From: an uncultured Anaerolineales bacterium | GTDB lineage: Bacteria; Chloroflexota; Anaerolineae; Anaerolineales; UBA11858 | Assembly (NCBI GenBank): GCA_964629085.1 | Contig: CAZVPR010000001.1 | Coordinates: 26,517 to 90,516 of the forward strand | Direction of reading: 5' to 3' | Length of the DNA: 64,000 nucleotides | Shown here: one piece after another, positions 1 through 64,000 of the stretch | Layout: each line of letters opens with the position of its first letter | How positions within the stretch are numbered: position 1 is the stretch's first letter | Notes under the pieces: model-generated | The model's database searches: none | What the model was told of the DNA's origin: nothing | What the model saw: only the letters and a program-made list of their open reading frames with translations | Translations under genes and position numbers: made by a program

Positions 1-604
1 CGAGATCGCCCTGTCGTAAGATACGATCTTCGCCGCGGTTTCGCAGCGCAGCATACAAAATATCATCCGATTGAACTACCCGAAAAAGCAAATCTTCGTT
101 GCGCAAGGCGATGATGGCGTCTATTGCGCCTCCCCAATTACCGGCAGCCAACAAGGAACTGGCGCGGTTGAAGATTGATTCCTCTCCGCTGGGATCTCGG
201 GTGGGCGTGACCGTAGGCGTTGGTGTTGACGTTACTGTTGGTGGAATTGGCGTAAATGTAGCTGTCGCATTCATAATGGCCAATATTTCCGACAGGTATG
301 ACCAGGCGGCAGGATATTTGTCTGGTTCAAGTGCAATGACATACTCAAACCGCTGGCGAGCCCGATCATAGTGCCCTGCCTCGAAATCTTGCTGCCCCAA
401 CTCATACTGTTCTTGAATACTATTGCTATCATCCACTGGCTGAAAAACAGCGGCTTCCCGAATCCCATCTTGGTACCCAACAGCTGCAGCCACGATGCCG
501 GTTACAACCAATAGCATGATCACAAATATGATCCGCAAAACAATGATGAGCAGCTCCTCAAATTGGGACGTTTTTTTCGGTACGCGGGTCGGTTGGGTAT
601 CCAT
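1..604 (-). CDS. Membrane-anchored TPR-like protein with Thr/Pro-rich linker (partial; 3' end beyond window)
   Basis: Absent from the supplied track because there is no stop inside the window. My minus-strand translation from the ATG at 604-602 reads MDTQPTRVPKKTSQFEELLIIVLRIIFVIMLLVVTGIVAAAVGYQDG...QEQYELGQQDFEAGHYDRARQRFEYVIALEPDKYPAAW...TATFTPIPPTVTSTPTPTVTPT... The frame stays open to position 1. The start lies 3 nt after the stop of 608..1162. The product has one hydrophobic helix followed by a TPR-like helix pattern. Confidence 0.6.
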   Translation of the reverse strand, partial: MDTQPTRVPKKTSQFEELLIIVLRIIFVIMLLVVTGIVAAAVGYQDGIREAAVFQPVDDSNSIQEQYELGQQDFEAGHYDRARQRFEYVIALEPDKYPAAWSYLSEILAIMNATATFTPIPPTVTSTPTPTVTPTRDPSGEESIFNRASSLLAAGNWGGAIDAIIALRNEDLLFRVVQSDDILYAALRNRGEDRILRQGDL

Positions 605-607
605 AAA

Positions 608-1162
608 TCAGCTGCTCGCACCCCTCCCAAGCAAATGAGCCATGGCTCCATACACAATATAAATTGTCCCAACGATTACAATCACAAATTTGGGAGCAGC
701 ACACCAAAAAGCGATTTGCGGCCAAGGGTTTACTGGCTGACCAAACAGCAAACGAAGTAAAGCAATGTTTTCGATGCAATCTAAAACTCCGGCAAAAACA
801 ACTGCCCAGTCCAAAGGGATTCCTATCCGTTCTAAAGGCCAGCTCTTTCGCAAAAGTGTGTTTGATGCTCTACCACTCCCCAGTGCAATTACACCAACGT
901 ATATTGGAATAAATAAGAAATCCAACCCCTGGATGAAAGCGGCGCGCAACTTTGTGTTGTCGTCCCAACTCGAAAGGATAGTGCTAGCATTACTCAGGTT
1001 ACCAGCCAACTCAAAAGAGACGATTCCAAAAGGAGCCGCTTGTGTATTCAATGGTTTTCCTACAAATCCGAATATTACCCCTAACAGTAAAACAGCAATG
1101 AACAGTGGCCAGAAAAATTTTTGATATTCTTCAAGGATTGTTTTTGTGACTAAGGACATCAA
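608..1162 (-). CDS. Hypothetical integral membrane protein (about 4-5 TM)
   Basis: 184-aa ORF with several hydrophobic segments (FWPLFIAVLLLGVIFGFV, FLFIPIYVGVIALG, WAVVFAGVLDCIENIALL, FVIVIVGTIYIVYGA). It is tightly followed by the next minus-strand start. I recognise no family. Confidence 0.55.
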   Translation of the reverse strand: MMSLVTKTILEEYQKFFWPLFIAVLLLGVIFGFVGKPLNTQAAPFGIVSFELAGNLSNASTILSSWDDNTKLRAAFIQGLDFLFIPIYVGVIALGSGRASNTLLRKSWPLERIGIPLDWAVVFAGVLDCIENIALLRLLFGQPVNPWPQIAFWCAAPKFVIVIVGTIYIVYGAMAHLLGRGASS

Positions 1163-1189
1163 CGGCTCCCAAAAGATACGTTTGTCAAT

Positions 1190-1195
1190 TATAAT
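1190..1195 (+). promoter_or_regulatory. Candidate -10 box (TATAAT) in the divergent gap upstream of the YtxH gene
   Basis: Exact TATAAT hexamer 45 nt upstream of the ATG at 1240. I found no convincing -35. Confidence 0.25.
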
Positions 1196-1239
1196 ACTAT
1201 CTTCTCGCAGAAAACGTAACAGATAGAAGGAGATTAAAC

Positions 1240-1449
1240 ATGAAGCGAGCGATCAATTTCATCGTCGGTTTTACATTTGGCAGTTTGATTGGCGCTACAG
1301 TAGTAATGCTGATTACTCCCACTTCAGGAAATGAATTGCGGGGCCAATTTCAAACTCGGATTGCTGAACTTCAAGATGAGGTCAAGAGTGCAGCTAATGC
1401 TCGCCGGGCTGAGATGGAAGAACAATTAGCTACCCTGCGCAAACCATGA
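1240..1449 (+). CDS. YtxH-domain small membrane/stress protein
   Basis: 69 aa. The N-terminal helix FIVGFTFGSLIGATVVMLITPTSGNELR is followed by a charged helical tail, which is the typical YtxH layout. An AGAAGGAG RBS lies about 8 nt upstream. Two terminator hairpins follow. Confidence 0.75.
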   Translation: MKRAINFIVGFTFGSLIGATVVMLITPTSGNELRGQFQTRIAELQDEVKSAANARRAEMEEQLATLRKP

Positions 1450-1470
1450 AAACCTACTTTAAAAGATAAA

Positions 1471-1497
1471 CCCGGCAACTGATTGCCGGGCTTTTGT
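1471..1497. terminator. Bidirectional intrinsic terminator hairpin
   Basis: cccggcaa-ctga-ttgccggg, an 8-bp stem. It is followed by cttttgt on the + strand and preceded by aaaagataaa, which is a U-run on the - strand. It sits between the convergent genes 1240..1449 (+) and 1529..3634 (-). Confidence 0.7.
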
Positions 1498-1507
1498 CAT
1501 ATACACG

Positions 1508-1530
1508 GGCACCTAGCGGTGCCTGTTTTT
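1508..1530 (+). terminator. Second intrinsic terminator hairpin after the YtxH gene
   Basis: ggcacc-tagc-ggtgcc (6-bp stem) followed by tgttttt. Confidence 0.55.
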
Positions 1531-3634
1531 ATTCGGTAATTTCGAAACGATAAGCAGCTTTTTGGCGAGTATAGCGTGTCGTTCCGGAAACTACCAAAAT
1601 TATTTCATCGACATCTTCCGAGAATTCCAGGGGGATATCAACATCATTATCTGAGCTGAGCGAAATATAATCTACATTCGTGGTTTCGCCAATATGGACC
1701 AATGCTAGACGATAGTATTGAGGCAGCGAGTTGCGAATCTGCACAAAGCCAGCAGCCTGCCAACCCACAGAATCCCCCTCAAAATCGTCAAAATAATCTA
1801 CCTCTGGGATCTCAACATCATCCAACAGGAATCCTTCCCCGTTGACAGCCGCATCCGTCACATATTCAAACCGCAGTTGAACTTCCTGCCCACTGAACTG
1901 GGAAATATCCACTTTCTCTTGAATCCATTGACCATCGCCACCTGAAAGGCCATTATAGCCCCAGCCGTAACTATTCCCTGAGGGGTCTTCTGGGGTCCCG
2001 GAGGGTGTAGTCAATATTTGCCAATGCTCGCCATCCAGAGATGCTTCGAGGTAAAGGTAATCATAATCTTCCTCAAGGTCGTACCAGGTCCAATAAGTCA
2101 GCGTCAGCGGCCTATCGTGATCTCTAAAGTCGAAGCTCCTTGTCAAGGTCATATTCGATTCATCACCTTTATTGGACCAAAATGTATATTCGCCAGAAAA
2201 AGGACCGGCGAGGAGCAATTCGACTTCGACCGAACCTTCAAAGTGAAGATTGTAGTTCCCGGAGCACTTGATACTAATATAATCTACCCCAAACTGATGT
2301 ACATCTCTGGTCACTATTTCCGAGGGGCAACCAGGAACACTCTCGGTCGAGCTTGTTGAGGGTGCTTCTGGATAGTTTTGATAATCATAGCGACCATCGG
2401 CAACGCCCGCATCCTGGATGAAATTCGCCAAAACCCAATCCGCAAATACATCATCGGCGGTTATCGGTTCACCTGTGACTGAATCGTTGATGCCCAGTTC
2501 TCTAAGCACTGCATCGACGCTGGACAATCCATTGTCAGAATGCGCTACCAGAGCTTGGGTAGCTTCTTCGCCAAATCGGTCAAGAAAATACGTCACAAAG
2601 AGAAAACCAGCACCATAGTGCGGAGAAGTGGCACCTTGATCATTAGGCCAATCATTCAGCTGCAAATCTGGGTTGCGTGTGTATAAAAAATCAAACCCGC
2701 CGACATCATATCCATTAATAAATGCCGCCAATTCAGAGAAGCCCTCATTAAGCCAGGAGGTTTCATTGCGATCCATGTTCCAATGGATCATATGTTGGAA
2801 TTCGTGCGCCAAAACTCCCAATGTAAAGTCACCTTTAAGCCAGAGATTATCCGCATTTAAAACAAAAGCTTCATGGGCGTTTGAGTATTCATGCGCCAGC
2901 GGGTGATATTCATCCGCCGAGGAGAAATACCCAGCTAACCCATAACCAAGACCACCTGCATAGATTATATACAAATGAGGATCATTATCTATCCCAGGCG
3001 TCCACTCACTGCCAAAAAATTCCCGATTGGTTGGGTATATTTTTTCTTCGAACGTTGTTGCCAGTGCAGCTAATTCATCTTCATCATAATGAATGCCATC
3101 TTCGATCCAAAAGTAGAGATGGTCAGTCACAAAACGCAAAGTAACCTTAATTTGAGAATTTTCGTTGGTATCAACATTGGTGACCCACATAACATCCTGC
3201 GTACCAACTTGCAAAGGAGCAGGTGGGCCAACTACTGTCAGGGGGATATTCTCTTTCCCTTCCAGGCGCTCGGCCAATTGCAGAAGATCATTGATGGGCA
3301 CTTCGGTGTCTTCTAATATGCTCAAGGTATCTGCAAGCGTTACGGCTTCATCAACGTTGGGCTGGTTCGCAGATTGGCTCTCCTGCTCTGATTGATCCAG
3401 GGATTGCGCGGTCGGCTGCGCGGCCGATTGTGTGGCTGACTGCGTTTGCTCCAGGGTGGGACGCAAAACCAGAGGCGTTGGCGTAGATGGTCCGGATTCA
3501 ATTTCCCAGTTAATATCACCATCCATAATAAATGAAAAAGCCAATCCGCCGCCAGCGATTAACACAAAACACAAGCAGCAACAAATTAAAATAGCTACCA
3601 AAACTCCAATGACAACCAATAATGTTTGATTCAT
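1529..3634 (-). CDS. Membrane-anchored zinc metallopeptidase (HExxH...NEGFSE gluzincin-like, immune-inhibitor-A/M6-like C-terminal beta domain)
   Basis: 701 aa. It has an N-terminal TM (LLVVIGVLVAILICCCLCFVLIAGGG) and a Gln/Ser/Thr-rich linker. The catalytic region is LAHEFQHMIHWNMDRNETSWLNEGFSE. The C-terminal region is rich in W/Y/D/G (DYLYLEASLDGEHWQIL...QLRFEYVTDAAVNGEGFLLDDV). Confidence 0.6.
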   Translation of the reverse strand: MNQTLLVVIGVLVAILICCCLCFVLIAGGGLAFSFIMDGDINWEIESGPSTPTPLVLRPTLEQTQSATQSAAQPTAQSLDQSEQESQSANQPNVDEAVTLADTLSILEDTEVPINDLLQLAERLEGKENIPLTVVGPPAPLQVGTQDVMWVTNVDTNENSQIKVTLRFVTDHLYFWIEDGIHYDEDELAALATTFEEKIYPTNREFFGSEWTPGIDNDPHLYIIYAGGLGYGLAGYFSSADEYHPLAHEYSNAHEAFVLNADNLWLKGDFTLGVLAHEFQHMIHWNMDRNETSWLNEGFSELAAFINGYDVGGFDFLYTRNPDLQLNDWPNDQGATSPHYGAGFLFVTYFLDRFGEEATQALVAHSDNGLSSVDAVLRELGINDSVTGEPITADDVFADWVLANFIQDAGVADGRYDYQNYPEAPSTSSTESVPGCPSEIVTRDVHQFGVDYISIKCSGNYNLHFEGSVEVELLLAGPFSGEYTFWSNKGDESNMTLTRSFDFRDHDRPLTLTYWTWYDLEEDYDYLYLEASLDGEHWQILTTPSGTPEDPSGNSYGWGYNGLSGGDGQWIQEKVDISQFSGQEVQLRFEYVTDAAVNGEGFLLDDVEIPEVDYFDDFEGDSVGWQAAGFVQIRNSLPQYYRLALVHIGETTNVDYISLSSDNDVDIPLEFSEDVDEIILVVSGTTRYTRQKAAYRFEITE

Positions 3635-3638
3635 AAAC

Positions 3639-5252
3639 CTACTCTATCAATTCACTTCGCAATAATGCTAATCCATAATCATTTTGATAAATTATCTCGA
3701 AGCCCGAAATTTGATTCGCAAAAGCATCACCATAGAATTTTTGCCAGGCTTCCATATCGCCCGGATCGACTGCCGTGGCAACCGCGTCTGGTTTCGTAAA
3801 AGCCAGCACATAATCCATTTCCAGCATTAACATATCGGGCTGAGTGCGGTTGAAGTAATCGTATGATGCCAGTCGCCAATTCATGATGACATCATAATTG
3901 GGCTTTGGCATCACATAAGCCGTCAAGTCACGATAAACTACCAGATTCTCTTCAGCAACGTTCAATTCTTCGAGAACATCCTCAACCTCGTGATAAAAGG
4001 CGATATTCGGTGAGCGTTGTTCCCGATAAAGAATGCCATCATAAATCTCGATATCACTGCGAATATAGACGACGAACTGCGCCAGGATTATTCCCAACGC
4101 ACCAATTAGCAATACCGCAGAAATTCTCTCCTTTTTTTTCCCCGCCTTGATCCAATTCATAAGGTCAGAAAAAGTATCTGGAAATAGGTGAACCAATGCC
4201 GAAGCGACCGGAACAATCACGGGCAAAAAGTACAATGGCCGAATTGATGAAGTGCCCACTGTAAAGAAATAGGGAAGGATGTACATCAATATCAGCAGGT
4301 TGACCAGCCGATAACGCGGCAAAACAATCCCTTTCGCCAATCCAACTATCATTAACAACAGCATAAACCATTGGCCGTAATAAGGCCAGACAATACGATT
4401 AATTTTCTCCGCAGTCAAATTCCAATCTGGATTGACGGAATAATAGCCAATGCGCGTCTGGACAAATTGAAGCCGGGCCGTAGCAATGATCTCGGCGCGT
4501 TCCATGGGCAGCAATAGCAGCGGATTGGATACCACCAACCCCAACGCCATCACCAGCACAAAAGCGGCAGCAAATACAATTGCCCGCAGCCAGGATATCC
4601 TCTTTGCATATACGCCATAAACAAGATAGGTTGGAATGGCAAGCACAAAAAATGCGCCCGAATATTTAACGCTAAAGGCCATACCACAAGTAAAGGCAGC
4701 CAGGAATAAGAAACGCCCAAATCGGAGTTGATCACGATCCAGGAAATAAAAGATGATCACGATCAACAAAACAGCTAAACTATCCGGATGCCACCAAAAA
4801 TTATTGGTTATCACCGCGGGAATAACTAATATAAAAACAAACAAACCTACCACAAACAGAATTGATTTTCGACGAGTCTGGATTGATACCATCAATCCCA
4901 CTGCAAAAATCATCGGCAACACACTGACCATCTGGCGCAAGATCAACATAATCGTGCTGGTCTGATTCATCCAGTCTGACCCAGCCAGCAAGCGGAACGG
5001 GAACAGCACCAAGGCCGATAAAAGATAAAAAGGATACCCATAAAAGTAGTGCAGATAAACCACAAAGTGTCGCACGGTATCATAAAGCGTCTCGCCCGGT
5101 GTCAGCATGCGGATGACATGTTCATACTGGGCAAACTCATCTTTCTCAAAGATGGCCACCATGTTGAGGTTCTCTGCACCGGTAGCATTTGGAAAAGCCA
5201 TCAGGGCAAAGTAAATGACCGCGACTATGGCAAGAAAAAAATGTTTCTTCAT
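3639..5252 (-). CDS. GT-C fold membrane glycosyltransferase (PMT_2/ArnT-like) with C-terminal soluble domain
   Basis: The track ORF is 3639..5429. I place the start at ATG 5252-5250 (MKKHFFLAIVAVIYF...), because it forms an ATGA overlap with the stop of the upstream gene at 5249-5251. The product has more than 10 predicted TM segments, an acidic first loop (FEKDEFAQYEHV) and a soluble tail of about 150 aa. Confidence 0.55.
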   Translation of the reverse strand: MKKHFFLAIVAVIYFALMAFPNATGAENLNMVAIFEKDEFAQYEHVIRMLTPGETLYDTVRHFVVYLHYFYGYPFYLLSALVLFPFRLLAGSDWMNQTSTIMLILRQMVSVLPMIFAVGLMVSIQTRRKSILFVVGLFVFILVIPAVITNNFWWHPDSLAVLLIVIIFYFLDRDQLRFGRFLFLAAFTCGMAFSVKYSGAFFVLAIPTYLVYGVYAKRISWLRAIVFAAAFVLVMALGLVVSNPLLLLPMERAEIIATARLQFVQTRIGYYSVNPDWNLTAEKINRIVWPYYGQWFMLLLMIVGLAKGIVLPRYRLVNLLILMYILPYFFTVGTSSIRPLYFLPVIVPVASALVHLFPDTFSDLMNWIKAGKKKERISAVLLIGALGIILAQFVVYIRSDIEIYDGILYREQRSPNIAFYHEVEDVLEELNVAEENLVVYRDLTAYVMPKPNYDVIMNWRLASYDYFNRTQPDMLMLEMDYVLAFTKPDAVATAVDPGDMEAWQKFYGDAFANQISGFEIIYQNDYGLALLRSELIE

Positions 5253-6670
5253 GAGTGCGAATAGACGTTTGTGCTGGCTGTCAGCAAACCAAATACGATC
5301 CAGGCATTCGGCAAGGCAAAAGAATCCACCGAAAAAGCTACTCCAATAAATATGACCAGGGCCAAAATCCCTGCCTGGCCCCAATAGCGAATCTGTGGGT
5401 CGGGGCCGAGATAAAGATAGATCACACAACCAACCACGCCGACTAAAAAGGCCACATAGGCTGCCATGCCCAAGATTCCTGTTTCTGCCAAAATTCTGAC
5501 GAATAGATTTTTAGGCACGACCAACTGGTTTTTGCCTTCCTTGGGGACAAATTTGTACAGCAATTCCGGTGTAGGGTACAATGGCCGATCGGTCAATTCA
5601 TCTTCAAAATAAAAGACAAAATTTCCCAACCCTATTCCCAGCCAGGGATGCTGTTCATAGATCTGATAAGCCGTCTCCCAATAGATCATGCGCTGGCTAA
5701 AGGCGATGTAATGCAGATATGTACCAACGGCATTTTCATCCGTCCAATAGCGCCAAAGGCGAGCAAAGTATCTGTTCTGTGAACCAACAGCAATCATCAC
5801 AACCAGCAAGAGCACAACCACGGCCCCAACGAAGGCGATCCGTTTGATGAAATTGATCCATCTCTTGGAACCGGGTTTTCTTTTGCGCGGCCAGATCAAC
5901 AGCGCCAACACCAATTGCACGCCAATCAGCACATAGCCTGTGCGAGAATAGGTAAACACCAGCACACCCGAAGCATACAACAACAGCAGCACCTCAACTG
6001 TTAGTCGGTGCCAGCGCCAGCGAAACACGGTTGAATTTGACATCACTGCAGAAAACAACCAGGGCATGAACAAAAAAGTGATCTGTTCAGCGAACCAATT
6101 TGGCTCGTACGCCATCCCAGAGATGCGCGATTCGAATAGGCCGCGGACGGAGATGAAGCCCTGTAAATGCTCGACAGTATCAAACCATTCTGGTGAGTAA
6201 AACAGGATAAAACTGATATGGAGAGTGCCCCACAAAAGCGCAATCAGCAGCCCGGTGTACATCCAGCGCAAAGTGAAGTGCAAATCCGACTCCGTTTGGG
6301 GGGCTACTGCTACCGTGAGGTAAAAGGCTACGCCCATGGCCAGTGTCACCAACATGCGCAAGGAGCGCGCCGAAACCGAAATATTGATTTCAGGGTCGAT
6401 GCCTTGTGTGAAGGCAAAAATCGTACTTGCCAATGACAGCAAGATAAAAACCATCAACGGAATGACATTGCGGGGTATGGGCCTATTGAACAAATAGGGC
6501 AACGTTGTGATCAATAACAAAATGATCAAGGGGTACAAAGCTAACGGACGAACTTCCGTGCGCCCGCCAATACTGCCGGGAAAAAAGGGAAAGCTGGTCA
6601 CAGGCAAAGTAACCAGGAAAACGGCCCAGATGATTTTGCGGGCACGCTCTAGCCAGGACATCGACATCAA
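5249..6670 (-). CDS. O-antigen ligase/polymerase family (Wzy_C-type) membrane protein
   Basis: 473 aa and polytopic. The central region LLLYASGVLVFTYSRTGYVLIGVQLVLALLIW, plus a large loop and further TMs, is typical of Wzy_C proteins. There is a 4-nt overlap with the upstream gene. Confidence 0.7.
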   Translation of the reverse strand: MMSMSWLERARKIIWAVFLVTLPVTSFPFFPGSIGGRTEVRPLALYPLIILLLITTLPYLFNRPIPRNVIPLMVFILLSLASTIFAFTQGIDPEINISVSARSLRMLVTLAMGVAFYLTVAVAPQTESDLHFTLRWMYTGLLIALLWGTLHISFILFYSPEWFDTVEHLQGFISVRGLFESRISGMAYEPNWFAEQITFLFMPWLFSAVMSNSTVFRWRWHRLTVEVLLLLYASGVLVFTYSRTGYVLIGVQLVLALLIWPRKRKPGSKRWINFIKRIAFVGAVVVLLLVVMIAVGSQNRYFARLWRYWTDENAVGTYLHYIAFSQRMIYWETAYQIYEQHPWLGIGLGNFVFYFEDELTDRPLYPTPELLYKFVPKEGKNQLVVPKNLFVRILAETGILGMAAYVAFLVGVVGCVIYLYLGPDPQIRYWGQAGILALVIFIGVAFSVDSFALPNAWIVFGLLTASTNVYSHS

Positions 6671-7725
6671 TCTTCACCGCCCCAGGAAAGCCGCAAAATT
6701 TCTACGAACAAACCAATCAAAACCCCCAAGATTCCGCCCACCAACATCAGCGTACTCGAGGGGCGTACAATCTCCGTTTGAGGCTTGATCTCCTCCGGCA
6801 ACTCGATCTCCATAGCCGAGGACAGCGCCAGGCTTTTATCGATCTCCTCCTGGTATTGCCCTGAAAAAGAGTCAAATTGTGCCTGCATGGATTCGATTTG
6901 ATCTGGAAGCTCATCGAGCTCATTTTCTATCACCGAGAGGGCGCGCTCCACCCAAAGCAGGTATTCACTGGGCAAAGCATCGGGAGCGGGATAGGCTTCG
7001 AGTAAGGTTTGCCACCCTAGGTTCCAGTCAGAAGCTTGCGTCACCTGTGATAAAAGCTGCCAATGATTAAATGAGTCCCAAGGCTGGTCATCAACAGAGT
7101 TTTCCAAATCCAGCCATGCCCGCTCTAAATCTTCCTGCGCTTGTGTCACGGCTTGCAGACGTGTTTCCAAATCAGTCTGATGGTCCGCGATGGCTACCAT
7201 TTCCGTATCCAACACCACAACCTGGCGAGCATGCAAAATGGCTTCACTGACACGCTCATCGATGACCGCAGCCCATACCTGGACAGCTTGACTGGTCTGT
7301 TCTTTTTGGTTGAATTCCGCGCTCAAATGCCAGCGTCCGGCATTACGCCAGGAGCCCTGCAAGTTAAAATACAAATCTTCGACGGTTTTTGATTCCCAGT
7401 ATGCATCCAGGGTTTGCAAACGTTCCAATGTTTCTAACAAGAAATCATCGGTAAAGGCCAAAATATTGACCTGCTCCATCTGCCAATTTTTGTAATCATC
7501 CAGGCTGCTCAACTCGTCTTGAGCGACGTTGACAATATAGCGGTCCCGCGGGCCTCGGTAAGCGTTGATGCCCAGATACAAATCGATATGCGCACGATAC
7601 ATCGGCGGCCACAGAATGCTTGCTAACCATCCCAACAGCGCCCCCACCAAAAAACATGCGGCAACGAAATACCAGCGGTGCATTAAGTTGAGAATATAAT
7701 CGCGCAAACTCCACTCATTCGTCAT
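6667..7725 (-). CDS. Wzz-like polysaccharide co-polymerase (chain-length determinant architecture)
   Basis: 352 aa. TM1 is WYFVAACFLVGALLGWLASILW. A long helical, acidic extracytoplasmic region follows. A Pro-containing segment (ELPEEIKPQTEIVRPSS) sits immediately before TM2 (LMLVGGILGVLIGLFVEIL). This is the PCP-1 topology. Confidence 0.6.
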   Translation of the reverse strand: MTNEWSLRDYILNLMHRWYFVAACFLVGALLGWLASILWPPMYRAHIDLYLGINAYRGPRDRYIVNVAQDELSSLDDYKNWQMEQVNILAFTDDFLLETLERLQTLDAYWESKTVEDLYFNLQGSWRNAGRWHLSAEFNQKEQTSQAVQVWAAVIDERVSEAILHARQVVVLDTEMVAIADHQTDLETRLQAVTQAQEDLERAWLDLENSVDDQPWDSFNHWQLLSQVTQASDWNLGWQTLLEAYPAPDALPSEYLLWVERALSVIENELDELPDQIESMQAQFDSFSGQYQEEIDKSLALSSAMEIELPEEIKPQTEIVRPSSTLMLVGGILGVLIGLFVEILRLSWGGED

Positions 7726-7808
7726 ATATGATAACTAACTCCAAGCACCATATGTGCAAGACTTTATTTTCGTCAGCAAAACTTGATCAAAACAATTCAG
7801 ACACAACA

Positions 7809-7885
7809 ATCACGAATGGGAGCGAATGACACTAATTGCACGAATGTTTCTGGAAAAATTCGTGTCATTCGTAGTAATTCGTGAT
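7809..7885. repeat. Hairpin element copy 1 (CGAAT-word type); homologous to 43638..43715
   Basis: The left arm atcacgaatgggagcgaatgacac (7809-7832) pairs with the right arm gtgtcattcgtagtaattcgtgat (7862-7885), leaving a 29-nt loop. The first ~38 nt are nearly identical to the second copy. A conserved flank, gtcagcaaaacttga (7772-7786), is also shared. Confidence 0.8.
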
Positions 7886-7932
7886 AATAATTTGTTCAAG
7901 TTATTCTGGATATCTCCAGAATGTGCAAGATT

Positions 7933-9069
7933 TTACTCCATTTCATAAGATTCTAGCAGGTGATGGTATACGTCCAGGGTAGTCCGGTTAATTTTCTCGT
8001 GCGTAAACTTCTCCAACACAATTTGCCGGCCCCTAGCCCCCATTCGTTTTCGTAATTCTGGGTTTCGTACCAGTTTCTCGATAGCTTCTGCCAGCGCGGG
8101 AGCATCATTTTGGGGAATTAACAGGCCATTTCGATTGTGGTGAACAATCGCCCGACAACCGGGAACATCCGTCGCCACAATCGGGCGACCACAAGCAGCT
8201 GCCTCGATCAGGGTTGTTGGCAGGCCTTCGCCATACATTGTTGGCAAAACGACAATGTTACTCTGGCGGTAAACGCGCTCCATATCTTGCTGCCAGCCCC
8301 ACCATTCGATGATCTTCTGATTATGCCAGGCATTCAGGGTACCTTTTTCCAGGGTTTTTGGATTACCAGGATCAGGTTCTCCCACAAGAACCATGCGCAC
8401 ACCCACCCGTGCCTTTAGAAAACGAGCGGCATCAACAAACACACCCACCCCCTTATCCCAAAGAGTGCGAGCCGCCATCAAAATCACGACCTCCCCATCC
8501 GGTTCGGGAGTGGGCGAAAAGCGACGCGGATCAGCGCCGACGCCCTCGATCAACCAGGTTTGTTGAGGGTACACATACTTTTGCCTGAAGAAGTACTCTC
8601 GATCCGACTGGTTCTCAAAAATCACCGCCGAAGAGATTTTCCTCAAAACGCGCCGGTAAAATGGGTGGATCATTTTACGAATAATAACCGCTTTGGGATC
8701 AGTACTCGAAAAGACATACCCCAAACCCGAAATAGAATTTGCCACAAGCGCAATACCAGACAGGGCAGCAGCCAGCGAGCCATATAGGACGGCTTTTATC
8801 GTATGGTGATGAATGATATCTGGCTTTTCGCGCCGGTAAATCTGCCAAAGACGGAAAAATGAGCCAACTTCCAACCAGGGGGTAATACTTCTACGTTTCA
8901 AACGCCATTCATACCACTGAAAACCATCCTCCCGCAAGCGTTGCACAAATTTGCCATCTGGAGAGACCAAGACCACCTCAAATCCACGTGCGCGCAGATT
9001 GTGCATCAGGGCATAGCGGAAGTTGTATAAAAACCAATCAGTATTGGCAGCGAGGATGATTTTGGGCAT
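7933..9069 (-). CDS. GT4-family (GT-B) glycosyltransferase
   Basis: 378 aa. EX7E region: YGEGLPTTLIEAAACGRPIVATDVPGCRAIV. N-terminal Rossmann-like start: MPKIILAANTDWFLYNFR. Confidence 0.85.
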   Translation of the reverse strand: MPKIILAANTDWFLYNFRYALMHNLRARGFEVVLVSPDGKFVQRLREDGFQWYEWRLKRRSITPWLEVGSFFRLWQIYRREKPDIIHHHTIKAVLYGSLAAALSGIALVANSISGLGYVFSSTDPKAVIIRKMIHPFYRRVLRKISSAVIFENQSDREYFFRQKYVYPQQTWLIEGVGADPRRFSPTPEPDGEVVILMAARTLWDKGVGVFVDAARFLKARVGVRMVLVGEPDPGNPKTLEKGTLNAWHNQKIIEWWGWQQDMERVYRQSNIVVLPTMYGEGLPTTLIEAAACGRPIVATDVPGCRAIVHHNRNGLLIPQNDAPALAEAIEKLVRNPELRKRMGARGRQIVLEKFTHEKINRTTLDVYHHLLESYEME

Positions 9070-9079
9070 GAATTGAATA

Positions 9080-10285
9080 TTAGATATTGGAGGTTGGATA
9101 TTGGAGAATTGACGCGTAAAGGGCTATTATGCGCTTTTCCATGAACGTCCAATTGTATTGAGTTTCATAGAGCTTTCTCCCATTTGTGCCTAATCGTTCA
9201 CGCAAGGCAACGTCCACGTGCATCTTCCGCAATGCCATTTCTAAATCGACTTGGTTGCCATATTCTACAACCAGCCCACATTCTTCTAGCTTTACAATTT
9301 TGTCGATGCGAGTATTTTTTGCCACGACGACTGGTTTGCCAAGCATCATCGCTTCGTAGAGTTTATTCGGACTGGCAAAACGGTGGTTTGGGATCGCTGG
9401 ATCATAGAGCGCCAGGACTATATCAGCAGAACAGGTCAAAGATATAGTTTTTTGATATGGGATGCGTCCATGCCAACGGACATTGGGCATCTTTTTTGTC
9501 ACTGCCAAGATTTGCTGCTCACCCCCCCCGAAACCAGCCAAATCAAGCTGCCAGTTGGGATGATTGTTTAATATGTTCAAGATGTCAAGAAGACCGCGCT
9601 CGATCTGCAGCAACCCCACATAAATCAGCTTCAATTGATCTGTAGTTTGGCGTGGCACCTGGTGCTCGAAGTTCTGGCTTTCATCCTGGGGTGCGTTATA
9701 AATGACCGTACAGCAGTCCGCAGACAAATCTCCAATTTGCTGCAGTCGGGCTTCGTCGGTTACGATCACCCAGTCAACTTTGTGGATGACCCACAAATCT
9801 ACCGAGCGAATTATTCTTTTGATCCAGCCTGGTGTCTGGCGCAAATGATCGGCATAGAAATCAAAAATATCATAGATCACTTTTTTGCCAAACAATACCT
9901 TACTAATCATTGCTGGCAATACGGTGTCGAAATCACAGGCATGGACAATATCAAAATCTTTCTGGTGGCGGAGCATCCAGCGCAACAAAGCCCACTGCCA
10001 GCGTAATAACGGCCAAAAATTGCCCATACCGGTACCGAATTGTGCTTTGATATGCAATCGAATAAGGGGGACTCCTGCAAAGGGTTCATCGAAGGAGATT
10101 CCCCCAATCCGATCCCACCCGACAACGCGAACCGCATACCCAGCCTGAGACAAGGTCTGAGCCATGCGTTCAACGCGTGGATCTGGCGCAATAGGATTCG
10201 AGCGGCAAATTAACACACGCGCAACAGAGGTTTCAGCCACGTATATATTTCTCAGCAACACTGGCGGAATCGCCATCGGCGACAA
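9080..10285 (-). CDS. GT-B glycosyltransferase (GT4-like)
   Basis: 401 aa. N-terminus: VLICRSNPIAPDPRVERMAQTLSQAGYAVRVVGWD. C-terminus: FASPNKLYEAMMLGKPVVVAKNT. The start is uncertain. A GTG at 10240 (VAETSVARVL...) would overlap the wzt stop by 8 nt instead of 53 nt. Confidence 0.75.
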   Translation of the reverse strand: MSPMAIPPVLLRNIYVAETSVARVLICRSNPIAPDPRVERMAQTLSQAGYAVRVVGWDRIGGISFDEPFAGVPLIRLHIKAQFGTGMGNFWPLLRWQWALLRWMLRHQKDFDIVHACDFDTVLPAMISKVLFGKKVIYDIFDFYADHLRQTPGWIKRIIRSVDLWVIHKVDWVIVTDEARLQQIGDLSADCCTVIYNAPQDESQNFEHQVPRQTTDQLKLIYVGLLQIERGLLDILNILNNHPNWQLDLAGFGGGEQQILAVTKKMPNVRWHGRIPYQKTISLTCSADIVLALYDPAIPNHRFASPNKLYEAMMLGKPVVVAKNTRIDKIVKLEECGLVVEYGNQVDLEMALRKMHVDVALRERLGTNGRKLYETQYNWTFMEKRIIALYASILQYPTSNI

Positions 10286-10991
10286 TTACGCCCCCATCGA
10301 GCCAGATAGCTCGCTGGCAATATTCCTTTATCCTGGCCATACTATGCGACACGAAAACAATAGTCGTACCCTGTTCCTGGAATGAGCGCATGCGCTGGAT
10401 GCACTTTTCCTGGAATTGAGCATCGCCTACAGACAATACTTCATCGATCAACAACACATCCAGGCGGGTACTGGTTGCCACGGCAAATCCCAAACGGGCG
10501 ATCATGCCCGTCGAATAAGTGCGCATCGGCGAATCGATAAACTCATCGATTTCAGCAAAGGCGATGATATCTTCGATCCGGCTGGTGATCTCTTTGCGAG
10601 ATAAGCCTAACAAAGCCCCATTGAAGAAAATATTTTCACGGCCGGTCAATTCGAGGTGGAATCCAGCACCCAATTCCAGCAAGGGCGCTGTTTTACCATG
10701 CACGACCACCCTTCCCTGGGTTGGTTTGAGAATGCGGGCCAACAACTTCAACAACGTACTCTTACCAGCCCCATTGCGGCCTATAATGCCAAAGATTTCC
10801 CCCGGATTGATTTCCAAACTGACATCTTTCAACGCCAAAAATTGCCGGTAGTGCAAACGCCGCTGCAGCCAGCGAATGGCGTATTCCTTGACGCCGGAAA
10901 GTTCTTCATGCGGCAAGCGAAAGGCCACCGAGACACTTTCCAGGCGTATGGCAGCCTGCAGTTGAGGGCTATAGTCGGTAGGCATACTCAT
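10233..10991 (-). CDS. wzt: Polysaccharide/teichoic-acid ABC exporter ATP-binding protein (Wzt/TagH type, short form without C-terminal carbohydrate-binding domain)
   Basis: 252 aa. Walker A is GRNGAGKST, the signature is YSTGMIARLGFA, Walker B is VLLIDEVLSVGD, followed by AQFQEKC. Confidence 0.9.
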   Translation of the reverse strand: MSMPTDYSPQLQAAIRLESVSVAFRLPHEELSGVKEYAIRWLQRRLHYRQFLALKDVSLEINPGEIFGIIGRNGAGKSTLLKLLARILKPTQGRVVVHGKTAPLLELGAGFHLELTGRENIFFNGALLGLSRKEITSRIEDIIAFAEIDEFIDSPMRTYSTGMIARLGFAVATSTRLDVLLIDEVLSVGDAQFQEKCIQRMRSFQEQGTTIVFVSHSMARIKEYCQRAIWLDGGVIVADGDSASVAEKYIRG

Positions 10992-11799
10992 CAGATTTGG
11001 CGGTGAAGATCAATCCGCCAAGCAAGAGGGAGGCTAACGAGAAAACCAGGGCGGGCAGCCAGATTCCCCATGTCGGAACAATTTGATAAAGCAAAGGAAG
11101 TCGAAAAGCCTCTACAAAATAATACATGGGATTGAATTGAAACAACCAGCGCCAGTCTTGCGGCACGATCTCCAGCGGATAGATCACCGGCGTAGCATAA
11201 AGCCAGATGGTCAACAGGACGCTATACGCGGGTGCCATATCGGCAAAATAAATGCTGATCGTCGTCAGAATCAACCCTAAACCTAATGAAAACAGCGCTA
11301 ATAGCAGAATCGTCAGCGGCCAGGTCAGCAGAGCCAGGCTCAATTTCACCTTCAAAAAAATGGCGATCAGCAACAGCGGCAATAACGAAATCCCTAAGTT
11401 AACCAACCCGGTTCCAATAGCAGTTACGGCAAAGATCGATTTCGGCACATAAATGCGTTTAATCAGATCCCCGCTCCAAAGCATATCTCCCATCGCTGCG
11501 CTGGTCGTATTGGAGAAGAAAATCCAAATCAGTTGCCCGCTCAAAACGTAAACCGGGAATTTCTCGATCTGGATGCGAAAGAGCTGCGAGAAGACCACGG
11601 TGAGCACCAGCATGGTCAACAGCGGATTCAACATCGTCCAGGCCACGCCTAGGATAGAGCGTTTGTAGCGAGTTTTAATTGACCGGCTGACAAATTGAAC
11701 CACCAATTGGCGATATGTCAGCAGCGCTAGGACCTCCTCACTGAGCGGATGCTCCCGGAGAGATGAATCATAGATGTCGGTGTGGTTGAGCGATTTCAT
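10969..11799 (-). CDS. wzm: ABC-2 type polysaccharide exporter permease (Wzm/TagG type)
   Basis: 276 aa with six hydrophobic segments. The N-terminus (LLTYRQLVVQFVSRSIKTRYKRSILGVAWTMLNPLL) is typical of ABC-2 permeases. It lies immediately upstream of wzt. Confidence 0.85.
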   Translation of the reverse strand: MKSLNHTDIYDSSLREHPLSEEVLALLTYRQLVVQFVSRSIKTRYKRSILGVAWTMLNPLLTMLVLTVVFSQLFRIQIEKFPVYVLSGQLIWIFFSNTTSAAMGDMLWSGDLIKRIYVPKSIFAVTAIGTGLVNLGISLLPLLLIAIFLKVKLSLALLTWPLTILLLALFSLGLGLILTTISIYFADMAPAYSVLLTIWLYATPVIYPLEIVPQDWRWLFQFNPMYYFVEAFRLPLLYQIVPTWGIWLPALVFSLASLLLGGLIFTAKSDEYAYRL

Positions 11800-13907
11800 G
11801 GATCGATAGGGATCAAACGATATAAAAACACGTCTTTGTGCTCATATTCTAAACGAGTATAGCGATTATAGAAATCATCAGATAACGCCGCGGACATATA
11901 CAACTTCGGCCTGTGCTGCTGCTCTGGCGGAAAAGTCAAGACGTAATCATACCCCTTTTCCGCCAGAAAGTGAGCCAACTCATCGGCAGTCGTATTGGTG
12001 TGTAAAGCCAGATAGGCCTCTTTCGAAAAATAAACCCCATAAATCTCAGAGTCGGTGTATAAGCGCAGTTCATTACCAACAGATAATACCTTAAAGCTGC
12101 CCTGCTGGTCTAAAAACTCAAAAGCACCATACACCGGTAAGATGCGCTCAACAAACTCTTCCATGCTCTCGCTGCTGCTCCAGATTCGGATGGGATAACG
12201 TTCAGGGATCTCCCACCAACGTACAGTAAACGCCAGACGTGTGGAAAACAAATAAACTAGACAAAGGATGACAAACCCGGTGGCATAGACTTTTTTCCAG
12301 GCAGATAACTTCGCAGCTATCATCTCGATGTTCGCAGCAGCCAACACGCTGAACAAAGGAAAAATTGGCATCAAATAACGCGCGCTGGCCCCAAAACTGA
12401 ACAACATCGCCAGAGCCACAGCCAACACGCCAAAAAATATCAATAGATTTCTCCGCCGATGATACATCCAGGGCAAAGACAAAAGGGGCAACCCTGCCAG
12501 CACAGCGCCGGACGATTCATGATAATAGGCATGCGATTGGGCGACTCCCCTCCAGGGAAAATGAAGAATATTGCGCAATGTGTTTTCGGTAGGTTGGAAT
12601 ATGAAAAAATTCCGATCGAAATACTTGGGACTTTGAAACAGGGAATTCAAATTCGGAAATACCGGATTGCCCGTCCAAAACCAATCGCGAATCAGCCAAG
12701 GAGCCCATAGCAAAATTACCGGAGTAAAGATGATCGAAATGTTCCTCCAGGATAGCTTTCGATAGTGGTGAAGTCTCCACAACATCAGTCCCCAAAAAGG
12801 GAGCAGCAGCCAAAAAGCCGACAATTTCGTCCCCACGGCAAGCCCGGAGAAAATCCCAAAAAGCAGCAACCACCCGCGCTCGAGATTGTGTTCCCATAGC
12901 AACCCACAGTGCAAAGCAGCTGTGAGGAAAACAGCGATATAAATATCGATATATGTGGTGGCCGACTCAATTCCGATGATCGGCAATGAATAGAGCACTA
13001 ATGCAGCGATCAACCCCATTCTACGATTTACCAGGCGCTTGCCGATGAAAAACGTCTGCACGGCCAGCACCAACCCGGCCGAAAAGTTGATCAATCCAGT
13101 TAATGGTTGGTCGCCAATAGAGAGCGCCATCACATAGAACATTTCGCCATAATGCGCAAAATAAGTCTGGAAGGATTCGGGCAGCTCAATCATTCTGCCG
13201 GCCTGGAGATAGCGCACCGGTACAGCCAGGTGATAGCTGAGCGAGTCATAGCGTACGGCTGGCGCTAACGACCACAAGAAACTCCCTAAGGCGATGATAA
13301 TCACCAAACTTATGGTCAACGAGTCGAATTTGGAATCTGGTAACCGCCGAAAATTGAAACGCCGGAAGCGCGCCCGATGACGTACCAGCCCCCAAAGCGA
13401 GATCAGGCTGAACAGAGCGGAGAAAACCCACTGGCGATACAAACCGATCACCCCCAGGAGCAGGGTCAACATCACCAGCGCTCCCCACCCCAAAACCAGG
13501 CCAATGATCAACCTTTCGACTGAAACTAAGTCGGCAGTGATCTTCAGCAAGCCGATCAGAAAGTCACCGATCATCCAACTAACCAACAAAAACCAGCCCA
13601 ACAGTAAAATACTGTGCAGCGCGCGCGCATTGTGTAAAGGGACGATGATCGCAATGGCAGCGACCAGAAGACCAAACAATAGCAGCCAGCGATACTTGCC
13701 CGTCAGAAACAGGAGCCCAACGAACGAGAAAACAGCCAGGTACGCAGCGGCTATCCAGAGATCGGCGGGATACGATACGAAGGGTGGTTTGGGCAGCCAA
13801 AAGGTGTTGAAGGCGTAGCCAGTGGCGGAAAGCAATCCAAACAATACACCCGCCATACCAATCCCTGCCATTAGGCGATTTTTCAGCACATCACGGAAAT
13901 TTGACAA
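11796..13907 (-). CDS. Large polytopic membrane protein, probable GT-C glycosyltransferase, with C-terminal soluble domain
   Basis: 703 aa with more than 12 hydrophobic segments. Loop motif: VRYDSLSYHLAVPVRY. The soluble tail is about 130 aa. There is a 4-nt overlap with wzm. An alternative start is Met13 (13871). Confidence 0.5.
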   Translation of the reverse strand: MSNFRDVLKNRLMAGIGMAGVLFGLLSATGYAFNTFWLPKPPFVSYPADLWIAAAYLAVFSFVGLLFLTGKYRWLLLFGLLVAAIAIIVPLHNARALHSILLLGWFLLVSWMIGDFLIGLLKITADLVSVERLIIGLVLGWGALVMLTLLLGVIGLYRQWVFSALFSLISLWGLVRHRARFRRFNFRRLPDSKFDSLTISLVIIIALGSFLWSLAPAVRYDSLSYHLAVPVRYLQAGRMIELPESFQTYFAHYGEMFYVMALSIGDQPLTGLINFSAGLVLAVQTFFIGKRLVNRRMGLIAALVLYSLPIIGIESATTYIDIYIAVFLTAALHCGLLWEHNLERGWLLLFGIFSGLAVGTKLSAFWLLLPFWGLMLWRLHHYRKLSWRNISIIFTPVILLWAPWLIRDWFWTGNPVFPNLNSLFQSPKYFDRNFFIFQPTENTLRNILHFPWRGVAQSHAYYHESSGAVLAGLPLLSLPWMYHRRRNLLIFFGVLAVALAMLFSFGASARYLMPIFPLFSVLAAANIEMIAAKLSAWKKVYATGFVILCLVYLFSTRLAFTVRWWEIPERYPIRIWSSSESMEEFVERILPVYGAFEFLDQQGSFKVLSVGNELRLYTDSEIYGVYFSKEAYLALHTNTTADELAHFLAEKGYDYVLTFPPEQQHRPKLYMSAALSDDFYNRYTRLEYEHKDVFLYRLIPIDP

Positions 13908-16900
13908 ATTCTTGTAATCTTTCTAGAAGAGCCGAGACGGTATTCGACCAGTCTGCTGCGGCGATGAATTCGCGAACATCCTTGTCAGTGGAAAATACCC
14001 CCTTCTGGTCAAGCGCACGATCCAATTGCTGGGCAAAATCGTCAGGTGAATCGGCCAGGAGTACACCGGGCCAGTCCTTGATCTCGTCCAGCGGAACGGC
14101 CACAACCGGCATCCCCATGGCCAGATATTCCAACACTTTCAGCGGGCGCACTGCATGGGTTAGCTGATTCAGCTTGAAAGGCAGCACGCCGACATCAAAA
14201 TGGGAAATCGTCCGGGGGATTTCTTCATAATTTACCGCTTTTAGATATTGGATATTGGGTAGTTGGATCAACCGCTCAATCTCGATTGAAACGGGGCCGA
14301 CAAGCTGGAAATGGTAATCGGGTCTCAGCTTGGCAACTTCAACGAGCAAATCCACATCAATCCAGTCAGCAATGGCACCGTGGAAACCGATTACGGGCGC
14401 AGATAGTGTTTGGGGATGTTTTTCGGATTTTTGGAAATGAGTCAGGTCGATGCCATTCGGCACCAGGATCACATCCGACCGAACAGGTTTAATTTGCCGA
14501 TGAAGCATATCTGATGAAGTCATCACCAGATCGGCTTCATTCATCAACTGATGGTGGAAATCGACCGCCCGCTGTCCTTTGGGCAAATCCTTGTCCGATG
14601 CGGCGTGGATGCTGATGTCATCCAATACATCATAGACCACCAAGGGGTCATCGAATTGATCCAAAAGCTGGTAATGGAAAGGATAATAGATAAACACCAC
14701 AGGCCGTTGAAGATTGATCTCATCCTCCGGCCCCAGAATATGCAGCAAGGGCTCTGGGCTGGCGCTGCGCTTGTCAGGGTCCTGCCAAAAGGTTTCAATG
14801 CCAGCCTTGGCAAGTTGGACAGCCAGGTGATGCGGACGCTGCTTGATGCCCTCCCAGGGGATTCCCGGTGCAGCCGTGAATAAAGCCACAGGTCTTTCGA
14901 GAATTTCACCCTTATCATCTACCGGTAGGTATCGACGCAAAACTTGCTCCCAACGAGAGCGCCAGCTTACGATGGAAAACGACTGGGCTACATCACGCCC
15001 CCGGCGTCCAAATTTCTGTCGCAGCGCTTTATCTTCGATCAACTTTTTCAATGCCCACAGCAGGGCCTCAGCAGACACATCGATCAATAAGCCATTGAAA
15101 TCTGGCAGAATTAAGTTCGGCAGACCGCCCACATTGGTAGCGATGACGGCATTGCCCGATGCCATGGCTTCCAAACAAGATAACGAAGTACCTTCGCTAT
15201 GTACTGTCGGGATGATCGTAATGTGGGCCTGCTGGTAGGCCTGGGGCATCTCTTCTGGCGGCAACCAATACCAATGGATCCGGCCAAGATAGTGCTCGCT
15301 CAAACTGAGGATATGTTCCTCTTCGCGCGGGTCAGCTTTGCCAACAAAGTGAAATTCCACCTGTGGATATGCATTCAAGATTTCTTCCACCACATCGGCA
15401 ACCAGCCAAAAACCGCGCGGCCGGTACAAACGGCGCGGATACAAAACGACGATTTTTTCATCAACGCCTGTGGGCCCAACATCAAATGCCTTGGTATCTA
15501 CAAAATTAGGGATATAGTCAAATTTATCCACCAGGGCGGCTGAGGCCGCCGCGGCCCGGAGAGTATTGATGGTATTGGTATCAACGGATACGATCCGATC
15601 CAGATACCGACCGGCGTCAAAGACTGCCTGCATGGCCGTCGGGTTGGCTTGCATTTCGGCATAATCCCAAAAAACACCATGGCTGATCCCTACTCCAGGA
15701 GCTTCGCTTGTAAATTGCGCCAGCGAGAATGGGGAATAAATGGTCAGCGCCTGGGCCTGATCGAACTTCTGCACCTCATCTGCCAGGCGCGTTGCCTCAC
15801 CCCCCACATCGATCCCCGTCACTCGCAAACCCTGATAGTAACGCACCCAATAGCCATTGCCGCACTGGTACAACTCAGGATAATACCCAAACGCCCGAAA
15901 CAGCCGCGCCAACTCCAGCATATAGCGCTCAGCCCCACCGTAATACATATTGTTGCCGTCGAAATCAAAAAAAGTATACGAAAGAATAACCACCCTGCGC
16001 TCAGCCGAGATATGTGGATGCCCCAACGACAGCGGTGGTTGAAAAGCTATCTCTTCCGTCCCCAGCACCTGAGGTGCTTCTTTTTGGAAAAAGTGACGCA
16101 GCCCTTTTAGAATTCGCTTGAATTTGGTATAGCCCCTGTACAGTACGAAACGCAACAGTGAACCAACGTTTAGCGTGCGAGGCAGACGAAGAGCCTCGAT
16201 CTGCCTCCGAAGAAACTCAATCTCCTGGATTTTCCCTACCAGCACGCCCGTATGATCGTGCTCAATCTGCCGGATCATCCCCATCTGGTCGATATCGCGC
16301 TGACGTTCATAAGCGCTCAGTTGCTCAACCAGTTCTTCGTTTTGCTGCACCTGAAGTTCTTTCAGATATGCAAGTATTGCCGCGGCTTCCTTTTCGAGCA
16401 GGCGAACTGTATCGGCGAATTGATCTGCGTTTTGCTGCTCCAATTCCCGAATTCTTTTGGTCAATTTCGATGCATTCTGCTGCTCTATGGCTTGCAATTG
16501 CGACGTCAGGCGTTGTTCATGGTCTAGCTCAATCTGGTGAATTTGTTCAGCCAGAGTCTTGGCGCTTTGGGCTTCAATCTCGCGGACACGCTCAACCAAA
16601 TCTGCCACATGCGCCTGCTGCAACCGCTCAAGCTGCGCGCTCAGGGTCGAGAGTTGGGCATTAAATTCCTGGCGCAATTGTTGCGCGTCACGCTCGTCGC
16701 CAATTTTGATCGCCAAAGCATCTGCCAAGGCTGATGAAACCAACTCAAGGTTTTGCGATGTGGATTGGGATTCTTCCTGGGAAATGCCCAGCCAGAATTT
16801 AGAAGCTGGCTGTTCCCCAACACTTCCCAGCCCGGCCAACAAATAATTGGTTTGTGTTTCGGGCAGCAGTCCTGAACGATGGACTTCGAGCAGCACCCGT

Positions 16901-17538
16901 TGCAAATCTTCCGAGAGACCATTGATGCCTGTGACGAAGCTTTCGGTCCATCCCGAGCCAATATAAGCGCTGCCCTGATATTGCATACCAGCCGCTTCGA
17001 AGACAGAACCCAGCGCCACCGCCGGGATCTCTTTACCAAAAGGCCACAAGCCCTGGCTCGATTTTTGAATCCGCCAAATCCAATACCAATAATTGGAGAA
17101 GTTGGGCACCATTACGAGCACGTACTTTCGGCTGCGACTGGCCATGCCGCGCAAGAGTTCGACCTGCTCATCAGAAGCATAGTGCTCCAAAACCCCAGCG
17201 TTGAATACCAGATCAAATTCCGGCTCGCCGGGCATGAATACGTCTTGGATTGAAAAGTTCGCTTCAACACCGGCCTGCGCAAACGACTTGCGCGCCGTAT
17301 CGATGGCCTCGGTCGAAAAATCCATCAAAGTCATTTCGAATTTGCCCCGCTGTGCCAGGGCCAGACTCTGCTCTCCCGCTCCACAGCCCGCTTCGAGGAT
17401 CCGGCCACCATCGTGAAGCAAACCGTCCACAATACCAACGAATTCATCCCGAAATTTCTGTACGTTCTCAGCTTCCGCGTCCTGATGAAGATTAGCGTAA
17501 TAGTAATCCCACTTCTTGCGTTCTTGGTCGGAATCCAT
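13891..17538 (-). CDS. Multidomain protein: SAM-dependent methyltransferase + ~135-aa 15-residue helical repeat + GT4 domain + second GT-B domain
   Basis: The track start at 17541 is a TTG. The ATG at 17538 forms a TGATG junction with the upstream small ORF. SAM motif I is ILEAGCGAGEQSLALAQRG. The helical repeat spans aa 319-452. A basic amphipathic segment follows (SLLRFVLYRGYTKFKRILKGLRHFF). The GT4 EX7E region is EGTSLSCLEAMASGNAVIATNVGGLPNLI. The second GT-B C-terminus is RPLKVLEYLAMGMPVVAVPL. The frame is uninterrupted. Confidence 0.8.
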   Translation of the reverse strand: MDSDQERKKWDYYYANLHQDAEAENVQKFRDEFVGIVDGLLHDGGRILEAGCGAGEQSLALAQRGKFEMTLMDFSTEAIDTARKSFAQAGVEANFSIQDVFMPGEPEFDLVFNAGVLEHYASDEQVELLRGMASRSRKYVLVMVPNFSNYWYWIWRIQKSSQGLWPFGKEIPAVALGSVFEAAGMQYQGSAYIGSGWTESFVTGINGLSEDLQRVLLEVHRSGLLPETQTNYLLAGLGSVGEQPASKFWLGISQEESQSTSQNLELVSSALADALAIKIGDERDAQQLRQEFNAQLSTLSAQLERLQQAHVADLVERVREIEAQSAKTLAEQIHQIELDHEQRLTSQLQAIEQQNASKLTKRIRELEQQNADQFADTVRLLEKEAAAILAYLKELQVQQNEELVEQLSAYERQRDIDQMGMIRQIEHDHTGVLVGKIQEIEFLRRQIEALRLPRTLNVGSLLRFVLYRGYTKFKRILKGLRHFFQKEAPQVLGTEEIAFQPPLSLGHPHISAERRVVILSYTFFDFDGNNMYYGGAERYMLELARLFRAFGYYPELYQCGNGYWVRYYQGLRVTGIDVGGEATRLADEVQKFDQAQALTIYSPFSLAQFTSEAPGVGISHGVFWDYAEMQANPTAMQAVFDAGRYLDRIVSVDTNTINTLRAAAASAALVDKFDYIPNFVDTKAFDVGPTGVDEKIVVLYPRRLYRPRGFWLVADVVEEILNAYPQVEFHFVGKADPREEEHILSLSEHYLGRIHWYWLPPEEMPQAYQQAHITIIPTVHSEGTSLSCLEAMASGNAVIATNVGGLPNLILPDFNGLLIDVSAEALLWALKKLIEDKALRQKFGRRGRDVAQSFSIVSWRSRWEQVLRRYLPVDDKGEILERPVALFTAAPGIPWEGIKQRPHHLAVQLAKAGIETFWQDPDKRSASPEPLLHILGPEDEINLQRPVVFIYYPFHYQLLDQFDDPLVVYDVLDDISIHAASDKDLPKGQRAVDFHHQLMNEADLVMTSSDMLHRQIKPVRSDVILVPNGIDLTHFQKSEKHPQTLSAPVIGFHGAIADWIDVDLLVEVAKLRPDYHFQLVGPVSIEIERLIQLPNIQYLKAVNYEEIPRTISHFDVGVLPFKLNQLTHAVRPLKVLEYLAMGMPVVAVPLDEIKDWPGVLLADSPDDFAQQLDRALDQKGVFSTDKDVREFIAAADWSNTVSALLERLQEFVKFP

Positions 17539-17744
17539 CAATTTATTCTAATCATTTCAGTGAAATCCGGCACCCTTCGATACGCACCGATTGCAATCAT
17601 CCATGTATTAGCATCTTGAGTAAGCCGAGGCGAAGCCAAGGCTGTATCGAAAGGTGCGGTGTTAATCAGGGTGCTCATTGCATTTTTAAACACAAAGTTC
17701 ATTGGCAATCGAACGGTACCATCCAATAATACCAATGAACTCAT
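17538..17744 (-). CDS. Hypothetical small protein (68 aa)
   Basis: The ORF fills the gap between the GT2 gene and the multidomain gene, and its stop overlaps the next ATG (TGATG). I see no obvious SD and no recognisable motif. Confidence 0.3.
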   Translation of the reverse strand: MSSLVLLDGTVRLPMNFVFKNAMSTLINTAPFDTALASPRLTQDANTWMIAIGAYRRVPDFTEMIRIN

Positions 17745-17766
17745 GTGAACTGAAGTCCAGTTTGTT

Positions 17767-18537
17767 TCAGCGCAACGTATTACGTCGGCGCCAGTTGATC
17801 AATGGCGCCAGAATGCGACGGGCAAAATAGCGTAGATAAATCCAGGAAAAATAACTACCACCATCACGGCGATGAACTTGCAGCATCTCTGGCCAACAAC
17901 GTTCGTCAGCAGCAATGGTTTTGGCATCGTCGTGCAAGCGAAAATTTGCCCAGGTGTGACCCGGAATATAGCGAATTCCTGATACCTTCGCCAATCTCAC
18001 CCACAGATCATAATCCATCGCAAAATAGAAACTGGGATCCAATGGGCCAACTTGTCGCCATAAATCTGCTCGCCAGAAGGCGGCCTGCTGAGGGATATAA
18101 ACTCCACCGCGCCGCAAGCGAGCAAAACTGGTCTGCTGGGCGTTGAATTTGCCAATCACACTATCCTCTCCATCGATGAAATTGGCATCACCATAGATCA
18201 AGCCAGCTTCGGGGTATGCTTGAAATTCGGCCACCGCCTGTGAGACAGCCTTTGGGAGATAGGTATCATCCGAGTTCAGCCAAGCCATGATATCCCCCTT
18301 GGCGCGCGCGAAGCCCTTGTTGATGGCATCCGTCTGGCCTTGATCCGGTTCAGAAACCCACCAGGACAGGCGATCGGAATACTTTTGCAAGATATCCACA
18401 CTGCCATCTCTTGAACTGCCATCGACAACAATGTACTCGATGTTCTCGTAGTCCTGATCCAACACCGATTGGATGGTAGCTTCCAGGTATTTGGCCTGGT
18501 TAAAGGAGGGGGTTACGATAGATACCAGAGGTTTCAT
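17767..18537 (-). CDS. GT2-family glycosyltransferase
   Basis: 256 aa. [42 protein letters not shown], and a DxD-type WLNSDDTY. Confidence 0.85.
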
Positions 18538-18596
18538 GAATTAATATGACAGGGCATTGGGTAGATGTGTGGTTACAGATTATTTGATGATAATTT

Positions 18597-18706
18597 ACCG
18601 CAAAGACGCGAAGGGCACAAAGCAAAGGAAATTCAGGGATAAATATTTCGATATTAGGAAGAGAGACTCTTTGCGGTGTATTGTGGTCTACTTAGCGATC
18701 TTCGCG
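18597..18706. repeat. Long-range inverted repeat / multi-stem element (CGAAG/CAAAG-word type)
   Basis: accgcaaagacgcgaag (18597-18613) matches the reverse complement of cttcgcgtcttcgcggt (18690-18706) at 16 of 17 positions. The 76-nt interior contains a small palindrome (aatat-ttcg-atatt) and further caaag/ctttg words. Confidence 0.7.
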
Positions 18707-18740
18707 TCTTCGCGGTTCAACCTAATACAGTACTTACCTA

Positions 18741-20261
18741 TCAAGGCGATGCATTCTGATTCAGGTCGAAGATAAAGTAGCCATCCCCTTCGGCCATGAG
18801 CAAATAGTTATCGAAAAGGCGCTCCTTCAACTCGGGGTTGTCGTTGAATTCGCCCATTTTAGTGACGACAAAATAATCATATTCATCGATGCGGCGGAGA
18901 ATATCGTTCTTGAAATTACTTACATCTTCCCCAGCCAGAGCGCGGATCTGGATATCGTTGGAGTCCGGCCAACTGTCGTTGCCTACATGTCCATAATAAG
19001 CAAGATAGTAGCCATAAGCATGACTGAGTGAAACGGTCTTCTTGCCGGGCTCGATCAACTCACCGATCTGCTGCCAGTATTGATATTCTTCACGATAATC
19101 GTGGCGAACAAGATTCACGCGCACATCCCAAACTTTGAAAAACGCGCCCCCAATGATCAGGAGCACCACAAACCCCCGCGCCAGGAGCCCGCTATCCACA
19201 GCAGCCAGGCGCTGGAAAACTTCCGATAAAACGACGATTAATGAAATCGCCACTATCAATATTAATGGCAGTTGGTAATAGTCATGCGTCAGGGTGTGAT
19301 AGGCAAAAGTCAGACTGTAAACCCCATAGCCAAACCACAAACCTGCTAATAGGCCGCGTTTACCTTTATCTTTCAATAAAAGGATTCCAGCCAACGCGGC
19401 CAGAACGGTCCCATAACCAGCGATATTCGTTATCATTTCCTGCCAGCGGATGTAGAAGGCCGGGTCACGAAGGAGAGCGGGGAATACCCGGTAGCTGAGC
19501 TGCTGCTGGAGGAAACCAGCAATCCACAAACCGTAAATATTGAATAAAGCCGTAGGCAATATTGTGACCACTGCCATTATCCAGACTTGCTTGTCACGCA
19601 GCGCTTTCCACAGACCCACACCGAACAAAATTAAACCGACATAGCCACCAGCGATAAAGAAGACGGCCACGCTCTTGATATAAATGGCCAAACCGCCCAG
19701 CGCCCCGGCGAGAATTGCCATTTTCAGCGTGCGCATACGATACCAACGCAAAGCGGCCCACAAAGCCCAGGCAATCAAGCAGGTCATCAAAGGGTCAGGT
19801 TGAAAGACTCGGCTGCCAAAGATGCCATAGGGCAAAAACAGAATGTAGAACATAGCCACCAAGGAGCCATCCAAATTACCGAGTTCACGCCCTAAGAGCA
19901 AAACAACCAGCCCAGCCAGCACCCAAAAGATCGATGATAATAAACGCGGAACCCACAACTGCTCCGCGCCGCCAAGCCTGTACAACCAGACTGTGAGCTG
20001 CTCCAGCAATTGAGGCTCGATGGTGGTCTCGTTGTTCCAGGCATACATAGCCGCGGCGCGCTCATCTTCTGGGATATCGTCGCGGCTTTCATAAAATATA
20101 CCGCGGGCGATAATCGCCGAACGGTGCTGGCGAGTGGAATGGAAATCAAAGGGCGGATCGGTCAGATCATAAACACGGATTCCAAGCCCCAGTGCTACTC
20201 CGAATACAACTAAGATTAGAAAAAACCAGGTAGGTTGAAAAAAGTAAAGTTTTTCTTTCAC
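18741..20261 (-). CDS. GT-C fold membrane glycosyltransferase (PMT_2/ArnT-like)
   Basis: 506 aa and polytopic. First loop: YDLTDPPFDFHSTRQHRSAIIARGIFYE. The soluble tail is about 100 aa. There is a 4-nt overlap with the upstream GT2 gene. Confidence 0.65.
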   Translation of the reverse strand: MKEKLYFFQPTWFFLILVVFGVALGLGIRVYDLTDPPFDFHSTRQHRSAIIARGIFYESRDDIPEDERAAAMYAWNNETTIEPQLLEQLTVWLYRLGGAEQLWVPRLLSSIFWVLAGLVVLLLGRELGNLDGSLVAMFYILFLPYGIFGSRVFQPDPLMTCLIAWALWAALRWYRMRTLKMAILAGALGGLAIYIKSVAVFFIAGGYVGLILFGVGLWKALRDKQVWIMAVVTILPTALFNIYGLWIAGFLQQQLSYRVFPALLRDPAFYIRWQEMITNIAGYGTVLAALAGILLLKDKGKRGLLAGLWFGYGVYSLTFAYHTLTHDYYQLPLILIVAISLIVVLSEVFQRLAAVDSGLLARGFVVLLIIGGAFFKVWDVRVNLVRHDYREEYQYWQQIGELIEPGKKTVSLSHAYGYYLAYYGHVGNDSWPDSNDIQIRALAGEDVSNFKNDILRRIDEYDYFVVTKMGEFNDNPELKERLFDNYLLMAEGDGYFIFDLNQNASP

Positions 20262-21253
20262 GCTATCCGCTCCTCATAAAGGAGGTTAATGTTTTCTACA
20301 CCAAATTGTCGCACCGACTCAGGAATCTTTTTCCGTTGTACACTGTAGTATACATCGCCTAACTTCCCCAGGCCTAGCATTGCCAAGAATGCGTAAACGA
20401 TGCGGTGCCACTCTTTCAATGCAGTTTTAGGATGTAAAGAAAATGCTTTGAGATAATTCTTCAAAGCGGGCCAGCCCTTCCCTCCATCCAACAGATAGCG
20501 GGCATTAAACCGATAAGCGCCAGCCTGAATTGAAGATGGAGCCTGCTGAATGATAGCTTGCAAATCTGGCTGGGTTTTCATCCATTCGAGGACTTCCAGG
20601 GCTTCACGCCCAAAACCCTCGGGTTGAGCAACATTTTTTGCAAAAGAATGATGACGGGCAAATGCCCACAAATGCGGAACATACTTCAATGTGGAATGTC
20701 GGGCCATGCGCAGCCACAAATGATGATCCAGCATGTAATGATATTTAGGATTGAGATAACCGGCCTGATCTAACACAGATTTACGAAAAACAACCGCCGG
20801 CTGCCAGATGATATTGAATGCCATCAGGTCTTTCAATGTCCAATCCCCAAAGGTAGCCTCATTTAAGGGCAGGCCATCTTCATTGATTGAGACGGCATTC
20901 CCAAACACCAGACCGACCTCGGGGTGGGCGCGCAGAACCTCGATGGCTTGATTCAACATCCCAGGGGCGTACATATCATCAGAATTCAACCAGGCTACAA
21001 ACTCCCCTCTGGCTCGTGCAAAGCCCTTGTTAATTGCTTCTGCCTGTCCACTGTCGGGTTCCGAGATCCACCAGGCCAGTTGATGGGCAAATTTTTGAAT
21101 GATCTCTACGCTGCCATCGGTCGAGCGGCCATCCACAATGAAATATTCCAGGTCAGGAATTTCCTGAGCCAACACCGAGCGGATGGCAAATTCCAGAAAT
21201 TCGGCCTGATTATAGGATGGGGTGATAATTGTGATCGATGGAGAAGAAGTCAT
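20258..21253 (-). CDS. GT2-family glycosyltransferase (paralog of 17767..18537)
   Basis: 331 aa. ITIITPSYNQAEFLEFAIRSVLAQEIPDLEYFIVDGRSTDGS, and WLNSDDMY. Confidence 0.85.
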   Translation of the reverse strand: MTSSPSITIITPSYNQAEFLEFAIRSVLAQEIPDLEYFIVDGRSTDGSVEIIQKFAHQLAWWISEPDSGQAEAINKGFARARGEFVAWLNSDDMYAPGMLNQAIEVLRAHPEVGLVFGNAVSINEDGLPLNEATFGDWTLKDLMAFNIIWQPAVVFRKSVLDQAGYLNPKYHYMLDHHLWLRMARHSTLKYVPHLWAFARHHSFAKNVAQPEGFGREALEVLEWMKTQPDLQAIIQQAPSSIQAGAYRFNARYLLDGGKGWPALKNYLKAFSLHPKTALKEWHRIVYAFLAMLGLGKLGDVYYSVQRKKIPESVRQFGVENINLLYEERIA

Positions 21254-23037
21254 TATTTGTGATCGATTTGATAAACCTGTAAAGGTGATGATTCTGAAAC
21301 CAATGTTGCCGATGTCAAATCAAGAAACTCAAGAGGGAACTTTTCTTTTTGTAAAACCCCTTCAAATGTTTGCTTACTCTCATCGATGACCACAAATACA
21401 TTCCGAAAACTCCCGCCCCGATCAGAAAATCTATCCCCATCATTCAGTTGATATAGATCAAAATAATACCGAACCAGCGCATCTACCGGGAATGTTGTAA
21501 CAACTACATCGCCGGTTTCTAAAATATTCTCTAAATCTACAGTAACGTTTCTAGCCGGAGAGCCATTTGAGATTTGCTTCGAGAATATTTTTTGCCCGCC
21601 TAAGAATATGGGAGTAAGAATAATCACCAGCAAACCAAACTTGGTCCCTGCTGCGATCCAACGCCTATCCGCAACCAAGCGTCTCAGGGTGAAATTATAG
21701 AAACCCACTATCCCGGCAGCTGCCCAAATCAGGAATACAGGCACAACAAACAACCACATTCGATCAAATGGTGCTACTCTTCTTACGAAAATAAAACCTG
21801 CCGAGAAAAGGATCAATATATAGGCGAAGGATACCCGCGGTTGATCATCCCTATTCTGAAAAAATGGGGCCACTACAAATCCTACAATTAAAATCCATAT
21901 CGTAGGTTCAGGAGTTCCCTTACGGAAAACATCCCAAGTTTCTAACAATCTTTCTGATAGCACACGCCAATATTCAGATTTATCCAGGGGAGCAACAAAT
22001 GAATTACTGGCTACCTGATCAAAACCACTAACAATGAATACCGGTGAATATAACAAGATCACCCAAACAACCGTGATAATCACCATGCCTATCAAATTTC
22101 GAAGAAATCGATTCTCCCGGACTGGTTGAGTATCATTTAGCAGCCAAACCAAGGCCATCCAAATACAGAAAGCGCCAAAGGGAAATAACATCGTCGGGAC
22201 AGTGTAGAAACCAAAGACAGAAAATACCACCATCAAAACCCAGGCAGCCTTATTTGGTATCTTCTGAACATAGGCCCCCAAAGCAATGATTACCAGCGTG
22301 ACCAGGCAAAGGATCGAATATCCACGAGCGTTAGTCGAGTAATTGATCAGAATTGGCGCGAGCCCAATTAAGCCAGCGGAGAGCAGCGCTGTATCTGGAT
22401 CGAATATTCTTCTCGCGGCCAAATATCCTGCCGGAACCAGGAAAATGCCCGCCATAAAGGCTGGCAAGCGCACCACCCAGAGTTGATTGCCAAAAATGCG
22501 ATAAATAATATGCACCAGGATGGAATGGAAAATGTGGTTGTTGGGCAAATGATAATCGCTGATGATGCGTAGCAATGGACGGGAGGCAAAAATATTGAAG
22601 GTATAGGCCTCATCATAAAGGATGGGCCGTTGTAAAAACCTGGCGCTATTGACAATCACACCAACGAAAACGGCCAACAATATGTAACGATGCCAGCGAT
22701 CATCTTCAGCCCAAAACAAGTCTTTGCACAAAGCCTTGATATCCGCGATGATCGCATGCGCAACATCCTTTACCCCATGAACTAATTGGCTTACAAGGCG
22801 TTGGGATACATTCCTGGAAATCACCATCCAGCCGCTGAAACCCATAAATACAGCACCAACCCATTTCAAAAAACTTAGCTGGACGTGAATTTCAGATGTA
22901 AAAAATTCTAATTCGCCGTCTCTGGGAATGGTATCTGCGTAAGGTTTCAAAATCTCGAAAGGGATTAGCGAGAGCAGAAATAGCAAGCTCCCGGCCATCA
23001 GCATTCCCAAAAGAATTATGCCCCACAAGGGCTTCAC
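21253..23037 (-). CDS. GT-C fold membrane glycosyltransferase (PMT_2 / GT39-like)
   Basis: 594 aa and polytopic. ILYDEAYTFNIFASRPLLRIISDYHLPNNHIFHSILVHI carries the DEAY-type first-loop motif. The soluble tail is about 110 aa. Confidence 0.65.
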   Translation of the reverse strand: MKPLWGIILLGMLMAGSLLFLLSLIPFEILKPYADTIPRDGELEFFTSEIHVQLSFLKWVGAVFMGFSGWMVISRNVSQRLVSQLVHGVKDVAHAIIADIKALCKDLFWAEDDRWHRYILLAVFVGVIVNSARFLQRPILYDEAYTFNIFASRPLLRIISDYHLPNNHIFHSILVHIIYRIFGNQLWVVRLPAFMAGIFLVPAGYLAARRIFDPDTALLSAGLIGLAPILINYSTNARGYSILCLVTLVIIALGAYVQKIPNKAAWVLMVVFSVFGFYTVPTMLFPFGAFCIWMALVWLLNDTQPVRENRFLRNLIGMVIITVVWVILLYSPVFIVSGFDQVASNSFVAPLDKSEYWRVLSERLLETWDVFRKGTPEPTIWILIVGFVVAPFFQNRDDQPRVSFAYILILFSAGFIFVRRVAPFDRMWLFVVPVFLIWAAAGIVGFYNFTLRRLVADRRWIAAGTKFGLLVIILTPIFLGGQKIFSKQISNGSPARNVTVDLENILETGDVVVTTFPVDALVRYYFDLYQLNDGDRFSDRGGSFRNVFVVIDESKQTFEGVLQKEKFPLEFLDLTSATLVSESSPLQVYQIDHK

Positions 23038-23057
23038 GAGAGAATATCCATCCCGAT

Positions 23058-23882
23058 TCAGAATAATGAGTTGTACTCGACCTTTGGAAAAACGGTTAAT
23101 TTTCCCCCAATGGTGGCATCGAGCATGCGACGACCGGCTTTTTCGAAGTGCATGCGGGCCAACAAGTAGCCTCGTTCAGAAGTATCCAGATCGGGAAGCT
23201 GCCAGCGGAAGCCTTTACCAAAATACCCGGGATCGAAATGATTGGGGTCATCGCCACCCGAAACTACAGTCGTATTGGGCTTCCCTTCGCTGGTGAAACT
23301 GTGATCCACGCCAATCAAGATAACTTCATCAAAACCCATGTGAAAGGCTAACTGCAAACAAACGTAGGTTACCGTTGCTCCTTCCCAAAGCCGTTCACAC
23401 ACATCATGAGCAAATTTTGGGCCGGTGTACGTCGAAAAGAGAAAATGTGTATTTTCATCGGGCTGGCCCTGGGGATAAAGCAGCCCGCGCGATCGCCAGG
23501 AAAAAAACTTGGGCATCGCTAATGATTGAAAATCCAGGTAACACTGCTCATTGACAAGGTTATTCACCGACACAAGAAAATTCGTGCGAAAACCCCAATC
23601 CGGAAATGCCAGATAAATGCGATTCATCCCAAAGGTGAATTCGTTTTTCAGTTTCGAAACATCCGTATTCTTCAAGCTGGGACCATTTCCAATCACGAAA
23701 CAGCGTTCACCATTATGTACGTCTTTCAACGCTGCCAGACGGCGAATACTCTCTCGTCGCCAGGGATGCATGACAGCCATTGGCCATTGTGCGGCACGTC
23801 GAAGCGCATAGCGCGTCTCACTAATTGGTTGCCAAATGGAGGCGGGAACCAGTGATTTGATTTTCTGCCTGTAATTTGTCAT
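23058..23882 (-). CDS. DUF115 (MAF_flag10/MptE-like) protein resembling CstII-type (GT42) ulosonic-acid transferases
   Basis: 274 aa. CFVIGNGPSLKNTDVSKLKNEFTFGMNRIY aligns by eye with the CstII N-terminus (VIIAGNGPSLKEIDYSRLPNDFDVFRCNQFY). The later block TYVCLQLAFHMGFDEVILIGVDHSF resembles GVYMCAVAIALGYKEIYLSGIDFY. Confidence 0.6.
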   Translation of the reverse strand: MTNYRQKIKSLVPASIWQPISETRYALRRAAQWPMAVMHPWRRESIRRLAALKDVHNGERCFVIGNGPSLKNTDVSKLKNEFTFGMNRIYLAFPDWGFRTNFLVSVNNLVNEQCYLDFQSLAMPKFFSWRSRGLLYPQGQPDENTHFLFSTYTGPKFAHDVCERLWEGATVTYVCLQLAFHMGFDEVILIGVDHSFTSEGKPNTTVVSGGDDPNHFDPGYFGKGFRWQLPDLDTSERGYLLARMHFEKAGRRMLDATIGGKLTVFPKVEYNSLF

Positions 23883-23885
23883 GGG

Positions 23886-24647
23886 TTATTCTGTGCTTAG
23901 GCGAGCTGTCGCGCCCCCATCGACTATCATTGCCTGGCCCGTCATGAAGGAAGATTGTTCTCCATCCGCTAAAAAATAAATCGACTGGGCTATCTCTTCC
24001 GGTAAGCCAATTTTTCCACTAACCGTTTTGCGAGCCAGATTTTCTAGACGATCCATCAGGTTTCCAGCTCCAGCATGGTCTCGGTTCATCCCAGCGCGCA
24101 GCATGGGTGTATCAACTGCACCTGGGAGAATTGAGTTGACGCGAATATTGTCAGGGGCAAATTCAATGGCCATCGCTCTGGTCAGAGCCAGCATACCGCC
24201 TTTACTGGCCGCGTACGCGGCAATATCTTTGGATGTAGCCACGGCGTGCACAGAGGATACATTCACCATCGCCCCGCCTCCCCGGCACTTCAGTAATGGG
24301 TGGGCCAGTTTTGCACTTAGAAACACCGAACGCAAATTTGATGCCATGACCGCATCCCACTCTTCAACAGTAGTCTCTAGGAGTGGCTTAGTAATTTGAT
24401 GAGCAGCGTTATTTACGAGAGCATCTAGAGTATCCGTGAAGCCTTGCGCTTGATTAAAAATCTCTTCTAACGCTGAAGCATCGGATATATCCGCCTGAAT
24501 GAATAGGCCATTATCAGGAAATTCCGAGCCAAAGGGCGCTCGATCCACACCAATTACTTGCCACCCCTTATTCGCAAATAACTGTACCGTAGCGCGACCG
24601 ATGCCGCCTGCTGCGCCGGTAATCAACATTGTTCGTGAGCCAGTCAT
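23886..24647 (-). CDS. Short-chain dehydrogenase/reductase (classical SDR)
   Basis: 253 aa. Cofactor motif ITGAAGGIGRAT, the NNAA motif, and the catalytic YAASKGG. Confidence 0.85.
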   Translation of the reverse strand: MTGSRTMLITGAAGGIGRATVQLFANKGWQVIGVDRAPFGSEFPDNGLFIQADISDASALEEIFNQAQGFTDTLDALVNNAAHQITKPLLETTVEEWDAVMASNLRSVFLSAKLAHPLLKCRGGGAMVNVSSVHAVATSKDIAAYAASKGGMLALTRAMAIEFAPDNIRVNSILPGAVDTPMLRAGMNRDHAGAGNLMDRLENLARKTVSGKIGLPEEIAQSIYFLADGEQSSFMTGQAMIVDGGATARLSTE

Positions 24648-25618
24648 TACTCTCCTGTTTTAAATTCTTCCAATTTTGAACTATCGAGACCCAGCCCATC
24701 TAAAAGGTTTCGAATTGTATTCCAGTGAACCTGTTCCCAAGCCATCGGGCTGGAATTTGCGTTGTGAGGCGCGATCAAAACATTATCCATCTCGAGCAGC
24801 GGACTGGAATTTGGCAGGGGTTCCTCTTCAAAAACATCTAACGCAGCCCCAGCGATAGTGCCATTATTAAGGGCATCGATAAGGGCCACTTCGTCCACAA
24901 TGGGGCCACGAGCCGAGTTGATAAGCACGGCTCCAGGCTTCATCATTGCCAATGTATCAGCATTGATCAAATGTTCGCTGGTTGGATTAAGATCGCAATT
25001 CAAACTCACAAAATCCGCTCGACTAAGCAAATCCACCAAAGTAGTCATCTGCAAACGATGTTCGCGCACAAAATCAGGCCTGATTTCGCGAATATCGTTG
25101 CCCAACACTTCCATGCCAAATACATTGGCTCGCCGAATGACTGCTTTACCGGTATTTCCCACACCTATCACCCCTAGGGTGCACTCATGCAAAGCTCGAC
25201 CAGGGATTTTATCCCATGTGCCGGCTTTCATCGCCCGATCCATCCAGGGTTGCCGGCGTGCAAAAGCAAGCATATACCCAAGAACCGTATCCGCAACCGG
25301 CAATGTAAATGCGTTGGGTGTATTTCCAATTTTAATACCCAGACGTTCACACGCTTCCTGATCAATTGAATCGATGCCCGTCCCCCATTTAGAGATTACC
25401 TTCAAGCGCGGCACACAAACATCCAAAACCTGGGGCGTATAGCGGTCATCACCACAAACGGCCCCATCGAATTGTCCGGCATAGGACAGGATATCTTCTT
25501 CTTCAAGACGTTCTTCCACTTCTGGGACGATTAATTCAATACCATAACTGTCGAACACTGACCGAAAGCGGTCCAAAAATGGGATCATGTACGGAGCGGT
25601 GAAAAGGACAGTATACAT
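24647..25618 (-). CDS. D-isomer-specific 2-hydroxyacid dehydrogenase family (NAD-binding)
   Basis: 323 aa. GVIGVGNTGKAV (GxGxxG), INSARGPIVDE, and the catalytic-His region IAPHNANSS. Confidence 0.85.
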   Translation of the reverse strand: MYTVLFTAPYMIPFLDRFRSVFDSYGIELIVPEVEERLEEEDILSYAGQFDGAVCGDDRYTPQVLDVCVPRLKVISKWGTGIDSIDQEACERLGIKIGNTPNAFTLPVADTVLGYMLAFARRQPWMDRAMKAGTWDKIPGRALHECTLGVIGVGNTGKAVIRRANVFGMEVLGNDIREIRPDFVREHRLQMTTLVDLLSRADFVSLNCDLNPTSEHLINADTLAMMKPGAVLINSARGPIVDEVALIDALNNGTIAGAALDVFEEEPLPNSSPLLEMDNVLIAPHNANSSPMAWEQVHWNTIRNLLDGLGLDSSKLEEFKTGE

Positions 25619-25623
25619 TGATG

Positions 25624-25677
25624 TCAGGTATCAGGTGCCAGGTTTCAGGTATCAGATGCGAATAAAAACCTGATACC
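25624..25677. repeat. Tandem heptamer array (YCAGGTN x4.5) with inverted partner (CAGGT-word type)
   Basis: tcaggta tcaggtg ccaggtt tcaggta tcag spans 25624-25655. cctgatacc (25669-25677) is the exact reverse complement of ggtatcagg within the array. Confidence 0.8.
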
Positions 25678-25690
25678 AAATAACCAATAC

Positions 25691-26362
25691 CTACTTACCT
25701 TTTTTTCTCCTCATCAAAAAGTCGACGATCTCAAAATCCAATTCTTCATCGATGTCCCAGGCTTCAGCGGCGTCAATTTCAAACATCATCGGACGCTCAC
25801 CAAGTCGATTACGGCGTTGTTGCAGGATTTCCTTAGTGAAGATATAGATACATGAGTTTTCTTCATAATTCGGAGGCAGATCTTGGGTTTGCAGAAGAAC
25901 GGCTGGATTATGGTTTATCGCGCGTCCCAGTTGATCCCACAAACGTGTCTGAATGCGTGTTACAGAAAATAGAGAGTCATACGCCGGATATTGATCTAGA
26001 AAAGATTGGATCGCATTCGAAACGGTTTCAGGACACAAAAGTGGATTCGTGCTATGCGTTTGGAGATAAAAGTCGGTCTCTACTTGCCCTGCATCATATG
26101 TCAGCACTTCATTCATTGGCACTTCGCCTGGACATAAATAATCAGGTCGTTCAATAACACGTACAGATGGGAAGTGCCGTTGCAGACCATTCATCACTTC
26201 TGAGCTATCTGTGTTCACGATAACTTCTGAAATTTCTGGGACATTCAAAAGTGTTTCAACGATGTAGTGGAAAAGAGGTTTTCCCGCAAGTAAACGATAA
26301 TTTTTCCCTGGCACTCGTTGAGAATTATGGCGCATGGGAACGAGGGCGACGATTCTAGTCAT
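25691..26362 (-). CDS. CTP_transf_3 cytidylyltransferase (acylneuraminate/ulosonate cytidylyltransferase family)
   Basis: 223 aa. The N-terminus IVALVPMRHNSQRVPGKNYRLLAGKPL matches the family P-loop-like motif. Confidence 0.75.
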   Translation of the reverse strand: MTRIVALVPMRHNSQRVPGKNYRLLAGKPLFHYIVETLLNVPEISEVIVNTDSSEVMNGLQRHFPSVRVIERPDYLCPGEVPMNEVLTYDAGQVETDFYLQTHSTNPLLCPETVSNAIQSFLDQYPAYDSLFSVTRIQTRLWDQLGRAINHNPAVLLQTQDLPPNYEENSCIYIFTKEILQQRRNRLGERPMMFEIDAAEAWDIDEELDFEIVDFLMRRKKGK

Positions 26363-26377
26363 GTCCTGATTATAATC

Positions 26378-27349
26378 CTACTCTGTCTTGTTCTCATAAT
26401 CGATTGGAGTAATCTCGCGCGGGGCAGGCGTTTTATCTGACAAAATACTTGGAGGGTAATAGAATGCCCGATGAAGTTGCGCATCGATATTCCCCGAATA
26501 ACGGTATCCTTGGTGCGTTCCCCAATACTGCAAAAAGCGAAACCAAAAAATGCTCACCCAATGGGCTCCGAGGCTCCTCTCTCGGCGAGCTTGTAATAAA
26601 TCTGAAAATGTACTCCCTAGCCACAACCCCAAAAAATTCCTAAATGTGAATTTGCTTTCAGGAAGGATTTGCTTCATAGCTATCGCTTCACGTCGATAAC
26701 GATTATAAACCTGGGCAGGTTTTTCATCATGCAAATGCACAATTTCAGCTTCAGCCACGTACGCAATCAAATACCCTTCTTGTTGCACCCAACTACTCCA
26801 GGTTAAATCTTCCAATCCGGTCAGAGATTCATTGTAGGGATTCGCTTCCCACAATGAACGCCGAATAGCGGCGTTGGCGTTATGAGCATAAGCGTGCGCT
26901 TGCCTGGGCTGTGAACTATCCGGAAAGTACTTGCGGAAAAACTGGTGTTCAGAATACTGATTGGTTTGGCCCCCACGCTGCTTTCCATAAGTAACGGCAA
27001 CTTCAGTATTACTGAAAGGTGCCAGCATTTGTTCCAACCAATCGGGATAAACCGGGTAACAATGCGCACTGATAATAACAATATATTCACCCGATGTTGC
27101 CTCAATACCCCGGTTCAAGGAACGCCCAAAGGTAAATTCCTGTGGACTGATGTTGACGATTTTTACAGGATAACCGCCTGCAATGGCTACAGTTTCATCC
27201 GTAGAACCTGAGTCAACCAGGATAGTTTCCACATCCTTTAACGTTTGCTGCGAAATGCCCTTCAGCAACCGGCCTATGTGGCCGGCTTCGTTATAGGCGC
27301 GAATGACCACCGAACAAAGTGGTCGATTACCAATCTGTGGATTGCTCAT
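26378..27349 (-). CDS. GT2-family glycosyltransferase
   Basis: 323 aa. CSVVIRAYNEAGHIGRLLKGISQQTLKDVETILVDSGSTDET. Confidence 0.8.
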   Translation of the reverse strand: MSNPQIGNRPLCSVVIRAYNEAGHIGRLLKGISQQTLKDVETILVDSGSTDETVAIAGGYPVKIVNISPQEFTFGRSLNRGIEATSGEYIVIISAHCYPVYPDWLEQMLAPFSNTEVAVTYGKQRGGQTNQYSEHQFFRKYFPDSSQPRQAHAYAHNANAAIRRSLWEANPYNESLTGLEDLTWSSWVQQEGYLIAYVAEAEIVHLHDEKPAQVYNRYRREAIAMKQILPESKFTFRNFLGLWLGSTFSDLLQARRERSLGAHWVSIFWFRFLQYWGTHQGYRYSGNIDAQLHRAFYYPPSILSDKTPAPREITPIDYENKTE

Positions 27350-28178
27350 ATCCTAATTGCACTAACAAACCTCCAGCAACCTCTTTGAACAAATATTTAT
27401 GCTCCTCTGTGAACGATTCTCGCCATTTGCCGACTTTGCCACTTCGGAATGTTGGGGAACGTGCTGGATCAATAGCAGATTTCAAAATATTTATTGTTTC
27501 TGGTTCATTTTTCTCAACTGGGAAGCCGCGCCCTCGGGCGTGATTCAGGACCTTTAGGAGAGTCTTGTCTTGATCGGTGATGAAATCTTCAAATTTCAAA
27601 ACCAAAACTTCGGAGCGTTCGAGCCAACCCAAATAAGGTTCAAAGCGTTCACGAATGTTCGGAAATTCGATTTCTAGTTCAGGTCTTCCCAAAATACTGG
27701 CGCGTAAGCGTACATCAAAATTATGCAATTCCATCTTATAAAATTGATGATGAACATGATTGGGCTCCATCTCAGTAACATAGTGGACGTGAGAAACAAC
27801 TACATCACGCGGATCGCGAAAGATAAAAAATGGAACCACACTATCCTGCGTAAGCAGGGATACAACCCCTGGCAGGGCATGCAAATGACCATAGGCGATA
27901 TCCCCCGGCCGTAAACGCCGAAGGTCACTCAAAATTTGATTTTGTGGGCGCAGTTCGCCCGTAGGGCCATCGAAGGTAAGCACAGCCGGGAGGCCACCGT
28001 CCACCGCAGGCCCTATTTTGGTCAGCCCTTGCAACACCTGAGTGAGCAAATGTGTGCCACTCTTTGGGAAAGAATTAGCGAAGAAGACAGGAACGCCTGA
28101 AAGAGAACCATTTCGGGCCAATACTTTTAGGCGACGCATTCGCCAACGGGCTAACTTGAGCAGATTTCGAATTCTCAT
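27327..28178 (-). CDS. PAPS-dependent sulfotransferase
   Basis: 283 aa. 5'-PSB-type loop FPKSGTHLL and 3'-PB-type FRDPRDVVVSHVHY. Confidence 0.8.
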   Translation of the reverse strand: MRIRNLLKLARWRMRRLKVLARNGSLSGVPVFFANSFPKSGTHLLTQVLQGLTKIGPAVDGGLPAVLTFDGPTGELRPQNQILSDLRRLRPGDIAYGHLHALPGVVSLLTQDSVVPFFIFRDPRDVVVSHVHYVTEMEPNHVHHQFYKMELHNFDVRLRASILGRPELEIEFPNIRERFEPYLGWLERSEVLVLKFEDFITDQDKTLLKVLNHARGRGFPVEKNEPETINILKSAIDPARSPTFRSGKVGKWRESFTEEHKYLFKEVAGGLLVQLGYEQSTDW

Positions 28179-29791
28179 TCCATCTCCGGCAATAGGAATG
28201 GTTTCTGTTGGGTTATCCCTTCGAAAATCACCTTCATTGATGGAGATTTCTCAATGGATAATTCCCGCCACGAAAAGGGCTCGATCTGAACATATCCTGG
28301 TGTTGGGTGAGTTTTGATGAATTTTCCAAAAGGCAAAGATACCCGAAAGAGTTGATAATACAAAAAGCGCCGGGCATTGACTTTATATTCGTCGGGCACA
28401 TTCAGTTTATTCGTAATCAAAAATTCCTCGGCCTTATTCTGATATGCCTGAGGCGATTGCGGAAAATGGACAATCGGATATTGCGTGAAACGCGCTTTTC
28501 CTCCACACAATACAGGCGTATCCAATAGTGTCGCCTCCAACCCAATGGAAGAGTTATACACCATAACAAACTTCGCCCGCCGGATCAGGTCATAAGAACT
28601 GACGTGGTCTTGCGAGTCAAAAAAGATTACATTCGGCAGCTTATCTGCCCCTTTGCTTGCCAACCAATCGCTGACACTTTCACGGGTCTGCTTACGAGTA
28701 CCAGGACGCTTTTCATCCGGATGAGCACGGATCACAAATAGAGTCTGCGGATGCGATTTGATGATTTCCAACACTAGATCCAACCAGGCGAACATTTGGG
28801 GAAATATCGTATTGGCATGGACCTGACTGGTATCAAAAACTACATTGGTAAACACCGGCACGATCTGGTTGAATTTTGCAGCATGATCTAAAAAATCATC
28901 ATCCAATCCATTCATTTCTGGCCAAAAGCGTATCCCAGCCATGGTGAAATCGCCTTTGAATCGCTTACTCAGGTAATCGTCCAGGCGGTGGTTTTGGGTC
29001 TCAGTTAGCTCAAAATCAGTTGGGATTTCAATGGGATAGGCTGTGGCATCCCCATCCGTGAAAAAGGCGGAAAACTGTTGAAAACTCACTTCTTGGGTGA
29101 TCGTACGAATGCCATGCTTGCGTGCTGCCCAGCGCGCCGTCGCCTCAGGGAATTGCAAACCGTTGAAAAGCACAACAGTTTGCGGTTTTAATTCCCGCAA
29201 AAATTTATCAAATTCAACTGCAATATTATAGGCTGACAAGATATATGCCTGAAGTTGATGGCGATTGGCCTTGTTGTCAACCAGGTGATGTTGTCGCAAA
29301 GCCCAGCGCAGCGAAGGCAGCACCAGTTTTCCAAGTGGAATAGTCTGAGAATCAAAAGTGAATTGGAAATTGGACAGTTCAGCCAGGGAAAGGTTTGCGA
29401 TTTCTTCCGACAAAGTTTGATTCTGTTGATAATCAAACCAGTGAACATCCGAGTGAGCGGTTAGTTTTTTGGATTGGGAAATACAAATTTGACAGGGCGG
29501 ATCAGCCAGGTAGTCATCTGGATTGGTACCCAAAACACAACGGCTCATACCCGCGCGGCAAACAAAATGAACAACCGGTACACCCTCGAGCTGGAGCCCC
29601 CAAGATGTTAGCTGAGTAAAAGCTGCATTTAAACTCAAGCCGCCCAAGCGGGACGAAGCATTAAAAAAGACTGCCGGGCTATATTGCAAATCCCGCTTTG
29701 AATTTTTTTGAATTCTGCGAGAAAGATTTGCAACCCGCCAATCCGCTTTCAATCGCAGCAAAAGCAGATGTAATCGCTGATTTATATTCAC
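28175..29791 (-). CDS. GT-B enzyme with HP motif, Capsule_synth (KpsC/KpsS)-like / CMP- or CDP-donor transferase candidate
   Basis: 538 aa. LFVIRAHPDEKRPG...FVMVYNSSIGLEATLLDTPVLCGGKARF fits the pattern HP...nS.iGlEA...g.PV...G. Confidence 0.5.
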   Translation of the reverse strand: MNINQRLHLLLLRLKADWRVANLSRRIQKNSKRDLQYSPAVFFNASSRLGGLSLNAAFTQLTSWGLQLEGVPVVHFVCRAGMSRCVLGTNPDDYLADPPCQICISQSKKLTAHSDVHWFDYQQNQTLSEEIANLSLAELSNFQFTFDSQTIPLGKLVLPSLRWALRQHHLVDNKANRHQLQAYILSAYNIAVEFDKFLRELKPQTVVLFNGLQFPEATARWAARKHGIRTITQEVSFQQFSAFFTDGDATAYPIEIPTDFELTETQNHRLDDYLSKRFKGDFTMAGIRFWPEMNGLDDDFLDHAAKFNQIVPVFTNVVFDTSQVHANTIFPQMFAWLDLVLEIIKSHPQTLFVIRAHPDEKRPGTRKQTRESVSDWLASKGADKLPNVIFFDSQDHVSSYDLIRRAKFVMVYNSSIGLEATLLDTPVLCGGKARFTQYPIVHFPQSPQAYQNKAEEFLITNKLNVPDEYKVNARRFLYYQLFRVSLPFGKFIKTHPTPGYVQIEPFSWRELSIEKSPSMKVIFEGITQQKPFLLPEME

Positions 29792-29847
29792 AAAGATTGT
29801 ATATTTTTTATTGAATTGATCGCGCTATTTTTGAATGCAGAATTTAT

Positions 29848-31734
29848 CTACTCAGAAATAGCTTCGAGATAGGCATCTGAAAGACGATTGATAGCAATAA
29901 TGAAACCTTCGCCCCCTCGTTGGTGCCCGCGCCAGATTTCGGGAATCATTGTGCCGTGATATTCCTTGACAATCTTGAAGAAACGCACCCAGTCGATATT
30001 TCCCTGACCAATTTGCAACCCTTCCCCATCCAAGCCAGCCGCATCGGAGAGATGCAAATGCGATATGTAGGGCAAAATGACTTTAACTTGTTCATAAAAA
30101 TCGACTTGTGCCCAATTGCAATAAAGCTTATGATGCGAAGTGTCGTAGCAAGTTTTCAATCCCATTGAATCAAGGAATTCTTTAATTTCATACGTATCCA
30201 TGAAGGCATTCGTCAACCACTGACCGCCAAAGTACCACGGATGAGGGGGTAAGTTCTCGATGAGTAATTCAATGTCATCGCTGTCAAGCGCTTCAACGGA
30301 GCGACCAAGATTATCATATAGACCCTTACGATCCTCAATTGGCTGATCCAGACTGGCGGCACCTGGGTGAACGACTACTTTTGGAGTCCCTGAGAAATGA
30401 GGAGCCATATCTCGGGTTACGTTTATGGCGCGCTGCAAGATATCCACAGACGCTTGGCGGTGATCATCATCAAATGTGCATAAATCGACCAAATGGTTAG
30501 TCCAAAACTCGGGGGCATGCACCACTAACTGTACATCCAAATCATCACCGGGATAAGGTTCATCCAGGTCCTTATCTGTGAAGTGGAATTCCAACAAGGG
30601 AGGTTCATATTTCAGCATTTCGCGAAAATCGTTGAAGCGAACAACCAGGCCCCACTTCATGGGCAGCGTATGTTCCACATCTAATGTTGTGCGCTGTCCC
30701 AAATCTACGGGTAGAAATGGATCATCCGCTTCAATGACGCGAGAAGCTATCCGTCCAACTAATTCTGTATACCGCTGGGGGGATAAACCTTGCCCAGGTC
30801 CTTTGACAGTGATCACTTCACGGGTAATTTCTTCTCCCGGCTGGATCTGATGTGTGGCTACCAAGCTTTTTGCCAGTACTTCACGGTTAAGGATTTCTCC
30901 CATCGTAAAAAATTTCTCATCGCCAGTTCCCAGCGCCAAAGTAACTTGTCGGATATCACGGACCATTTTTCTAAATCCATGCGGCTCTAAACTTGAAGCA
31001 TGGTCTGGACCATCCATAGTGCGATCGAGCGTGATATGCCGTTCAATGACGCTAGCTCCTAAAGCTGCCGCCACAGTCGATACCGAAATACCCCGTTCAT
31101 GGCCTGAGTAACCAACAGGCACTCCAAATTCCCGCAGGCGTTCCATAAATCTTAAATTGATATCTGCAAAGGCGGCCGGATAAGCACTGTTGCAATGTAA
31201 CAATGCAAATTCTGCTTTTTTCTCCTTTAGGAAATTCACCGTTGTCTCAACTTCTTCCATGCGAGACATTCCTGTAGAAACAATCAGAGGTTTCTCCTTG
31301 CCAATCAAATAATCAATCAGAGGCAAGTTGATCATATCCGCTGAGGCAACTTTGTAGGCAGGAACCCCCAAGGATTCAACAAAATCGGCGCTGTCATCAT
31401 CGAAAGCCGAACACATGAAAGTTATGCCTTTTTTCTGACAATATTCGACGATTTTGAAATAGTCATCATTAGAGAGTTCGACTCTTTGCAAAATGGGGAG
31501 CAGGTAATTGAGATTCTTCTCGCCAACATTGGCGTTATCCAAATATTTCTTTGGATATAACTTTTCCAAATTTCGTTTCTGGAATTTGACCGCATCTGCG
31601 CCAGCATCCACCGAAGCATCGATCAGTTCAAAGGCATATTCGAGAATACCATTATGATTTACCCCAATCTCGGCAATAATATAGGGCGAATGCCCGTCGC
31701 CTACGTGTCGATCACCAATTTTAATTTCTGGCAT
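29848..31734 (-). CDS. NeuB-family ulosonic acid synthase + SAF domain fused to a xylose-isomerase-like (AP_endonuc_2) TIM-barrel domain
   Basis: 628 aa. NeuB motifs: YIIAEIGVNHNG, AVKFQK, KVASADMINLPLIDY, VSTGMS, GYSGHERG. SAF region: LVATHQIQPGEEITREVITVKGPGQGL. C-terminal ~280 aa: ...VVHPGAASL...IENLPPHPW...ISHLHLSDAAGLDGEGLQIGQGNIDW. Confidence 0.8.
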   Translation of the reverse strand: MPEIKIGDRHVGDGHSPYIIAEIGVNHNGILEYAFELIDASVDAGADAVKFQKRNLEKLYPKKYLDNANVGEKNLNYLLPILQRVELSNDDYFKIVEYCQKKGITFMCSAFDDDSADFVESLGVPAYKVASADMINLPLIDYLIGKEKPLIVSTGMSRMEEVETTVNFLKEKKAEFALLHCNSAYPAAFADINLRFMERLREFGVPVGYSGHERGISVSTVAAALGASVIERHITLDRTMDGPDHASSLEPHGFRKMVRDIRQVTLALGTGDEKFFTMGEILNREVLAKSLVATHQIQPGEEITREVITVKGPGQGLSPQRYTELVGRIASRVIEADDPFLPVDLGQRTTLDVEHTLPMKWGLVVRFNDFREMLKYEPPLLEFHFTDKDLDEPYPGDDLDVQLVVHAPEFWTNHLVDLCTFDDDHRQASVDILQRAINVTRDMAPHFSGTPKVVVHPGAASLDQPIEDRKGLYDNLGRSVEALDSDDIELLIENLPPHPWYFGGQWLTNAFMDTYEIKEFLDSMGLKTCYDTSHHKLYCNWAQVDFYEQVKVILPYISHLHLSDAAGLDGEGLQIGQGNIDWVRFFKIVKEYHGTMIPEIWRGHQRGGEGFIIAINRLSDAYLEAISE

Positions 31735-31802
31735 AGTTTTTCTCCGAAATCAATAACCATGAAAACTGCAAACACATTCTCACTGTGCTTTGTGCATTCG
31801 TT

Positions 31803-32549
31803 TCATGTAAACTGGAATCCCAGATCATCTACGGTGATTTCCCCACTTTCCAGCAACCGTTCTGCCCTTCTCCAATCATCAGGTGAATCAATGTCAATCC
31901 ATTCGCTGGGATCAATCACCAATGGAAGAATGTGATCACCCGTCATAGAATTTTTTCGCAAAATCGTTTCTGTCCAGGCGGCGTCAACATAACCAGTTTG
32001 CCAATAGATTTCTGGTAAAACTTGGCGAGGCTGGTTGTAGGCTTCTCCAGGGACGCCAAGTTCGTTGCCAATGGGGTTCAAAAACCCATCAACTCCAATG
32101 CGCCACATTTTGAATGGATTCTGGAAAGGAACACAAACGGTACGCACGGCATCAGCATCGGGGCGCTCAACCAGCCGTAATACCGCCTGATCAATATGCC
32201 AAACACGTCGAAAGGGTGAGGTCGGCCGCAACTGAACTACAATATCGGGGACATAGTCTTCATTATCCGCCAACCATTCCAGGGCATGCCCAAACACGGG
32301 CAGGTCTGGCGTCGAATCTTCAGCGTGTTCTGTTGGCCGAATAAAGGGGGTTTCAGCCCCAAAGCGACGCGATGTTTCTGCAATCTCTTCGTCGTCCGTG
32401 GAGACAATCACTCGCGAAACTGTCTCTGCAGTAAGGCCAGCAATGATACTGTAAGCAATCAATGGATAGCCAGCGAAATCTAAGATATTCTTTCTGGGGA
32501 TGGTTTTCGATCCACCACGCGCGGGTATCAAAGCAAGAACTTCAGTCAT
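31803..32549 (-). CDS. CTP_transf_3 cytidylyltransferase (CMP-ulosonic acid synthetase, NeuA-like)
   Basis: 248 aa. VLALIPARGGSKTIPRKNILDFAGYPLIAYSI. Confidence 0.8.
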   Translation of the reverse strand: MTEVLALIPARGGSKTIPRKNILDFAGYPLIAYSIIAGLTAETVSRVIVSTDDEEIAETSRRFGAETPFIRPTEHAEDSTPDLPVFGHALEWLADNEDYVPDIVVQLRPTSPFRRVWHIDQAVLRLVERPDADAVRTVCVPFQNPFKMWRIGVDGFLNPIGNELGVPGEAYNQPRQVLPEIYWQTGYVDAAWTETILRKNSMTGDHILPLVIDPSEWIDIDSPDDWRRAERLLESGEITVDDLGFQFT

Positions 32550-32579
32550 CAGTTTTTATCCGGGGATGAAAGATCAACG

Positions 32580-33407
32580 TCACCAGGTTGTCCAACCTCC
32601 ATCTATCACCAAATTTGCACCAGTCATATATTTTGAGGCATCCGAAGCCAAAAAAAGCAATGCTCCATTCATTTCATCTTTTTCAGCCATACGGCCAAAT
32701 ACAGATCGTGCTGAATAAGCTTGAACGAATTCATCATCATGATCGTTAAACACACCCCCTGGTGTGATCGCGTTTACGCGAATTTGCGCATCTCTATCAG
32801 CATAATAGGCTGCCAAATATTTGGTCATTCCTAGAACCCCAGCTTTGGTCACAGTGTAATAGACCGGCTTATAATGAGCTGGTTGGCCTTCACGTTGATA
32901 CAATCTTTGATCCGGTGCGGTTAGCCCGTAAATCGACGATATGTTGATAATCACACCATGTTTCTGAGCTAGCATTGGTTTTACGGCTGCTTGAGAACAC
33001 AAAAAAACGCCTGTCAGGTTGACATCCACAGCTTGCTGCCAAAGTTCCAAGGGGTAATCTTCAAATGCGCCAGAATGTACAGTATCGGAAGTAGGATCGA
33101 ACTTCGGATCAAGGGCCGCGCTGTTCACAAGGATGTCAAGGCGGCCAAATCTCTCCAGGGTTGAGTCCACCATATCTTGAACAGAATCCCCCCTGGTCAC
33201 ATCTGTCTTTATGCCTAAAGATGAATATCCACTATGGGACAGAGAAGCTGCCAAATCTTTGGCAGCTTCTTCATCGATATCAGCAATTACAATGGAGGCA
33301 CCTGCACGTGCGAGAGTCCAGCAAAACTCTTCACCCAATAACCCTATCCCACCAGTGACAACGGCCACTCGGTCGGAAAGGTTAAAAAGCTCTGATAATT
33401 CCGACAT
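32580..33407 (-). CDS. Short-chain dehydrogenase/reductase
   Basis: 275 aa. VAVVTGGIGLLGEEF and the catalytic YTVTKAG. Confidence 0.8.
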   Translation of the reverse strand: MSELSELFNLSDRVAVVTGGIGLLGEEFCWTLARAGASIVIADIDEEAAKDLAASLSHSGYSSLGIKTDVTRGDSVQDMVDSTLERFGRLDILVNSAALDPKFDPTSDTVHSGAFEDYPLELWQQAVDVNLTGVFLCSQAAVKPMLAQKHGVIINISSIYGLTAPDQRLYQREGQPAHYKPVYYTVTKAGVLGMTKYLAAYYADRDAQIRVNAITPGGVFNDHDDEFVQAYSARSVFGRMAEKDEMNGALLFLASDASKYMTGANLVIDGGWTTW

Positions 33408-33417
33408 TTATCGGCCT

Positions 33418-35136
<1,719 letters not shown>

Positions 35137-35243
35137 CTAACGCAACTCCTGCATACATATTTAGCAAATCAATATCAATTTGATTTGACTTATTTTCTAC
35201 TTTGAAGACCCAAACAACATTATCTTGGGACATCACTGACATG

Positions 35244-35266
35244 AAAAAAGCCGACCAGCAGCCGGC
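35244..35266 (-). terminator. Candidate intrinsic terminator after the usp/TauE operon
   Basis: Minus strand: gccggc-tgctg-gtcggc (6-bp stem including one G.U pair) followed by tttttt. It lies about 85 nt downstream of the usp stop. Confidence 0.45.
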
Positions 35267-35349
35267 GACCTGGAATCATAACATGAAATTGATAATTATG
35301 CCGTTATTTTCGGTCACACTGATCACAATTATCCTGTAGCAATAATAGA

Positions 35350-36174
35350 TCAGACCAGTGTTTTTTCTCCCACAACCAAAATTGGAATAGTAACCTGAGT
35401 CAAAATTTGCTGCATGATGTCACCCAAGAAGAATTCTTTCAACCCTTTGGTAACCCTCGATCGTCCAATCACCAGCATGTCATAATCTCCAAGATTCACT
35501 TCCCGAACTATCTCATCGATTGGAATTCCACGACGTAATTCCAATTCACCTTCAACGTTGTTCATTTCTAGGATTTCTGCCCCTTTCCGCAAATGTTGAG
35601 CAATTGGAGTTTCCGTTTTCAGAAGTTCTTCAAGCGTTTCCTCGATTTCATGTAAACCAGTATACATGGAAGGCACGGCACCCGAAGCAACATGCAAAAG
35701 GGTAACTTTAGCACTATTAGCATTCGCTAAATTGGCACTCGTCGTAATCACTTCATTTTTTTTATATCCCCCACTCGAGCAAACCAGGATGTGTTCCAAC
35801 TTCGGAACACCATTGCGGATAACCAGGACTGATGGAAAAATGGACTGGGAAACAATCTTATCAATGGGCACTAGCCGAGGGATGCCCCTTGCTTTAGGGC
35901 CAACTTGCAAAATGACCAGATCATATTTCCCCTGATTGGCCTCTGAGAGCAGAACTCCGGCCGGGTCACCCCAACGCAGCAACAATTCTACATCCACGCC
36001 ATCGGCCATTTCTTGAGCTTTCTCGAAAATCTTTTGTCCAACTTCCTGATCCTCACCCCGGGTCAGAACATGCAATAAGGTGATTTCCGCTCCCATTGAC
36101 TTTGATAACAGCGCGGCAATTCTCACAGCTGACTGCTTTTTCCGCTTTTTGCCAAGATAAACCAAAACTTTCAT
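35350..36174 (-). CDS. Tandem universal stress protein (2 x Usp domain)
   Basis: 274 aa with two Usp-like halves (ITLLHVL...DLVILQVG...VLVIR and VTLLHVA...DMLVIGRS...ILVVG). Confidence 0.75.
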   Translation of the reverse strand: MKVLVYLGKKRKKQSAVRIAALLSKSMGAEITLLHVLTRGEDQEVGQKIFEKAQEMADGVDVELLLRWGDPAGVLLSEANQGKYDLVILQVGPKARGIPRLVPIDKIVSQSIFPSVLVIRNGVPKLEHILVCSSGGYKKNEVITTSANLANANSAKVTLLHVASGAVPSMYTGLHEIEETLEELLKTETPIAQHLRKGAEILEMNNVEGELELRRGIPIDEIVREVNLGDYDMLVIGRSRVTKGLKEFFLGDIMQQILTQVTIPILVVGEKTLV

Positions 36175-36194
36175 TTAGAACCATCCATTTTCAA

Positions 36195-37100
36195 TCAATG
36201 TATGCCTGCAACCCCCAATAAACGAAGGATGACCATCAACGCGCCGAAAACAGGCAAGGCAGAAAAAAACAATCGTATCCTGGGGCCAGCAAAGAAACGG
36301 GTCAGAGAAGCACCGATTTGAGCGCCCATAGCCGCACCGGTCTGCATTACAAGAGCCATCATCACATCTACATTCCCCTTTATTGCGTGGGTAATAGTTC
36401 CATATCCTGCAGAAAATACAATTTCAAACAAATCCGTACCAACGGCAACATGAGTTGGAATCCCCATGAAATACACTAATAATGGCATGCGAATAAAACC
36501 ACCCCCAACACCAAGAAACCCAGCCAAAAAGCCAGTCACCAATCCTACACCCAAGACCACCCATAAAGAGATCGAAGAAACTCCTGAAACAGGCAATTCA
36601 ATCATTGGAGGAATCCGAATGGCATGAACACGTCGAGCAAGTCCTTGAAATCCAACGGCATCATGGACATCAACCCGATCGGTGCGGATCATCTGCATGG
36701 CACGCATACTCTCCCAGGCGGTAAATCCACTGATCAACAGGAGAATAACTATATATGTAATGCCAATGATCAAGTTAACAGTACCCGCAGTTTCTAAAGC
36801 CTCAATAATACGAGCACCAATCTCAACACCCACAACTGTGCCCAGGATCATCAGAACTCCCAATTTGACATCCACATGCCCAAGGGCTCGATGCCGCCTG
36901 GCAGCCACCATCGACTTTCCCGTCATATGTGCCAGGTCTGTCCCGACCACAAAATTCATGGGGACACCCAGCCAAAACATCATTGGAGCCGCTAGAAATC
37001 CTCCCCCCACGCCAAAAAAGCCCCCCAAGATCCCTACTATAAATCCGATCCCTGCCAAGAGAAATGGATTTACGACGACGCCAGAAATTGGAAATTCCAT
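36195..37100 (-). CDS. TauE/SafE (TSUP) family anion permease
   Basis: 301 aa. Duplicated GGGF-type motifs (GILGGFFGVGGGFLAAPMM, and later GFLGVGGGFIRMPLL) with 8 or more TMs. Confidence 0.8.
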   Translation of the reverse strand: MEFPISGVVVNPFLLAGIGFIVGILGGFFGVGGGFLAAPMMFWLGVPMNFVVGTDLAHMTGKSMVAARRHRALGHVDVKLGVLMILGTVVGVEIGARIIEALETAGTVNLIIGITYIVILLLISGFTAWESMRAMQMIRTDRVDVHDAVGFQGLARRVHAIRIPPMIELPVSGVSSISLWVVLGVGLVTGFLAGFLGVGGGFIRMPLLVYFMGIPTHVAVGTDLFEIVFSAGYGTITHAIKGNVDVMMALVMQTGAAMGAQIGASLTRFFAGPRIRLFFSALPVFGALMVILRLLGVAGIH

Positions 37101-37111
37101 AAAGCTACTTT

Positions 37112-37360
37112 TCAGTCGAAACGGTCCAAACGCAAATTATTCAATAGAAATGAGGTCACCAAATCTAAGAAGATCCCCTGCACGACAATCAACCCTAAAC
37201 ACAAAAAAGCATAGAGAATAATATTGTCATGGTACAGGGAATTTAGCCAATTTCCAAGGAAACGTAATACGGCAAAGAAATACGCAATGACAACGAATGC
37301 ATAAAGAGCTAGCTCGATGAGATAATTGCGAAAATGGTTTAGGGTATTATCATCGGACAT
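37112..37360 (-). CDS. Hypothetical small membrane protein (2-3 TM)
   Basis: 82 aa. Hydrophobic segments LALYAFVVIAYFFAVL and ILYAFLCLGLIVVQGIFL. It is tightly spaced upstream of the TauE gene. Confidence 0.45.
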   Translation of the reverse strand: MSDDNTLNHFRNYLIELALYAFVVIAYFFAVLRFLGNWLNSLYHDNIILYAFLCLGLIVVQGIFLDLVTSFLLNNLRLDRFD

Positions 37361-37366
37361 TTTAAA

Positions 37367-38341
37367 TCACCAGCCCGTTACCAAAATATCTCCCAACAAT
37401 GCGTTATTGACAAAGATGACCGCGTGTTGCACATCGGGGAATTGAATTTCTATCGTCTCCCAAATTTGCGCACGCATGCGCAGCGCATGGCATTTGTCAT
37501 TCGGTCTGGGAACTTCACCTCTCAGCCAAATGTATATTTCTCTTTCCCAAGCAGTTGCTTCCACATCTTCAACGCGCAGCGAGGTCGCATAAGCCGGGTT
37601 AAACAAGCCATTATAATACTGGTGCTTATTGGCAAAAAGCGCTGTCAAAGCAGTAGTGATATCGGCAACCATATCCCCAGTACGTGGTTTACCAAAATAA
37701 AGATAAAGCAAACCATCACCGCATCCAAATGGGCCGCCGCTATTTTCGGCCACCAGGAAATAATAAAGTCCTTCCCCAGCCGGCAAGGAGGGCGATCCAG
37801 CCGCAGGAGTTGGAGGAGGTTCGGTTATTGGTAAACTTGCTACGTTTCCAGCAAGGGAAACGATATCATCAACAATCCAACAAGGCTCACCTTTGCCCTC
37901 GTACGTTATGACCCACCAAACTGGTTCGGTCTCGCTTTTGCCAATTACATTCGGCGAATCTCCGGCTGACTGATACCCAACGATGGGATAATCCATTCCA
38001 GGACCAGATCGGCAGACCGCGTCCCGATCGACTACTAACAAGGGAGGTTCTTCAGTTGGCGTGTTTGAAGGAATCTCTGTGGGAGTAAAGGTCGCAGTTG
38101 GTGTTTCTGTAGGGACTTCCGTAAAAGTATGCGTTGCGGTTGGTGTATCTGTAGGGGGAATTGGTGTCTCCGTCGGAATATCAGGGATGTTCGTCTCCGT
38201 GGGAACTTCCGTAGGTCCAGGCAAGTTGTTTGGTTGAGCCTGCTCATCTGTTGGCTCTGGCGTCGCAAATAAACTACATCCCGTTAGCAGCGCCAGCAAC
38301 AGTATACTTACAATCAAACGGATAAAAGTTTTGTTGTGCAT
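37367..38341 (-). CDS. Secreted lipoprotein with Thr/Pro-rich repeat linker, SH3b-like and GerMN-like regions
   Basis: The track ORF starts at 38380. I prefer ATG 38341 (MHNKTFIRLIVSILLLALLTGCSL), which has an AGGA RBS and an LLTGC lipobox. The repeat region is TETNIPDIPTETPIPPTDTPTATHTFTEVPTETPTATFTPTEIPSNTPTEEPP. The SH3b-like segment is CRSGPGMDYPIVGY...VWWVI. Confidence 0.65.
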   Translation of the reverse strand: MHNKTFIRLIVSILLLALLTGCSLFATPEPTDEQAQPNNLPGPTEVPTETNIPDIPTETPIPPTDTPTATHTFTEVPTETPTATFTPTEIPSNTPTEEPPLLVVDRDAVCRSGPGMDYPIVGYQSAGDSPNVIGKSETEPVWWVITYEGKGEPCWIVDDIVSLAGNVASLPITEPPPTPAAGSPSLPAGEGLYYFLVAENSGGPFGCGDGLLYLYFGKPRTGDMVADITTALTALFANKHQYYNGLFNPAYATSLRVEDVEATAWEREIYIWLRGEVPRPNDKCHALRMRAQIWETIEIQFPDVQHAVIFVNNALLGDILVTGW

Positions 38342-38417
38342 TGTTTCCTTTGTTGAAAAAGGGGCCATGAAGTAAAACAAGACTATTTACAGAACCACAA
38401 TTTTATTATGCATGCGC

Positions 38418-38423
38418 TATAAT
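38418..38423 (+). promoter_or_regulatory. Candidate -10 box (TATAAT) for the lone plus-strand membrane gene
   Basis: Exact TATAAT 34 nt upstream of ATG 38457. An AAGGTGA RBS lies about 8 nt upstream of the start. The -35 is weak. Confidence 0.25.
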
Positions 38424-38456
38424 GATGGATATTCAATCCAAAGGTGATTTTGTTGT

Positions 38457-40049
38457 ATGAATAATATCAAAAAGAACTGGTTTTTTCTATTGCTGTTGGT
38501 TATTTTTGCAGTTTATACAGGGGTCTATATTTTCCAGACCAGCTTCATTTCAAACAATGTGCGCTATTTCGTGCTTTTCGACGATGCTATGATATCCATG
38601 CGCTATGCCAAGAATCTTGCCGAAGGCCATGGTCTGGTTTGGAACCCGGGCGAGACTCCGGTGGAGGGCTATACCAACCCACTTTGGGTGATCTTCATGG
38701 CGCTCTTCCACTTATTCCCAATTGCATCAACGAAAATCAGCCTGGCCATCCAAATCAGTGGCGCGATTTTTCTGCTCGCAAATTTGATTTTCGTAAAACG
38801 GATCGCAGAATTCATAAGCGACAAACCGATAGTGCCAATCCTGGCCGTAATTCTTGCTGCGTTCTACACCCCATTAAACAACTGGGGGCTGCAGGGCATG
38901 GAAGTCAGCCTTTTGGTGCTGCTGCTCAGTGCAGCGGTCTTCAAGCTGCTCAACGATACAAAAAATGACAAATTTTCCCCATGGCCTTATATAGTTCTCG
39001 GCCTGAGCACGCTGGTACGCATCGATATGGCCGTGCCCTATTTGGTGGTTCTAGGATTTGCAATTCTCTTCATCACTAAATATCGTCGGCAACATATCCT
39101 GTGGGGAATTGGCACGCTTGTCTTTTTCCTGGCGATACAAACCATCTGCCGTTTATGGTATTACGGGGAACCCGTTCCTAACACGTATTACTTGAAGATC
39201 GGCGGCATCTCCATTTTCCAACGCATCAAACGCGGTATTCTCGTTTTGTATCAATTCCTGTGGGATATGAATTGGGTGTTGTTCCTGCTGCCCTTCATTT
39301 TCGTGTTGCTGAAAAGAGAACGCCAAAGCATTCTTTTGGCCCTGCTCATAGCTGGGCAAATTGCCTACAGTGTCTATGTTGGGGGTGATGCCTGGGAGCA
39401 CAAAGGCGGTGCCAACCGATATATGGCCGTAGCCATCCCCCATTTCTTCATTCTCTTTTCTTGGGCTATTAGCCTGGTGGTTCAGGCTGTTTCGCAGATT
39501 GCTGAGAAAGTCAAAACTCCCTTGCCGGGCAAGGTGCTTTCAAATCTAACCCTGATCGCAATCGCGTTGATCAGTCTGGCAAATTTCAACTTTATCCAAC
39601 AAGATTTCAAATATTTGCAACGCTGGCTGCTCATTCGGCCGCCCCTTTTCATTGAAGGCAACAAAGAAGCTGTGGCCATTGCACAAGCCGTCGAGAAAAT
39701 CACTACACCCCAGGCCCAGATTGCTGTCGTCACCGCTGGCGCAATCCCATACTTTTCCGAACGTCCCGCTCTGGATCTACTGGGGAAAAATGACGCTTAC
39801 ATTGCCAGTCTCCCCAGTCATCCTCCTGCCTCACTGGAAGACCTCCGCCCAGGGCACATGAAGTGGGATTATGATTATTCAATTGGAGAACTAAAACCGG
39901 ATATGATCTTGCAATTGTGGGGTGATCAAGAAATCGCGTACGAATATATCGAGCAGGTTTATACTGTTGTGGAAGTTGATGGTATGCTGTTCTCAGCTCG
40001 CAGTGATTCGCAAGATATTTTGTGGGAACGCGTCGATTCAACCCCGTGA
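38457..40049 (+). CDS. Polytopic membrane protein, GT-C-like glycosyltransferase candidate
   Basis: 530 aa. First loop YFVLFDDAMISMRYAKNLAEGHGLVWNPGETPVEGYTNPLW contains a DD motif. It has more than 10 TMs and a soluble tail of about 100 aa. It is the only large plus-strand gene in the window. Confidence 0.5.
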   Translation: MNNIKKNWFFLLLLVIFAVYTGVYIFQTSFISNNVRYFVLFDDAMISMRYAKNLAEGHGLVWNPGETPVEGYTNPLWVIFMALFHLFPIASTKISLAIQISGAIFLLANLIFVKRIAEFISDKPIVPILAVILAAFYTPLNNWGLQGMEVSLLVLLLSAAVFKLLNDTKNDKFSPWPYIVLGLSTLVRIDMAVPYLVVLGFAILFITKYRRQHILWGIGTLVFFLAIQTICRLWYYGEPVPNTYYLKIGGISIFQRIKRGILVLYQFLWDMNWVLFLLPFIFVLLKRERQSILLALLIAGQIAYSVYVGGDAWEHKGGANRYMAVAIPHFFILFSWAISLVVQAVSQIAEKVKTPLPGKVLSNLTLIAIALISLANFNFIQQDFKYLQRWLLIRPPLFIEGNKEAVAIAQAVEKITTPQAQIAVVTAGAIPYFSERPALDLLGKNDAYIASLPSHPPASLEDLRPGHMKWDYDYSIGELKPDMILQLWGDQEIAYEYIEQVYTVVEVDGMLFSARSDSQDILWERVDSTP

Positions 40050-41048
40050 GTTGATTCTGTTTCCCCAGGTTATCATTGTTCCCAAACGTGCAGATTCATG
40101 CGCAGCTGCGGCCAATTCCTGCGCCCAAATTCCATCGTCCAGGGTACAGTGCGGCTGATCATCCCCGCGTGTCACAGCCAAAAAGTGCCGCATTTGATCC
40201 ATAAACAAATGGTTGCGCTCGAAATCTTCTGAGAGCGGGTATGATTCCCAAGATTCGCCTGCCGCTCGATAAGTTTTCAACTCACCTTCAAGATAATCCC
40301 AATAGATTGTGCCCTCGGTGCCCACGATCTCCATTCGGTTGGTATGCGGTCGCTGGATATAATCCAGATGCACCGAACCTAAAACCCCATTGGCAAAACG
40401 CAACCCAATCTCCGCAACGGATTCAACCTCGATTTCGAGTTCTGACACCTGCACTGAGAAAGCCCAAAGAGCAGTAACATCCCCAAAGAGCCACCGTAAA
40501 TAATCAAGTGGATGCGTCAGGGTCAGGATCACCCCTCCCCCAAGATCCGCCCGGGCACTGAATCCCTGGCGATAATCTTCCCAGGGATGCCACCCCGGTA
40601 AATATTCACCCCAATGTACGCGTACGGACACCGGTCGGCCAATGGTCTTATCCGCAAGAATTTTAGAAATTTGGAGAAGCTGTGGGTGATACCGAAACTG
40701 GAATCCCACTAAAACCTGGCCACCGCCCCTTTTCACTGCATCCTGCAATTCACCCAGACGCTCTAGAGAATGCGAAATAGGCTTCTCCAAAAACAGATCA
40801 CAGCCAGCTTCAGCCGCCGGGATAGCCACATCCAAATGCATTGAGGTGGGGTTCGACACAATAACTGCACCCGGGTTATGCGCTAGCGCAGATTGAATAT
40901 CGGTCTCGACTGGATATTCGGCGATCTCATCATCGGGCAGAGTGCTGAGTTTGCTGCGCAGGAAAACAAAATCACCCTCGCCAAGTGCAGTTAGATTTCT
41001 AAAATGTCTTCGGCCAATTGAGCCAAAACCAGCGATAAGGGTTTTCAT
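40038..41048 (-). CDS. Gfo/Idh/MocA family NAD(P)-dependent sugar oxidoreductase
   Basis: 336 aa. The N-terminus MKTLIAGFGSIGRRHFRNL forms a Rossmann fold, and EKP is present (FLEKPISHS). Its 3' end overlaps the convergent 38457..40049 gene by 12 nt. Confidence 0.8.
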   Translation of the reverse strand: MKTLIAGFGSIGRRHFRNLTALGEGDFVFLRSKLSTLPDDEIAEYPVETDIQSALAHNPGAVIVSNPTSMHLDVAIPAAEAGCDLFLEKPISHSLERLGELQDAVKRGGGQVLVGFQFRYHPQLLQISKILADKTIGRPVSVRVHWGEYLPGWHPWEDYRQGFSARADLGGGVILTLTHPLDYLRWLFGDVTALWAFSVQVSELEIEVESVAEIGLRFANGVLGSVHLDYIQRPHTNRMEIVGTEGTIYWDYLEGELKTYRAAGESWESYPLSEDFERNHLFMDQMRHFLAVTRGDDQPHCTLDDGIWAQELAAAAHESARLGTMITWGNRINSRG

Positions 41049-41053
41049 AGGAA

Positions 41054-41117
41054 AGGTAACAGGAAAACATTGTAAACAGGGCTACAGGATTGCTATTTGT
41101 TACTCCTGTTTACCTGT
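41054..41117. repeat. Hairpin element (ACAGG/TAAACAGG-word type)
   Basis: gtaaacagg (41072-41080) pairs perfectly with cctgtttac (41105-41113). Additional words are aggtaacagg (41054-41063) and acagga (41084-41089). The 13-mer cctgtttacctgt (41105-41117) recurs as a reverse complement at 60763-60775. Confidence 0.7.
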
Positions 41118-42161
41118 CTACCAATCGTTGTTCTTTTCATACCCCCATTTGACCAACATCTCCCCAGCAAATTCTTTGAACACTGCCCGGTCTCTCGCAG
41201 TAAATAATTCTCGCCAAGAACCCGATTTGCCTTTTTTGAGCGGCTCCACCAGTTCACCAGCTTTTTGCTGTTGCCACTTGGCATCGGGGTTGCTGCCCAA
41301 TTCTTCGGTCAACAAATTTTGCAATTCCGGCAGTGAAACATCGGCGCCGAGTAAAGACCACAAGCGCTGCATTTCATTCCAGGGTATTTTGAGCAGATCT
41401 TCGTATCGCACGGAGGCGTATTGCCCTTCCCCATAGAGGCGCTGACCTTCCTGATCGGTCTCGGTGATATTGCGCACCCAACTCTCGGCGGCATGCCGGA
41501 TGCCCTTCTGCGTAAAGATGGATCGTTCGCCAGTCATGAAAGGCTCAGGATTGCTCTCAAATTCAGCGCGAATTGCCCAATCCTGTTTGGTGAGGTGCGC
41601 CTGGGCATCAATGAAAGCCTGAAAACGATGAGAGATAGCTGCATCACGGCCATCACGAATTATGAAGATCAATTTCCCGTCGGGAAATACCTTGTGCATG
41701 CGGCGGACAGCTTCACCATTCAATAAGGCATTGGGACTTTTATCGCCCACACACCTGGCACCCTCCTGTCGGGCTTCTCGTTCCATCACATACTCCACCG
41801 CAGCCCGTAACATCACCGGGGAAAGATCACGACCGCGATTCCAGCGGTTGCTGCGGCGAGCGAGCCATAATTCGATATCCTTGCGATCAACAAAAGCCTC
41901 AAGCGTTGGCTTGCGGGTAAAGAAGTGTCCCTGATAATTGCAATGCACGTCAGGGTGCAATCGAATCAGCCGAGTTAACAAGGTTGTCCCCGAACGCGCA
42001 TGCCCAAATACAAAGAATTTGTCCAGAGGAAAGAATTCCTTGAATTCCGCAACCTCTTCAGGGGTGATTGCCGGAACTTCCCGTAACATCGCAGACGAGA
42101 GTCGTCCTGTGAGTAATACCTGAGCAGTCAATTTCAAGCGATGGGCTATTTTAATAATCAT
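41118..42161 (-). CDS. PAPS-dependent sulfotransferase (second)
   Basis: 347 aa. FGHARSGTTLLTRLI (5'-PSB) and FIIRDGRDAAISHRF (3'-PB). Confidence 0.8.
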   Translation of the reverse strand: MIIKIAHRLKLTAQVLLTGRLSSAMLREVPAITPEEVAEFKEFFPLDKFFVFGHARSGTTLLTRLIRLHPDVHCNYQGHFFTRKPTLEAFVDRKDIELWLARRSNRWNRGRDLSPVMLRAAVEYVMEREARQEGARCVGDKSPNALLNGEAVRRMHKVFPDGKLIFIIRDGRDAAISHRFQAFIDAQAHLTKQDWAIRAEFESNPEPFMTGERSIFTQKGIRHAAESWVRNITETDQEGQRLYGEGQYASVRYEDLLKIPWNEMQRLWSLLGADVSLPELQNLLTEELGSNPDAKWQQQKAGELVEPLKKGKSGSWRELFTARDRAVFKEFAGEMLVKWGYEKNNDW

Positions 42162-42166
42162 GCCTT

Positions 42167-43597
42167 TTAATTCATCAGAGAAAGTAAGAATTCAGCCGTC
42201 TTCTCCCCTGCATTTCCATCGGTGAAAGTACATTCGCGCGCTATAAAATCTTTCCGGGTCTGCTGATCCGCCGATGGGTTGGTGAGATAGCGGTTTATAG
42301 CCTCCTGCAATTCGGCTTGATTCTGCGCTTCTCGCCCGGCTTTCGATTCCAAATACCGCAAATGAGTTGGCCAACCGCTGATCTTGCTGAGCGGCAAAGT
42401 ATATTTGCCCGGCCAGCCCTCAGGAGAATCGATACACAGGCTTATCACCGGAGTGCCATGAATGGAGGCTTCCACAACCATGGTCGAATAAACCGTTACC
42501 ATCACATCAGAGTAATCCATCATGGATGATTTTTCTGGCATATCTTCCCCCGAATAATAACTCATGCCGCCTTCACCGAGGGGCACAGGTTCAACAACGT
42601 GCACGTTGGGCAGGTTGGCAGCCAATGCGCGAATTTTCTCGCGTTCACCGGCGAAACGGGGCGTATCCATAAAATGCGTGGGATGCAATCGGATGAGCAA
42701 TTGGCAAGGTTCGGCCAATTGGTCCGAAGAAATTAATACTGCCAGGGCCTCGACATTTTGATAATTTGGTGAAAAGGACACGAAACTGCTGGCGTATGAT
42801 ATCAATTTACGACTTGGATCAAGGCCGTGAAGTTGAAAGTACTCTTCCCGCGGCATCAGCCATTTTCTGGAAAAATAGCGATCATAGGCTGGAACACCGC
42901 CGATATTCACCCGTTCAGGAGGCCAATCTGCCCCCTGAGTAAGTTCTTCCTTTTGGATTTCCGACCAGCATGAAACCCAATCCACGGATGCGCCGGGCAA
43001 GCTGTAACTGCTGGAATTGTCCCAACCTACGATTACAGCTGCAGTTTTCACTCCCCGGTCTTTGGCCTCACGTAGCAGGAAACGATCAAGGCGCCATCCT
43101 GGAGTGCTGGCTACTACCAATTCGGGCTGATATTTTTCAAATAAGTCCGCATACAATTTCGGATTGAAGCGATCTTGATACAGTACCAATTTCTGACGAG
43201 CAGGCTTATTATTGCGCAAAAAAGCGACGACCAACTTCATCAGTGGGAATAACATCTTGCGCTTGTTGTGGGCTTCATCCCGCACCTGATTGATAAAACC
43301 GTCAACAGCCTGCAAATTGATGCGATTCGATGCCCCAGCCCGGCGCAAGAAATGCAGCCAGAATTGCAGCGAGGGGCTTTCGTTTCTTTCATATTTTTTT
43401 GCCCGCTCAGTGCGCAGGCCCTCGACAATTAAACCAGGACGTCCAAACCGTTTTTCGAGCTGAGGTTTAAGTGAATCGTCTGTCAGCAGGATTACTTCCA
43501 ACCCTGCATCTAAAAGCGAAGAAACTATGTCACTTTGTAAAAAATAAACAGTCGCCAGGCCGTGGTCGGCACAGACGAATATCCGCTTTGATGCCAT
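42167..43597 (-). CDS. GT-B enzyme with HP motif (TagF / Capsule_synth-like transferase candidate)
   Basis: 476 aa. LLIRLHPTHFMD...VMVTVYSTMVVEASIHGTPVISL. The N-terminal half is Rossmann-like (RIFVCADHGLATVYFLQSDIVSSLLDAGLEVILL). Confidence 0.45.
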   Translation of the reverse strand: MASKRIFVCADHGLATVYFLQSDIVSSLLDAGLEVILLTDDSLKPQLEKRFGRPGLIVEGLRTERAKKYERNESPSLQFWLHFLRRAGASNRINLQAVDGFINQVRDEAHNKRKMLFPLMKLVVAFLRNNKPARQKLVLYQDRFNPKLYADLFEKYQPELVVASTPGWRLDRFLLREAKDRGVKTAAVIVGWDNSSSYSLPGASVDWVSCWSEIQKEELTQGADWPPERVNIGGVPAYDRYFSRKWLMPREEYFQLHGLDPSRKLISYASSFVSFSPNYQNVEALAVLISSDQLAEPCQLLIRLHPTHFMDTPRFAGEREKIRALAANLPNVHVVEPVPLGEGGMSYYSGEDMPEKSSMMDYSDVMVTVYSTMVVEASIHGTPVISLCIDSPEGWPGKYTLPLSKISGWPTHLRYLESKAGREAQNQAELQEAINRYLTNPSADQQTRKDFIARECTFTDGNAGEKTAEFLLSLMN

Positions 43598-43637
43598 AAA
43601 ATTTATATTTTGTATTGGTCAGCGAAACTTGAATAAA

Positions 43638-43715
43638 ATCACGAATAGGAGCGAATGACACAAATTGCACGAACATTTTTCAAGGTGTCATTGGTGAAAT
43701 TCGTTGAATCGTGAT
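43638..43715. repeat. Hairpin element copy 2 (CGAAT-word type); homologous to 7809..7885
   Basis: atcacgaataggagcgaatgacac (43638-43661) ... gtgtcattggtgaaattcgttgaatcgtgat (43685-43715). The flank gtcagcgaaacttga (43618-43632) matches 7772-7786 at 14 of 15 positions. Confidence 0.8.
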
Positions 43716-43773
43716 TTAAGATTTGTTTATGCTTTTCTTGATCACCACAAGAATTTGTGAATATTTTTTTATC

Positions 43774-44733
43774 CTATTTATGCAAAAATTCAAAAAGGCG
43801 ATGATAGATCCAGTAAATCAATTCCTCAAAAGGTTTCCATTCCAGTATGCGATGACGGCGACTCTTCCTTCCTTCCAGATTGACAACTGGTTTTCCGTTC
43901 AGAAACTCTACACCAGAAATCGTATTGCCCATATGCTGCACCCACCATTCTGGAGTGCAAAGTCGTAGATAACCAGCCTCGTTTAGGGCAATATCCAGCA
44001 AACGAACCTGCCCCATAGGACGTTCATTGGGGATGGGAGACAATTTTTGAAATACTTCCTTGTATCCAACGAATTGGAAATGTCCGGCACCGACGTAACA
44101 CTGCTTACCGTTGTACGACAGACGAATTCCCTGTATGTCTGCAAAGAATTCACGAGCACGCTCTTCCTCTACACCTAGGCTGCGCGCATGACGCCAGTGA
44201 TCTTCAAAGGGGAGAAATTCCCCCCGCTCGACCAGGACATCCGGGTTCTGTTCAGCCCATTCAACGGTTTGGGTTGAAAATTCCTCAGCACTCCACATAG
44301 GCATTGCTGTAATCATTCCAACATTTGGGAACATCTCGACCAGATCAAGCGATGCTGTCAACCACCCTGGGAAGTAATACACGTCGCTATCAGCATAAGC
44401 TATGATGTCACCTGGCGCAGCACCGAAGATGACATTCCAGGCGCCGGCCTTGCCGACATTCTGCTCAGAGAGCATCAAGTATTGAATTAAACCTTGATCA
44501 TGCGCTTCTGAGAGATATTCACGAACTTCGGTGCAACTGGCATTGTCGAATACCATCAGATCATAGGGTTTATTGGTATTCTCCCAGATGCTATTCAAAC
44601 ACACTTTGAGCACATCCAAACTGTGTTCGAAATATCCCCCCAGCACCGGTATATAGGTAACAGTAGCGACTGTCACTCGCGCAGGCTGAGGAACACTCTG
44701 AATAAACTTTGCAGGATTTTGACCTATGCGCAC
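43774..44733 (-). CDS. GT-A fold (GT2-like) glycosyltransferase, paralog 1 of 3 (MRIGQNPAK family)
   Basis: 319 aa. VTVATVTYIPVLGGYFEHSLDVLKVCLNSIWENT...LMVFDNAS, and DxD-type AYADSDVYY. Confidence 0.7.
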   Translation of the reverse strand: MRIGQNPAKFIQSVPQPARVTVATVTYIPVLGGYFEHSLDVLKVCLNSIWENTNKPYDLMVFDNASCTEVREYLSEAHDQGLIQYLMLSEQNVGKAGAWNVIFGAAPGDIIAYADSDVYYFPGWLTASLDLVEMFPNVGMITAMPMWSAEEFSTQTVEWAEQNPDVLVERGEFLPFEDHWRHARSLGVEEERAREFFADIQGIRLSYNGKQCYVGAGHFQFVGYKEVFQKLSPIPNERPMGQVRLLDIALNEAGYLRLCTPEWWVQHMGNTISGVEFLNGKPVVNLEGRKSRRHRILEWKPFEELIYWIYHRLFEFLHK

Positions 44734-44737
44734 TTGT

Positions 44738-46969
44738 TTACTCCTGTAATTGGTGTAGAAGGAGATTCATATTTTTATTCCGGTTCGGTAAAATAACTAT
44801 TTCTCCTAGAGAGAGATGATCTAATAAAAACAAACCCGCCATCCAACCCATGAATCGGAATTGAACTCCGATTTGGGCTGCATGTCGTTCGATTTCCATA
44901 GGATTGCCATGCCAGATAATAAAAAGCATGGGGTACAAACTGACTAATAAAATCCCAATGACTACCCAGGATGATTGGTTCAAATCGCTCGATACATACC
45001 ACCATACCCCGACAATACTCATTCCCAGGATACTCAAAAAAGCCAAGGGAGATCTTGGATAAACTTTGCTGGTAAAGTTGTGTAGCCAGTGAGGAATTGT
45101 CGAAACGCCATAAAGAGGCGCGTGGTATTCGAGATTGTTACCCCCCAACAAGGATGGGAACTGTCGGATTGGTTCGAGCATTGAAGAAATGGGTTTCGAG
45201 AGAAGATACTGCATGTAAGTGGCGACCCCGGATTGGTCAATCCACTCACGAACATGTTCCATCTCAGAATGGTTAGCCAGGTAATCCTGGTATTCATACC
45301 CATCCATGGTTGTGATTTGCATAAGATTTTGGTCAACCGGTAATCCTGCCGCTTCGAAGTATTCTCTTGCTTCATCGTCAGGAAGTAAACGCAAGGCTAA
45401 ATGATCATAAATATGGATCTGCCATATGTTGCTAACGTTGAAAGCGATACTCTTGGTAATCAAAATTACCATGAAGATGACCAAATAAATCAGGTAATCC
45501 GTGCGTTTTTGGCGTGATGCCTTTCCAAAGAAACTCGCTATTGGAAAAATGACAGCCCCGAATAAAACAAAATATTGATTGCTCTCGCGGGTGAACATAT
45601 AGAAAACCGTCACCACGACGAGAATGATCAACGTTGATACTCTTAACACAGGTTTTCCCAAAAATTCGAATGGCAGATCCCAAATTGCCCAAAGGGCTAA
45701 TAGCAAGGCAAAAAGAGAAAATGAAATCGACTCAGTCAGTATCAAACTTTCCCAAATGCTGATCTCCAAATTGAGGCTAAAGAACAGAACCATCCCAAAT
45801 GCAATCGGCATCAACCAAAGTTTACGTACTCGGAAAGACAAAGCCGCTCCCAAGGCAGTCCATGAAGAAATTGAAAACCAGTATTGGAACTGAGCCACAT
45901 TTGCATTTCGAATAGCGTCGGTATAATTTTGTGCATTAATCCCAAACAACTTTAAAATAAATGGGTAAGCGAAGGATCGATACCCTGCCCAGAAGCGCAA
46001 TGAATTCCATGGTTCACCTGCCGTTTCAGCATAGGAAATCGTATCTCGAAATACCCTGATTGCACTAAATTCCAAATAAGCGAGTTTCTCCCGCACAAAA
46101 ATAAAAAAGAGTGCAGCATACAACAACCCAATAACAAGATATACAATGCCTGGTTTTGGCCAGCGTAATTCAACGATAAGTGCAAATATAAAAAGAAATG
46201 ATAGCAACCCAATAAAATAGAAAAGCTGAACAAAACCAGAAACCAACCCTTGCAATGACGTCCATGATGCGCTCTCACCCCGCAACACGATATCCGCTGT
46301 TACGCTCTGAGAGGCGAACAAGTCATAATCCGTTTGGGTCCCATTCCAATTGATGGACATTTCCCCAGCATCAAGATTATGGCGCACGCTTAATACAATA
46401 CCAGCAGGCATTTGGCCACTCCATTCAGCCAAAGAAAATCCGTCTTCACCGGTCGAAAGCAACTTGCCATCATGAATTTGCCAACCGCCCGATAAACTAA
46501 ATTCCTTCAAGGGGACTGGCGTACCGTCAAGGAATTTCGCGCCCCGAATCTCAATCATGGCAGCCTGGGATCCTTCATTGTTTTCACCTATGCTGATGAG
46601 TTGCAGGGTATTCTGCTGCGTAAGTGCAGGGACAGCAAATGGAAACCAAAAAGAGATCAATAAGGAGAGAACTGCACAAGGTATCAGAATGTATCGAAGA
46701 CCCTTTTGCGAAATCTCGCTGAACTTCGGGATTACAATCTTCCTGGCCAGCAAAACTGCCGTAATACATACAACAGGAAGAACAATGATCCCCTTCTCCA
46801 AACCTCGCACGGCATATACACCAAATTGATTCCCAAATAAAATCGATACGATAATCAGCCACCAGGCAAACGATACAACAACCAGAGAGAAAATGTTAAC
46901 AACAACTCTTCTCCCGGTATTTACGGGATTATCGTTATCGGAGAAAAGAGCTAGAAAGTTTGTCAACAT
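44738..46969 (-). CDS. Uncharacterised 743-aa polytopic membrane protein with inserted beta-rich extracytoplasmic domain
   Basis: It has 3-4 N-terminal TMs. A soluble insert of about 130 aa follows (LQLISIGENNEGSQAAMIEIRGAKFLDG...MSINWNGTQTDYDLF), then 10 or more TMs and a second loop domain. I recognise no family. Confidence 0.55.
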   Translation of the reverse strand: MLTNFLALFSDNDNPVNTGRRVVVNIFSLVVVSFAWWLIIVSILFGNQFGVYAVRGLEKGIIVLPVVCITAVLLARKIVIPKFSEISQKGLRYILIPCAVLSLLISFWFPFAVPALTQQNTLQLISIGENNEGSQAAMIEIRGAKFLDGTPVPLKEFSLSGGWQIHDGKLLSTGEDGFSLAEWSGQMPAGIVLSVRHNLDAGEMSINWNGTQTDYDLFASQSVTADIVLRGESASWTSLQGLVSGFVQLFYFIGLLSFLFIFALIVELRWPKPGIVYLVIGLLYAALFFIFVREKLAYLEFSAIRVFRDTISYAETAGEPWNSLRFWAGYRSFAYPFILKLFGINAQNYTDAIRNANVAQFQYWFSISSWTALGAALSFRVRKLWLMPIAFGMVLFFSLNLEISIWESLILTESISFSLFALLLALWAIWDLPFEFLGKPVLRVSTLIILVVVTVFYMFTRESNQYFVLFGAVIFPIASFFGKASRQKRTDYLIYLVIFMVILITKSIAFNVSNIWQIHIYDHLALRLLPDDEAREYFEAAGLPVDQNLMQITTMDGYEYQDYLANHSEMEHVREWIDQSGVATYMQYLLSKPISSMLEPIRQFPSLLGGNNLEYHAPLYGVSTIPHWLHNFTSKVYPRSPLAFLSILGMSIVGVWWYVSSDLNQSSWVVIGILLVSLYPMLFIIWHGNPMEIERHAAQIGVQFRFMGWMAGLFLLDHLSLGEIVILPNRNKNMNLLLHQLQE

Positions 46970-47014
46970 CGAAAAATTGCTACCTGGCCAATTTGATCAT
47001 CGCATGTTTATAAA

Positions 47015-48055
47015 TTATTGACGATGTTTGGCATAGAGAATATCGAAAAGCAAAGCATAAATTCGTTTTACAAATTGCTTTAAATTTTCAGAGCGATAGG
47101 TAGCCCGGATTAACCAGGTTTTGAGGAAATTCTCGCTTTCTACCTTTTGAATGTCCGGAAAAAAATCTTCATAAATTGGCTTGGCTTTTTCTAATACCTG
47201 ATTGATTTCCGGCACCCGTTTGCCCTGGATAGTATTACCCATGTGGTATACCAGGGGATCAGTAAGTGAAAGCTGAAAATAACCCAATGACCGTATGCGT
47301 TGGTTTATATCCTGGTGATCATCAGAATCCAGGGTAAATTCCGCCAGCAAGGGCACCATTTGACGGGCTACATCTCGCCGAATCATGAATTGCATGGAAG
47401 TGCTGCCCAAGACCGCTTGAATCTGATTTTCAGGGTTGGTGGCTACCTTCAACCGGTTCTGCGCAACCAGCTGACGAATTTCCTCGGTAGCGTTAATGCC
47501 GTCACAATATTCATCAAAAGCATCAGGAAACGGGTCATGCTCACTAATATCAATATTCGGATTGGCCTGAAACATTTTTTCAGCCATATCGTCTATGCTT
47601 TCTTTCTTGTTGAAGAAAGCCGGTTGAGCGCTGACGATTCCCACCTGTTCAAACGAATCAAACACCTCTAAACTGCGCTCAGCCCAACCAGGCCGATACA
47701 GCACATCGCTATCGGTTGAGACAATAAATTCATTGGGCATCGACGAGAACACCCAATTCAGCGAACCAGTTTTGCCCAAATTATGTTTCGATAGGATGAG
47801 CCAATCGATGATCCCGTTATGATAAAGCTCATTCATGAACTCAGTTGCCTCAACGCAACTGCAATTATCAATAACCAGGATGTCCGCTTCTGTTCCTAAA
47901 GTTTGGCGCAAACTTAACAAATGGGCTTCAATGACCTTGAGGGCTTCCTTGAAGAAACCATCCAATACAGGCACAAAGGTAATCGATGCTACCCCAATAC
48001 GTTTTGGGGCATAAACAGGATAGCGATTTCGAACGGGATTTGTTCCAACTCTCAT
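47015..48055 (-). CDS. GT-A fold (GT2-like) glycosyltransferase, paralog 2 of 3
   Basis: 346 aa. MRVGTNPVRNRYPVYAPKRIGVASITFVPVLDGFF..., LVIDNCS, and VSTDSDVLY. Confidence 0.7.
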   Translation of the reverse strand: MRVGTNPVRNRYPVYAPKRIGVASITFVPVLDGFFKEALKVIEAHLLSLRQTLGTEADILVIDNCSCVEATEFMNELYHNGIIDWLILSKHNLGKTGSLNWVFSSMPNEFIVSTDSDVLYRPGWAERSLEVFDSFEQVGIVSAQPAFFNKKESIDDMAEKMFQANPNIDISEHDPFPDAFDEYCDGINATEEIRQLVAQNRLKVATNPENQIQAVLGSTSMQFMIRRDVARQMVPLLAEFTLDSDDHQDINQRIRSLGYFQLSLTDPLVYHMGNTIQGKRVPEINQVLEKAKPIYEDFFPDIQKVESENFLKTWLIRATYRSENLKQFVKRIYALLFDILYAKHRQ

Positions 48056-49005
48056 AAGTCACTTACCCGGCCATAATAAATCTGGAATATTTTGTTATAC
48101 AAAAGCATGAGTCCTTTTTTTATTGGAGGCCATTCAAAAAATCGATTGTACTGCAATTTCTCGAATTTTTGGCCATCGCCCAAGATACTCAGAGTATTAC
48201 CCATGTGTGCAACAAGTGGCTCAGCCGTCATTAAGCGTAGGTATCCAGCCTCATTTAACTTTTCATCCAGCCTGCGCACTTGCCCCATGGGTTTGTCCAT
48301 TTCAAATGGCAACAATTCTTGCAAATCACGCTTTTTAGCCAAAAACTGAAAATGTGCCGCTCCAGCAAAAGCGGTAGTTCCTTTATATTGTACTCGCCAA
48401 TCATGACTTTCATGAAACCATTCTTGAGATTGCTCAATGGAAACGCCGCAACTCTGCGTATGTTGATTGAAAACTTCCCAATCCAGGTATTGCCCTTTTT
48501 CTAAAACCGCGGCATCGACGTGTTGGGCCCACTCCAACGTCTTCGAGTAATAGCGTTCTTTGCTGCGCAATGGTCGCGCCGTCACCATGCCAACATTCGG
48601 GAAGGTCTGCAAGATTTCTAAAGATTTCGACAGCCAATCTTTCTGAAAGAAAATATCACCATCGGCATAAGCCAGATACTCTCCAGGGGCAGCGCCAAAA
48701 ATAAAATTCCAGGCCCCGCCTTTTCCCAGGTTTTTCTCGGAGAGCACCAGATATTGAATTTTTCCCTGGGAGTATTGGTCTTGAAGAAAAGAGCGCACCC
48801 CTTCATCACTGCCATTATCAAAGACCATCAAGTCAAAAGGATGGCTGGTATTTTCATGAAGACTGCTGAGACTCGCTTTAAGCACATCCAATCCCTGGGA
48901 ATAATAACCGCTTAAGAAGGGCAGATAGGTGACAATTGCCACCGTCACTTCTTTTGGCTTGGCTACATGGGAAATGGATTTGGCGGGATTCTGTCCAATG
49001 CGCAT
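48052..49005 (-). CDS. GT-A fold (GT2-like) glycosyltransferase, paralog 3 of 3
   Basis: 317 aa. Roughly half of its positions are identical by eye to 43774..44733 (MRIGQNPAKSISHVAKPKEVTVAIVTYLPFLSGYY..., LMVFDNGS, AYADGDIFF). Confidence 0.7.
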   Translation of the reverse strand: MRIGQNPAKSISHVAKPKEVTVAIVTYLPFLSGYYSQGLDVLKASLSSLHENTSHPFDLMVFDNGSDEGVRSFLQDQYSQGKIQYLVLSEKNLGKGGAWNFIFGAAPGEYLAYADGDIFFQKDWLSKSLEILQTFPNVGMVTARPLRSKERYYSKTLEWAQHVDAAVLEKGQYLDWEVFNQHTQSCGVSIEQSQEWFHESHDWRVQYKGTTAFAGAAHFQFLAKKRDLQELLPFEMDKPMGQVRRLDEKLNEAGYLRLMTAEPLVAHMGNTLSILGDGQKFEKLQYNRFFEWPPIKKGLMLLYNKIFQIYYGRVSDL

Positions 49006-49020
49006 GGATTCGTTCCGGGC

Positions 49021-49890
49021 TTATTTCACTGATTTCCAGGCTCGATGAGGGACCAGTTTCAATAACACTCTGCGCCACAACATGCCCAGGCGTCGCTTCA
49101 AGGCGACATTACTCTCAGGCTTGATCTGATAATCCTGCTCCTGCGGTTGAGCCAAGACTGTCAGATAGAGCGGCAGCATATCCGAGCGTGGTTGGCCGTG
49201 TTTCTCCAGGGCGATTACGCGAAAACCCGCCTTCAGGAGCACCAGCTGTAAACTTTGCGCGCTGAAGCTGGTCATGTGCGCAATTTCGAAACTATCATGG
49301 GAATAGAGATTTGGCACCTCGATCAGGAGCCCGCCCAAGGGAGTCAGAACTTCCTGACGCAAATCGGCCAGATACCTCACCGGGTCAGGCATATGCTCCA
49401 ATACATGCGCCATGCTAACCAGATCGAAATCCATTTCACCAGCACCCTTTAAGTCAACGATATCAGCATAAACAGTCAACCCCTGCTTCTGAGCATATTT
49501 CCGATATGCCTCCCCAGGTTCCACACCGATTGCCTCACAATCATACTTTTCTTGAAAACGCTGCAACAGGATTCCTGATGAACTGCCGATATCCAGGTAT
49601 CGTTTTAGTTTAACACTCTGCGTTGAAAGGAAATCCAAGAGGGAATCGGCGCGTCCATTCTGAACAAAGAGATCCTTCTGCGTGGGGCCTTCATCCCCCT
49701 GGTAAACCTGACGATATTCGTTGGCATAGAAGTCATCCAGCTCACCAGCCGTCATGCGCGGGGATTGATAGACCAGGCCGCAATTTCCGCAAATTCGATT
49801 AATTACTTGCTGATCTCGAAACCGGCGCTGATCGAAAAGTTTACTTCTTTCTGAACTACAAAGTGGGCATTGCTTCAATTTTTCTGGCAT
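49021..49890 (-). CDS. Class I SAM-dependent methyltransferase with N-terminal Cys4 zinc ribbon
   Basis: 289 aa. CPLCSS...CGNCGLVYQSP, and motif I YLDIGSSSGILL. Confidence 0.8.
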   Translation of the reverse strand: MPEKLKQCPLCSSERSKLFDQRRFRDQQVINRICGNCGLVYQSPRMTAGELDDFYANEYRQVYQGDEGPTQKDLFVQNGRADSLLDFLSTQSVKLKRYLDIGSSSGILLQRFQEKYDCEAIGVEPGEAYRKYAQKQGLTVYADIVDLKGAGEMDFDLVSMAHVLEHMPDPVRYLADLRQEVLTPLGGLLIEVPNLYSHDSFEIAHMTSFSAQSLQLVLLKAGFRVIALEKHGQPRSDMLPLYLTVLAQPQEQDYQIKPESNVALKRRLGMLWRRVLLKLVPHRAWKSVK

Positions 49891-49905
49891 AAGAGGCTCA
49901 CAAAT

Positions 49906-50793
49906 CTACACAAATTTCTTGCGCAACAATCTCAATCGTCGGGTGATAGCCCAACGAATTCCCTGCTGATCTGGAGAATAAAAAACTCGTTCGAGCCGTC
50001 GGAAAAAACGCGGCAGGGTGAGGCGTGCTCTGCGAACACGCCGATGGCGAATTTCATGGCTGGAATCCAGAACCATGTACATATTTTGCATACCACCACC
50101 GAGGGCGGCGTTGATTTGGGTCTCTTCGAGGTCGTAATGCGCCTGTCCCCCCGGCAGATGACTGTAATCGTGATTCTGATGCACAATCATCAAAGATTGC
50201 GTGGCATCGATGACTGGCCAGCGCTGCTGCAAACCCTGATAGATCATCCAATTGTCCCAGCCGGCGCGACCGATAGCAAAGTCTGGAATATCGGCAAAAA
50301 CTTCTCTGGGGAATATAAAATAATCGCTGCCCGCGGGCGCATGCAGGGTTCCATTGGCCAGCACATAATTTCGCAGGTCGTCGGCCCAATGTGAGGGGAA
50401 TTCCATTGGCTGAGTAACATCCAAATCCCAGCGCCGACCTACGATGAGAAATTTTTCGACCTGTTCGGCGATTTGGCGGGTGACATTGACTATATCAGGC
50501 ATCAACAAGATATCGGCATTGACATATGCCAACAAAGGCGACTGACTGTGCTGACGAGCCAACGAAAAGATTGAGCTAACCAAAGGTGTGCCCCACTCAT
50601 TACAGGCCACATCCGGCAGATGGGAAACGCCAAATTCTTGCGCTGCTTCCGCCATACCCTGCTCATCGCCAACCAACAACACATCTACATCAGTGGACAG
50701 ATGTTGCCAAGACTGAATTGCATTACGCTGAATTGTATTGATATGCGGATCAGTGAAGGGTTTCGGAGCGGTAAAAATCGTCAAATATGTCAT
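49906..50793 (-). CDS. Hypothetical protein, possible GT-A-like nucleotide-sugar transferase
   Basis: 295 aa. MTYLTIFTAPKPFTDPHINTIQRNAIQSWQ..., YVNADILL, and a basic C-terminal tail. The family assignment is not secure. Confidence 0.35.
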   Translation of the reverse strand: MTYLTIFTAPKPFTDPHINTIQRNAIQSWQHLSTDVDVLLVGDEQGMAEAAQEFGVSHLPDVACNEWGTPLVSSIFSLARQHSQSPLLAYVNADILLMPDIVNVTRQIAEQVEKFLIVGRRWDLDVTQPMEFPSHWADDLRNYVLANGTLHAPAGSDYFIFPREVFADIPDFAIGRAGWDNWMIYQGLQQRWPVIDATQSLMIVHQNHDYSHLPGGQAHYDLEETQINAALGGGMQNMYMVLDSSHEIRHRRVRRARLTLPRFFRRLERVFYSPDQQGIRWAITRRLRLLRKKFV

Positions 50794-51620
50794 CGATCGT
50801 CCACATCCAGATGGGTTTTGTGTTCGATTTGGGCGTTTATCGCCATCAACTCTGCATTGTTTTTTACAAGAGCTAGCACATCCAACCAGAAGAAATACTC
50901 ATCGGGTAATTGGGCTATTATTTCCCTGACCAATTCCAAATCCTCGGGAGTATCCACCGTCCAGCGATGGTGGCCTAATTCCTCCGTATGATGAAGCAAC
51001 CCAATATTAAACCCGCGTGGCGATTGGCTTGTTGCCAACGGCACCGAATTGTTTAAGAAGTGCAAATCATCGGCGGGCACATCTTCGTAAAAATAGGGCG
51101 TGACATGCTCTCGTTGGTGAGTTTCTTTGGCTTCCTTCCAGGCTTGTTCAAGGGCTGAGAAAGTGAAGACCTCCGTATCCAATCCGATGGGATAGGTGCG
51201 CCACCAGGGCTGCGGCAAACGATTGGCAATGAAGTGCCATGTGCCGGTTGATAGTTGATGCTTGTCAGTGGTCAGTGTTGTCACTGCTTGATCAACTAAA
51301 TCGGGGTCGATCAGCGGGCAGTCGGCAGTGATGCGTACAACAACGTCTGCTCGATATGTTTTGGCAGCCTGATAGTAGCGGTCCAGCACATCCTGGACGC
51401 TGCCACGAGAAATGGAATATCCTTGAGCTTGGCAGAAATCAGCCACTGCATTATCGCTGGGATCAACGGTAGTGGCTACGACAACCTGGTCGATGCTTTT
51501 GGCCCGCTGCATCCTCTCGACTACCCATTGCAGCATGGGCTTGCCGCCGATGTCCAGGAGCACTTTCCCTGGCAGCCGTGAGGCGCTCATCCGGGCTTGA
51601 ATGATGGCCACAACTTTCAT
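50790..51620 (-). CDS. SpsF-type CTP_transf_3 cytidylyltransferase
   Basis: The track ORF starts at 51704. I prefer ATG 51620 (MKVVAIIQARMSASRLPGKVLLDIGGKPMLQWVVERM), which forms an ATGA overlap with the upstream stop. Confidence 0.75.
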   Translation of the reverse strand: MKVVAIIQARMSASRLPGKVLLDIGGKPMLQWVVERMQRAKSIDQVVVATTVDPSDNAVADFCQAQGYSISRGSVQDVLDRYYQAAKTYRADVVVRITADCPLIDPDLVDQAVTTLTTDKHQLSTGTWHFIANRLPQPWWRTYPIGLDTEVFTFSALEQAWKEAKETHQREHVTPYFYEDVPADDLHFLNNSVPLATSQSPRGFNIGLLHHTEELGHHRWTVDTPEDLELVREIIAQLPDEYFFWLDVLALVKNNAELMAINAQIEHKTHLDVDDR

Positions 51621-52945
51621 GCTTCGGGAGCCTCGCTGGGGATGGGCAGAACTTCTACAAAACCTTTGGCTCGAAACTTTTCGACATATTCGTAAACTAC
51701 CCAATAATCCAACTCAACCAATTCGCCAATCTCGAAAATGGATAAGTTCCCTTCGAAAGACATCATAATCTTTTCAATGGCCCGATTGAGAGCGAAGTTC
51801 TCCCGCCAATCCACCCACAAACCGTGACCGGAAAGAAAGACCGGGCCGCGGAAGGTGCGCTTGGGAATGTAGTTGGTTGCAAATATGCGCACAATTTCTT
51901 CAACCACATCCGCCGCTCCCTGGAGCATATCTTCGTGGATAATGTCAGGATTATCATCAGTGGTGTGGTATTCATCGTAAGGCCAACGATTGATGGAAAT
52001 GCATGGCACATTTACACCAGGGCCATTGATGACACGCTCATCATTAGGGGGGAAGTCGGCGAAATTGCGCTCGACATGCTCAGTTTCGCGCAAAACATGA
52101 GCCGTGATACGGTCCAGCAAGTGGTTATGTTGACGGGAATGATGCCAGGCAATCTCGCTGCGGTTGCCGGTCATCTCGATGAAAATGCCACCCTTCATCT
52201 GTGGGATCAACTCTTCGTGATGCGCCAGATAGACAATCGTCCCCACTGTTTCCGGCCCAAACCAGAAGCGCACACTCATCGAACCGGCCGGCAGCGGATT
52301 CTCGGCCAGGCGCCGGGCAACTTCAATGGCGGTCACGACACCGGCAGCGTCATCATTAGCCTGCATGGGGTGGCACAGATGGGTCGAGATGAGCAGCTCT
52401 CCAGCACCGGGCGCTTCGGAGGCAGATCCATCATCCGCGGGATGCTGAACCCCCACCCCCACCCGAAAACCACCGGATTCAATATCGGTGAGGAATTCAA
52501 CCCGAATGACTGCGCGATATTCACCCTCACGCGGCAATGCATCAAAATCATCCTTTGCCAGGCAAAAACCCCAATTACGATCATAAAAGCGAAAATGCCA
52601 GGGAATCGCCCAGGGACGTTTTTCATCATAGTGCAGATGCGGCTCCAACTCATCCCAGGTGAGCGTTTCATCCACAGGTAACGAATAGGAAACAATATGC
52701 AAGGGATTGTCAGCAAAATCGATCACCCGTTGGCCATCCGGCGCTTCGAGATAGGCTTCATGCACCACATAGCGTTCAGGCACTTCCCAGGTCCAGACCG
52801 GCTTCAACGGAGTGAACGATTCGATTTCATAATTGGTCGACTCAGGCATCTCATCGCCGACAATCTGCAAAGCCTCGTCCATCTCTTTGCAAGCCAGCGT
52901 GCGATGCAATGGATAGATTTTCTCAAGGATTGACTTCAACGTCAT
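51617..52945 (-). CDS. DUF4910-type aminopeptidase-like (M28-fold) protein with C-terminal winged-helix-like tail
   Basis: 442 aa. I recall this architecture from glycan loci, where it is paired with AAC(3)-type acetyltransferases. The metal-ligand-like residues lie in HLCHPMQANDDAAG...GPETVGT...EYHTTDD. The call rests on pattern memory only. Confidence 0.5.
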   Translation of the reverse strand: MTLKSILEKIYPLHRTLACKEMDEALQIVGDEMPESTNYEIESFTPLKPVWTWEVPERYVVHEAYLEAPDGQRVIDFADNPLHIVSYSLPVDETLTWDELEPHLHYDEKRPWAIPWHFRFYDRNWGFCLAKDDFDALPREGEYRAVIRVEFLTDIESGGFRVGVGVQHPADDGSASEAPGAGELLISTHLCHPMQANDDAAGVVTAIEVARRLAENPLPAGSMSVRFWFGPETVGTIVYLAHHEELIPQMKGGIFIEMTGNRSEIAWHHSRQHNHLLDRITAHVLRETEHVERNFADFPPNDERVINGPGVNVPCISINRWPYDEYHTTDDNPDIIHEDMLQGAADVVEEIVRIFATNYIPKRTFRGPVFLSGHGLWVDWRENFALNRAIEKIMMSFEGNLSIFEIGELVELDYWVVYEYVEKFRAKGFVEVLPIPSEAPEA

Positions 52946-52996
52946 CGAATAATCACCAAATCTAATTCCGAATACCGAGTAATAAATACCCGATTT

Positions 52997-53755
52997 TTAC
53001 TTCCCAAAATCAACATAATACAGCAAAAGCGGATCGCGCCGCATTTCGCGCGCCGTGAATTCATAAATATCATTAGCCACCATCAGTTTTACTGCGGCTT
53101 CTCCGATCTGGCGGTGTTTGATCAGGCCCTGCTCTTCAGCAAGATCAGCCATGGGATCGACCATGGTATGAACACCTTTTTCGATATCGCGGACCAACAT
53201 TTGGAAGGTATCTTCATACGAACTGCCATCCTCGTCCGTGACCATCCCGGTGAAATCCTTCAAATAGCGATAATCACATCCTTCGAGTTCCTCGACATGA
53301 TGGAAAAAGGTCATGCTGTCGTTGTAAGCCAGGCCAATGACCATGATCTTGCCATTCAAAATGCGCAATTTTCCAAATAGCGAATCGGCTTCATAACTGC
53401 TCTTATAGCGATCTTTGGTCAAATATTCAGCCTGCTTGCCGATAATCGCAAACGAATAAATGGGGTGGAACACACGCAGGCTGCGAGGATCCTGGCGCAC
53501 CAACTCGGTGATAATGCCCATATGCGAGGGCGTTTCGCGCGCGTCCCAGGGTTCGCCTTTGCAAAAATCGAAATTGAACGTCGGCATAATCAGTGTGCCA
53601 TCCTCACCTAAAACATCCAACAAAGCATCGATCACAGTTTGCGGGCCGCCATCTACACCACCGAAGGATTTATAAGAACTGTGAACCAGCAATACATCGC
53701 CAGCCACAACCCCGTGCGCAGAAAATTCGTCAATTAGATTTTGTTTCGTTAGCAT
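52997..53755 (-). CDS. AAC(3)-family (Antibiotic_NAT) N-acetyltransferase, probably acting on an amino sugar
   Basis: 252 aa. GDVLLVHSSYKSFGGVDGGPQTVIDALLDVLGEDGTLIMPTFNF. Confidence 0.75.
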   Translation of the reverse strand: MLTKQNLIDEFSAHGVVAGDVLLVHSSYKSFGGVDGGPQTVIDALLDVLGEDGTLIMPTFNFDFCKGEPWDARETPSHMGIITELVRQDPRSLRVFHPIYSFAIIGKQAEYLTKDRYKSSYEADSLFGKLRILNGKIMVIGLAYNDSMTFFHHVEELEGCDYRYLKDFTGMVTDEDGSSYEDTFQMLVRDIEKGVHTMVDPMADLAEEQGLIKHRQIGEAAVKLMVANDIYEFTAREMRRDPLLLYYVDFGK

Positions 53756-53784
53756 ACTACACTCCGTAATCTCAAATCAATCTA

Positions 53785-53828
53785 CCAGGGATGAACCGGG
53801 ATCATCGGGGATTCTACATTTATCCCTG
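53785..53828. repeat. Word-repeat hairpin (GGGAT-word type)
   Basis: The direct words are ccagggat (53785-92), ccgggat (53796-802) and cggggat (53806-12). The inverted copy atccctg follows at 53822-28. Confidence 0.6.
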
Positions 53829-53851
53829 TTTGTCACTGGTGAATCAAATTC

Positions 53852-54082
53852 CTAATTTCGCTTCTTGCCCGAATAAACAAACCCCTTTTTGATCATCTTG
53901 ATATGCTGGCCCTTATCGATGCCGATCAAGTTGCCGCAGGTGCAAGCCAGCTTATCACCGACAATGTTGTACTCGTACTCGCGTTCAATGCGCGATTTAT
54001 AACAACGCAGCACTTCACCCTTGCCAATTTTTTCGTATTTCCAGAGTTTGCGTTTGCAAGCCGCACACTTGATTGTGAGCAT
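53852..54082 (-). CDS. Small Lys-rich zinc-ribbon protein
   Basis: 76 aa. The CAAC...C and CTC pairs (MLTIKCAACKRKLWKY...LRCYKS...LACTCGNL) suggest metal binding. The ORF sits between two structured gaps. Confidence 0.45.
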   Translation of the reverse strand: MLTIKCAACKRKLWKYEKIGKGEVLRCYKSRIEREYEYNIVGDKLACTCGNLIGIDKGQHIKMIKKGFVYSGKKRN

Positions 54083-54095
54083 AGGTAAGGCGGGA

Positions 54096-54150
54096 GACAG
54101 AAGACGGATGACGGGAATTTCGCTCGGTCCCCGGTCATCGGTCTTCTGTC
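54096..54150. repeat. Long near-perfect hairpin (about 20-bp stem) spanning the stop codon of the upstream methyltransferase gene
   Basis: gacagaagacggatgacggg (54096-54115) matches the reverse complement of cccggtcatcggtcttctgtc (54130-54150) with only one mismatch (g/c). The loop is about 14 nt. No U-run follows on either strand. Confidence 0.75.
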
Positions 54151-54985
54151 ATTTTATAGCCAACACACCAAAAGCACCCGGTTTGGGTATAACGCCAGAA
54201 AAGCCAGCCTTCTTCAAGCGACTGACAACGCCCTGAGTCACTCGTGAGCCCGATTTACTTTCAGGGTTGCCAATGTAGTGAAACATGTGTCCATTGGGTT
54301 TCAACACCCGGAATGCTTGCTGATAGAAAGCCTGCGAATATAAATCCCCAGCCAGGCTGAACATGGGGGGATCATGAATGATGGCGTTGAAACGCTGATC
54401 TTCAAATATCTCGATTTCGTCGTAGCTATCCCCAATAACTTGATTTATTTTATCGTTTTCGAATAAAGCTTGTGACCAGGGGTTGCTGCGTGCGATAGTT
54501 TGTGCGGCAGGGTCTAATTCAATGGTAGTCACCTTATCCGCTGTTTTTGCAGCCAAAATTGCCGTATACCCCAGGCCAGTGGTTGTATCCAAAACATGCC
54601 CGAACGCTCGCCCCAAAGCTTTGAGCTTACTATGCGTATCTCGCCAGGGGTCCGTACCTTTGATGCGGTGCATGGGGATGCCCGAAACCAACATCGTGGG
54701 GGCCGACTCAGTCGGATACAAACTGTACATACGCTCGAAACTATCAGAATAGGTCTGAATGGCTTCGATTTCTCCCCCTTCAAGACGGTAACAGCTATTC
54801 TCACTTTCTGAGATTTCAGCAATTGACGCCCAATCTACCCTCCCTCCATTCGCAAAACTGACCCCCTCACCGTCAAGTTCAACCTGGACTTTTGAAACCT
54901 CCAAGTCGGTCGAAATTTCGACAGTTGTACTCTTGCCCCTGTTCTGAAGCAATTCTTTTGCCTGGAAATGAGATAGGACAATCAT
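54149..54985 (-). CDS. Class I SAM-dependent methyltransferase with DPPxF motif
   Basis: 278 aa. Motif I is [16 protein letters not shown]. Motif IV is [12 protein letters not shown] (N- or O-methyltransferase type). Confidence 0.7.
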
Positions 54986-56097
54986 CAGGATAATGCCAGG
55001 CGATAAGCGTCGAAAAGTTTTGGAAAATTATTTTCCCAGTTTGCGCGTGCTTCAGCTAATTGACGCGCGGCTACGCCCATGGCGGACAACTGTTCCCGTT
55101 GATCCAGTGCCCGAAGGATGCCTTCCCGTAGAGCATCTACATCGCCATCATTGAACAGCCAGCCCACTTCGCCCGGCTGTGTGACCCACTCTTGGTTACC
55201 AGGAATATCCGTCAACAAGACTGGTTTGCCGCTGGCCAGGGCCTCCAGGAGAGAAATGGAGGTGCCGTCGCTGTGGGAAGTGCTAATGTAAAGATCGGCA
55301 GCGCGGTAATAATTGGGCAAATCGTTCTGATTGATCAACCCTGGGAAATGGACCTGATCCTGCACTCTTGCATTGATGAATATTCTGCGTATTTTCGGAG
55401 CCAGGGGGCCATTCCCCAACATTAACAAGCGTAACTCGGGGTGCTGTTGTGCAACCTGAGCAAACGCCTTGGCTAAATCCTCGACGCCATAGATCGGTGC
55501 CCAGCCTCGGGTGGAAAGTAAAACAAAAATATCTTCACCCCACCCCAAACGTCGACGCAAACTGCTATCTTCACCGGGAGAATACTTATCGATATTCGCC
55601 CCCCAAGGAAAAGTGACGATTCGGTCCGGGTTCATGCCATAATCGATGCTTAGATTCCGAATTGTATTACAGTCCCCCAACAAGGCATCGCTGCGCCGTA
55701 ATGTGAATTTTGTTGCCCAGACCCACCACTTATTTTTGTATACATCCATGAGCAGATCATAGCCCCAAGACATGCTCAAAAGCGGGTGAAAACCGGTCAA
55801 TGCTGCTAAAAATGCTGAACGTTGAATCGGCCCTGCCTGGATCAAATCAGGCGAAAACTCACGGATTACTTTCTTCAATCCTGCCAAAAGCTTCAATCCA
55901 TCCTGAAACCTGGCTTCGGATTTTCCACCCACCCAGGGAATAATTTCAATTTCGGGCGGCAGCGGACGGTCATCCAAATCCTGACCGCGTTTCTCCAAAC
56001 GCAAGTACCCCACCTGGTGCTCGGTCTGTGCTAAAGCCGACAGGAAGCGGTGGTCGTGGGTGGTGTAATCGCGAGAGAAGTACAAAATGCGGGTCAT
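54985..56097 (-). CDS. GT4-family (GT-B) glycosyltransferase
   Basis: 370 aa. [32 protein letters not shown]. Confidence 0.85.
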
Positions 56098-56103
56098 CTA
56101 TAT

Positions 56104-56408
56104 AGTGCGGAGTGCGAAGTACTGTGTGTGAAGATCAACTCTTTTTTAGTGATTTTTTAAAGGCGCTGACCATGGCTTTGACTTAATTAGCCTGGTTGTA
56201 ATTGCTTTCAAAGGTTCTTCTTCGATATATCCAACATCAAAAATTGCATAAAGCAGTGATTGAACTTCAACGGCAGAACGACGAGAAAAGCCCAAAAACC
56301 TGGCAAACTCGGGTTTGGATTAACAATCGAAACCTTCAACGCCATTCATCCACCTGAAACCTGACACTTGCTTCTAGATACCCGCAACCACCCCGCACAT
56401 CGCACTTC
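56104..56408. repeat. Inverted GTGCG-word arms enclosing the four-helix-bundle gene remnant
   Basis: The + strand has agtgcggagtgcgaagtac (56104-56122) and ccgcacatcgcacttc (56393-56408). That is two GTGCG words on one side and two CGCAC words on the other. The interior also carries cacctgaaacctgacac (56351-56367), which shares a 12-mer with the reverse complement of the 25624-25655 array. Confidence 0.6.
56146..56319 (-). pseudogene. C-terminal fragment of a four-helix-bundle protein (23S rRNA intervening-sequence protein family)
   Basis: My minus-strand translation is SKPEFARFLGFSRRSAVEVQSLLYAIFDVGYIEEEPLKAITTRLIKSKPWSAPLKNH*. An in-frame TAA lies immediately upstream and there is no start codon. 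The pattern EF.RFL..S..S..E..S.L..A.D.GYI matches my recollection of the family's C-terminal half. Confidence 0.55.
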
Positions 56409-56418
56409 TCACATTGTT

Positions 56419-57501
56419 CTATGCGCCAACATTCTCCCACCGGATATCCATGCCGTAAGGCATATCGATGAGGGCTTTTTTGCCCACCAATTGATCCAAA
56501 TCCCAGGCCATGAGCGCGCCTTCTGCAGCCGGGCGCAGGGGCTCGACCATGTCTGCAGCGAAAGATTCTCCAGCTTTGATATCGCGAGCTGCACGCAGAC
56601 AACGTCTTTGCAGGGAATAGGTTTCTTGTTCGCTCCCGGTAACAAATTTGTCATAGGAGCCAAGGGAACGTTCCAAGGTGCGCACCTGGTGCACCATTTC
56701 GGCCCAAGTCTCCGGGTTCATGGCGAATTTATGGTCCGGGCCTTCGCGGTCGTTACTGTCGGTAAAATGGCGCTCAATAACTCGCGCCCCGATGGCCACC
56801 GCACCGACAATCGGTGCCGGGCTGTGCGTATGATCGGAGAGACCTAATACCACGTCCGGAAACATCGCAGCATACGTCTTGAGCACGTTGATATTCAGAT
56901 GGTCATAATTGGAGTCGTCGGCCGTATAATTGGTATTGCACTGGAACAAAATGATTTGATCGTTGACCGCTTGAACAGCTCGCACGGCACGTACCACATC
57001 ACCCATATCCGCCGCTCCGGTTGCCATCAGGAAAGGTTTACCGGTTTTGGCCATCCGCACTAGCGCATCCGGCCATGACATCAACCCAGAGCCCGCTTTG
57101 AAGGCCGGCACGTAGGGTTCGAGCATATCGATGGCCTCATAATCATAAGGCGAGGAATAATAATGAATTCCCACTTTGTCACACTCTTCTTTGAGAATGG
57201 GAGTCCATTCAAACGGCACCGAGGCATCATCATACACTTCGAAAACGCTCTTGCTCCATTCTGCCTGATGAGAAAGTTGACCGCCCAGCGCTTTGAAACC
57301 GTAATCGGAGACGATCTTAGGGGCGCGGAAATTTTGGAATTTGGCGGCTTCAGCCCCAGCTTCTTCGGCCAGCCGAATCAGCTTTTTGGCACGTTCCAGA
57401 TCGCCATCGTGGTTGGCAGCGATATCGGCAATAAAATACGTGGGGTGGTTCAGGCCAATCTTGCGATCCGCAATTGTAATTTCTGGAGAAGGGATTTTCA
57501 T
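56419..57501 (-). CDS. NeuB-family ulosonic acid synthase (NeuB/PseI/LegI type) with SAF domain
   Basis: 360 aa. YFIADIAANHDGDLERAKKLIRLAEEAGAEAAKFQNF, PAFKAGSG, ATGAADMGDV, GLSDHT, and SAF region CLRAARDIKAGESF. Confidence 0.85.
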   Translation of the reverse strand: MKIPSPEITIADRKIGLNHPTYFIADIAANHDGDLERAKKLIRLAEEAGAEAAKFQNFRAPKIVSDYGFKALGGQLSHQAEWSKSVFEVYDDASVPFEWTPILKEECDKVGIHYYSSPYDYEAIDMLEPYVPAFKAGSGLMSWPDALVRMAKTGKPFLMATGAADMGDVVRAVRAVQAVNDQIILFQCNTNYTADDSNYDHLNINVLKTYAAMFPDVVLGLSDHTHSPAPIVGAVAIGARVIERHFTDSNDREGPDHKFAMNPETWAEMVHQVRTLERSLGSYDKFVTGSEQETYSLQRRCLRAARDIKAGESFAADMVEPLRPAAEGALMAWDLDQLVGKKALIDMPYGMDIRWENVGA

Positions 57502-57544
57502 TGGGCACTCCTTTTCGATATGTCCTTAGGAGAAACAGAAATGT

Positions 57545-57603
57545 GGAACCACGAAGACACAAAGACACTAAGTTTTTTCGACATTGCACCTTCCCTTCGT
57601 GCC
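57545..57603. repeat. Word-repeat region with short stem (CGAAG/GACAC-word type)
   Basis: ggaaccacgaagacacaaagacac (57545-57568). cacgaag (57550-56) pairs with cttcgtg (57595-601). Further cgaag words start at 57612 and 57642. Confidence 0.4.
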
Positions 57604-57648
57604 TGCCCCACCGAAGGTGTGCTCGTCTGCGACGTGCACATCGAAGAT

Positions 57649-57681
57649 GGCCCTACGGGCAACGGCAAGGGCCGCTTTTGG
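57649..57681 (+). terminator. Plus-strand hairpin followed by a short T-run, terminator-like, antisense to the gene flow
   Basis: ggccct-acgggcaacggca-agggcc (6-bp stem, 13-nt loop), then gcttttgg. No plus-strand CDS lies upstream. Confidence 0.25.
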
Positions 57682-57714
57682 CGTGAGTCTTAGTGGTGGA
57701 TAGTAATCAACTGA

Positions 57715-59787
57715 TTATTCTTTTGGAAAACTCTCACATTCCAAAAAGTTGACGACATTTTCAATAATTTCATCTCGCTCGGGGCTGGCAAAAGTCTCCG
57801 CTTCTAAATTTGACCAGATAACGCAAAACATATCCTGTACCCCTTCATCTCCCTTGTAGGCAAAGATGCTTAATGTCTGCGCTCGCTCCCAATCGCCGGC
57901 GCGGCCATAGGCTTCGATAAAGGGATACCATTCGACCTTATTGTCCGTATTGGGTTCAAAATCGTTCTCCTCGACAATTTTTCCTAGCGAAGTAATCTGC
58001 TCCCAATCCTGTTGGTGATAGGCAATACTGGCCTTTTCGAAGTAATAGCACCAGGTGTGGGGAGGTTCTTCGCCAAAGACATCCTGCCGAAGGAGTGTCG
58101 CTTCAGCTGGATCATGGATGATGCGGGAAAGGTTTGAAACTGGGATGGCAGCCTTGGTTATCCCCGTGATATTGGGATGCAAGGCATCTTGATCGCTCAA
58201 CACCCAGACACAACTGCCGGGGAAATCATAAAAGACAACCAGGTTATCATGCCCATACCCATCGAATTTTAGATTGCGGATACGATATTCGATCGGTTGG
58301 TTATCAAACAAGATGCTCATATCAGCAAAAAAATTGTCATCGATCTCAAAGAACCAATAGGGCTGCTGACCGGTTCCTTTGGGGTCTGAATACATGACAT
58401 TGATTGCAGAGCCGGTGGGATGCTCGCCAGTGTAATTGAACAAAGCCCCATCGGCCAGAATAGCAGTATTCTCTTTAACCGCCGGTGCGCGCCAATAAAG
58501 TTGCCAATAGAATTGGCGCTGTTCGACCCACTCCCAACGATATTCATTGGCGATGCGGAAATGAGCGCCAACGCCTAAACCGACGAATATGCTGATCAGA
58601 ATCAGTTGGGTCTTGCGATTGGATGTAATCCAAACCACCAGGCAAACCAGAACAATTCCTGCGCCAATCAAGGCGGGCAAAGCAATACGATCCGAAAAAA
58701 GCCCGCGCGTGATTTCTCGGCCGACCAGCCATCCGGGTAGCATCCCCACAAATATGGCATACATGCCAAATACCAGAGCTTCTTTCAGCCAGCCCGCCTT
58801 TGAGGGGGATTCTTCTAAAGGTGGAGAGATCAAGCTTCCAAAGATATACGCAACTAATCCAACAAAAGCGCCTACAATCCAGGCAATTAATGACGAAGGA
58901 GATTCCAGATCGATCAAATTTGGTTGCAAGGACCCGTACCAGGCCATTGAAAGAATAGCGACAAAATCTCGCAGTACCGTTTGAACAAATCGTCGGATTC
59001 CATTGACGGGTTCAGCGATAATATGGGAGAGCAGCAACAAACTATTCGTGTCACCATCTTCGAAATCCACCCAGACAAAGCGCCAAAGTGCAACCAGAAG
59101 CAAAACCACCAAATAGGGGCTCCATGATTTCGCCAGCTTGGATATTTTTTCCCTGTTGGTGTTCTCTGCGTTCTTGGAAAGAACGATCCAAAGCGCGGCT
59201 GGACGAAGCAATTCCAGGCCCCAAAAATATTCCATCGTCAGCAGGTGTAAAGCGGCAGCGATAACAGACACAACAAACATTGCGATTGGGCGTTTATTAG
59301 ACACCATGGACAGCATCGCCCCCACAGATAATACAAAGAAGGCATACGATATGAAATGCTGGCTGTAGGCAACCGCGATAGATTGCTGCATAAATACGGG
59401 ATGGACGATAAAAATCAATATCATCCAGAAAACTTCTTTTTTTCTGTCAGGCCAAAGTTGCCGCAGAATCCAATAGACACCCCAGGCAGTCAGCCAGCGC
59501 AGCAGTATCGTGAAAATCTGCCAATTCAAAGGGAAAAGACCAAGAATCGGTTCGAATACCAAAAAGGTCCAGGCAGAAAACGGACGGTCAGATTGGTAAA
59601 ACTCCCACAAATCGATTTCGGCGTGTAGGGCCACGAATGCGGTCCAATCATCGAAATATAGTCCTAATTGCGAGGCCAACAAGCCGTAGGTGAGAAAGCT
59701 TACTACCAACAGGAATAACGGAGCACTCCACCATTGCTGGAAGTATTTCGAATATTTGCTCAAATCAGTGTATTTCGTCAAATCCAT
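57715..59787 (-). CDS. Large polytopic membrane protein (possible GtrII/GT-C-like glycosyltransferase) with C-terminal soluble helical domain
   Basis: 690 aa. The first loop LGLYFDDWTAFVALHAEIDLWEFYQSDRPFS has a DD motif. It has 12 or more TMs and a soluble tail of about 230 aa. Confidence 0.45.
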   Translation of the reverse strand: MDLTKYTDLSKYSKYFQQWWSAPLFLLVVSFLTYGLLASQLGLYFDDWTAFVALHAEIDLWEFYQSDRPFSAWTFLVFEPILGLFPLNWQIFTILLRWLTAWGVYWILRQLWPDRKKEVFWMILIFIVHPVFMQQSIAVAYSQHFISYAFFVLSVGAMLSMVSNKRPIAMFVVSVIAAALHLLTMEYFWGLELLRPAALWIVLSKNAENTNREKISKLAKSWSPYLVVLLLVALWRFVWVDFEDGDTNSLLLLSHIIAEPVNGIRRFVQTVLRDFVAILSMAWYGSLQPNLIDLESPSSLIAWIVGAFVGLVAYIFGSLISPPLEESPSKAGWLKEALVFGMYAIFVGMLPGWLVGREITRGLFSDRIALPALIGAGIVLVCLVVWITSNRKTQLILISIFVGLGVGAHFRIANEYRWEWVEQRQFYWQLYWRAPAVKENTAILADGALFNYTGEHPTGSAINVMYSDPKGTGQQPYWFFEIDDNFFADMSILFDNQPIEYRIRNLKFDGYGHDNLVVFYDFPGSCVWVLSDQDALHPNITGITKAAIPVSNLSRIIHDPAEATLLRQDVFGEEPPHTWCYYFEKASIAYHQQDWEQITSLGKIVEENDFEPNTDNKVEWYPFIEAYGRAGDWERAQTLSIFAYKGDEGVQDMFCVIWSNLEAETFASPERDEIIENVVNFLECESFPKE

Positions 59788-59797
59788 AATTGAAAAA

Positions 59798-60721
59798 TCA
59801 GGCCTCGGCCATACAAAGGTCCCGAACCTGCTGTGGATAATTCTGTTGATAAAGCTGGTAAAAGCGCTCGATCCCTGTGGATAATGTCGGGGGGACTCGC
59901 CCTAAATCGTGGATAAGTTTGTCAACATTCAGAGAAAGCTGTGGAGAACGTACAGCAGTGAGCCCGCCTTCGGACACGGAAACAGGCGCAATCAGGTCTG
60001 AATCAAAGCCAAACTTATTGGCGATGGCCACGCCAAAATCATATTTAGTGGAACTCTCGCTGCTGACCACATGATAGAGACCACTCAAGTTTTTATCAAG
60101 CATGCCAAAAAACAGATCAGCAATGTCATTCACCAATAAGGGGCAAAAATATACATCTGTGAATCCTTTGATCTGATTCCCTGCCTTCAGGTTGTTGAAG
60201 AAAAATTCTGCCAGACTGCGCTTTCCACTAGGACTCCATCCGAAAATGTTGATGCGTGCCACAATAGCATTTGAAGATGCATCCAAGACAGCCCGTTCTC
60301 CATCGAGTTTCGTCTGTGCGTAAATATTGATGGGGGTAGGTTCATCATCCTCGCGATAATCACCCTGTTGACCATCGAACACAGCATCAGTAGAGACATG
60401 CAACAGGCGCGCTCCGCCCCTGGCGACATGTTTCGCCAGTTTGCCAGGTAATTCTGTATTCAGATTGCTGGCCAACTCAGGTTCACGTTCGCACTCATCT
60501 ACATTGGCCAGTGCGGCGCAGTGGATCACCCAATCGGGTTGTGTCTCATCAAGGATGCGCTCCACTACACCGGGATCGAGCAAGTCGGCCACCACGGGCG
60601 TGAAGGCCGCTGTTTTCTGGGGGCAGCTACGATCCACCCCGAAAACAGTGTGGTTACGGGCGGCTTCCAAGGCCAAATTGCTGCCCAATAGTCCGCCTGT
60701 ACCGGTAATCAATACGCGCAT
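59798..60721 (-). CDS. RmlD-like NAD(P)H-dependent nucleotide-sugar 4-reductase (extended SDR)
   Basis: 307 aa. MRVLITGTGGLLGSNL, VIHCAALANVDECE, and YAQTKLDGE (YxxxK). A GAGGTGA RBS is present. Confidence 0.75.
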   Translation of the reverse strand: MRVLITGTGGLLGSNLALEAARNHTVFGVDRSCPQKTAAFTPVVADLLDPGVVERILDETQPDWVIHCAALANVDECEREPELASNLNTELPGKLAKHVARGGARLLHVSTDAVFDGQQGDYREDDEPTPINIYAQTKLDGERAVLDASSNAIVARINIFGWSPSGKRSLAEFFFNNLKAGNQIKGFTDVYFCPLLVNDIADLFFGMLDKNLSGLYHVVSSESSTKYDFGVAIANKFGFDSDLIAPVSVSEGGLTAVRSPQLSLNVDKLIHDLGRVPPTLSTGIERFYQLYQQNYPQQVRDLCMAEA

Positions 60722-60731
60722 GTTTCACCTC

Positions 60732-60813
60732 GTGTACCTGTCCGCCTGTTTTTCTCCTGAATACAGGTAAACAGGTACACAAGGTAAATTTGCATGTTAT
60801 GTTAATTTACCTT
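60732..60813. repeat. Two adjacent hairpins between pseB and the reductase gene (ACAGG-word type plus a 10-bp perfect palindrome)
   Basis: Hairpin 1: gtgtacctgtccgcctgt (60732-49) pairs with acaggtaaacaggtacac (60763-80). Hairpin 2: aaggtaaatt (60781-90) pairs with aatttacctt (60804-13) perfectly, with a 13-nt loop. Its right arm encodes the last pseB codons. Confidence 0.75.
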
Positions 60814-61803
60814 GTGCGTAGGCTTCTTCAAAAGGAGCCACGATCTTTTTAATCTGTTCGACGTTGAGCCATTCGGTGTTCTCGGCGCTGGAGTAACGAA
60901 AACCATCTTCGACAGGCTTACCTTGTTCTGGCCAGGTTCCACCAAACCAGAATGCTTCCACAGGTTGGACCACGTACATATCATCCAATTCAACGGTAGA
61001 GCGCGACTCATCGCGCGAAATCAACATCTCGTGGAGCTTTTCACCGGGCCGAATGCCGATAAATTTCATTTCTGAATCGGGCGCAATCGCTTTGGCCAGA
61101 TCGACAACATTCATACTGGGAATCTTGGGAACGAAGACTTCACCGCCCTTCATCTGTTCGATGCTGCGAATGACAAAGCGTACACCTTGATCTAGAGAAA
61201 GCCAAAATCGGGTCATGCGTTCGTCGGTGATGGTCAGAACACCGCTGTCACGCTGACGCAGAAAGACAGGCACAACGCTGCCGCGACTGCCGACAACATT
61301 GCCATATCGCACGCAACTCATGCGAGGCTCTTTACCACCAGCATAGGAGTTACTTTGAACAACCAGTTTTTCTGCTGCCAATTTCGTAGCCCCATAAAGA
61401 TTGACCGGGTTGACGGCTTTGTCGGTGCTCAATGCCAAAACCTTTTTGACTCCGGTATCCAAGGCGGCATCCACAACATTGCTGCTACCCAGGATATTGG
61501 TCTTGATGGCTTCCATGGGGTTGTATTCGCATGCCGGCACCTGTTTCAAAGCCGCAGCATGGACTGCAATGTCCACACCGCGCATAGCTCTTTTCATACG
61601 CTCCAGATCGCGCACATCACCAATAAAGAAGCGCAAGTTCGGGTAATCAAAACCAGCTGCTTTCATTTCATGTTGCTTTAATTCATCACGGCTGTAAACA
61701 ATCACTTTCGCCGGTTGATACTCTTTCAAAAGAATGCTGATGAATTTTTTTCCAAAGGAACCCGTTCCACCGGTTACGAGGACAACTTGATCTTTCCAAT
61801 TCA
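60797..61803 (-). CDS. pseB: UDP-N-acetylglucosamine 4,6-dehydratase (inverting), PseB/FlaA1 type
   Basis: The track ORF starts at 61864. I prefer ATG 61803 (MNWKDQVVLVTGGTGSFGKK), which has a GGAGGA RBS 5 nt upstream. There are long stretches of near-identity, by recollection, to Helicobacter PseB: VYSRDELKQHEM, FFIGDVRDLERM, HAAALKQVP..EYNP.E.IKTNI.G, LYGATKL, RYGNVVGSRGSVVP, RMTRFW, GGE.FVPKIPSM, IGIRPGEKLHE. Confidence 0.9.
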
Positions 61804-61896
61804 TAAATTCCTCCATATAAAAATCTAGAAATCCGTATTTTCGATAGTTCAGCTTGATTGACAAATTCGTTTTTAGACTGGATTTCTTTTTCGCAT

Positions 61897-62778
61897 CTAA
61901 GATTTACGAATGACTACAAGCGGATATTGGCCATGCTCGCCAAAAAATCGCGGGAAGCGCTCTTCACACCAGAATAGTAAACGCAGCAACACACGCCCAC
62001 ACCAACCTGAATGGATGAAGGTGCGCATATGTTTGACACTGACGCCGCGCCAGACGAAGATGTCAAACGGCATCAATGGTTCAAGCTGCGCTTTCAGCCA
62101 ATCAGCGCCGTATTTGCGAACAAAAGTACTCTTGGGTTTGTCGCCCCGAGGTTTTTCCGCGGGTTTAGCCGGGTGTTCAGGAGGGGCAACGCCAAAAATG
62201 CGCCGCAGAATGCCAATGATGCGATTCGTCCAACGCATGGGAACAACCAACAAGCGTGGGATCAGCGCGTCCCCCCATCCATTTACTACCACAGCCTGAC
62301 TCTCAGCCGCCAAAACCCGATACAACTCTTGATATGCAGGGATGTGTTCATCAGGCGGCAAATGGTGAATTGTGTGCAAAGAAACAATACCTTCGAAAAC
62401 TTCGGGCTTAAATGGCAAGCGAGCTATATCTGCAACCACGCACAAACCTTTTTCTCCGGTTCGTTTGCGGGCATCTAACAAGGCTACATGAGAAATATCC
62501 GCGCAAACCCGGAAATCGTATCCCTTGGAATATTCTAAATACTCCGGATACTGGATCGGCCCCGAACCAGCATCGAGCATAAATCGCCCCTCAGGGTTCA
62601 AGTGCCGCGCAACCCGTAAATGACAACGGTGAATATAGTCACGCGCCACCGGTCTCAAATCTTCATAGCGCGCATTCTGATAGACCCCTTCACTGACCTG
62701 CTGCCAGCCAACCTGGTCATAAAACTGGCGTACTTGTTGCTTGATTTCTAATTCTGTAGACATACTTATTGGGTCCAA
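61897..62778 (-). CDS. Class I SAM-dependent methyltransferase
   Basis: 293 aa. Motif I is FMLDAGSGPIQYPEY. HTIHHLPPDE is also present. Confidence 0.7.
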   Translation of the reverse strand: MDPISMSTELEIKQQVRQFYDQVGWQQVSEGVYQNARYEDLRPVARDYIHRCHLRVARHLNPEGRFMLDAGSGPIQYPEYLEYSKGYDFRVCADISHVALLDARKRTGEKGLCVVADIARLPFKPEVFEGIVSLHTIHHLPPDEHIPAYQELYRVLAAESQAVVVNGWGDALIPRLLVVPMRWTNRIIGILRRIFGVAPPEHPAKPAEKPRGDKPKSTFVRKYGADWLKAQLEPLMPFDIFVWRGVSVKHMRTFIHSGWCGRVLLRLLFWCEERFPRFFGEHGQYPLVVIRKS

Positions 62779-64000
62779 ACGATAGGTTTCCCAAGCAAAT
62801 ATTCGAAAGACCTACCGAAAATGGCCATTCCTTCATCGGATAGAACCTTTGCCAATGGCCAGCGCTGAATATCATCTTCGAAATACTGCACATGCCAGGG
62901 ATAAGGTTGGGGATATTTGAAAAAGAAGCGATAGGCATACGTCCAGGCCGCTTCGACTGCCGTTCGGCTGGGTCGGTGCTTTTGAGGGTCTTTCAGCACC
63001 CGCTGGAGAGTCTCGAAAAATTCATCCCATGAGTCTGGATCCTGGGTGAAACCTTTGTCACGGTAATGAGTCTGCCCAGTAACAATGACCGGCAGACCGC
63101 TCATGGCCATCTCCATCCCCAGAGTGGTCGTAAATACCAGACCAACATCGGCAACATGCACCAGGTCGTAAGCATTTACCTTGGCGTCGGCCGCTAGCAA
63201 GTGAATGTGGTCGGGCAAGTTGGGGAACTTTTCATTCAAAATATCATAGACTGCCGGGCCCCAGCCAATCAATTCGCCAGGATGAGTTTTAATCACAAAT
63301 TGCACATCATCCCGCCCAAGGAAGTACTCAATGGTGCGCTGCAACCATTCAGTCATGCTGCTGCTGAAAAGCTGCCGTCCTAGTGTTAGGCTGTCACCGA
63401 GAACATTGGTCGGCAAGAATACCACCGGGCGTGAATCCAGGCCTAATTCTTGGCGAACATCACCACCTTGTTGAACGGGTGTCTCCTGCCAAAGGCGCAC
63501 AAAAGTTTCCCACAAATCGCCCTTCTGCCGCGCCGAGAAGAAATCCTTGACCCGGCTCCACTCATCTTCACTGAGTGATTTTTCTTTATTGGCCTCCCAG
63601 AGCGGGCCGGTATCCTGGCGCATAACATCGTCATCCTGAGCCAACCACATGCGGTCATTCTGCTCACCGAATTCAAAGGTCATCACAGGAATGCCCAAAT
63701 AACGTGCTACATGATAAGTAATTCCAAATTCCAAAATACTGCCATTAGGGACCACAATCACATTAGGGCGGTTTTTTTCGATCTGAGCTAGCAACCGCAA
63801 AGCATGTCGTCGGTTGCGTTCCAGGCGCAGACGGTATAAGTCGCTATCCACCTCGACGTCTTCACGCAACTCACTATATTGAGTATCGCGAAAAGCGGCA
63901 TCATCCATAAGATCAGCCAATTCTTTTGGTAATTCCTTCGCCAGTGGGGCATCTAGGAAGGGCACCATTTTGATCAGCGTTTCGGCCGGTTTGAGGGTAT
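62766..64000 (-). CDS. GT-B enzyme with HP motif, Capsule_synth (KpsC/KpsS)-like (5' end possibly beyond window)
   Basis: VQFVIKTHPGELIGWG...VGLVFTTTLGMEMAMSGLPVIVTGQTHY. The track start is ATG 63968, but the frame stays open upstream to position 64000 (..TLKPAETLIKMVPF), so the true start may lie outside the window. Confidence 0.5.
   Translation of the reverse strand, partial: TLKPAETLIKMVPFLDAPLAKELPKELADLMDDAAFRDTQYSELREDVEVDSDLYRLRLERNRRHALRLLAQIEKNRPNVIVVPNGSILEFGITYHVARYLGIPVMTFEFGEQNDRMWLAQDDDVMRQDTGPLWEANKEKSLSEDEWSRVKDFFSARQKGDLWETFVRLWQETPVQQGGDVRQELGLDSRPVVFLPTNVLGDSLTLGRQLFSSSMTEWLQRTIEYFLGRDDVQFVIKTHPGELIGWGPAVYDILNEKFPNLPDHIHLLAADAKVNAYDLVHVADVGLVFTTTLGMEMAMSGLPVIVTGQTHYRDKGFTQDPDSWDEFFETLQRVLKDPQKHRPSRTAVEAAWTYAYRFFFKYPQPYPWHVQYFEDDIQRWPLAKVLSDEGMAIFGRSFEYLLGKPIVWTQ

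Follow-up and report, generated by a model that had tools for sequence, protein, structure and literature searches.

MITEs, such as the Correia elements of Neisseria, are small, non-coding and intergenic, with long inverted ends; to our knowledge, the known MITE families are lineage-restricted. PeSLs, the promoter-stem-loop cassette boundaries of T4-type phages, flank shuffled genes. REP and REPIN sequences, mobilised by RAYT transposases, are dispersed intergenic palindromes with hairpins of about 70-100 nt; they are described as lacking target duplications, persisting for long at orthologous sites and lying in transcribed spacers (PMC3116915, PMC3733652). A REPIN is made of two inverted REPs, each of which is described as a small G+C-rich palindrome tagged GTAG or CGTC (PMC3733652). 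The STRR sequences of filamentous cyanobacteria, found for instance between hupS and hupL, are tandem repeats of 7-bp units that are intercistronic and capable of forming hairpins; their function is unknown, and contributions to transcript stability and translational coupling have been proposed (PMC2670836).

In the window, the 64-kb stretch of DNA from an uncultured Anaerolineales bacterium analysed here, the hairpin in an intergenic spacer of a polysaccharide operon (site A) is a member of a very widespread and apparently undescribed family of non-coding palindromes. The arms in this family are built of tandem modules of 9-10 nt (consensus T-R-A-CACGAAT), and one arm is inverted relative to the other. 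Small size, lack of coding sequence, long inverted ends, intergenic position, predicted co-transcription in an operon and the existence of both filled and empty orthologous sites are traits in common with MITEs, and one CACGAAT subfamily also has perfect 5-bp duplications. Unlike in MITEs, the inverted ends are tandem arrays of a 7-nt word, the type present in the window has no short target duplication, a parent insertion sequence was not found, and the word is shared by genomes whose labels name about 18 phyla. The family resembles REP and REPIN sequences in hairpin size, in its dispersal as intergenic palindromes, in the absence of target duplications from the window type, in its long persistence at orthologous sites and in its location in spacers that are probably transcribed; the CACGAAT arms differ from REPs in being A+T-rich tandem direct repeats that are not self-complementary and have no GTAG or CGTC tag. 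With the STRR sequences, the family shares tandem short repeats, hairpin-forming capacity and intercistronic location, whereas its period is 9-10 nt, its sequence is different and its hosts are Chloroflexota and many other phyla. For the window itself, the source names attached to homologous proteins place the host in Anaerolineales / Chloroflexota. In viral contigs, single accessory genes, among them one for a DNA methylase, are enclosed by inverted CACGAAT arrays, which recalls PeSLs; the two are unrelated in sequence, scans revealed no promoter at the window copies, and the comparison is a lead only.

Site A is a 207-nt spacer (7726-7932, minus strand, delimited by the ORFs) between a GT4 gene and a gene for a 352-aa Wzz-like protein, in a gene array with a median intergenic gap of about 10 nt. 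Its core is a 77-nt hairpin (7809-7885) with 29-nt arms (7809-7837 and 7857-7885) that are 79% complementary. The hairpin contains 4 + 3 tandem modules spaced 9-10 nt apart: those ending in CGAAT start at 7813, 7823, 7832 and 7841, and those beginning with ATTCG at 7858, 7867 and 7877, a spacing of 10-9-9 / 9-10. The stretch 7807-7887, which comprises both arms and the loop and is the match to the covariance model described below, has 38% G+C. An 18-nt outer inverted repeat, missed in the initial annotation, encloses the hairpin; its left arm, CAGCAAAACTTGATCAAA (7774-7791), and its right arm, TTTGTTCAAGTTATTCTG (7891-7908), are 83% complementary. The left arm overlaps the motif GTCAGCAAAACTTGA (7772-7786), which recurs in the second copy as GTCAGCGAAACTTGA (43618-43632).

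Just past the GT4 stop codon, a small perfect 8-bp palindrome (7903-7910 / 7915-7922) forms a further hairpin, ATTCTGGA-GATA-TCCAGAAT in the mRNA sense (7903-7922, minus strand); two relatives, L140 and L145, have hairpins at this position with different stem sequences. The TAA stop codon of the GT4 ORF (7933-9069, minus strand) falls within one copy of a 15-nt direct repeat, ATGTGCAAGACTTTA (7752-7766) and ATGTGCAAGATTTTA (7921-7935), identical at 14/15 positions. The copy at the stop codon, which reads TAAAATCTTGCACAT in the mRNA sense of the minus strand, is conserved in L137, L140 and L145, and the other copy, also read on the minus strand, is located 26 nt upstream of the start codon (7725) of the 352-aa gene, close to the 25 nt estimated before. 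Excision of the insert with one repeat would leave a spacer of 38 nt, where about 40 nt had been expected. The initial annotation had placed the repeat, the hairpin, the small palindrome and the second copy correctly, and each of the four exceeds chance expectation. On folding, the 210-nt region gives z-scores of -3.2 for the minus and -3.75 for the plus strand. Site A is also the breakpoint of two assemblies.

The second copy is present, as proposed, in another intergenic spacer, site B (176 nt, 43598-43773, minus strand), which leads from a GT2 gene (319 aa) to a gene for a 476-aa protein. Its module hairpin (43636-43717) has modules at 43642, 43652, 43661 and 43670 and at 43690, 43699 and 43707 (spacing 10-9-9 / 9-8), with one arm intact and the other degenerate. 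The two copies share a 24-mer core (seen twice, 0.00 expected), and their identity, put at about 90% before, is 82/95 or 86% over aligned columns and 72% when counted over the longer copy, as there is a 17-nt indel; near-identity is limited to one arm (37 nt, 95%). A flanking direct repeat was looked for at copy B and none was found. Hairpins of the same build, with other words in their modules, are located at 18597-18716, 25619-25690, 54096-54150, 57502-57714 and 60724-60816. The one at 18597-18716, in another spacer, has the same architecture with CGCGAAG / CACAAAG modules and gives a weak match to the covariance model (18.6 bits, E = 0.015). Beyond copies A and B in the 64 kb, no copies were found elsewhere in about 130 kb from relatives, which counts against reading the element as a mobile repeat.

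Membership of the family was assessed with a covariance model, R1, built from eight hairpins of other organisms and including no window sequence. Over the 64-kb window, R1 gives exactly two strong matches, copy A (7807-7887, 42.6 bits, E = 2.5e-9) and copy B (43636-43717, 33.4 bits, E = 1e-6), the next best having an E value of 0.015. Both copies have at least three tandem CGAAT-ending modules, 9-10 nt apart and mirrored; in the family as a whole, the module spacing is 9 nt in 66% and 10 nt in 24%. The 22-mer CACGAATRGGAGCGAATGACAC is found in three unrelated metagenome contigs, and the exact 22-mer core has no match among GTDB representative genomes. In Rfam, nothing in the window matches at gathering score, matches to the element are at chance level (E above 1), and no match overlaps the hairpins in 18 family loci. 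BLAST of a canonical copy against PLSDB plasmids and INPHARED (GenBank) phages gave no match. The printed CACGAAT repeat was not found in the searchable literature, which returned unrelated primers only, and searches by concept led to REP, MITE and STRR papers, none featuring this word.

At least 120 GTDB loci match the architecture, with about 17 expected by chance according to our own arithmetic; they contain 198 arrays of at least three modules, compared with 0 in shuffles, and an inverted partner arm is present in 76/130 arrays. Their record titles name about 18 phyla, and carriers include Chloroflexota, Planctomycetota, Acidobacteriota, Desulfobacterota, Bacteroidota, Verrucomicrobiota and other phyla; the array-and-mirror arrangement also occurs in two archaeal bins. 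Closed genomes among the carriers include OZ244585.1, OW818684.1 and that of Botrimarina colliarenosi Pla108. At least 120 viral contigs match as well, versus 11 for a reversed-word control. Most of the viral arrays are one-armed (partner arm in 24/138), and in two contigs (L153, L163) several are located directly upstream of the ribosome-binding sites of successive genes. REP, MITE, STRR and ERIC sequences are each confined to a narrow lineage, while the CACGAAT arrangement spans many phyla; this spread over phyla and viral contigs implies either a very widespread trans-acting partner or a broad-host-range vehicle, and either would be worth finding.

About 90% of the arrays are intergenic, and family copies lie at a median of 56 nt from gene 3' ends and 133 nt from gene 5' ends. 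The family is not restricted to long operons: housekeeping genes with no relation to one another are its neighbours, and the contexts are tandem, convergent or divergent, with 15 of the 93 classifiable copies between divergent genes. The 150 flanking ORFs contain 203 Pfam families, none of them enriched and with a transposase just once. An association with particular genes was rejected on the same grounds.

The history of both sites can be followed in relatives, each labelled by the percent identity of its counterpart of the 352-aa protein encoded downstream of site A; the strain-level contigs (L001-L006), 99.98-100% identical to the window, are uninformative. Site A is filled in the window, in L137/L138, in L139 and in L145, a 58% relative with a CACGAAT hairpin at the junction. 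An empty orthologous site was looked for and is present in L140, where a 51-nt spacer contains a single repeat copy. Because of the hairpin in L145, and because the gap at this junction measures 351 and 761 nt in the 68% relatives, the empty site of L140 may be a loss instead of the ancestral state, and it is uncertain in which direction site A has changed. The visible hairpin arm of L139 is much more diverged, again a point against a mobile repeat. Site B is filled in the window's lineage only; at this position, L141 has a remnant of a methyltransferase gene, which is intact in L142 and L143.

Between the window and L137, an 86% relative, the site A hairpin is 72/77 or 93.5% identical and the spacer 175/205 or 85%, compared with 57% at 4-fold degenerate sites (P = 1e-12 for the hairpin, 6e-18 for the spacer). 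All five substitutions between the two hairpins fall outside the 42 module-core positions (P = 0.016), and L137 has a 10-nt loop insertion with a new ACGAA unit. Judged from these alignments, copy A is an old, conserved feature of the operon and not a recent insertion. Such conservation, far beyond neutral, is more in keeping with a host regulatory element than with a selfish one. Other large spacers of the window are conserved as well.

The 15-nt direct repeat had been taken for a target duplication. It is no chance similarity: its local-alignment score is 25, where shuffled sequences average 13.5 ± 2.3 (P about 0.001), and all of about 345 null flank pairs taken from the family are shorter. 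Its copies end 7 and 12 nt outside the outer inverted repeat, not abutting it, and both are kept in orthologues despite neutral sites at 57% identity; a simple target-duplication relic is unlikely. The repeat is not a trait of the family: flanking duplications were checked across it, and there were no other long flanking repeats, while Anaerolineales-type hairpins have no duplication of any length. It probably originated together with the insertion, and both copies may have been retained because they occupy constrained positions, one at a stop codon and the other upstream of a ribosome-binding site.

Regarding mobility, a proteobacterial subfamily has long terminal inverted repeats with perfect 5-bp target duplications at their ends (TTAAA in L102a, GTTAT in L076 and ATGAA in L050b), and L102a and L076 are near-identical 138-nt copies at different loci of one genome. 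These duplications show that members of the family have truly transposed. The Anaerolineales-type hairpins, including those of the window, have no short target duplication, which counts against a mobile repeat. In the family loci searched, about 1.9 Mb, there was no transposase flanked by arrays, nor any enzyme or autonomous parent element. A composite transposon was considered and rejected, as array pairs 0.5-4 kb apart bracket ordinary or phage accessory genes and not transposases; the genes bracketed in viral contigs encode a DNA methylase, a radical-SAM-like protein and proteins of unknown family.

The window element does have terminal inverted repeats (the outer repeat, 18 nt, 83%, and the module arms, 29 nt, 79%), and of its orthologous sites, A is filled in three relatives and empty in L140, and B is filled in the window alone. 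The MITE-like mobile element of the initial annotation is supported in part: the feature is non-coding, structured, repeated and intergenic, present at some orthologous junctions and absent from others, but the 15-bp repeat is unlikely to be a plain duplication relic and a restriction to long operons is not supported. On balance, the feature is probably a dispersed palindrome of MITE/REP-like character that is old at site A and has come under constraint, and for which we infer both a mode of movement and a local role. Orthologous junctions gain and lose such units. Copy A was acquired by an ancestor of the window's lineage, in the spacer between the GT4 and wzz-like genes, and copy B came later, in the window's lineage alone, at a position that a methyltransferase gene occupies in relatives. 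With its recurrence at about every helical turn and its mirroring on the other arm, the constant 7-nt word may form a multi-site platform for a putative DNA-binding protein, like the ends of transposons, and the unit would be moved, as a MITE is, by a putative trans-acting enzyme. A more far-reaching and unlikely proposal is that the arrays are recognition sites of a putative, widely transferred DNA-binding or recombination system, possibly phage-borne, that moves cargo-less hairpins and array-bracketed single genes across phyla, the operon hairpins being captured copies that now control expression. If true, this would be a cassette-boundary system, with a role comparable to that of integron attC sites and an unrelated sequence.

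Movement is dispensed with altogether if the CACGAAT arrays are host cis-regulatory sites, operator-like targets of a putative widespread DNA- or RNA-binding protein, that were copied by ordinary duplication or recombination and kept for regulation. The constraint at site A speaks for this, since spacer and hairpin are conserved far beyond the neutral rate, both direct-repeat copies are retained in orthologues, module cores are more conserved than inter-module spacers, and other large spacers of the window are conserved too; so do the viral arrays, mostly one-armed and several of them directly upstream of ribosome-binding sites. We regard this explanation as possible, though clearly not as probable: the neighbouring housekeeping genes have no functional theme, tandem, convergent and divergent contexts are used alike, site B is filled in the window's lineage alone, the 5-bp duplications of the proteobacterial subfamily attest to real transposition, and a candidate regulator was not found. 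It is also conceivable that each hairpin is home-grown in its own spacer, with replication slippage multiplying the modules and template switching mirroring them, an origin that has been proposed for the heptamer hairpins of cyanobacterial STRR sequences. The window hairpins of like build made from other words fit such local generation as well as they fit transposition, and the same process could account for the long one-armed arrays with higher-order repeats in L041, L079, L088 and L101, the tandem duplications of whole units in L021, L033, L043 and L063, the absence of target duplications from the Anaerolineales type and the new unit in the loop of L137. Copies A and B share, in addition to the word, their variable inter-module spacers, the 15-nt flanking motif and 86% identity overall, a likeness that independent growth would not yield. 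Together with the occurrence of the 22-mer in unrelated metagenome contigs, the near-identical 138-nt copies at separate loci of one genome and the frequency of CACGAAT, more than 10 times that of the reversed control, this makes local generation quite improbable.

A stable hairpin between cistrons, in a family whose copies lie nearer to gene 3' ends than to 5' ends and in which A-runs and T-runs flank some subfamilies, could also be an intrinsic (Rho-independent) terminator or attenuator within the operon. This is very unlikely: no U-tract follows the stem, and consensus scans of the minus strand revealed no relevant terminator-like site or promoter at either copy. Nor does the family behave accordingly: T-runs show no preference for the downstream side of the transcript, fold energy does not favour the sense over the antisense strand (n = 34, P = 0.88), and the copies between divergent genes also count against a terminator. 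The idea that the CUCC internal loop might act as an anti-Shine-Dalgarno sequence was dropped, as the orientation of the motif with respect to transcription is not conserved between L007 and the window.

For the MITE/REP-like palindrome that we favour, a role in expression would be exerted from within the transcript. Copies A and B are predicted to be transcribed as part of the long minus-strand polysaccharide operon, and the site A hairpin has a stability of about -25 kcal/mol on the mRNA strand. The nested stems could fold away the 169-nt insert, placing the GT4 stop codon near the ribosome-binding site of the next gene, and the hairpin could block 3'-exonucleases or act as a site for a double-strand RNase. 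It would thereby set the relative expression of upstream and downstream genes. For the polysaccharide operon, this means a conserved structured insert between the glycosyltransferase genes and the chain-length/polymerase genes; more generally, CACGAAT hairpins explain oversized operon spacers, and probably contig breaks too.

The window is a long minus-strand polysaccharide gene array with a G+C content of 47.7%; its genes include glycosyltransferases, an ABC-2 exporter, Wzy, NeuB, a sulfotransferase, Sat/CysC and LytR-CpsA-Psr. Two of its proteins have homologues bearing Anaerolineales and Chloroflexota MAG names. The same strain is present on 16 metagenome contigs, which are 99.98–100% identical and therefore uninformative.

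Site A is the spacer between the GT4 gene (minus strand, 7933–9069) and the gene of a 352-residue, Wzz-like protein (6667–7725). In copy A, a hairpin with 29-nt arms (7809–7837 and 7857–7885, 79% complementary) is surrounded by an 18-nt outer inverted repeat (7774–7791 and 7891–7908). Both arms are runs of 9–10-nt units with a CGAAT end, ATCACGAAT-GGGAGCGAAT-GACACTAAT-TGCACGAAT in the first and ATTCGTGTC-ATTCGTAGTA-ATTCGTGAT in the mirror arm. An 8-bp perfect palindrome is located at 7903–7922, and the motif GTCAGCAAAACTTGA (7772–7786) recurs at 43618–43632, adjoining the hairpin of copy B in the spacer between a GT2 gene and a 476-residue protein gene. The 15-nt direct repeat (7752–7766 and 7921–7935) is identical at 14 of 15 positions. 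The TAA stop of the GT4 gene falls within the second copy of this repeat, as the initial annotation had noted, and the first copy precedes the ATG of the 352-residue protein gene by 26 nt (about 25 nt had been estimated). Without the insert, the spacer would measure 38 nt, near the 40 nt proposed; the median gap in the gene array is about 10 nt. The positions assigned to the repeat, hairpin, palindrome, motif and second copy were all correct and the features exceed chance, with two occurrences of a 24-nt core versus none expected, a direct-repeat score of 25 versus a mean of 13.5 ± 2.3 in shuffles (P ~0.001) and, for either strand of the region, a better fold than that of shuffled sequence (z = −3.2 and −3.75). 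The identity of about 90% claimed for the two copies is surpassed in a single near-identical arm (37 nt, 95%), while overall, a 17-nt indel aside, 86% of the aligned columns are identical.

The unit is a member of a family of repeats dispersed across phyla. When the window was scored with a covariance model derived from eight hairpins of other organisms, with no window sequence among them, copy A (42.6 bits, E = 2.5e-9) and copy B (33.4 bits, E = 1e-6) were the only strong matches; a 22-mer core is common to five metagenome contigs. In GTDB genomes, at least 120 loci match the three-module pattern (chance expectation about 17, by our own arithmetic), and 198 arrays of three or more modules were counted at GTDB loci, versus none in shuffles. 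The module consensus is T-R-A-C-A-CGAAT, with a spacing of 9 nt (66%) or 10 nt (24%). Titles of matching records name Chloroflexota, Planctomycetota, Acidobacteriota, Desulfobacterota, Pseudomonadota, Bacteroidota, Verrucomicrobiota, Gemmatimonadota, Nitrospirota, Calditrichota and others. Two archaeal bins are also named, with matches on short contigs that call for caution. Mis-binning cannot explain this spread, because several matches come from contigs of megabase length or from the genomes of isolates, such as Botrimarina colliarenosi Pla108. The outline of copy A recurs in hairpins of Anaerolineales and Chloroflexi bins (L025, L080, L096 and L116), which measure 72–77 nt and have ATCACGAAT at the start and ATTCGTGAT at the end. 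No Rfam family matches the element, PLSDB plasmids and GenBank phages gave no match, and its sequence was not found printed in the searchable literature.

At least 120 viral contigs contain three consecutive CACGAAT words (11 for the reversed-word control), a count that includes some false members since some pattern matches are coding tandem repeats (L202:1810–2090, L183 and L159). The GGCACGAAT repeats of L202 encode Gly-Thr-Asn in a collagen-like pattern and probably have no relation to the hairpin family. In viral contigs, single genes are also bracketed by a CACGAAT array on one side and the inverted counterpart of that array on the other (L150:5849–6667, L178:7351–8368, L209:815–2114 and L241:3909–6078), the "loop" in such cases being an entire gene; the bracketed genes encode an N6/N4 DNA methylase, a radical-SAM-like protein and two proteins of unknown family, with no transposases. 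One-armed arrays recur in one orientation in L153 (3683, 6137 and 6451) and L163 (five sites) and look like a repeated regulatory site; those of L153 are directly 5' of the ribosome-binding sites of successive genes and preceded by a conserved GGGGAACCGGCGAGA. A half array (ACACGACACTAATACACGAATAGGAGCGAATGACACGAAT) at L008:4740–4761 is in frame within an ORF that, by its translation, appears YchF-like (a GTPase), to which it would add the peptide HDTNTRIGANDTNT, recalling the in-frame insertions of Rickettsia palindromic elements.

About 90% of the family arrays are intergenic; for 76 of 130, an inverted partner is present no more than 260 nt away, and the loops measure 3–245 nt. Judged by crude ORF calls, gene contexts are tandem (56), convergent (22) or divergent (15), and the median distance of arrays from a gene 3' end is 56 nt, shorter than the 133 nt from a 5' end. 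The 150 flanking ORFs yielded 203 Pfam families without enrichment, with a transposase found once. Part of the family transposes: in a proteobacterial subfamily with ends CCTGAAAAAAGCG...TTTTTAGG, near-identical copies occupy different loci, and copies with perfect 5-bp flanking duplications (TTAAA, GTTAT and ATGAA) are true MITEs. Elsewhere in the family, flanking direct repeats are not above chance, tandem duplications of whole units excepted, and no trans-acting partner for the family was identified in an analysis that covered 64 kb of the source genome.

Units have been gained and lost at orthologous sites; for both copies there are orthologous junctions without the hairpin, and site A has an empty site of the kind that the initial annotation proposed to look for. 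Graded by identity of the 352-residue protein downstream, relatives with the element at site A are L137 and L138 (86%) and L139 (84%), whose contig begins within the element. L145 (58%) has the element too, its CACGAAT hairpin being nested within a hairpin of a different word. In L140 (74%) the spacer measures 51 nt, lacks the hairpin and contains a single copy of the repeat motif; in two relatives at 68%, the gaps measure 351 and 761 nt (lengths only). The pattern at site A may reflect either gain or loss. At site B, the hairpin is found in the window only among the relatives compared. L142:9124–9972 and L143:9134–9991 contain an intact gene for a SAM-dependent methyltransferase of 282–285 residues (PF13489), the closest relative retains a 3'-end remnant of it (L141:5215–5415), and the window has hairpin B in its place, in the spacer 43598–43773; copy B was therefore gained in the window lineage alone.

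The 15-nt repeat, taken in the initial annotation for a target duplication, is paired in L137, paired more weakly in L145 and single in the hairpin-less L140. As the pair tracks the hairpin, an origin at insertion fits. A plain relic is nevertheless disfavoured: the repeat does not abut the inverted-repeat ends, is not a family trait, and differs from family duplications, which are 5 bp where present; a neutral pair as old as the window–L137 split should be at most about 57% alike, compared with the 93% observed, so both copies must be under selection or kept alike by conversion. Copy A itself is old and constrained. Between the window and L137, four-fold degenerate sites of the flanking genes are 57% identical, the site A spacer 85% (175/205, P = 6e-18) and hairpin A 93.5% (72/77, P = 1e-12), with all five hairpin substitutions outside the 42 module-core positions (P = 0.016). 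Other large window spacers are likewise conserved, and constraint is not uniform across lineages, since the visible arm in L139 is far more diverged.

The proposal of a mobile, MITE-like element is supported in part: the family is dispersed, gained and lost, and in one subfamily includes true MITEs, while the constraint on copy A fits better with a rival, a non-mobile host regulatory element. Local generation by slippage is another rival, suggested by window hairpins that share this build but consist of other words. Such hairpins are located in intergenic gaps at 18597–18716 (CGCGAAG/CACAAAG), 25619–25690 (NACCTGA), 54096–54150 (GACGGAT), 56098–56418 (GTGCGR), 57502–57714 (CACGAAG/CACTAAG) and 60724–60816 (ACAGGTA), with arms of tandem 7–10-nt modules; occurring in several gaps, module-armed hairpins are a general trait of the larger spacers of this genome. 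A terminator is not supported by the data: across the family, neither T-runs nor fold energy (n = 34, P = 0.88) have a transcribed-strand bias, so as a class these are not terminators. For a mobile unit, the word arrays would be multi-site protein-binding ends and the unit would be moved in trans. At site A, the transcribed nested stems would fold the insert away, which may couple or tune expression across the junction, the role proposed for the STRR hairpins between hupS and hupL (PMC2670836).

Several further features of these spacers were observed. In L145, the 395-nt site A spacer (L145:5606–6000, Anaerolineales MAG GCA_016783125.1) has a run of GCGAAC/CGAAC units in addition to the outer hairpin, which is made of GCGCTAAG/GCGCAAAG modules; at this locus, a PIN-domain gene pair is inserted upstream of the ABC-2 gene. 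Two independent assemblies (L139:1 and L144:1) break at site A, at most about 120 nt upstream of the 352-residue protein gene, as would be expected of repeated or palindromic sequence. In three lineages, the GT4 stop codon is followed by a small hairpin (window 7903–7922, L140:2440–2468 and L145:5612–5637), which is broken in L137; its base, CATTC...GAATG, is conserved and its distal stem varies (TGGA/TCCA, GCGTAC/GTACGC and TGTA/TACG) in what looks like compensatory change. The 225-nt spacer between the genes of a 256-residue GT2 and a 1216-residue protein (17542–17766) has a very stable fold (−73.6 kcal/mol) and is 90% identical to L137:1–198 (four-fold sites 57%); it had no Rfam match at gathering score and is a candidate conserved structured leader or small RNA. 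The spacer 35137–35349, which precedes the Sat/CysC gene, contains a conserved terminator-like hairpin and T-run (GGTCGCCGGCTGCTGGTCGGCTTTTTT), common to L141; this suggests a transcription-unit boundary within the gene array.

Follow-up and report, generated by a model that had tools for sequence, protein, structure and literature searches.

Several experimentally studied glycan assembly systems keep their polymerising glycosyltransferases (GTs) close to the membrane and carry the terminator on the distal tip of a coiled coil, among them WbbB, Klebsiella O7 ORF6 and WbdD/WbdA (PMC11231755, PMC5082667) as well as WsaE (PMC2943079). In WbbB of Klebsiella O12 and Raoultella terrigena, terminator, coiled-coil ruler and two-GT polymerase share a single chain, and the coil sets chain length (PMC11231755, PMC9587256); the terminator is a beta-Kdo glycosyltransferase (GT99), and the partner Wzt recognises the Kdo cap through a cap-binding module. 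Klebsiella pneumoniae O7 ORF6, which like WsaE we compared by its published description, is encoded with wzm/wzt; it begins with a methyltransferase, continues as a coiled coil and ends in two GT modules (PMC11231755). In Escherichia coli O9a the work is divided between two proteins: WbdD has a coil of about 20 nm, with a methyltransferase at the far end and a membrane-binding amphipathic region at the near one, and the polymerase WbdA consists of two GT4 modules (PMC5082667, PMC3482155). WsaE of Geobacillus stearothermophilus NRS 2004/3a, a non-LPS host, joins an N-terminal O-methyltransferase to two GT domains in the making of a poly-rhamnan, in a cluster where it overlaps wzm/wzt and which contains a Wzy_C-domain transferase, WsaB, that places the glycan on an S-layer protein (PMC2943079). 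All terminated systems studied by experiment have a Wzt with a carbohydrate-binding module by which the cap is read (PMC11231755).

Here we describe a 1215-aa protein that looks like a new member of this class of single-chain glycan builders with length measurement, encoded in the 64-kb stretch analysed here (the window), DNA of an uncultured Anaerolineales (Chloroflexota) bacterium. Its parts run from the N- to the C-terminus as a class I SAM methyltransferase, a long helix, a hinge with a basic amphipathic helix, a GT4 module and a TuaH-like GT-B module. The preliminary description had reported an uninterrupted four-part frame, and this is confirmed: counted from a TTG the frame has 1216 codons, and the ATG that forms its second codon gives 1215 aa, the length that public gene callers also assign. 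All the computed results are in keeping with the proposal made there that one chain could combine terminator, ruler and polymerase; the arrangement is not new as a kind, being preceded by WbbB, O7 ORF6 and WsaE (PMC11231755, PMC2943079). The features of the gene are as follows.

13891..17541, minus strand: whole ORF, 1215 aa, ATG at 17538 and stop at 13891-13893.
16774..17538, minus strand: aa 1-255, class I SAM-dependent methyltransferase, proposed chain-capping module (Pfam, AlphaFold2, Foldseek, motif).
16285..16758, minus strand: aa 261-418, variable part of the long helix, proposed ruler (model, autocorrelation, register profile, indels).
16192..16284, minus strand: aa 419-449, conserved block at the membrane-proximal helix end, GMIRQIEHDHTGVLVGKIQEIE.LR.Q (column conservation).
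16078..16191, minus strand: aa 450-487, Pro-containing hinge LPRTLNVG followed by a basic amphipathic helix, proposed membrane-interface anchor.
14929..15993, minus strand: aa 516-870, GT4 (retaining GT-B) module with EX7E (Pfam, invariant residues, model).
13924..14865, minus strand: aa 892-1205, second GT-B module, TuaH-like, of divergent GT4 type (NCBIfam, model).

The methyltransferase assignment is borne out by a Methyltransf_25 match at aa 47-134 (Pfam, E 2.5e-16), by a domain pLDDT of about 90 in AlphaFold2, and by the SAM motif ILEAGCGAGEQS, in which E49, G51, G53, G55 and D73 are invariant across 27 orthologues (39-80% identity). The Foldseek matches are class I methyltransferases of a generic kind, with the sugar O-methyltransferase RebM among them. 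By sequence, WbdD is no nearer to this domain than dozens of unrelated class I methyltransferases, ranking about 46th, at 25 bits, among the PDB methyltransferases matched; the likeness is one of superfamily only, and the WbdD kinase domain is absent. The protein had been likened to WbdD, and in family terms that comparison fails; the methyltransferase's lack of special closeness to WbdD also counts against reading it as a terminator. Nor does the domain group with non-glycan methyltransferases, as had been considered: it belongs to a discrete subfamily, for which 1.84 billion proteins yield 151 representatives at E<=1e-30, and a coil-like stretch and GT modules come after it in almost all of the best 120 homologues (47-100% identity to the domain).

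The monomeric AlphaFold2 model shows helix at aa 261-429 and 431-449, about 189 aa in all and ~28 nm long if straight. The helical repeat of about 190 aa noticed earlier thus holds as to length, and a repeat is indeed present, of 15 residues rather than a heptad: hydrophobic autocorrelation peaks at lags 15 and 30, with no peak at lags 7, 14 or 21. This repeat stands out best from about aa 284 onwards; positions 1, 5 and 8 of the unit are hydrophobic, and position 12 is S/H/N/Q. The underlying DNA contains no tandem repeat. This is also where the orthologues differ. The coil segment (aligned to aa 276-424) ranges from 63 to 160 aa and is the sole widely length-variable part, set against 246-256 aa for the methyltransferase, 344-362 aa for the GT4 segment, 19-24 aa for the inter-GT linker and 319-332 aa for the second GT-B segment. 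Between close orthologues the coil indels measure 15, 30, 45, 11, 7 or 4 aa, which are coiled-coil quanta that keep the core in register. Indels alone would be compatible with a flexible linker too, but one would hardly expect a linker to stay periodic, and the 15-residue hydrophobic pattern is kept in orthologues at >=50% identity. The helix presumably forms an oligomeric coiled coil, although the monomeric model and a pLDDT that drops to 45-50 in its distal half count against a coiled-coil ruler.

At its membrane-proximal end the helix runs into the conserved block, with a column conservation of 67% compared with 36% for the variable coil; within aa 417-433 pLDDT is under 50, and a break in the helix falls at aa 430. 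Beyond the hinge, the basic amphipathic stretch pointed out previously is modelled as a helix at aa 458-487, with a net charge of +7 and an 18-mer whose hydrophobic moment (0.68) exceeds that of any other in the protein. The charge is +3 to +14 in aligned orthologues and +7 to +14 in those >=50% identical, and we propose that this helix is a membrane-interface anchor.

The GT half likewise agrees with the earlier reading of a GT4 domain with EX7E followed by a second GT-B domain. Glycos_transf_1 matches aa 693-849 (E 2.4e-33), the EX7E glutamates E782 and E790 are invariant in the 27 orthologues, and so are R901, P902, H903, K1134 and E1137 of the second module, which matches NCBIfam TuaH at aa 948-1205 (E 6e-30, under the curated cutoff). 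AlphaFold2 gives two complete GT-B modules (pLDDT 87.8, pTM 0.82). Both are of GT-B/GT4 type, as in WbdA and unlike the GT2 modules of ORF6. Unlike the present protein, ORF6 has a kinase domain, an Ig-like carbohydrate-binding module and methyl-phosphate addition, and its host is a proteobacterium with LPS, unlike the Anaerolineales host; from WbbB, the present protein differs in having a methyltransferase in the terminator position.

Downstream of the gene lie the following.

11796..13907, minus strand: GT-C / PMT-like polytopic membrane protein, overlapping the 3' end of the 1215-aa gene.
10969..11799, minus strand: Wzm, ABC-2 permease, 276 aa.
10233..10991, minus strand: Wzt, nucleotide-binding subunit, 252 aa, ABC_tran only, lacking the Wzt_C carbohydrate-binding module.
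7933..10285, minus strand: two stand-alone GT4 glycosyltransferases, candidate adaptor or primer enzymes, syntenic in all orthologous loci.
5249..6670, minus strand: Wzy_C-domain membrane protein of O-antigen-ligase / O-oligosaccharyltransferase type, syntenic.

The single GT-C gene noted between the large gene and wzm/wzt is there, as it always is in the orthologous loci, and the order of large gene, GT-C, wzm, wzt, GT4, GT4, unknown gene and Wzy_C is kept down to 53% identity. The window also encodes several further modifying enzymes, nonulosonic-acid genes and BFO_1060-type transferases.

By analogy with WsaB (PMC2943079), the Wzy_C protein is a candidate for moving the exported glycan onto its acceptor. 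Together with the nonulosonic-acid genes and BFO_1060-type transferases, it gives the window a resemblance to loci for general protein O-glycosylation, and since sequence cannot reveal polymerase activity, the two GT modules might add only a few defined sugars, with Wzy_C transferring the oligosaccharide to protein, the methyltransferase modifying one residue and the helix acting as a spacer or dimerisation element. We consider this improbable: Wzm/Wzt exporters typically serve polymers finished in the cytoplasm, dual-GT proteins encoded next to wzm/wzt polymerise in WbdA, WbbB, O7 ORF6 and WsaE (PMC11231755, PMC2943079), and a fixed-size product is hard to square with a helix whose length varies in evolution. 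An O-antigen product, as in E. coli O9a, fares far worse. A formal resemblance to WbdD/WbdA and the WaaL-like domain of the Wzy_C protein are its sole support; all full-length orthologues come from Anaerolineales/Chloroflexota MAGs, and in NCBIfam, Wzm and Wzt match exporters of teichoic acid and galactan best. Because key LPS genes were not found in Chloroflexota (PMC7332563), we reject a lipopolysaccharide product as very improbable. Mycobacterial galactan and wall-teichoic-acid type systems (NF050108/NF050109, PRK13545) also use a short Wzt lacking a cap-binding module to export polyprenol-linked polymers in envelopes of the non-LPS type, and GT-C enzymes decorate these polymers later outside the membrane, but such systems have no methyltransferase-coil terminator, and the NCBIfam scores lie far under the curated cutoffs, so that the relation is one of analogy, not membership.

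The short Wzt had been flagged at the outset as a tension, and it is real: its length is 243-259 aa in all Anaerolineales orthologous loci, and a search of the whole window for a Wzt_C-like sequence found none. This sets the locus apart from WbbB and O9a, from WsaE, whose Wzt is predicted to bind the methylated end (PMC2943079), and from ORF6, whose Wzt we assume to be cap-binding from the rule for terminated systems (PMC11231755), and it counts against a terminator. Systems lacking a terminal cap have such a Wzt (PMC11231755), and the methyltransferase might instead decorate internal or all residues, as in polymethylated polysaccharides, with the helix as an oligomerisation scaffold and length set by coupling of polymerisation to export. 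The several modifying enzymes in the window make decoration common at the locus, and a methylmannose polysaccharide mannosyltransferase (7qsg) is among the Foldseek matches of the GT modules, although no nearer than other GT4 enzymes. We nevertheless think this unlikely, since a decorating enzyme would have no use for a rigid helix that sets it ~28 nm apart from the polymerase, and that helix is the one part to vary in length, in register-preserving quanta. Moreover, a Planctomycetales MAG encodes the fused methyltransferase-coil-GT form together with a Wzt that does bear Wzt_C.

We therefore favour, with moderate confidence, the view that one polypeptide polymerises, measures and terminates a glycan whose synthesis follows the ABC-transporter-dependent route. 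The amphipathic helix would keep the protein at the cytoplasmic face of the membrane, where the two GT modules next to it would lengthen a polyprenol-linked chain with two alternating linkages; the long helix would keep the methyltransferase off the membrane, to be reached only by chains grown long enough, and methylation of the non-reducing end would stop growth. Export of the capped chain by Wzm/Wzt would follow. Decoration by GT-C enzymes may take place outside the membrane, and the Wzy_C protein may link the chain to its acceptor, either a protein or the cell wall. As the exporter has no cap-binding module, capping would set chain length without gating export.

Three features distinguish the protein from its precedents: a Wzt without a cap-binding domain throughout the clade, a coil periodicity of 15 residues instead of seven, and the conserved EHDHTG block adjoining the putative membrane anchor. 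Modular relatives exist as well. A split version, sought from the outset, was found in Crenalkalicoccus, where a methyltransferase-plus-coil gene (462 aa) precedes a GT-GT gene (820 aa), mirroring the two-protein layout of WbdD and WbdA, and a coil-less homologue from Anaerolinea thermolimosa consists of the GT-GT part alone, with an amphipathic helix at its N-terminus.

We suggest that the product of the large gene is best explained as a membrane-anchored, single-chain enzyme that would polymerise, measure and cap an envelope or S-layer-type glycan exported by an ABC transporter, a reading that we consider probable. The gene and its immediate downstream neighbours, the latter assigned with Pfam and NCBIfam, are as follows.

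13891-17541, minus strand: large gene, an uninterrupted frame of 1216 codons from TTG, or 1215 aa from an ATG at codon 2
11796-13907: GT-C/PMT-like membrane protein
10969-11799: Wzm
10233-10991: Wzt, 252 aa, with ABC_tran as its only domain

Public gene callers predict the identical 1215-aa product on 16 metagenomic contigs, and public annotation also places a 68-aa ORF upstream of the gene. Plus-strand ORFs within it (e.g., 15649-16110 and 16158-16664) were taken as shadows of the strongly conserved coding frame. Every part listed in the preliminary description (methyltransferase, long helix, basic amphipathic stretch, GT4 domain with the EX7E motif and second GT-B domain) was recovered with Pfam, NCBIfam and AlphaFold2, and the GT-C gene does lie between the large gene and wzm/wzt. 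In Pfam, aa 41-146 match a class I SAM methyltransferase, and a GT4 enzyme is identified by Glycos_transf_1 (aa 693-849, E 2.4e-33) together with a weak match to Glyco_transf_4 (aa 533-683). NCBIfam recognises a further GT-B module, TuaH-like, at aa 948-1205, with E 6e-30 and a score well under the curated cutoff. In the AlphaFold2 model of aa 1-530, a confident methyltransferase fold (pLDDT about 90), which takes up aa 1-255 as a single fold, runs straight into one helix (aa 261-429 plus 431-449); it is broken at LPRTLNVG, beyond which lie a second helix (aa 458-487) and a disordered linker. The model of aa 490-1215 contains two complete GT-B modules (pLDDT 87.8, pTM 0.82). Both the methyltransferase SAM motif ILEAGCGAGEQS and the EX7E pair E782/E790 are invariant across 27 orthologues. 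The chain holds two tandem GT4-type modules, the second divergent and TuaH-like, whose top structural matches are retaining GT4 enzymes such as MshA, sucrose-phosphate synthase, PglA and PimA. Two tandem retaining GT-B modules in one polypeptide are also what WbdA of Escherichia coli O9a has, and we regard it as improbable that the glycosyltransferase pair is non-polymerising.

The architecture of the protein is not new and the concept is established; given its published precedents, the protein joins an already known kind of enzyme. WbbB of Klebsiella serotype O12 is terminator, ruler and polymerase in one chain, in Klebsiella O7 ORF6 a coiled coil in the middle of the chain separates the methyltransferase at the N-terminus from two GT modules at the C-terminus, and the coiled-coil terminator-polymerase strategy is described as occurring widely among bacteria (PMC11231755). 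In Geobacillus stearothermophilus, WsaE joins an N-terminal 2-O-methyltransferase to two rhamnosyltransferase domains, and the present protein resembles it, by architecture and context, in its N-terminal methyltransferase and two GT domains encoded beside wzm/wzt, with a Wzy_C transferase (5249-6670, minus strand) in the cluster (PMC2943079). Like other members of this class, it would have a terminator-type catalytic domain at one end, here a methyltransferase with an invariant SAM motif, and two GT modules at the membrane-proximal end, after an amphipathic basic helix, and it is encoded with wzm/wzt. Where the class has its extended coiled coil, a monomer model predicts a helix of 189 residues, with conserved 15-residue hydrophobic periodicity and register-preserving indels, that may form such a coil. 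The protein differs from other members in that its Wzt lacks the C-terminal cap-binding module Wzt_C. Unlike the GT2 modules of Klebsiella O7 ORF6, its two GT modules are of the GT-B/GT4 type, as in WbdA. What is particular to the protein is the lack of a kinase, the 15-residue periodicity, a conserved membrane-proximal block, the GT-C gene in its operon and the Wzt without a cap module.

The preliminary description had proposed a fusion of WbdD-like and WbdA-like functions, and in terms of protein family the WbdD half of that proposal is not supported. No kinase domain was matched in the protein by Pfam, NCBIfam or further searches, in contrast to WbdD, where one lies next to the methyltransferase. 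Specific kinship of the methyltransferase to WbdD was likewise rejected: the WbdD structures 4azw and 4azs appear in a PDB profile search at E 1e-4 and 25 bits, at a rank of about 46, behind about 45 unrelated methyltransferases, and WbdD is not among the top 50 Foldseek matches. Fold and profile searches place the domain among generic class I methyltransferases. When aa 1-260 were searched exhaustively against 1.84 billion representatives, 151 proteins formed a discrete set at E<=1e-30, the majority with lengths of 700-2100 aa. In all of the best 120 homologues (120/120) the methyltransferase domain is 47-100% identical, and in nearly all of them it is followed by a coil-like stretch of 40-430 aa and then by glycosyltransferase modules, usually including one similar to the second GT-B module of our protein. 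Across these 120 homologues and the 27 orthologues, then, the methyltransferase does not group with non-glycan methyltransferases and the helix is retained in the orthologues; the domain appears to belong to a glycan-machinery subfamily. One likeness to WbdD does hold, namely that the coil ends in an amphipathic region, putatively one that associates with the membrane. This predicted region, at aa 458-487, holds the highest hydrophobic-moment 18-mer of the protein (0.68) and has a net charge of +7; it stays basic despite sequence drift in orthologues at least 50% identical (+7 to +14), and can drop to +3 in the most distant.

The helical repeat of the preliminary description stands as a periodic helix, but its period is 15 residues and not a heptad. 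AlphaFold2 predicts 189 residues of helix in the monomer, with pLDDT falling to 45-50 in the distal half, and the hydrophobic autocorrelation reaches 0.36 at a lag of 15 residues and 0.24 at 30, with values near zero at 7, 14 and 21. Within the 15-residue unit, position 1 is hydrophobic in 83% of cases, position 5 in 69% and position 8 in 56%, while S, H, N or Q usually occupies position 12. Many orthologues at least 50% identical have a hydrophobic period of 3.69-3.75 residues (with positive lag-15 autocorrelation), and more distant ones a period of about 3.5. A search for tandem repeats at the DNA level in the coil region found none; the repeat is an ancient one, confined to the protein sequence.

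Length was compared in an alignment of 27 full-length orthologues (39-80% identity, 1127-1281 aa), in which only the helical part corresponding to aa 276-424 varies widely in length, the other segments being nearly constant.

Segment lengths across the 27 orthologues
Methyltransferase: 246-256 aa
Helix aligned to aa 276-424: 63-160 aa
GT4 module: 344-362 aa
Inter-GT linker: 19-24 aa
GT-B2 module: 319-332 aa

Pairwise alignment of close orthologues shows that indels in this helical linker measure 15, 30 or 45 aa, or else 11, 7 or 4 aa, as between the orthologues P0004 and P0005 (30), P0006 and P0008 (15), P0015 and P0016 (15), and P0008 and P0014 (45 + 11); the compared pairs are phylogenetically non-independent, and the sizes are hence a pattern and not a statistic. 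On sequence grounds, these are increments that would hold a coiled-coil core in register. Quantal sizes are limited to the indels between close relatives; a coil measured in strict multiples of 15 across the family was rejected, as total linker lengths are congruent neither modulo 15 nor modulo 7. At about 1.5 Å per residue, the modelled 189-residue helix would span about 28 nm, and the orthologues would range over roughly 15-30 nm; the coil of WbdD measures about 20 nm (PMC5082667). The helix thus appears to behave like a structural spacer under selection, and its variation in steps of 15 residues supplies natural length variants with which the ruler idea can be tested. That the coil is instead a scaffold, with a methyltransferase that decorates the glycan, seems unlikely to us. 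At the membrane-proximal end of the coil, a block at aa 419-449 (16192-16284; GMIRQIEHDHTGVLVGKIQEIE) with an EHDHTG motif (aa 426-431) has a column conservation of 67%, whereas the variable coil has 36%; AlphaFold2 models the block with low confidence and with a break in the helix at aa 430. It may serve for docking or as a trigger.

The short Wzt, which the preliminary description had flagged as a tension, is both real and conserved across the clade: Wzt measures 243-259 aa in all orthologous Anaerolineales loci. At the sequence level, nothing credible resembling Wzt_C was found in the six frames of the 64-kb window, either by tblastn with six Wzt_C domains or with an HMM built from them. 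According to the literature, Wzt carries a cap-binding module in all terminated systems (PMC11231755), and the Anaerolineales clade departs conservedly from this rule. Two readings follow: chain length is set by capping while export goes ungated, or the methyltransferase does not act as a terminator. A fuller version of the first option, which we offer tentatively and think rather doubtful as a whole, is that in this clade a coiled-coil ruler and a methyl cap set chain length while export, with a Wzt that lacks the cap-binding module, is not gated by cap recognition; that the co-transcribed GT-C, or else the Wzy_C transferase, may recognise the cap extracellularly; and that the ruler is a non-heptad coil of 15-residue period, probably right-handed or nearly straight, evolving by whole 15-residue steps. 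If true, termination and export quality control would be separable, though they are coupled in every studied system. With the module conservedly absent, nature offers a way to test whether capping can be uncoupled from export gating, and this loss is the one feature that a specialist might pursue.

Wzm and Wzt lie one gene downstream of the large gene, an arrangement kept in orthologous loci, and loci with as little as 53% identity share the following order of genes: MptE-like, PMT_2 and GT2 genes, the large gene, GT-C, Wzm and Wzt, followed by GT4, GT4, an unknown 350-aa protein, Wzy_C and an unknown protein of about 540 aa. Further members of the locus are listed here.

11796-13907, 18741-20261 and 21253-23037: three GT-C/PMT_2 membrane proteins, interleaved with the GT2 enzymes
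17767-18537 and 20258-21253: two GT2 enzymes
3639-5429 (about 540-596 aa) and 6667-7725 (352 aa): proteins without a family match that flank the Wzy_C gene, syntenic in all orthologous loci

The pairing of GT-C/PMT_2 and GT2 proteins, also kept in orthologous loci, resembles by analogy the way in which exported polymers are decorated by a polyprenyl-phosphate-sugar synthase and an extracytoplasmic transferase acting as a pair, and the proteins flanking Wzy_C may be acceptor or accessory proteins for glycan transfer. No initiating phosphoglycosyltransferase of the Bac_transf or MraY/WecA type was found among the window ORFs of at least 150 aa that were scanned; the locus of Anaerolinea thermolimosa has one (L024 14918-16354). 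A promoter and terminator scan of 5-24 kb gave counts near those of shuffled controls.

To our knowledge, the envelope glycans of the Chloroflexota are essentially uncharacterised, and the present protein would extend the coiled-coil ruler strategy for glycan length to this phylum. That it serves LPS O-antigen synthesis we hold to be very improbable, as key LPS genes are absent from the Chloroflexota (PMC7332563), and the product would hence not be an O-antigen in the strict sense.

All of the 27 aligned orthologues with a source name are labelled Anaerolineales/Chloroflexota, a placement adopted from these MAGs for the source of the window as well. More distant relatives suggest that the parts of the protein are modular. 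A split version, of the kind that the preliminary description had anticipated, occurs in Crenalkalicoccus roseus, where a 462-aa gene (methyltransferase, Ala/Glu-rich coil and short basic tail) overlaps the start of an 820-aa GT4-GT-B gene. The coil of this split protein (L032 9797-11182) contains near-identical tandem protein repeats, with AQAERALEEARAEAAVLAE occurring twice, a sign that the coil may recently have grown by duplication. In Anaerolinea thermolimosa IMO-1 the GT4-GT-B protein (762 aa) occurs alone, beginning with a basic amphipathic helix, and its gene adjoins a 423-aa Wzt with Wzt_C; a Planctomycetales MAG has a fused form of 1607 aa along with a 463-aa Wzt bearing Wzt_C. Wzt_C is present in the relatives' loci L022 and L024. 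In Acidobacteriota relatives, a polysaccharide pyruvyl transferase domain takes the place of the methyltransferase. The methyltransferase-coil-glycosyltransferase module is widespread in uncultured Chloroflexota, Acidobacteriota and Planctomycetota. In the pyruvyl-transferase loci of Acidobacteriota, Wzt is short (259-294 aa) and the Wzm ORFs reach 818-1037 aa with boundaries as called (L056 1-2565, L061 2744-5854, L066 5384-7837); in the one scanned with Pfam, that of L066, the ABC-2 domain is C-terminal and preceded by an extension of about 550 aa without a Pfam match. This extension might carry substrate recognition.

The rest of the window, 23058-63968 on the minus strand, is one long glycan island, which also holds several further methyltransferases.

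29848-31734 (fused to an AP_endonuc_2 domain) and 56419-57501, minus strand: NeuB-type synthases
25691-26362, 31803-32549 and 50790-51704, minus strand: CMP-sugar synthetase-like genes
27327-28178 and 41118-42161, minus strand: sulfotransferases
33418-35136, minus strand: PAPS synthase
36195-37100, minus strand: TauE exporter
28175-29791 and 42167-43597, minus strand: BFO_1060/Capsule_synth-like transferases

This gene content suggests a sulfated glycan containing nonulosonic acid; genes for GDP-mannose synthesis were not seen in the window. The gene at 1529-3634, on the edge of the island, encodes a protein of 701 aa that combines an InhA-like MAM domain with a region resembling HExxH metalloproteases.

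Follow-up and report, generated by a model that had tools for sequence, protein, structure and literature searches.

Bacterial intergenic regions contain short tandem heptamer repeats, which have been recorded since 1990 and, to our knowledge, have no agreed origin or function; the rRNA intervening sequences that carry an S23p open reading frame (ORF) are, as far as we know, equally unexplained. Heptamer arrays and rRNA intervening sequences have each been published, and we found no paper linking the two. In the 23S intervening sequence of Coxiella, the terminal stem measures 28 bp and the S23p start is preceded by three GACAGAT heptamers; unit number varies between strains, the ORF is decaying and RNase III cuts within the stem (PMC4990558). 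Among tandem repeats, convergent pairs of G-rich heptamer arrays (GGGAATC) have been described from Xanthomonas and heptamer arrays from Nostoc (PMC4692102), alongside the cyanobacterial STRR, Mrazek's long simple-sequence repeats and TAACTGA repeats (PMC4679880).

The window analyzed here is a 64,000-nt stretch of an Anaerolineales MAG, with elements that lie within the gaps of a sugar-chain operon. They resemble the 23S rRNA intervening sequences with an S23p ORF (Coxiella burnetii, Leptospira; PMC4990558) in having a long terminal inverted repeat that forms a stem and tandem heptamers just 5' of a PF05635 ORF, and likewise in unit-number variation between strains, reductive ORF decay and the ORF-less versions found there in other bacteria. 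Their arms of 20-29 nt are 79-90% complementary, corresponding to the ~20-30-bp stem of an intervening sequence, and the S23p ORF in the loop after tandem heptamers is present as a remnant at 56098-56418; the other window hairpins have no ORF. Unlike intervening sequences, which interrupt helix 9, 25 or 45 of 23S rRNA, all examined copies lie between protein-coding genes of operons (rRNA genes were outside the examined set) and most have no ORF, and RNase III cutting, proven there, is presumed here.

With the GGGAATC and Nostoc arrays and the STRR and TAACTGA repeats (PMC4692102, PMC4679880), the elements share intergenic, head-to-tail 7-nt units, mostly between co-directional genes and rarely between divergent ones, inverted pairs in which G-rich arrays converge, and lengths that differ between related species. 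Those studies described one word per genome, long arrays, G-quadruplex or translational roles and no link to a cargo gene, whereas the arrays here are short (2-6 units), with words that vary by locus and two cargo gene families. A small nuclease-type gene framed by a far more numerous dispersed repeat also recalls the Ssn nucleases with their NTS (PMC11893778) and the RAYT/REP-REPIN systems (PMC3733652). The folds differ, being PD-(D/E)XK and four-helix bundle here versus GIY-YIG (Ssn) and HUH Y1 (RAYT), and unlike the single fixed motif of NTS or REP each repeat here is built as an array of short units, on which any action is putative. S23p genes inserted within an operon (between cmr3 and cmr2, for instance) have been reported as 23S_rRNA_IVP genes between cas genes and read as possibly CRISPR-associated; flanking arrays were not described there (PMC3936711).

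Word-repeat hairpins in operon gaps

An initial annotation had listed a family of hairpins, each made of tandem copies of a short word followed by inverted copies, with words that differ between gaps. Re-reading the sequence confirmed the words and coordinates with the exception of the start of one 12-mer: the reverse complement of the 12-mer at 56352-56363 does recur, at position 25639 and not 25638. The 13-mer of 41105-41117 recurs as its reverse complement at 60763-60775, as had been stated. The claim that such elements occupy nearly every gap of at least 60 nt was overstated, as 8 of 12 gaps in 18538-60813 hold one, as do 9 of the 15 gaps across the window.

The elements fall into two classes, class A with 7-8-nt units of varied words and class B with 8-10-nt CRCNNAK units (CACGAAT, CGCGAAG). 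They are listed below with their word copies (forward + inverted) and, for each hairpin, the interval folded as sense-strand RNA and the z-score against 200 dinucleotide shuffles.

7809-7885: class B hairpin, 9-10-nt units around CACGAAT/GCGAAT, loop 19 nt, ~4 related copies elsewhere in the genome; CGAAT 3 + 3; 7800-7895, z -3.5
18597-18716: class B hairpin, ACCGCAAAGACGCGAAGG... pairs with ...TCTTCGCGTCTTCGCGGT, 8-nt CRCNNAK units, 3 + 3 chained, loop 68 nt; 18590-18722, z -5.7
25624-25677: class A element of TCAGGTA-type 7-nt units, five plus one inverted, spanning stop codon to next start codon, period 7 (p = 0); CAGGT 4 + 1; 25619-25690, z -2.3
41054-41117: class A hairpin, 8-nt units around ACAGG/CCTGT, occupying the entire 69-nt gap; ACAGG 3 + 2; 41049-41122, z -2.9
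43638-43715: class B hairpin, paralogous to 7809-7885 over 37 nt (95% identity); CGAAT 2 + 1; 43630-43722, z -3.1
53785-53828: weak class A-like element 3' of a 76-aa small ORF; GGGAT 3 + 1 (ATCCC); 53780-53832, z -0.8 (weak)
54096-54150: class A hairpin, 7-nt units GACCGNN/GACGGNN, 20-nt arms, 90% complementary; 54090-54155, z -6.2
56104-56122: arm of a decayed S23p cassette, two copies of GTGCG in heptamers on the + strand, the downstream arm in the gene's orientation
56146-56340, - strand: S23p/23S_rRNA_IVP (PF05635) gene remnant, model positions 47-97 matched, one internal TAA
56393-56408: second arm of the decayed S23p cassette, two inverted copies (CGCAC on the + strand), located upstream of what remains of the gene
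57545-57603: class B element with a weak fold, CACGAAGA CACAAAGA CACTAAG, inverted arm partial; 57540-57610, z -1.7 (weak)
60724-60788: class A-like hairpin with the pyrimidine-rich arm first (reversed chirality); ACAGG 2 + 2 (60732-60780); 60720-60796, z -9.8

The word GACAGAAGAC has one forward and one inverted copy. Seven of the nine hairpins folded far better than their shuffles (z -2.3 to -9.8); 53785-53828 and 57545-57603 folded no better than shuffles, which we count against the explanation favored below.

Word enrichment extends to intergenic DNA elsewhere in the genome. Across the whole MAG, 37 strict word-repeat hairpins were intergenic, compared to 1, 3 and 5 in three block-shuffles, and 33 were coding, compared to 17-21 in shuffles. 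Periodicity at p<=0.01 was found in 53 of 324 long-armed gap hairpins, the majority at lag 7. In a genome that is 90% coding, tandem arrays with a TRF score of at least 36 numbered 31 intergenic and 26 coding at period 7, and 23 and 17 at period 8. Periodic inverted repeats occurred in 70 of 2228 gaps versus 2 of 2228 coding controls; co-directional gene pairs flank 84% of the periodic hairpins, which start ~5 nt past the stop codon and end ~16 nt ahead of the next start, all gap statistics being approximate because the gene calls were ORF-based.

Class-specific cargo genes

Class A elements flank genes for S23p, or '23S rRNA intervening-sequence protein' (PF05635). PF05635 matches occur at eight places in the genome, one of them 56146-56340 with its GTGCG arrays on both sides, and inverted unit arrays with the purine-rich arm upstream are visible by eye at seven of the eight (the other, C46, is ambiguous). 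The six PF05635 genes whose neighbors were read are in sense orientation, with co-directional genes on both sides. In 19 genomes of relatives, 20 of 29 PF05635 genes passed an automatic test for periodic inverted flanks, compared to 2 of 657 control small genes (Fisher p 1e-29). A 13-mer, GAAGACGGATGAC, is common to the gene-less hairpin 54096-54150 and an arm of the intact S23p cassette at C1:92234-92533, at a distance of 38 kb. The purine-rich arm comes first in 23 of 24 cassettes versus 56 of 84 gene-less periodic hairpins, a difference counted against the explanation favored below. We take S23p to be a pentameric four-helix-bundle protein related to Avd; its solved relative 2GSC has five chains in its one PDB entry and has been described as a homopentamer (PMC4990558).

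Class B elements flank GxxExxY/PDDEXK_3 nuclease-like genes (PF13366). All six places with GxxExxY genes in the genome are flanked by arrays of the CACGAAG, CGCAGAG, CACGGAT or CACAGAG type, so that the gene lies between inverted 8-10-nt unit arrays, and gene-less copies have the same arm type. Among relatives, at least two chained CRCNNAK units on both sides were found for 17 of 29 GxxExxY genes, 0 of 29 S23p genes and 1 of 653 controls, showing that the association between cargo gene and arms is specific to the class. The genome has 45 inverted CRCNNAK array pairs, compared to 7 in a shuffle, with only 6 GxxExxY places. A GxxExxY (PF13366) cassette with unit-array arms was not found in print. 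As a side observation, one of the two control genes that passed the periodic-inverted-flank test is a GxxExxY gene. The suggestion that the hairpins are decayed relatives of one mobile element type came near the truth, except that two types exist and each has a cargo gene of its own.

Decay and turnover at orthologous gaps

Cargo genes decay in situ. The 49-aa ORF at 56146-56295 is 52% identical to residues 68-115 of an intact S23p at the same site in a genome of the same genus (G004), where the same GTGCG arrays enclose the gene for the 120-aa protein; the copy in the window is reduced to a shorter remnant. In 11 species the 56098 gap holds gene-less hairpins with other words, and some word hairpin is present in 12 of 13 congeners. 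At 25619-25690, the closest relatives have no gap and more distant relatives hold other word hairpins. Across species the 60722 gap holds the element in full, half or not at all, and the closest relatives have no hairpin. The comparison of orthologous gaps proposed initially thus revealed both presence/absence and word turnover, indicating fast-evolving, largely selfish insertions. The element at 18597-18716 is located at a synteny break that occurs in this genome only.

The hairpin at 60724-60788 is conserved with compensatory changes in five species of the genus. Pairing is 88% kept and 7 of 26 pairs are compensated, which was reached by 5 of 500 shuffles, and the sense strand has 25 G.U cells versus 3 C.A cells. 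The 3' arm contains the Shine-Dalgarno sequence of the gene at 59798-60721.

Origin and possible function of the elements

These results are best explained, we think probably correctly, by palindromic insertion elements of two related kinds, with the word-repeat hairpins as gene-less or gene-decayed forms of small cassettes. Such cassettes would be promoter-less and sense-oriented, wedged between the stop codon of an operon gene and the next ribosome-binding site. The full form of class A would carry an S23p gene (PF05635) and have 3-6 tandem units of 7-8 nt per arm, their words specific to the locus, and that of class B would have arms of 8-10-nt CRCNNAK units and a gene with the GxxExxY/PDDEXK_3 nuclease fold (PF13366). 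Units may multiply and be homogenized by replication slippage and arm-to-arm correction. Upon operon transcription, the arms would pair as a 20-30-bp double-stranded RNA stem that RNase III may cut in the way that it cuts the stems of rRNA intervening sequences, which are built identically; the cut would split the polycistronic mRNA, with stem stubs staying on the fragments. An RNase III gene is present at C5:67043-67411, and the cutting of rRNA intervening sequences makes an analogous role in mRNA processing plausible (PMC4990558). Two further points count against the insertion-element explanation: most window elements have no close paralogue and no evident target-site duplication, which leaves copy-and-paste mobility hypothetical, and gene-less hairpins could in principle be of local origin, with cargo genes then homing in on them.

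Local origin, by slippage and inverted duplication, with S23p and GxxExxY genes merely lodging in or homing to the hairpins, seems to us rather unlikely. The hairpins would then be kept for the usefulness of an RNA stem in operons, where it could stabilize mRNA, aid its processing or mask the ribosome-binding site of the following gene. This matches the different word at almost every locus, the uniqueness of most elements, the regular presence of some word hairpin at the 56098 gap, and the pairing, compensation, G.U excess and Shine-Dalgarno sequence of the 60722 hairpin. However, random local origin does not predict an arm type specific to the cargo class, and it is opposed by cargo decay between unchanged arms and by the hairpin-free closest relatives at the 25619 and 60722 gaps. 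Genome-wide, wobble pairs showed no bias to the transcribed strand (137 vs 161), which argues against general selection on sense-strand RNA structure.

It is more doubtful that the unit arrays are phased binding sites for the cargo proteins, with an S23p ring reading 7-nt units and a GxxExxY nuclease reading 9-nt units. Such a partnership, like Ssn-NTS or RAYT-REP, overlaps the insertion-element explanation and would add a mechanism for spread and upkeep. It is consistent with the class-specific arm type, with arrays of 3-6 units beside a protein that has a five-chain relative, and with the precedent of small nucleases that cut the repeats on either side of their genes (PMC11893778). S23p proteins from non-orthologous loci are also more alike when they have a common arm word (median identity 0.44 vs 0.35, p 1.5e-4), but arms and gene moving jointly would explain this equally well, and GxxExxY proteins with common and different arm words do not differ (0.41 vs 0.42, p 0.83). 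There are also far more gene-less hairpins than cargo genes, and for many words the genome has no copy with a cargo gene.

REP/BIME/REPIN- or MITE-type repeats mobilized by a transposase encoded elsewhere in the genome are already disfavored and appear very improbable. The elements are intergenic palindromes, Y1_Tnp/RAYT-type genes (PF01797) occur at four places in the genome, and a 10-15-nt direct repeat brackets 7752-7935. Against this, REP/BIME membership as proposed initially does not hold, given that a common high-copy consensus is absent and that blastn against the genome gave no second copy for 7 of 11 arms or elements of the window, making most of the window elements unique; the CGAAT family has ~5 copies. 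The arms are tandem units and not a fixed REP sequence, no word or unit arrays adjoin the Y1_Tnp genes, and no transposase gene has terminal repeats of insertion-sequence type in common with the elements. As for MITEs, the copies are not near-identical, no related insertion sequence was found, and no target-site duplication was evident at the other compared sites.

Finally, unusual intrinsic terminators or attenuators lacking a U-run are scarcely credible: the stems are stable and UUUUAUU follows one hairpin of nine (43630-43722), but a hairpin-plus-T-tail scan, whose hits were at shuffle level, called none of the window hairpins terminator-like, in line with the initial view that they are not canonical terminators, and the hairpins lie mid-operon, a few nt ahead of the next start codon, mostly between co-directional genes, with convergent gaps under-represented relative to other structured gaps.

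The same architecture in operon gaps, decaying in place and containing either one of two cargo genes or none, joins the puzzles of heptamer repeats and rRNA intervening sequences in a testable way, and the cassettes offer a testable origin for short tandem repeats between bacterial genes. Long double-stranded RNA stems within operons should affect mRNA processing and translation of the downstream gene. The elements also produce gaps, small ORFs and pseudogenes that confuse annotation, and they mark rearrangement sites, as does the 18538 element. A wider proposal, which we make tentatively and regard as unlikely, is that S23p rings and GxxExxY nucleases are putative sequence-specific readers of phased arrays in two partnership classes (7 nt; 9-10 nt) across many phyla, with gene-less hairpins as their dispersed targets. 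Cargo proteins that read the arms would supply new nucleic-acid tools with sequence specificity. If the proposal is true, the STRR, GGGAATC and TAACTGA repeats would be footprints of these systems, and two very large families of 'hypothetical' proteins would gain functions.

Word-repeat hairpins in the window and across the genome

The window (C1:26517-90516) belongs to a 5.39-Mb genome of 272 contigs. One of its proteins was compared with its relatives, every one of which is from uncultured Anaerolineales (Chloroflexota). Almost all genes in the window are on the minus strand, and their products are glycosyltransferases, a sulfotransferase, sugar-nucleotide enzymes and similar proteins, which marks the region as a long polysaccharide cluster. 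Each window gap was inspected on both strands, and each word and coordinate of the initial annotation was re-checked. On re-reading the sequence, the words and coordinates of these hairpins, built from tandem words and their inverted copies, were correct throughout with one slip: the reverse complement of a shared 12-mer, placed at 25638, starts at 25639. The description of nearly every gap as hairpin-filled was too strong, as hairpins occupy 8 of 12 gaps of at least 60 nt in 18538-60813 and, over the whole window, 9 of 15. The window's four longest inverted repeats were all word-repeat hairpins in an inverted-repeat search. When sense-strand RNA of nine window elements was folded against 200 dinucleotide shuffles, seven were more stable than the controls (z -2.3 to -9.8), the exceptions being 53780-53832 and 57540-57610. 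The claim that the hairpins are not terminators also held, since none is found among hairpin-plus-T-tail sites, which occur at shuffle level. No Rfam family matched in the window. One gap without a word hairpin, at 1163-1528, contains an unannotated small plus-strand ORF followed by a canonical terminator (AAACCCGGCAACTGATTGCCGGGCTTTTGT).

Genome-wide gap statistics rest on our own ORF-based gene calls. Local folds with z<-2 were found in 37% of gaps compared to 8.5% of coding controls (1886 gaps vs shuffles). Under a strict definition, in which the same 5-mer occurs at least twice at 6-11-nt spacing and two or more inverted copies follow within 120 nt, intergenic DNA gave 37 matches vs 1, 3 and 5 in block-shuffles, confirming word enrichment in the intergenic DNA of the genome; coding DNA, a ten-fold larger fraction, gave 33 vs 17-21. 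Periodicity at p<=0.01 was detected in 53 of 324 long-armed gap hairpins, with a lag of 7 in 31 of them and 8 in 13, and DNA alignment found a periodic inverted repeat in 70/2228 gaps vs 2/2228 coding controls. Genes around 103 periodic elements are co-directional in 87 cases, convergent in 11 and divergent in 5, and the 5' arm begins a median of 5 nt past the stop codon and the 3' arm stops a median of 16 nt ahead of the next start. These spacing-aware definitions superseded a crude tally of 5-mers and their complements in 100-nt windows, which showed only ~1.5-2.6-fold enrichment. Intergenic and coding DNA could not be told apart by a TRF "partner word" test that used 4-5-mers. Catalogues based on folding, alignment and TRF each capture only part of the window's elements, and the genome total is given as a range, from ~60 to a few hundred, rather than as a single figure. 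We conclude that the word-repeat hairpins are a genuine feature.

Cassettes of S23p and GxxExxY genes

A six-frame search located PF05635, the S23p or "23S rRNA intervening-sequence protein" family, at eight places in this genome. One of these (C1:82704-82856, on the contig of the window; window 56188-56340) lies exactly between both GTGCG arrays. Visible inverted arrays of 7-nt units flank seven of the eight, the purine-rich one lying on the gene's upstream side, and the place on C46 is unclear; all six places with neighbours read are in sense orientation with co-directional genes on both sides. An intact gene sits in the same gene cluster, 1.7 kb past the window end, with GACCGNN / CCGTCNN arrays around it:

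C1:92192-92554, minus strand, intact S23p / four-helix-bundle gene, 120-aa (PF05635, TIGR02436)

Among solved structures, XCC0516 of Xanthomonas (2GSC) is the one nearest to the S23p protein. The family is present in 19 of 20 related genomes at 1-17 copies, and an automatic test detected periodic inverted flanks around 20/29 PF05635 genes of relatives (~26 by eye), compared to 2/657 small control genes of this genome (Fisher p 1e-29). At non-orthologous loci, median S23p identity is 0.44 where two loci have an arm word in common vs 0.35 where they do not (p 1.5e-4), a pattern that would fit either arms and gene moving together or a protein reading its own arms.

Of the two control genes that passed the flank test, one proved to encode a GxxExxY / PDDEXK_3 protein (PF13366, TIGR04256). 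GxxExxY genes occur at six places in this genome, and inverted arrays of 8-10-nt units, including CACGAAG, CGCAGAG, CACGGAT and CACAGAG, surround all six. Among relatives, at least two chained CRCNNAK units were found on both sides of 17/29 GxxExxY genes, compared to 0/29 S23p genes and 1/653 controls. The presence of CRCNNAK flanks at GxxExxY but not S23p genes indicates two hairpin classes whose arms are specific to their cargo: class A, with 7-8-nt units and locus-specific words, and class B, with 8-10-nt CRCNNAK units.

Window hairpins by class
25624-25677, class A
41054-41117, class A
53785-53828, class A
54096-54150, class A
56104/56393 pair, class A
60724-60788, class A
7809-7885, class B
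18597-18716, class B
43638-43715, class B
57545-57603, class B

Inverted CRCNNAK array pairs number 45 in the genome vs 7 in a shuffle, and with only six GxxExxY places the majority must be gene-less. For GxxExxY proteins at non-orthologous loci, a common arm word was not accompanied by higher similarity. Around the 170-nt segment of the CGAAT hairpin, the direct repeat TCTTGCACAT (7752-7761 and 7921-7930), part of a 14-of-15-nt match, may have arisen by target duplication or by chance.

Further arrays were observed elsewhere in the genome. A small gene of the PF02627 carboxymuconolactone-decarboxylase family (C235:1950-2330, minus strand) lies amid long C-rich / G-rich periodic inverted arrays, and may be a third cargo kind or an insertion beside a hairpin. 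A separate dispersed repeat, in which GGGTGAG/CTCACCC arrays surround a conserved core (...CGCTTCGCT...CCCGCC...GGCGTCCCAG...), looks like a multi-copy family in its own right:

C6:71316-71552, GGGTGAG/CTCACCC repeat copy
C9:10797-10923, GGGTGAG/CTCACCC repeat copy
C66:21795-22014, GGGTGAG/CTCACCC repeat copy
C48:6404-6483, GGGTGAG/CTCACCC repeat copy

Gene-less forms and turnover at orthologous gaps

The gap orthologous to 56098-56418 was found in 13 same-genus genomes. In one of them, G004, the S23p gene at this site is intact (120 aa), and the arrays on its two sides have the window's word (CGTGCGATGTGCGAAGTGCGGTGTGCG ... CGCACGAAGCACTCCGCAC). The copy in the window is 137 nt shorter, contains an internal stop, and retains a 48-residue stretch with 52% identity to the protein of G004 (E 3e-15). 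Eleven congeners have gene-less hairpins with other words (AGCGNNN, AACGTTN, GTTGAAN, ACGTAAA) in this gap, and in one it is nearly empty. Within this genome, the hairpin 54096-54150 and the intact cassette C1:92234-92533, in its upstream arm, have the 13-mer GAAGACGGATGAC in common, and the words GGTATNN, TAGTCNN and GACCGNN are found in cassettes as well as many gene-less hairpins. The identity of the hairpins as relatives of S23p and GxxExxY cassettes is well supported. A 76-aa ORF with zinc-ribbon-like CxxC ... CxC spacing (53852-54082, minus strand), inside a 393-nt gap, was not accepted as cargo, since it matched nothing in Pfam or NCBIfam and the hairpins around it have two different words.

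Other gaps also vary between species. Gap 25619-25690 is only a few nucleotides long in the closest relatives found, and in more distant Anaerolineales it holds hairpins with different words (GGTAT, ATCAGG, ATCAGTA) or else only tandem units. At 60722, a homologous full hairpin is present in five species, the 3' arm alone in three, and a 5-nt gap in another three. The element at 18538-18740 was seen in this genome only, and congeners have no orthologous gap, owing to a difference in the gene upstream. Here the GT2 gene (17767-18537) has a PMT_2-family gene on its upstream side, with a class B hairpin at the junction; in all congeners a different gene takes that place and abuts the GT2 gene. 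By blastn, the genome holds no paralogue of most window elements, and the CGAAT family has ~five copies. The suggestion that the hairpins are REP/BIME-like (REP/RAYT) fails.

Selection, processing and relation to known elements

In the 60722 hairpin, 88% of cells are paired vs 42-50% in slid controls, 7/26 pairs are compensated (5/500 shuffles get as far), and the sense strand has 25 G.U vs 3 C.A cells. The Shine-Dalgarno (GAGGTG) of gene 59798-60721 sits, within 60760-60796, in the 3' arm of this -39 kcal/mol hairpin, and congeners without the 5' arm still have the Shine-Dalgarno-bearing 3' arm. This single element looks selected as RNA. Across the 87 co-directional elements, wobble pairs favoured neither strand (137 sense vs 161 antisense), and fold energy showed no strand bias (23:23). 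The purine-rich arm comes first in 23/24 cassettes and 56/84 gene-less elements. Arm order in a palindrome is identical on both strands, so the concept of purine-rich arm first relative to transcription was dropped, and the pattern is an intrinsic handedness. In cassettes, this handedness places purine-rich sequence immediately before the cargo ORF, at the expected ribosome-binding-site position, as in Coxiella (PMC4990558).

The Coxiella 23S intervening sequence has a 28-bp terminal stem, three GACAGAT heptamers ahead of the S23p start, a strain-variable unit number, a decaying ORF and an RNase III cut within the stem (PMC4990558), and the cassettes here share its build. This genome has an RNase III gene. 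Given that build and the host enzyme, we infer that hairpins of the window type may be cut by RNase III; once transcribed they would be substrates, and cutting would split the operon transcript.

Published precedents include heptamer arrays, with convergent pairs in Xanthomonas (PMC4692102), TAACTGA repeats (PMC4679880), intervening sequences that carry both S23p and heptamers (PMC4990558), S23p genes amid cas genes (PMC3936711) and Ssn nucleases with their own repeats on both sides (PMC11893778), and PF13366 is given as of unknown function (PMC3424549). We found no published link between the heptamer hairpins of operon gaps and S23p cassettes, or between CRCNNAK hairpins and genes of the GxxExxY family. 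Heptamer arrays and S23p intervening sequences were known beforehand, and the tie between hairpins in operon gaps and S23p and GxxExxY cassettes appears to be new.
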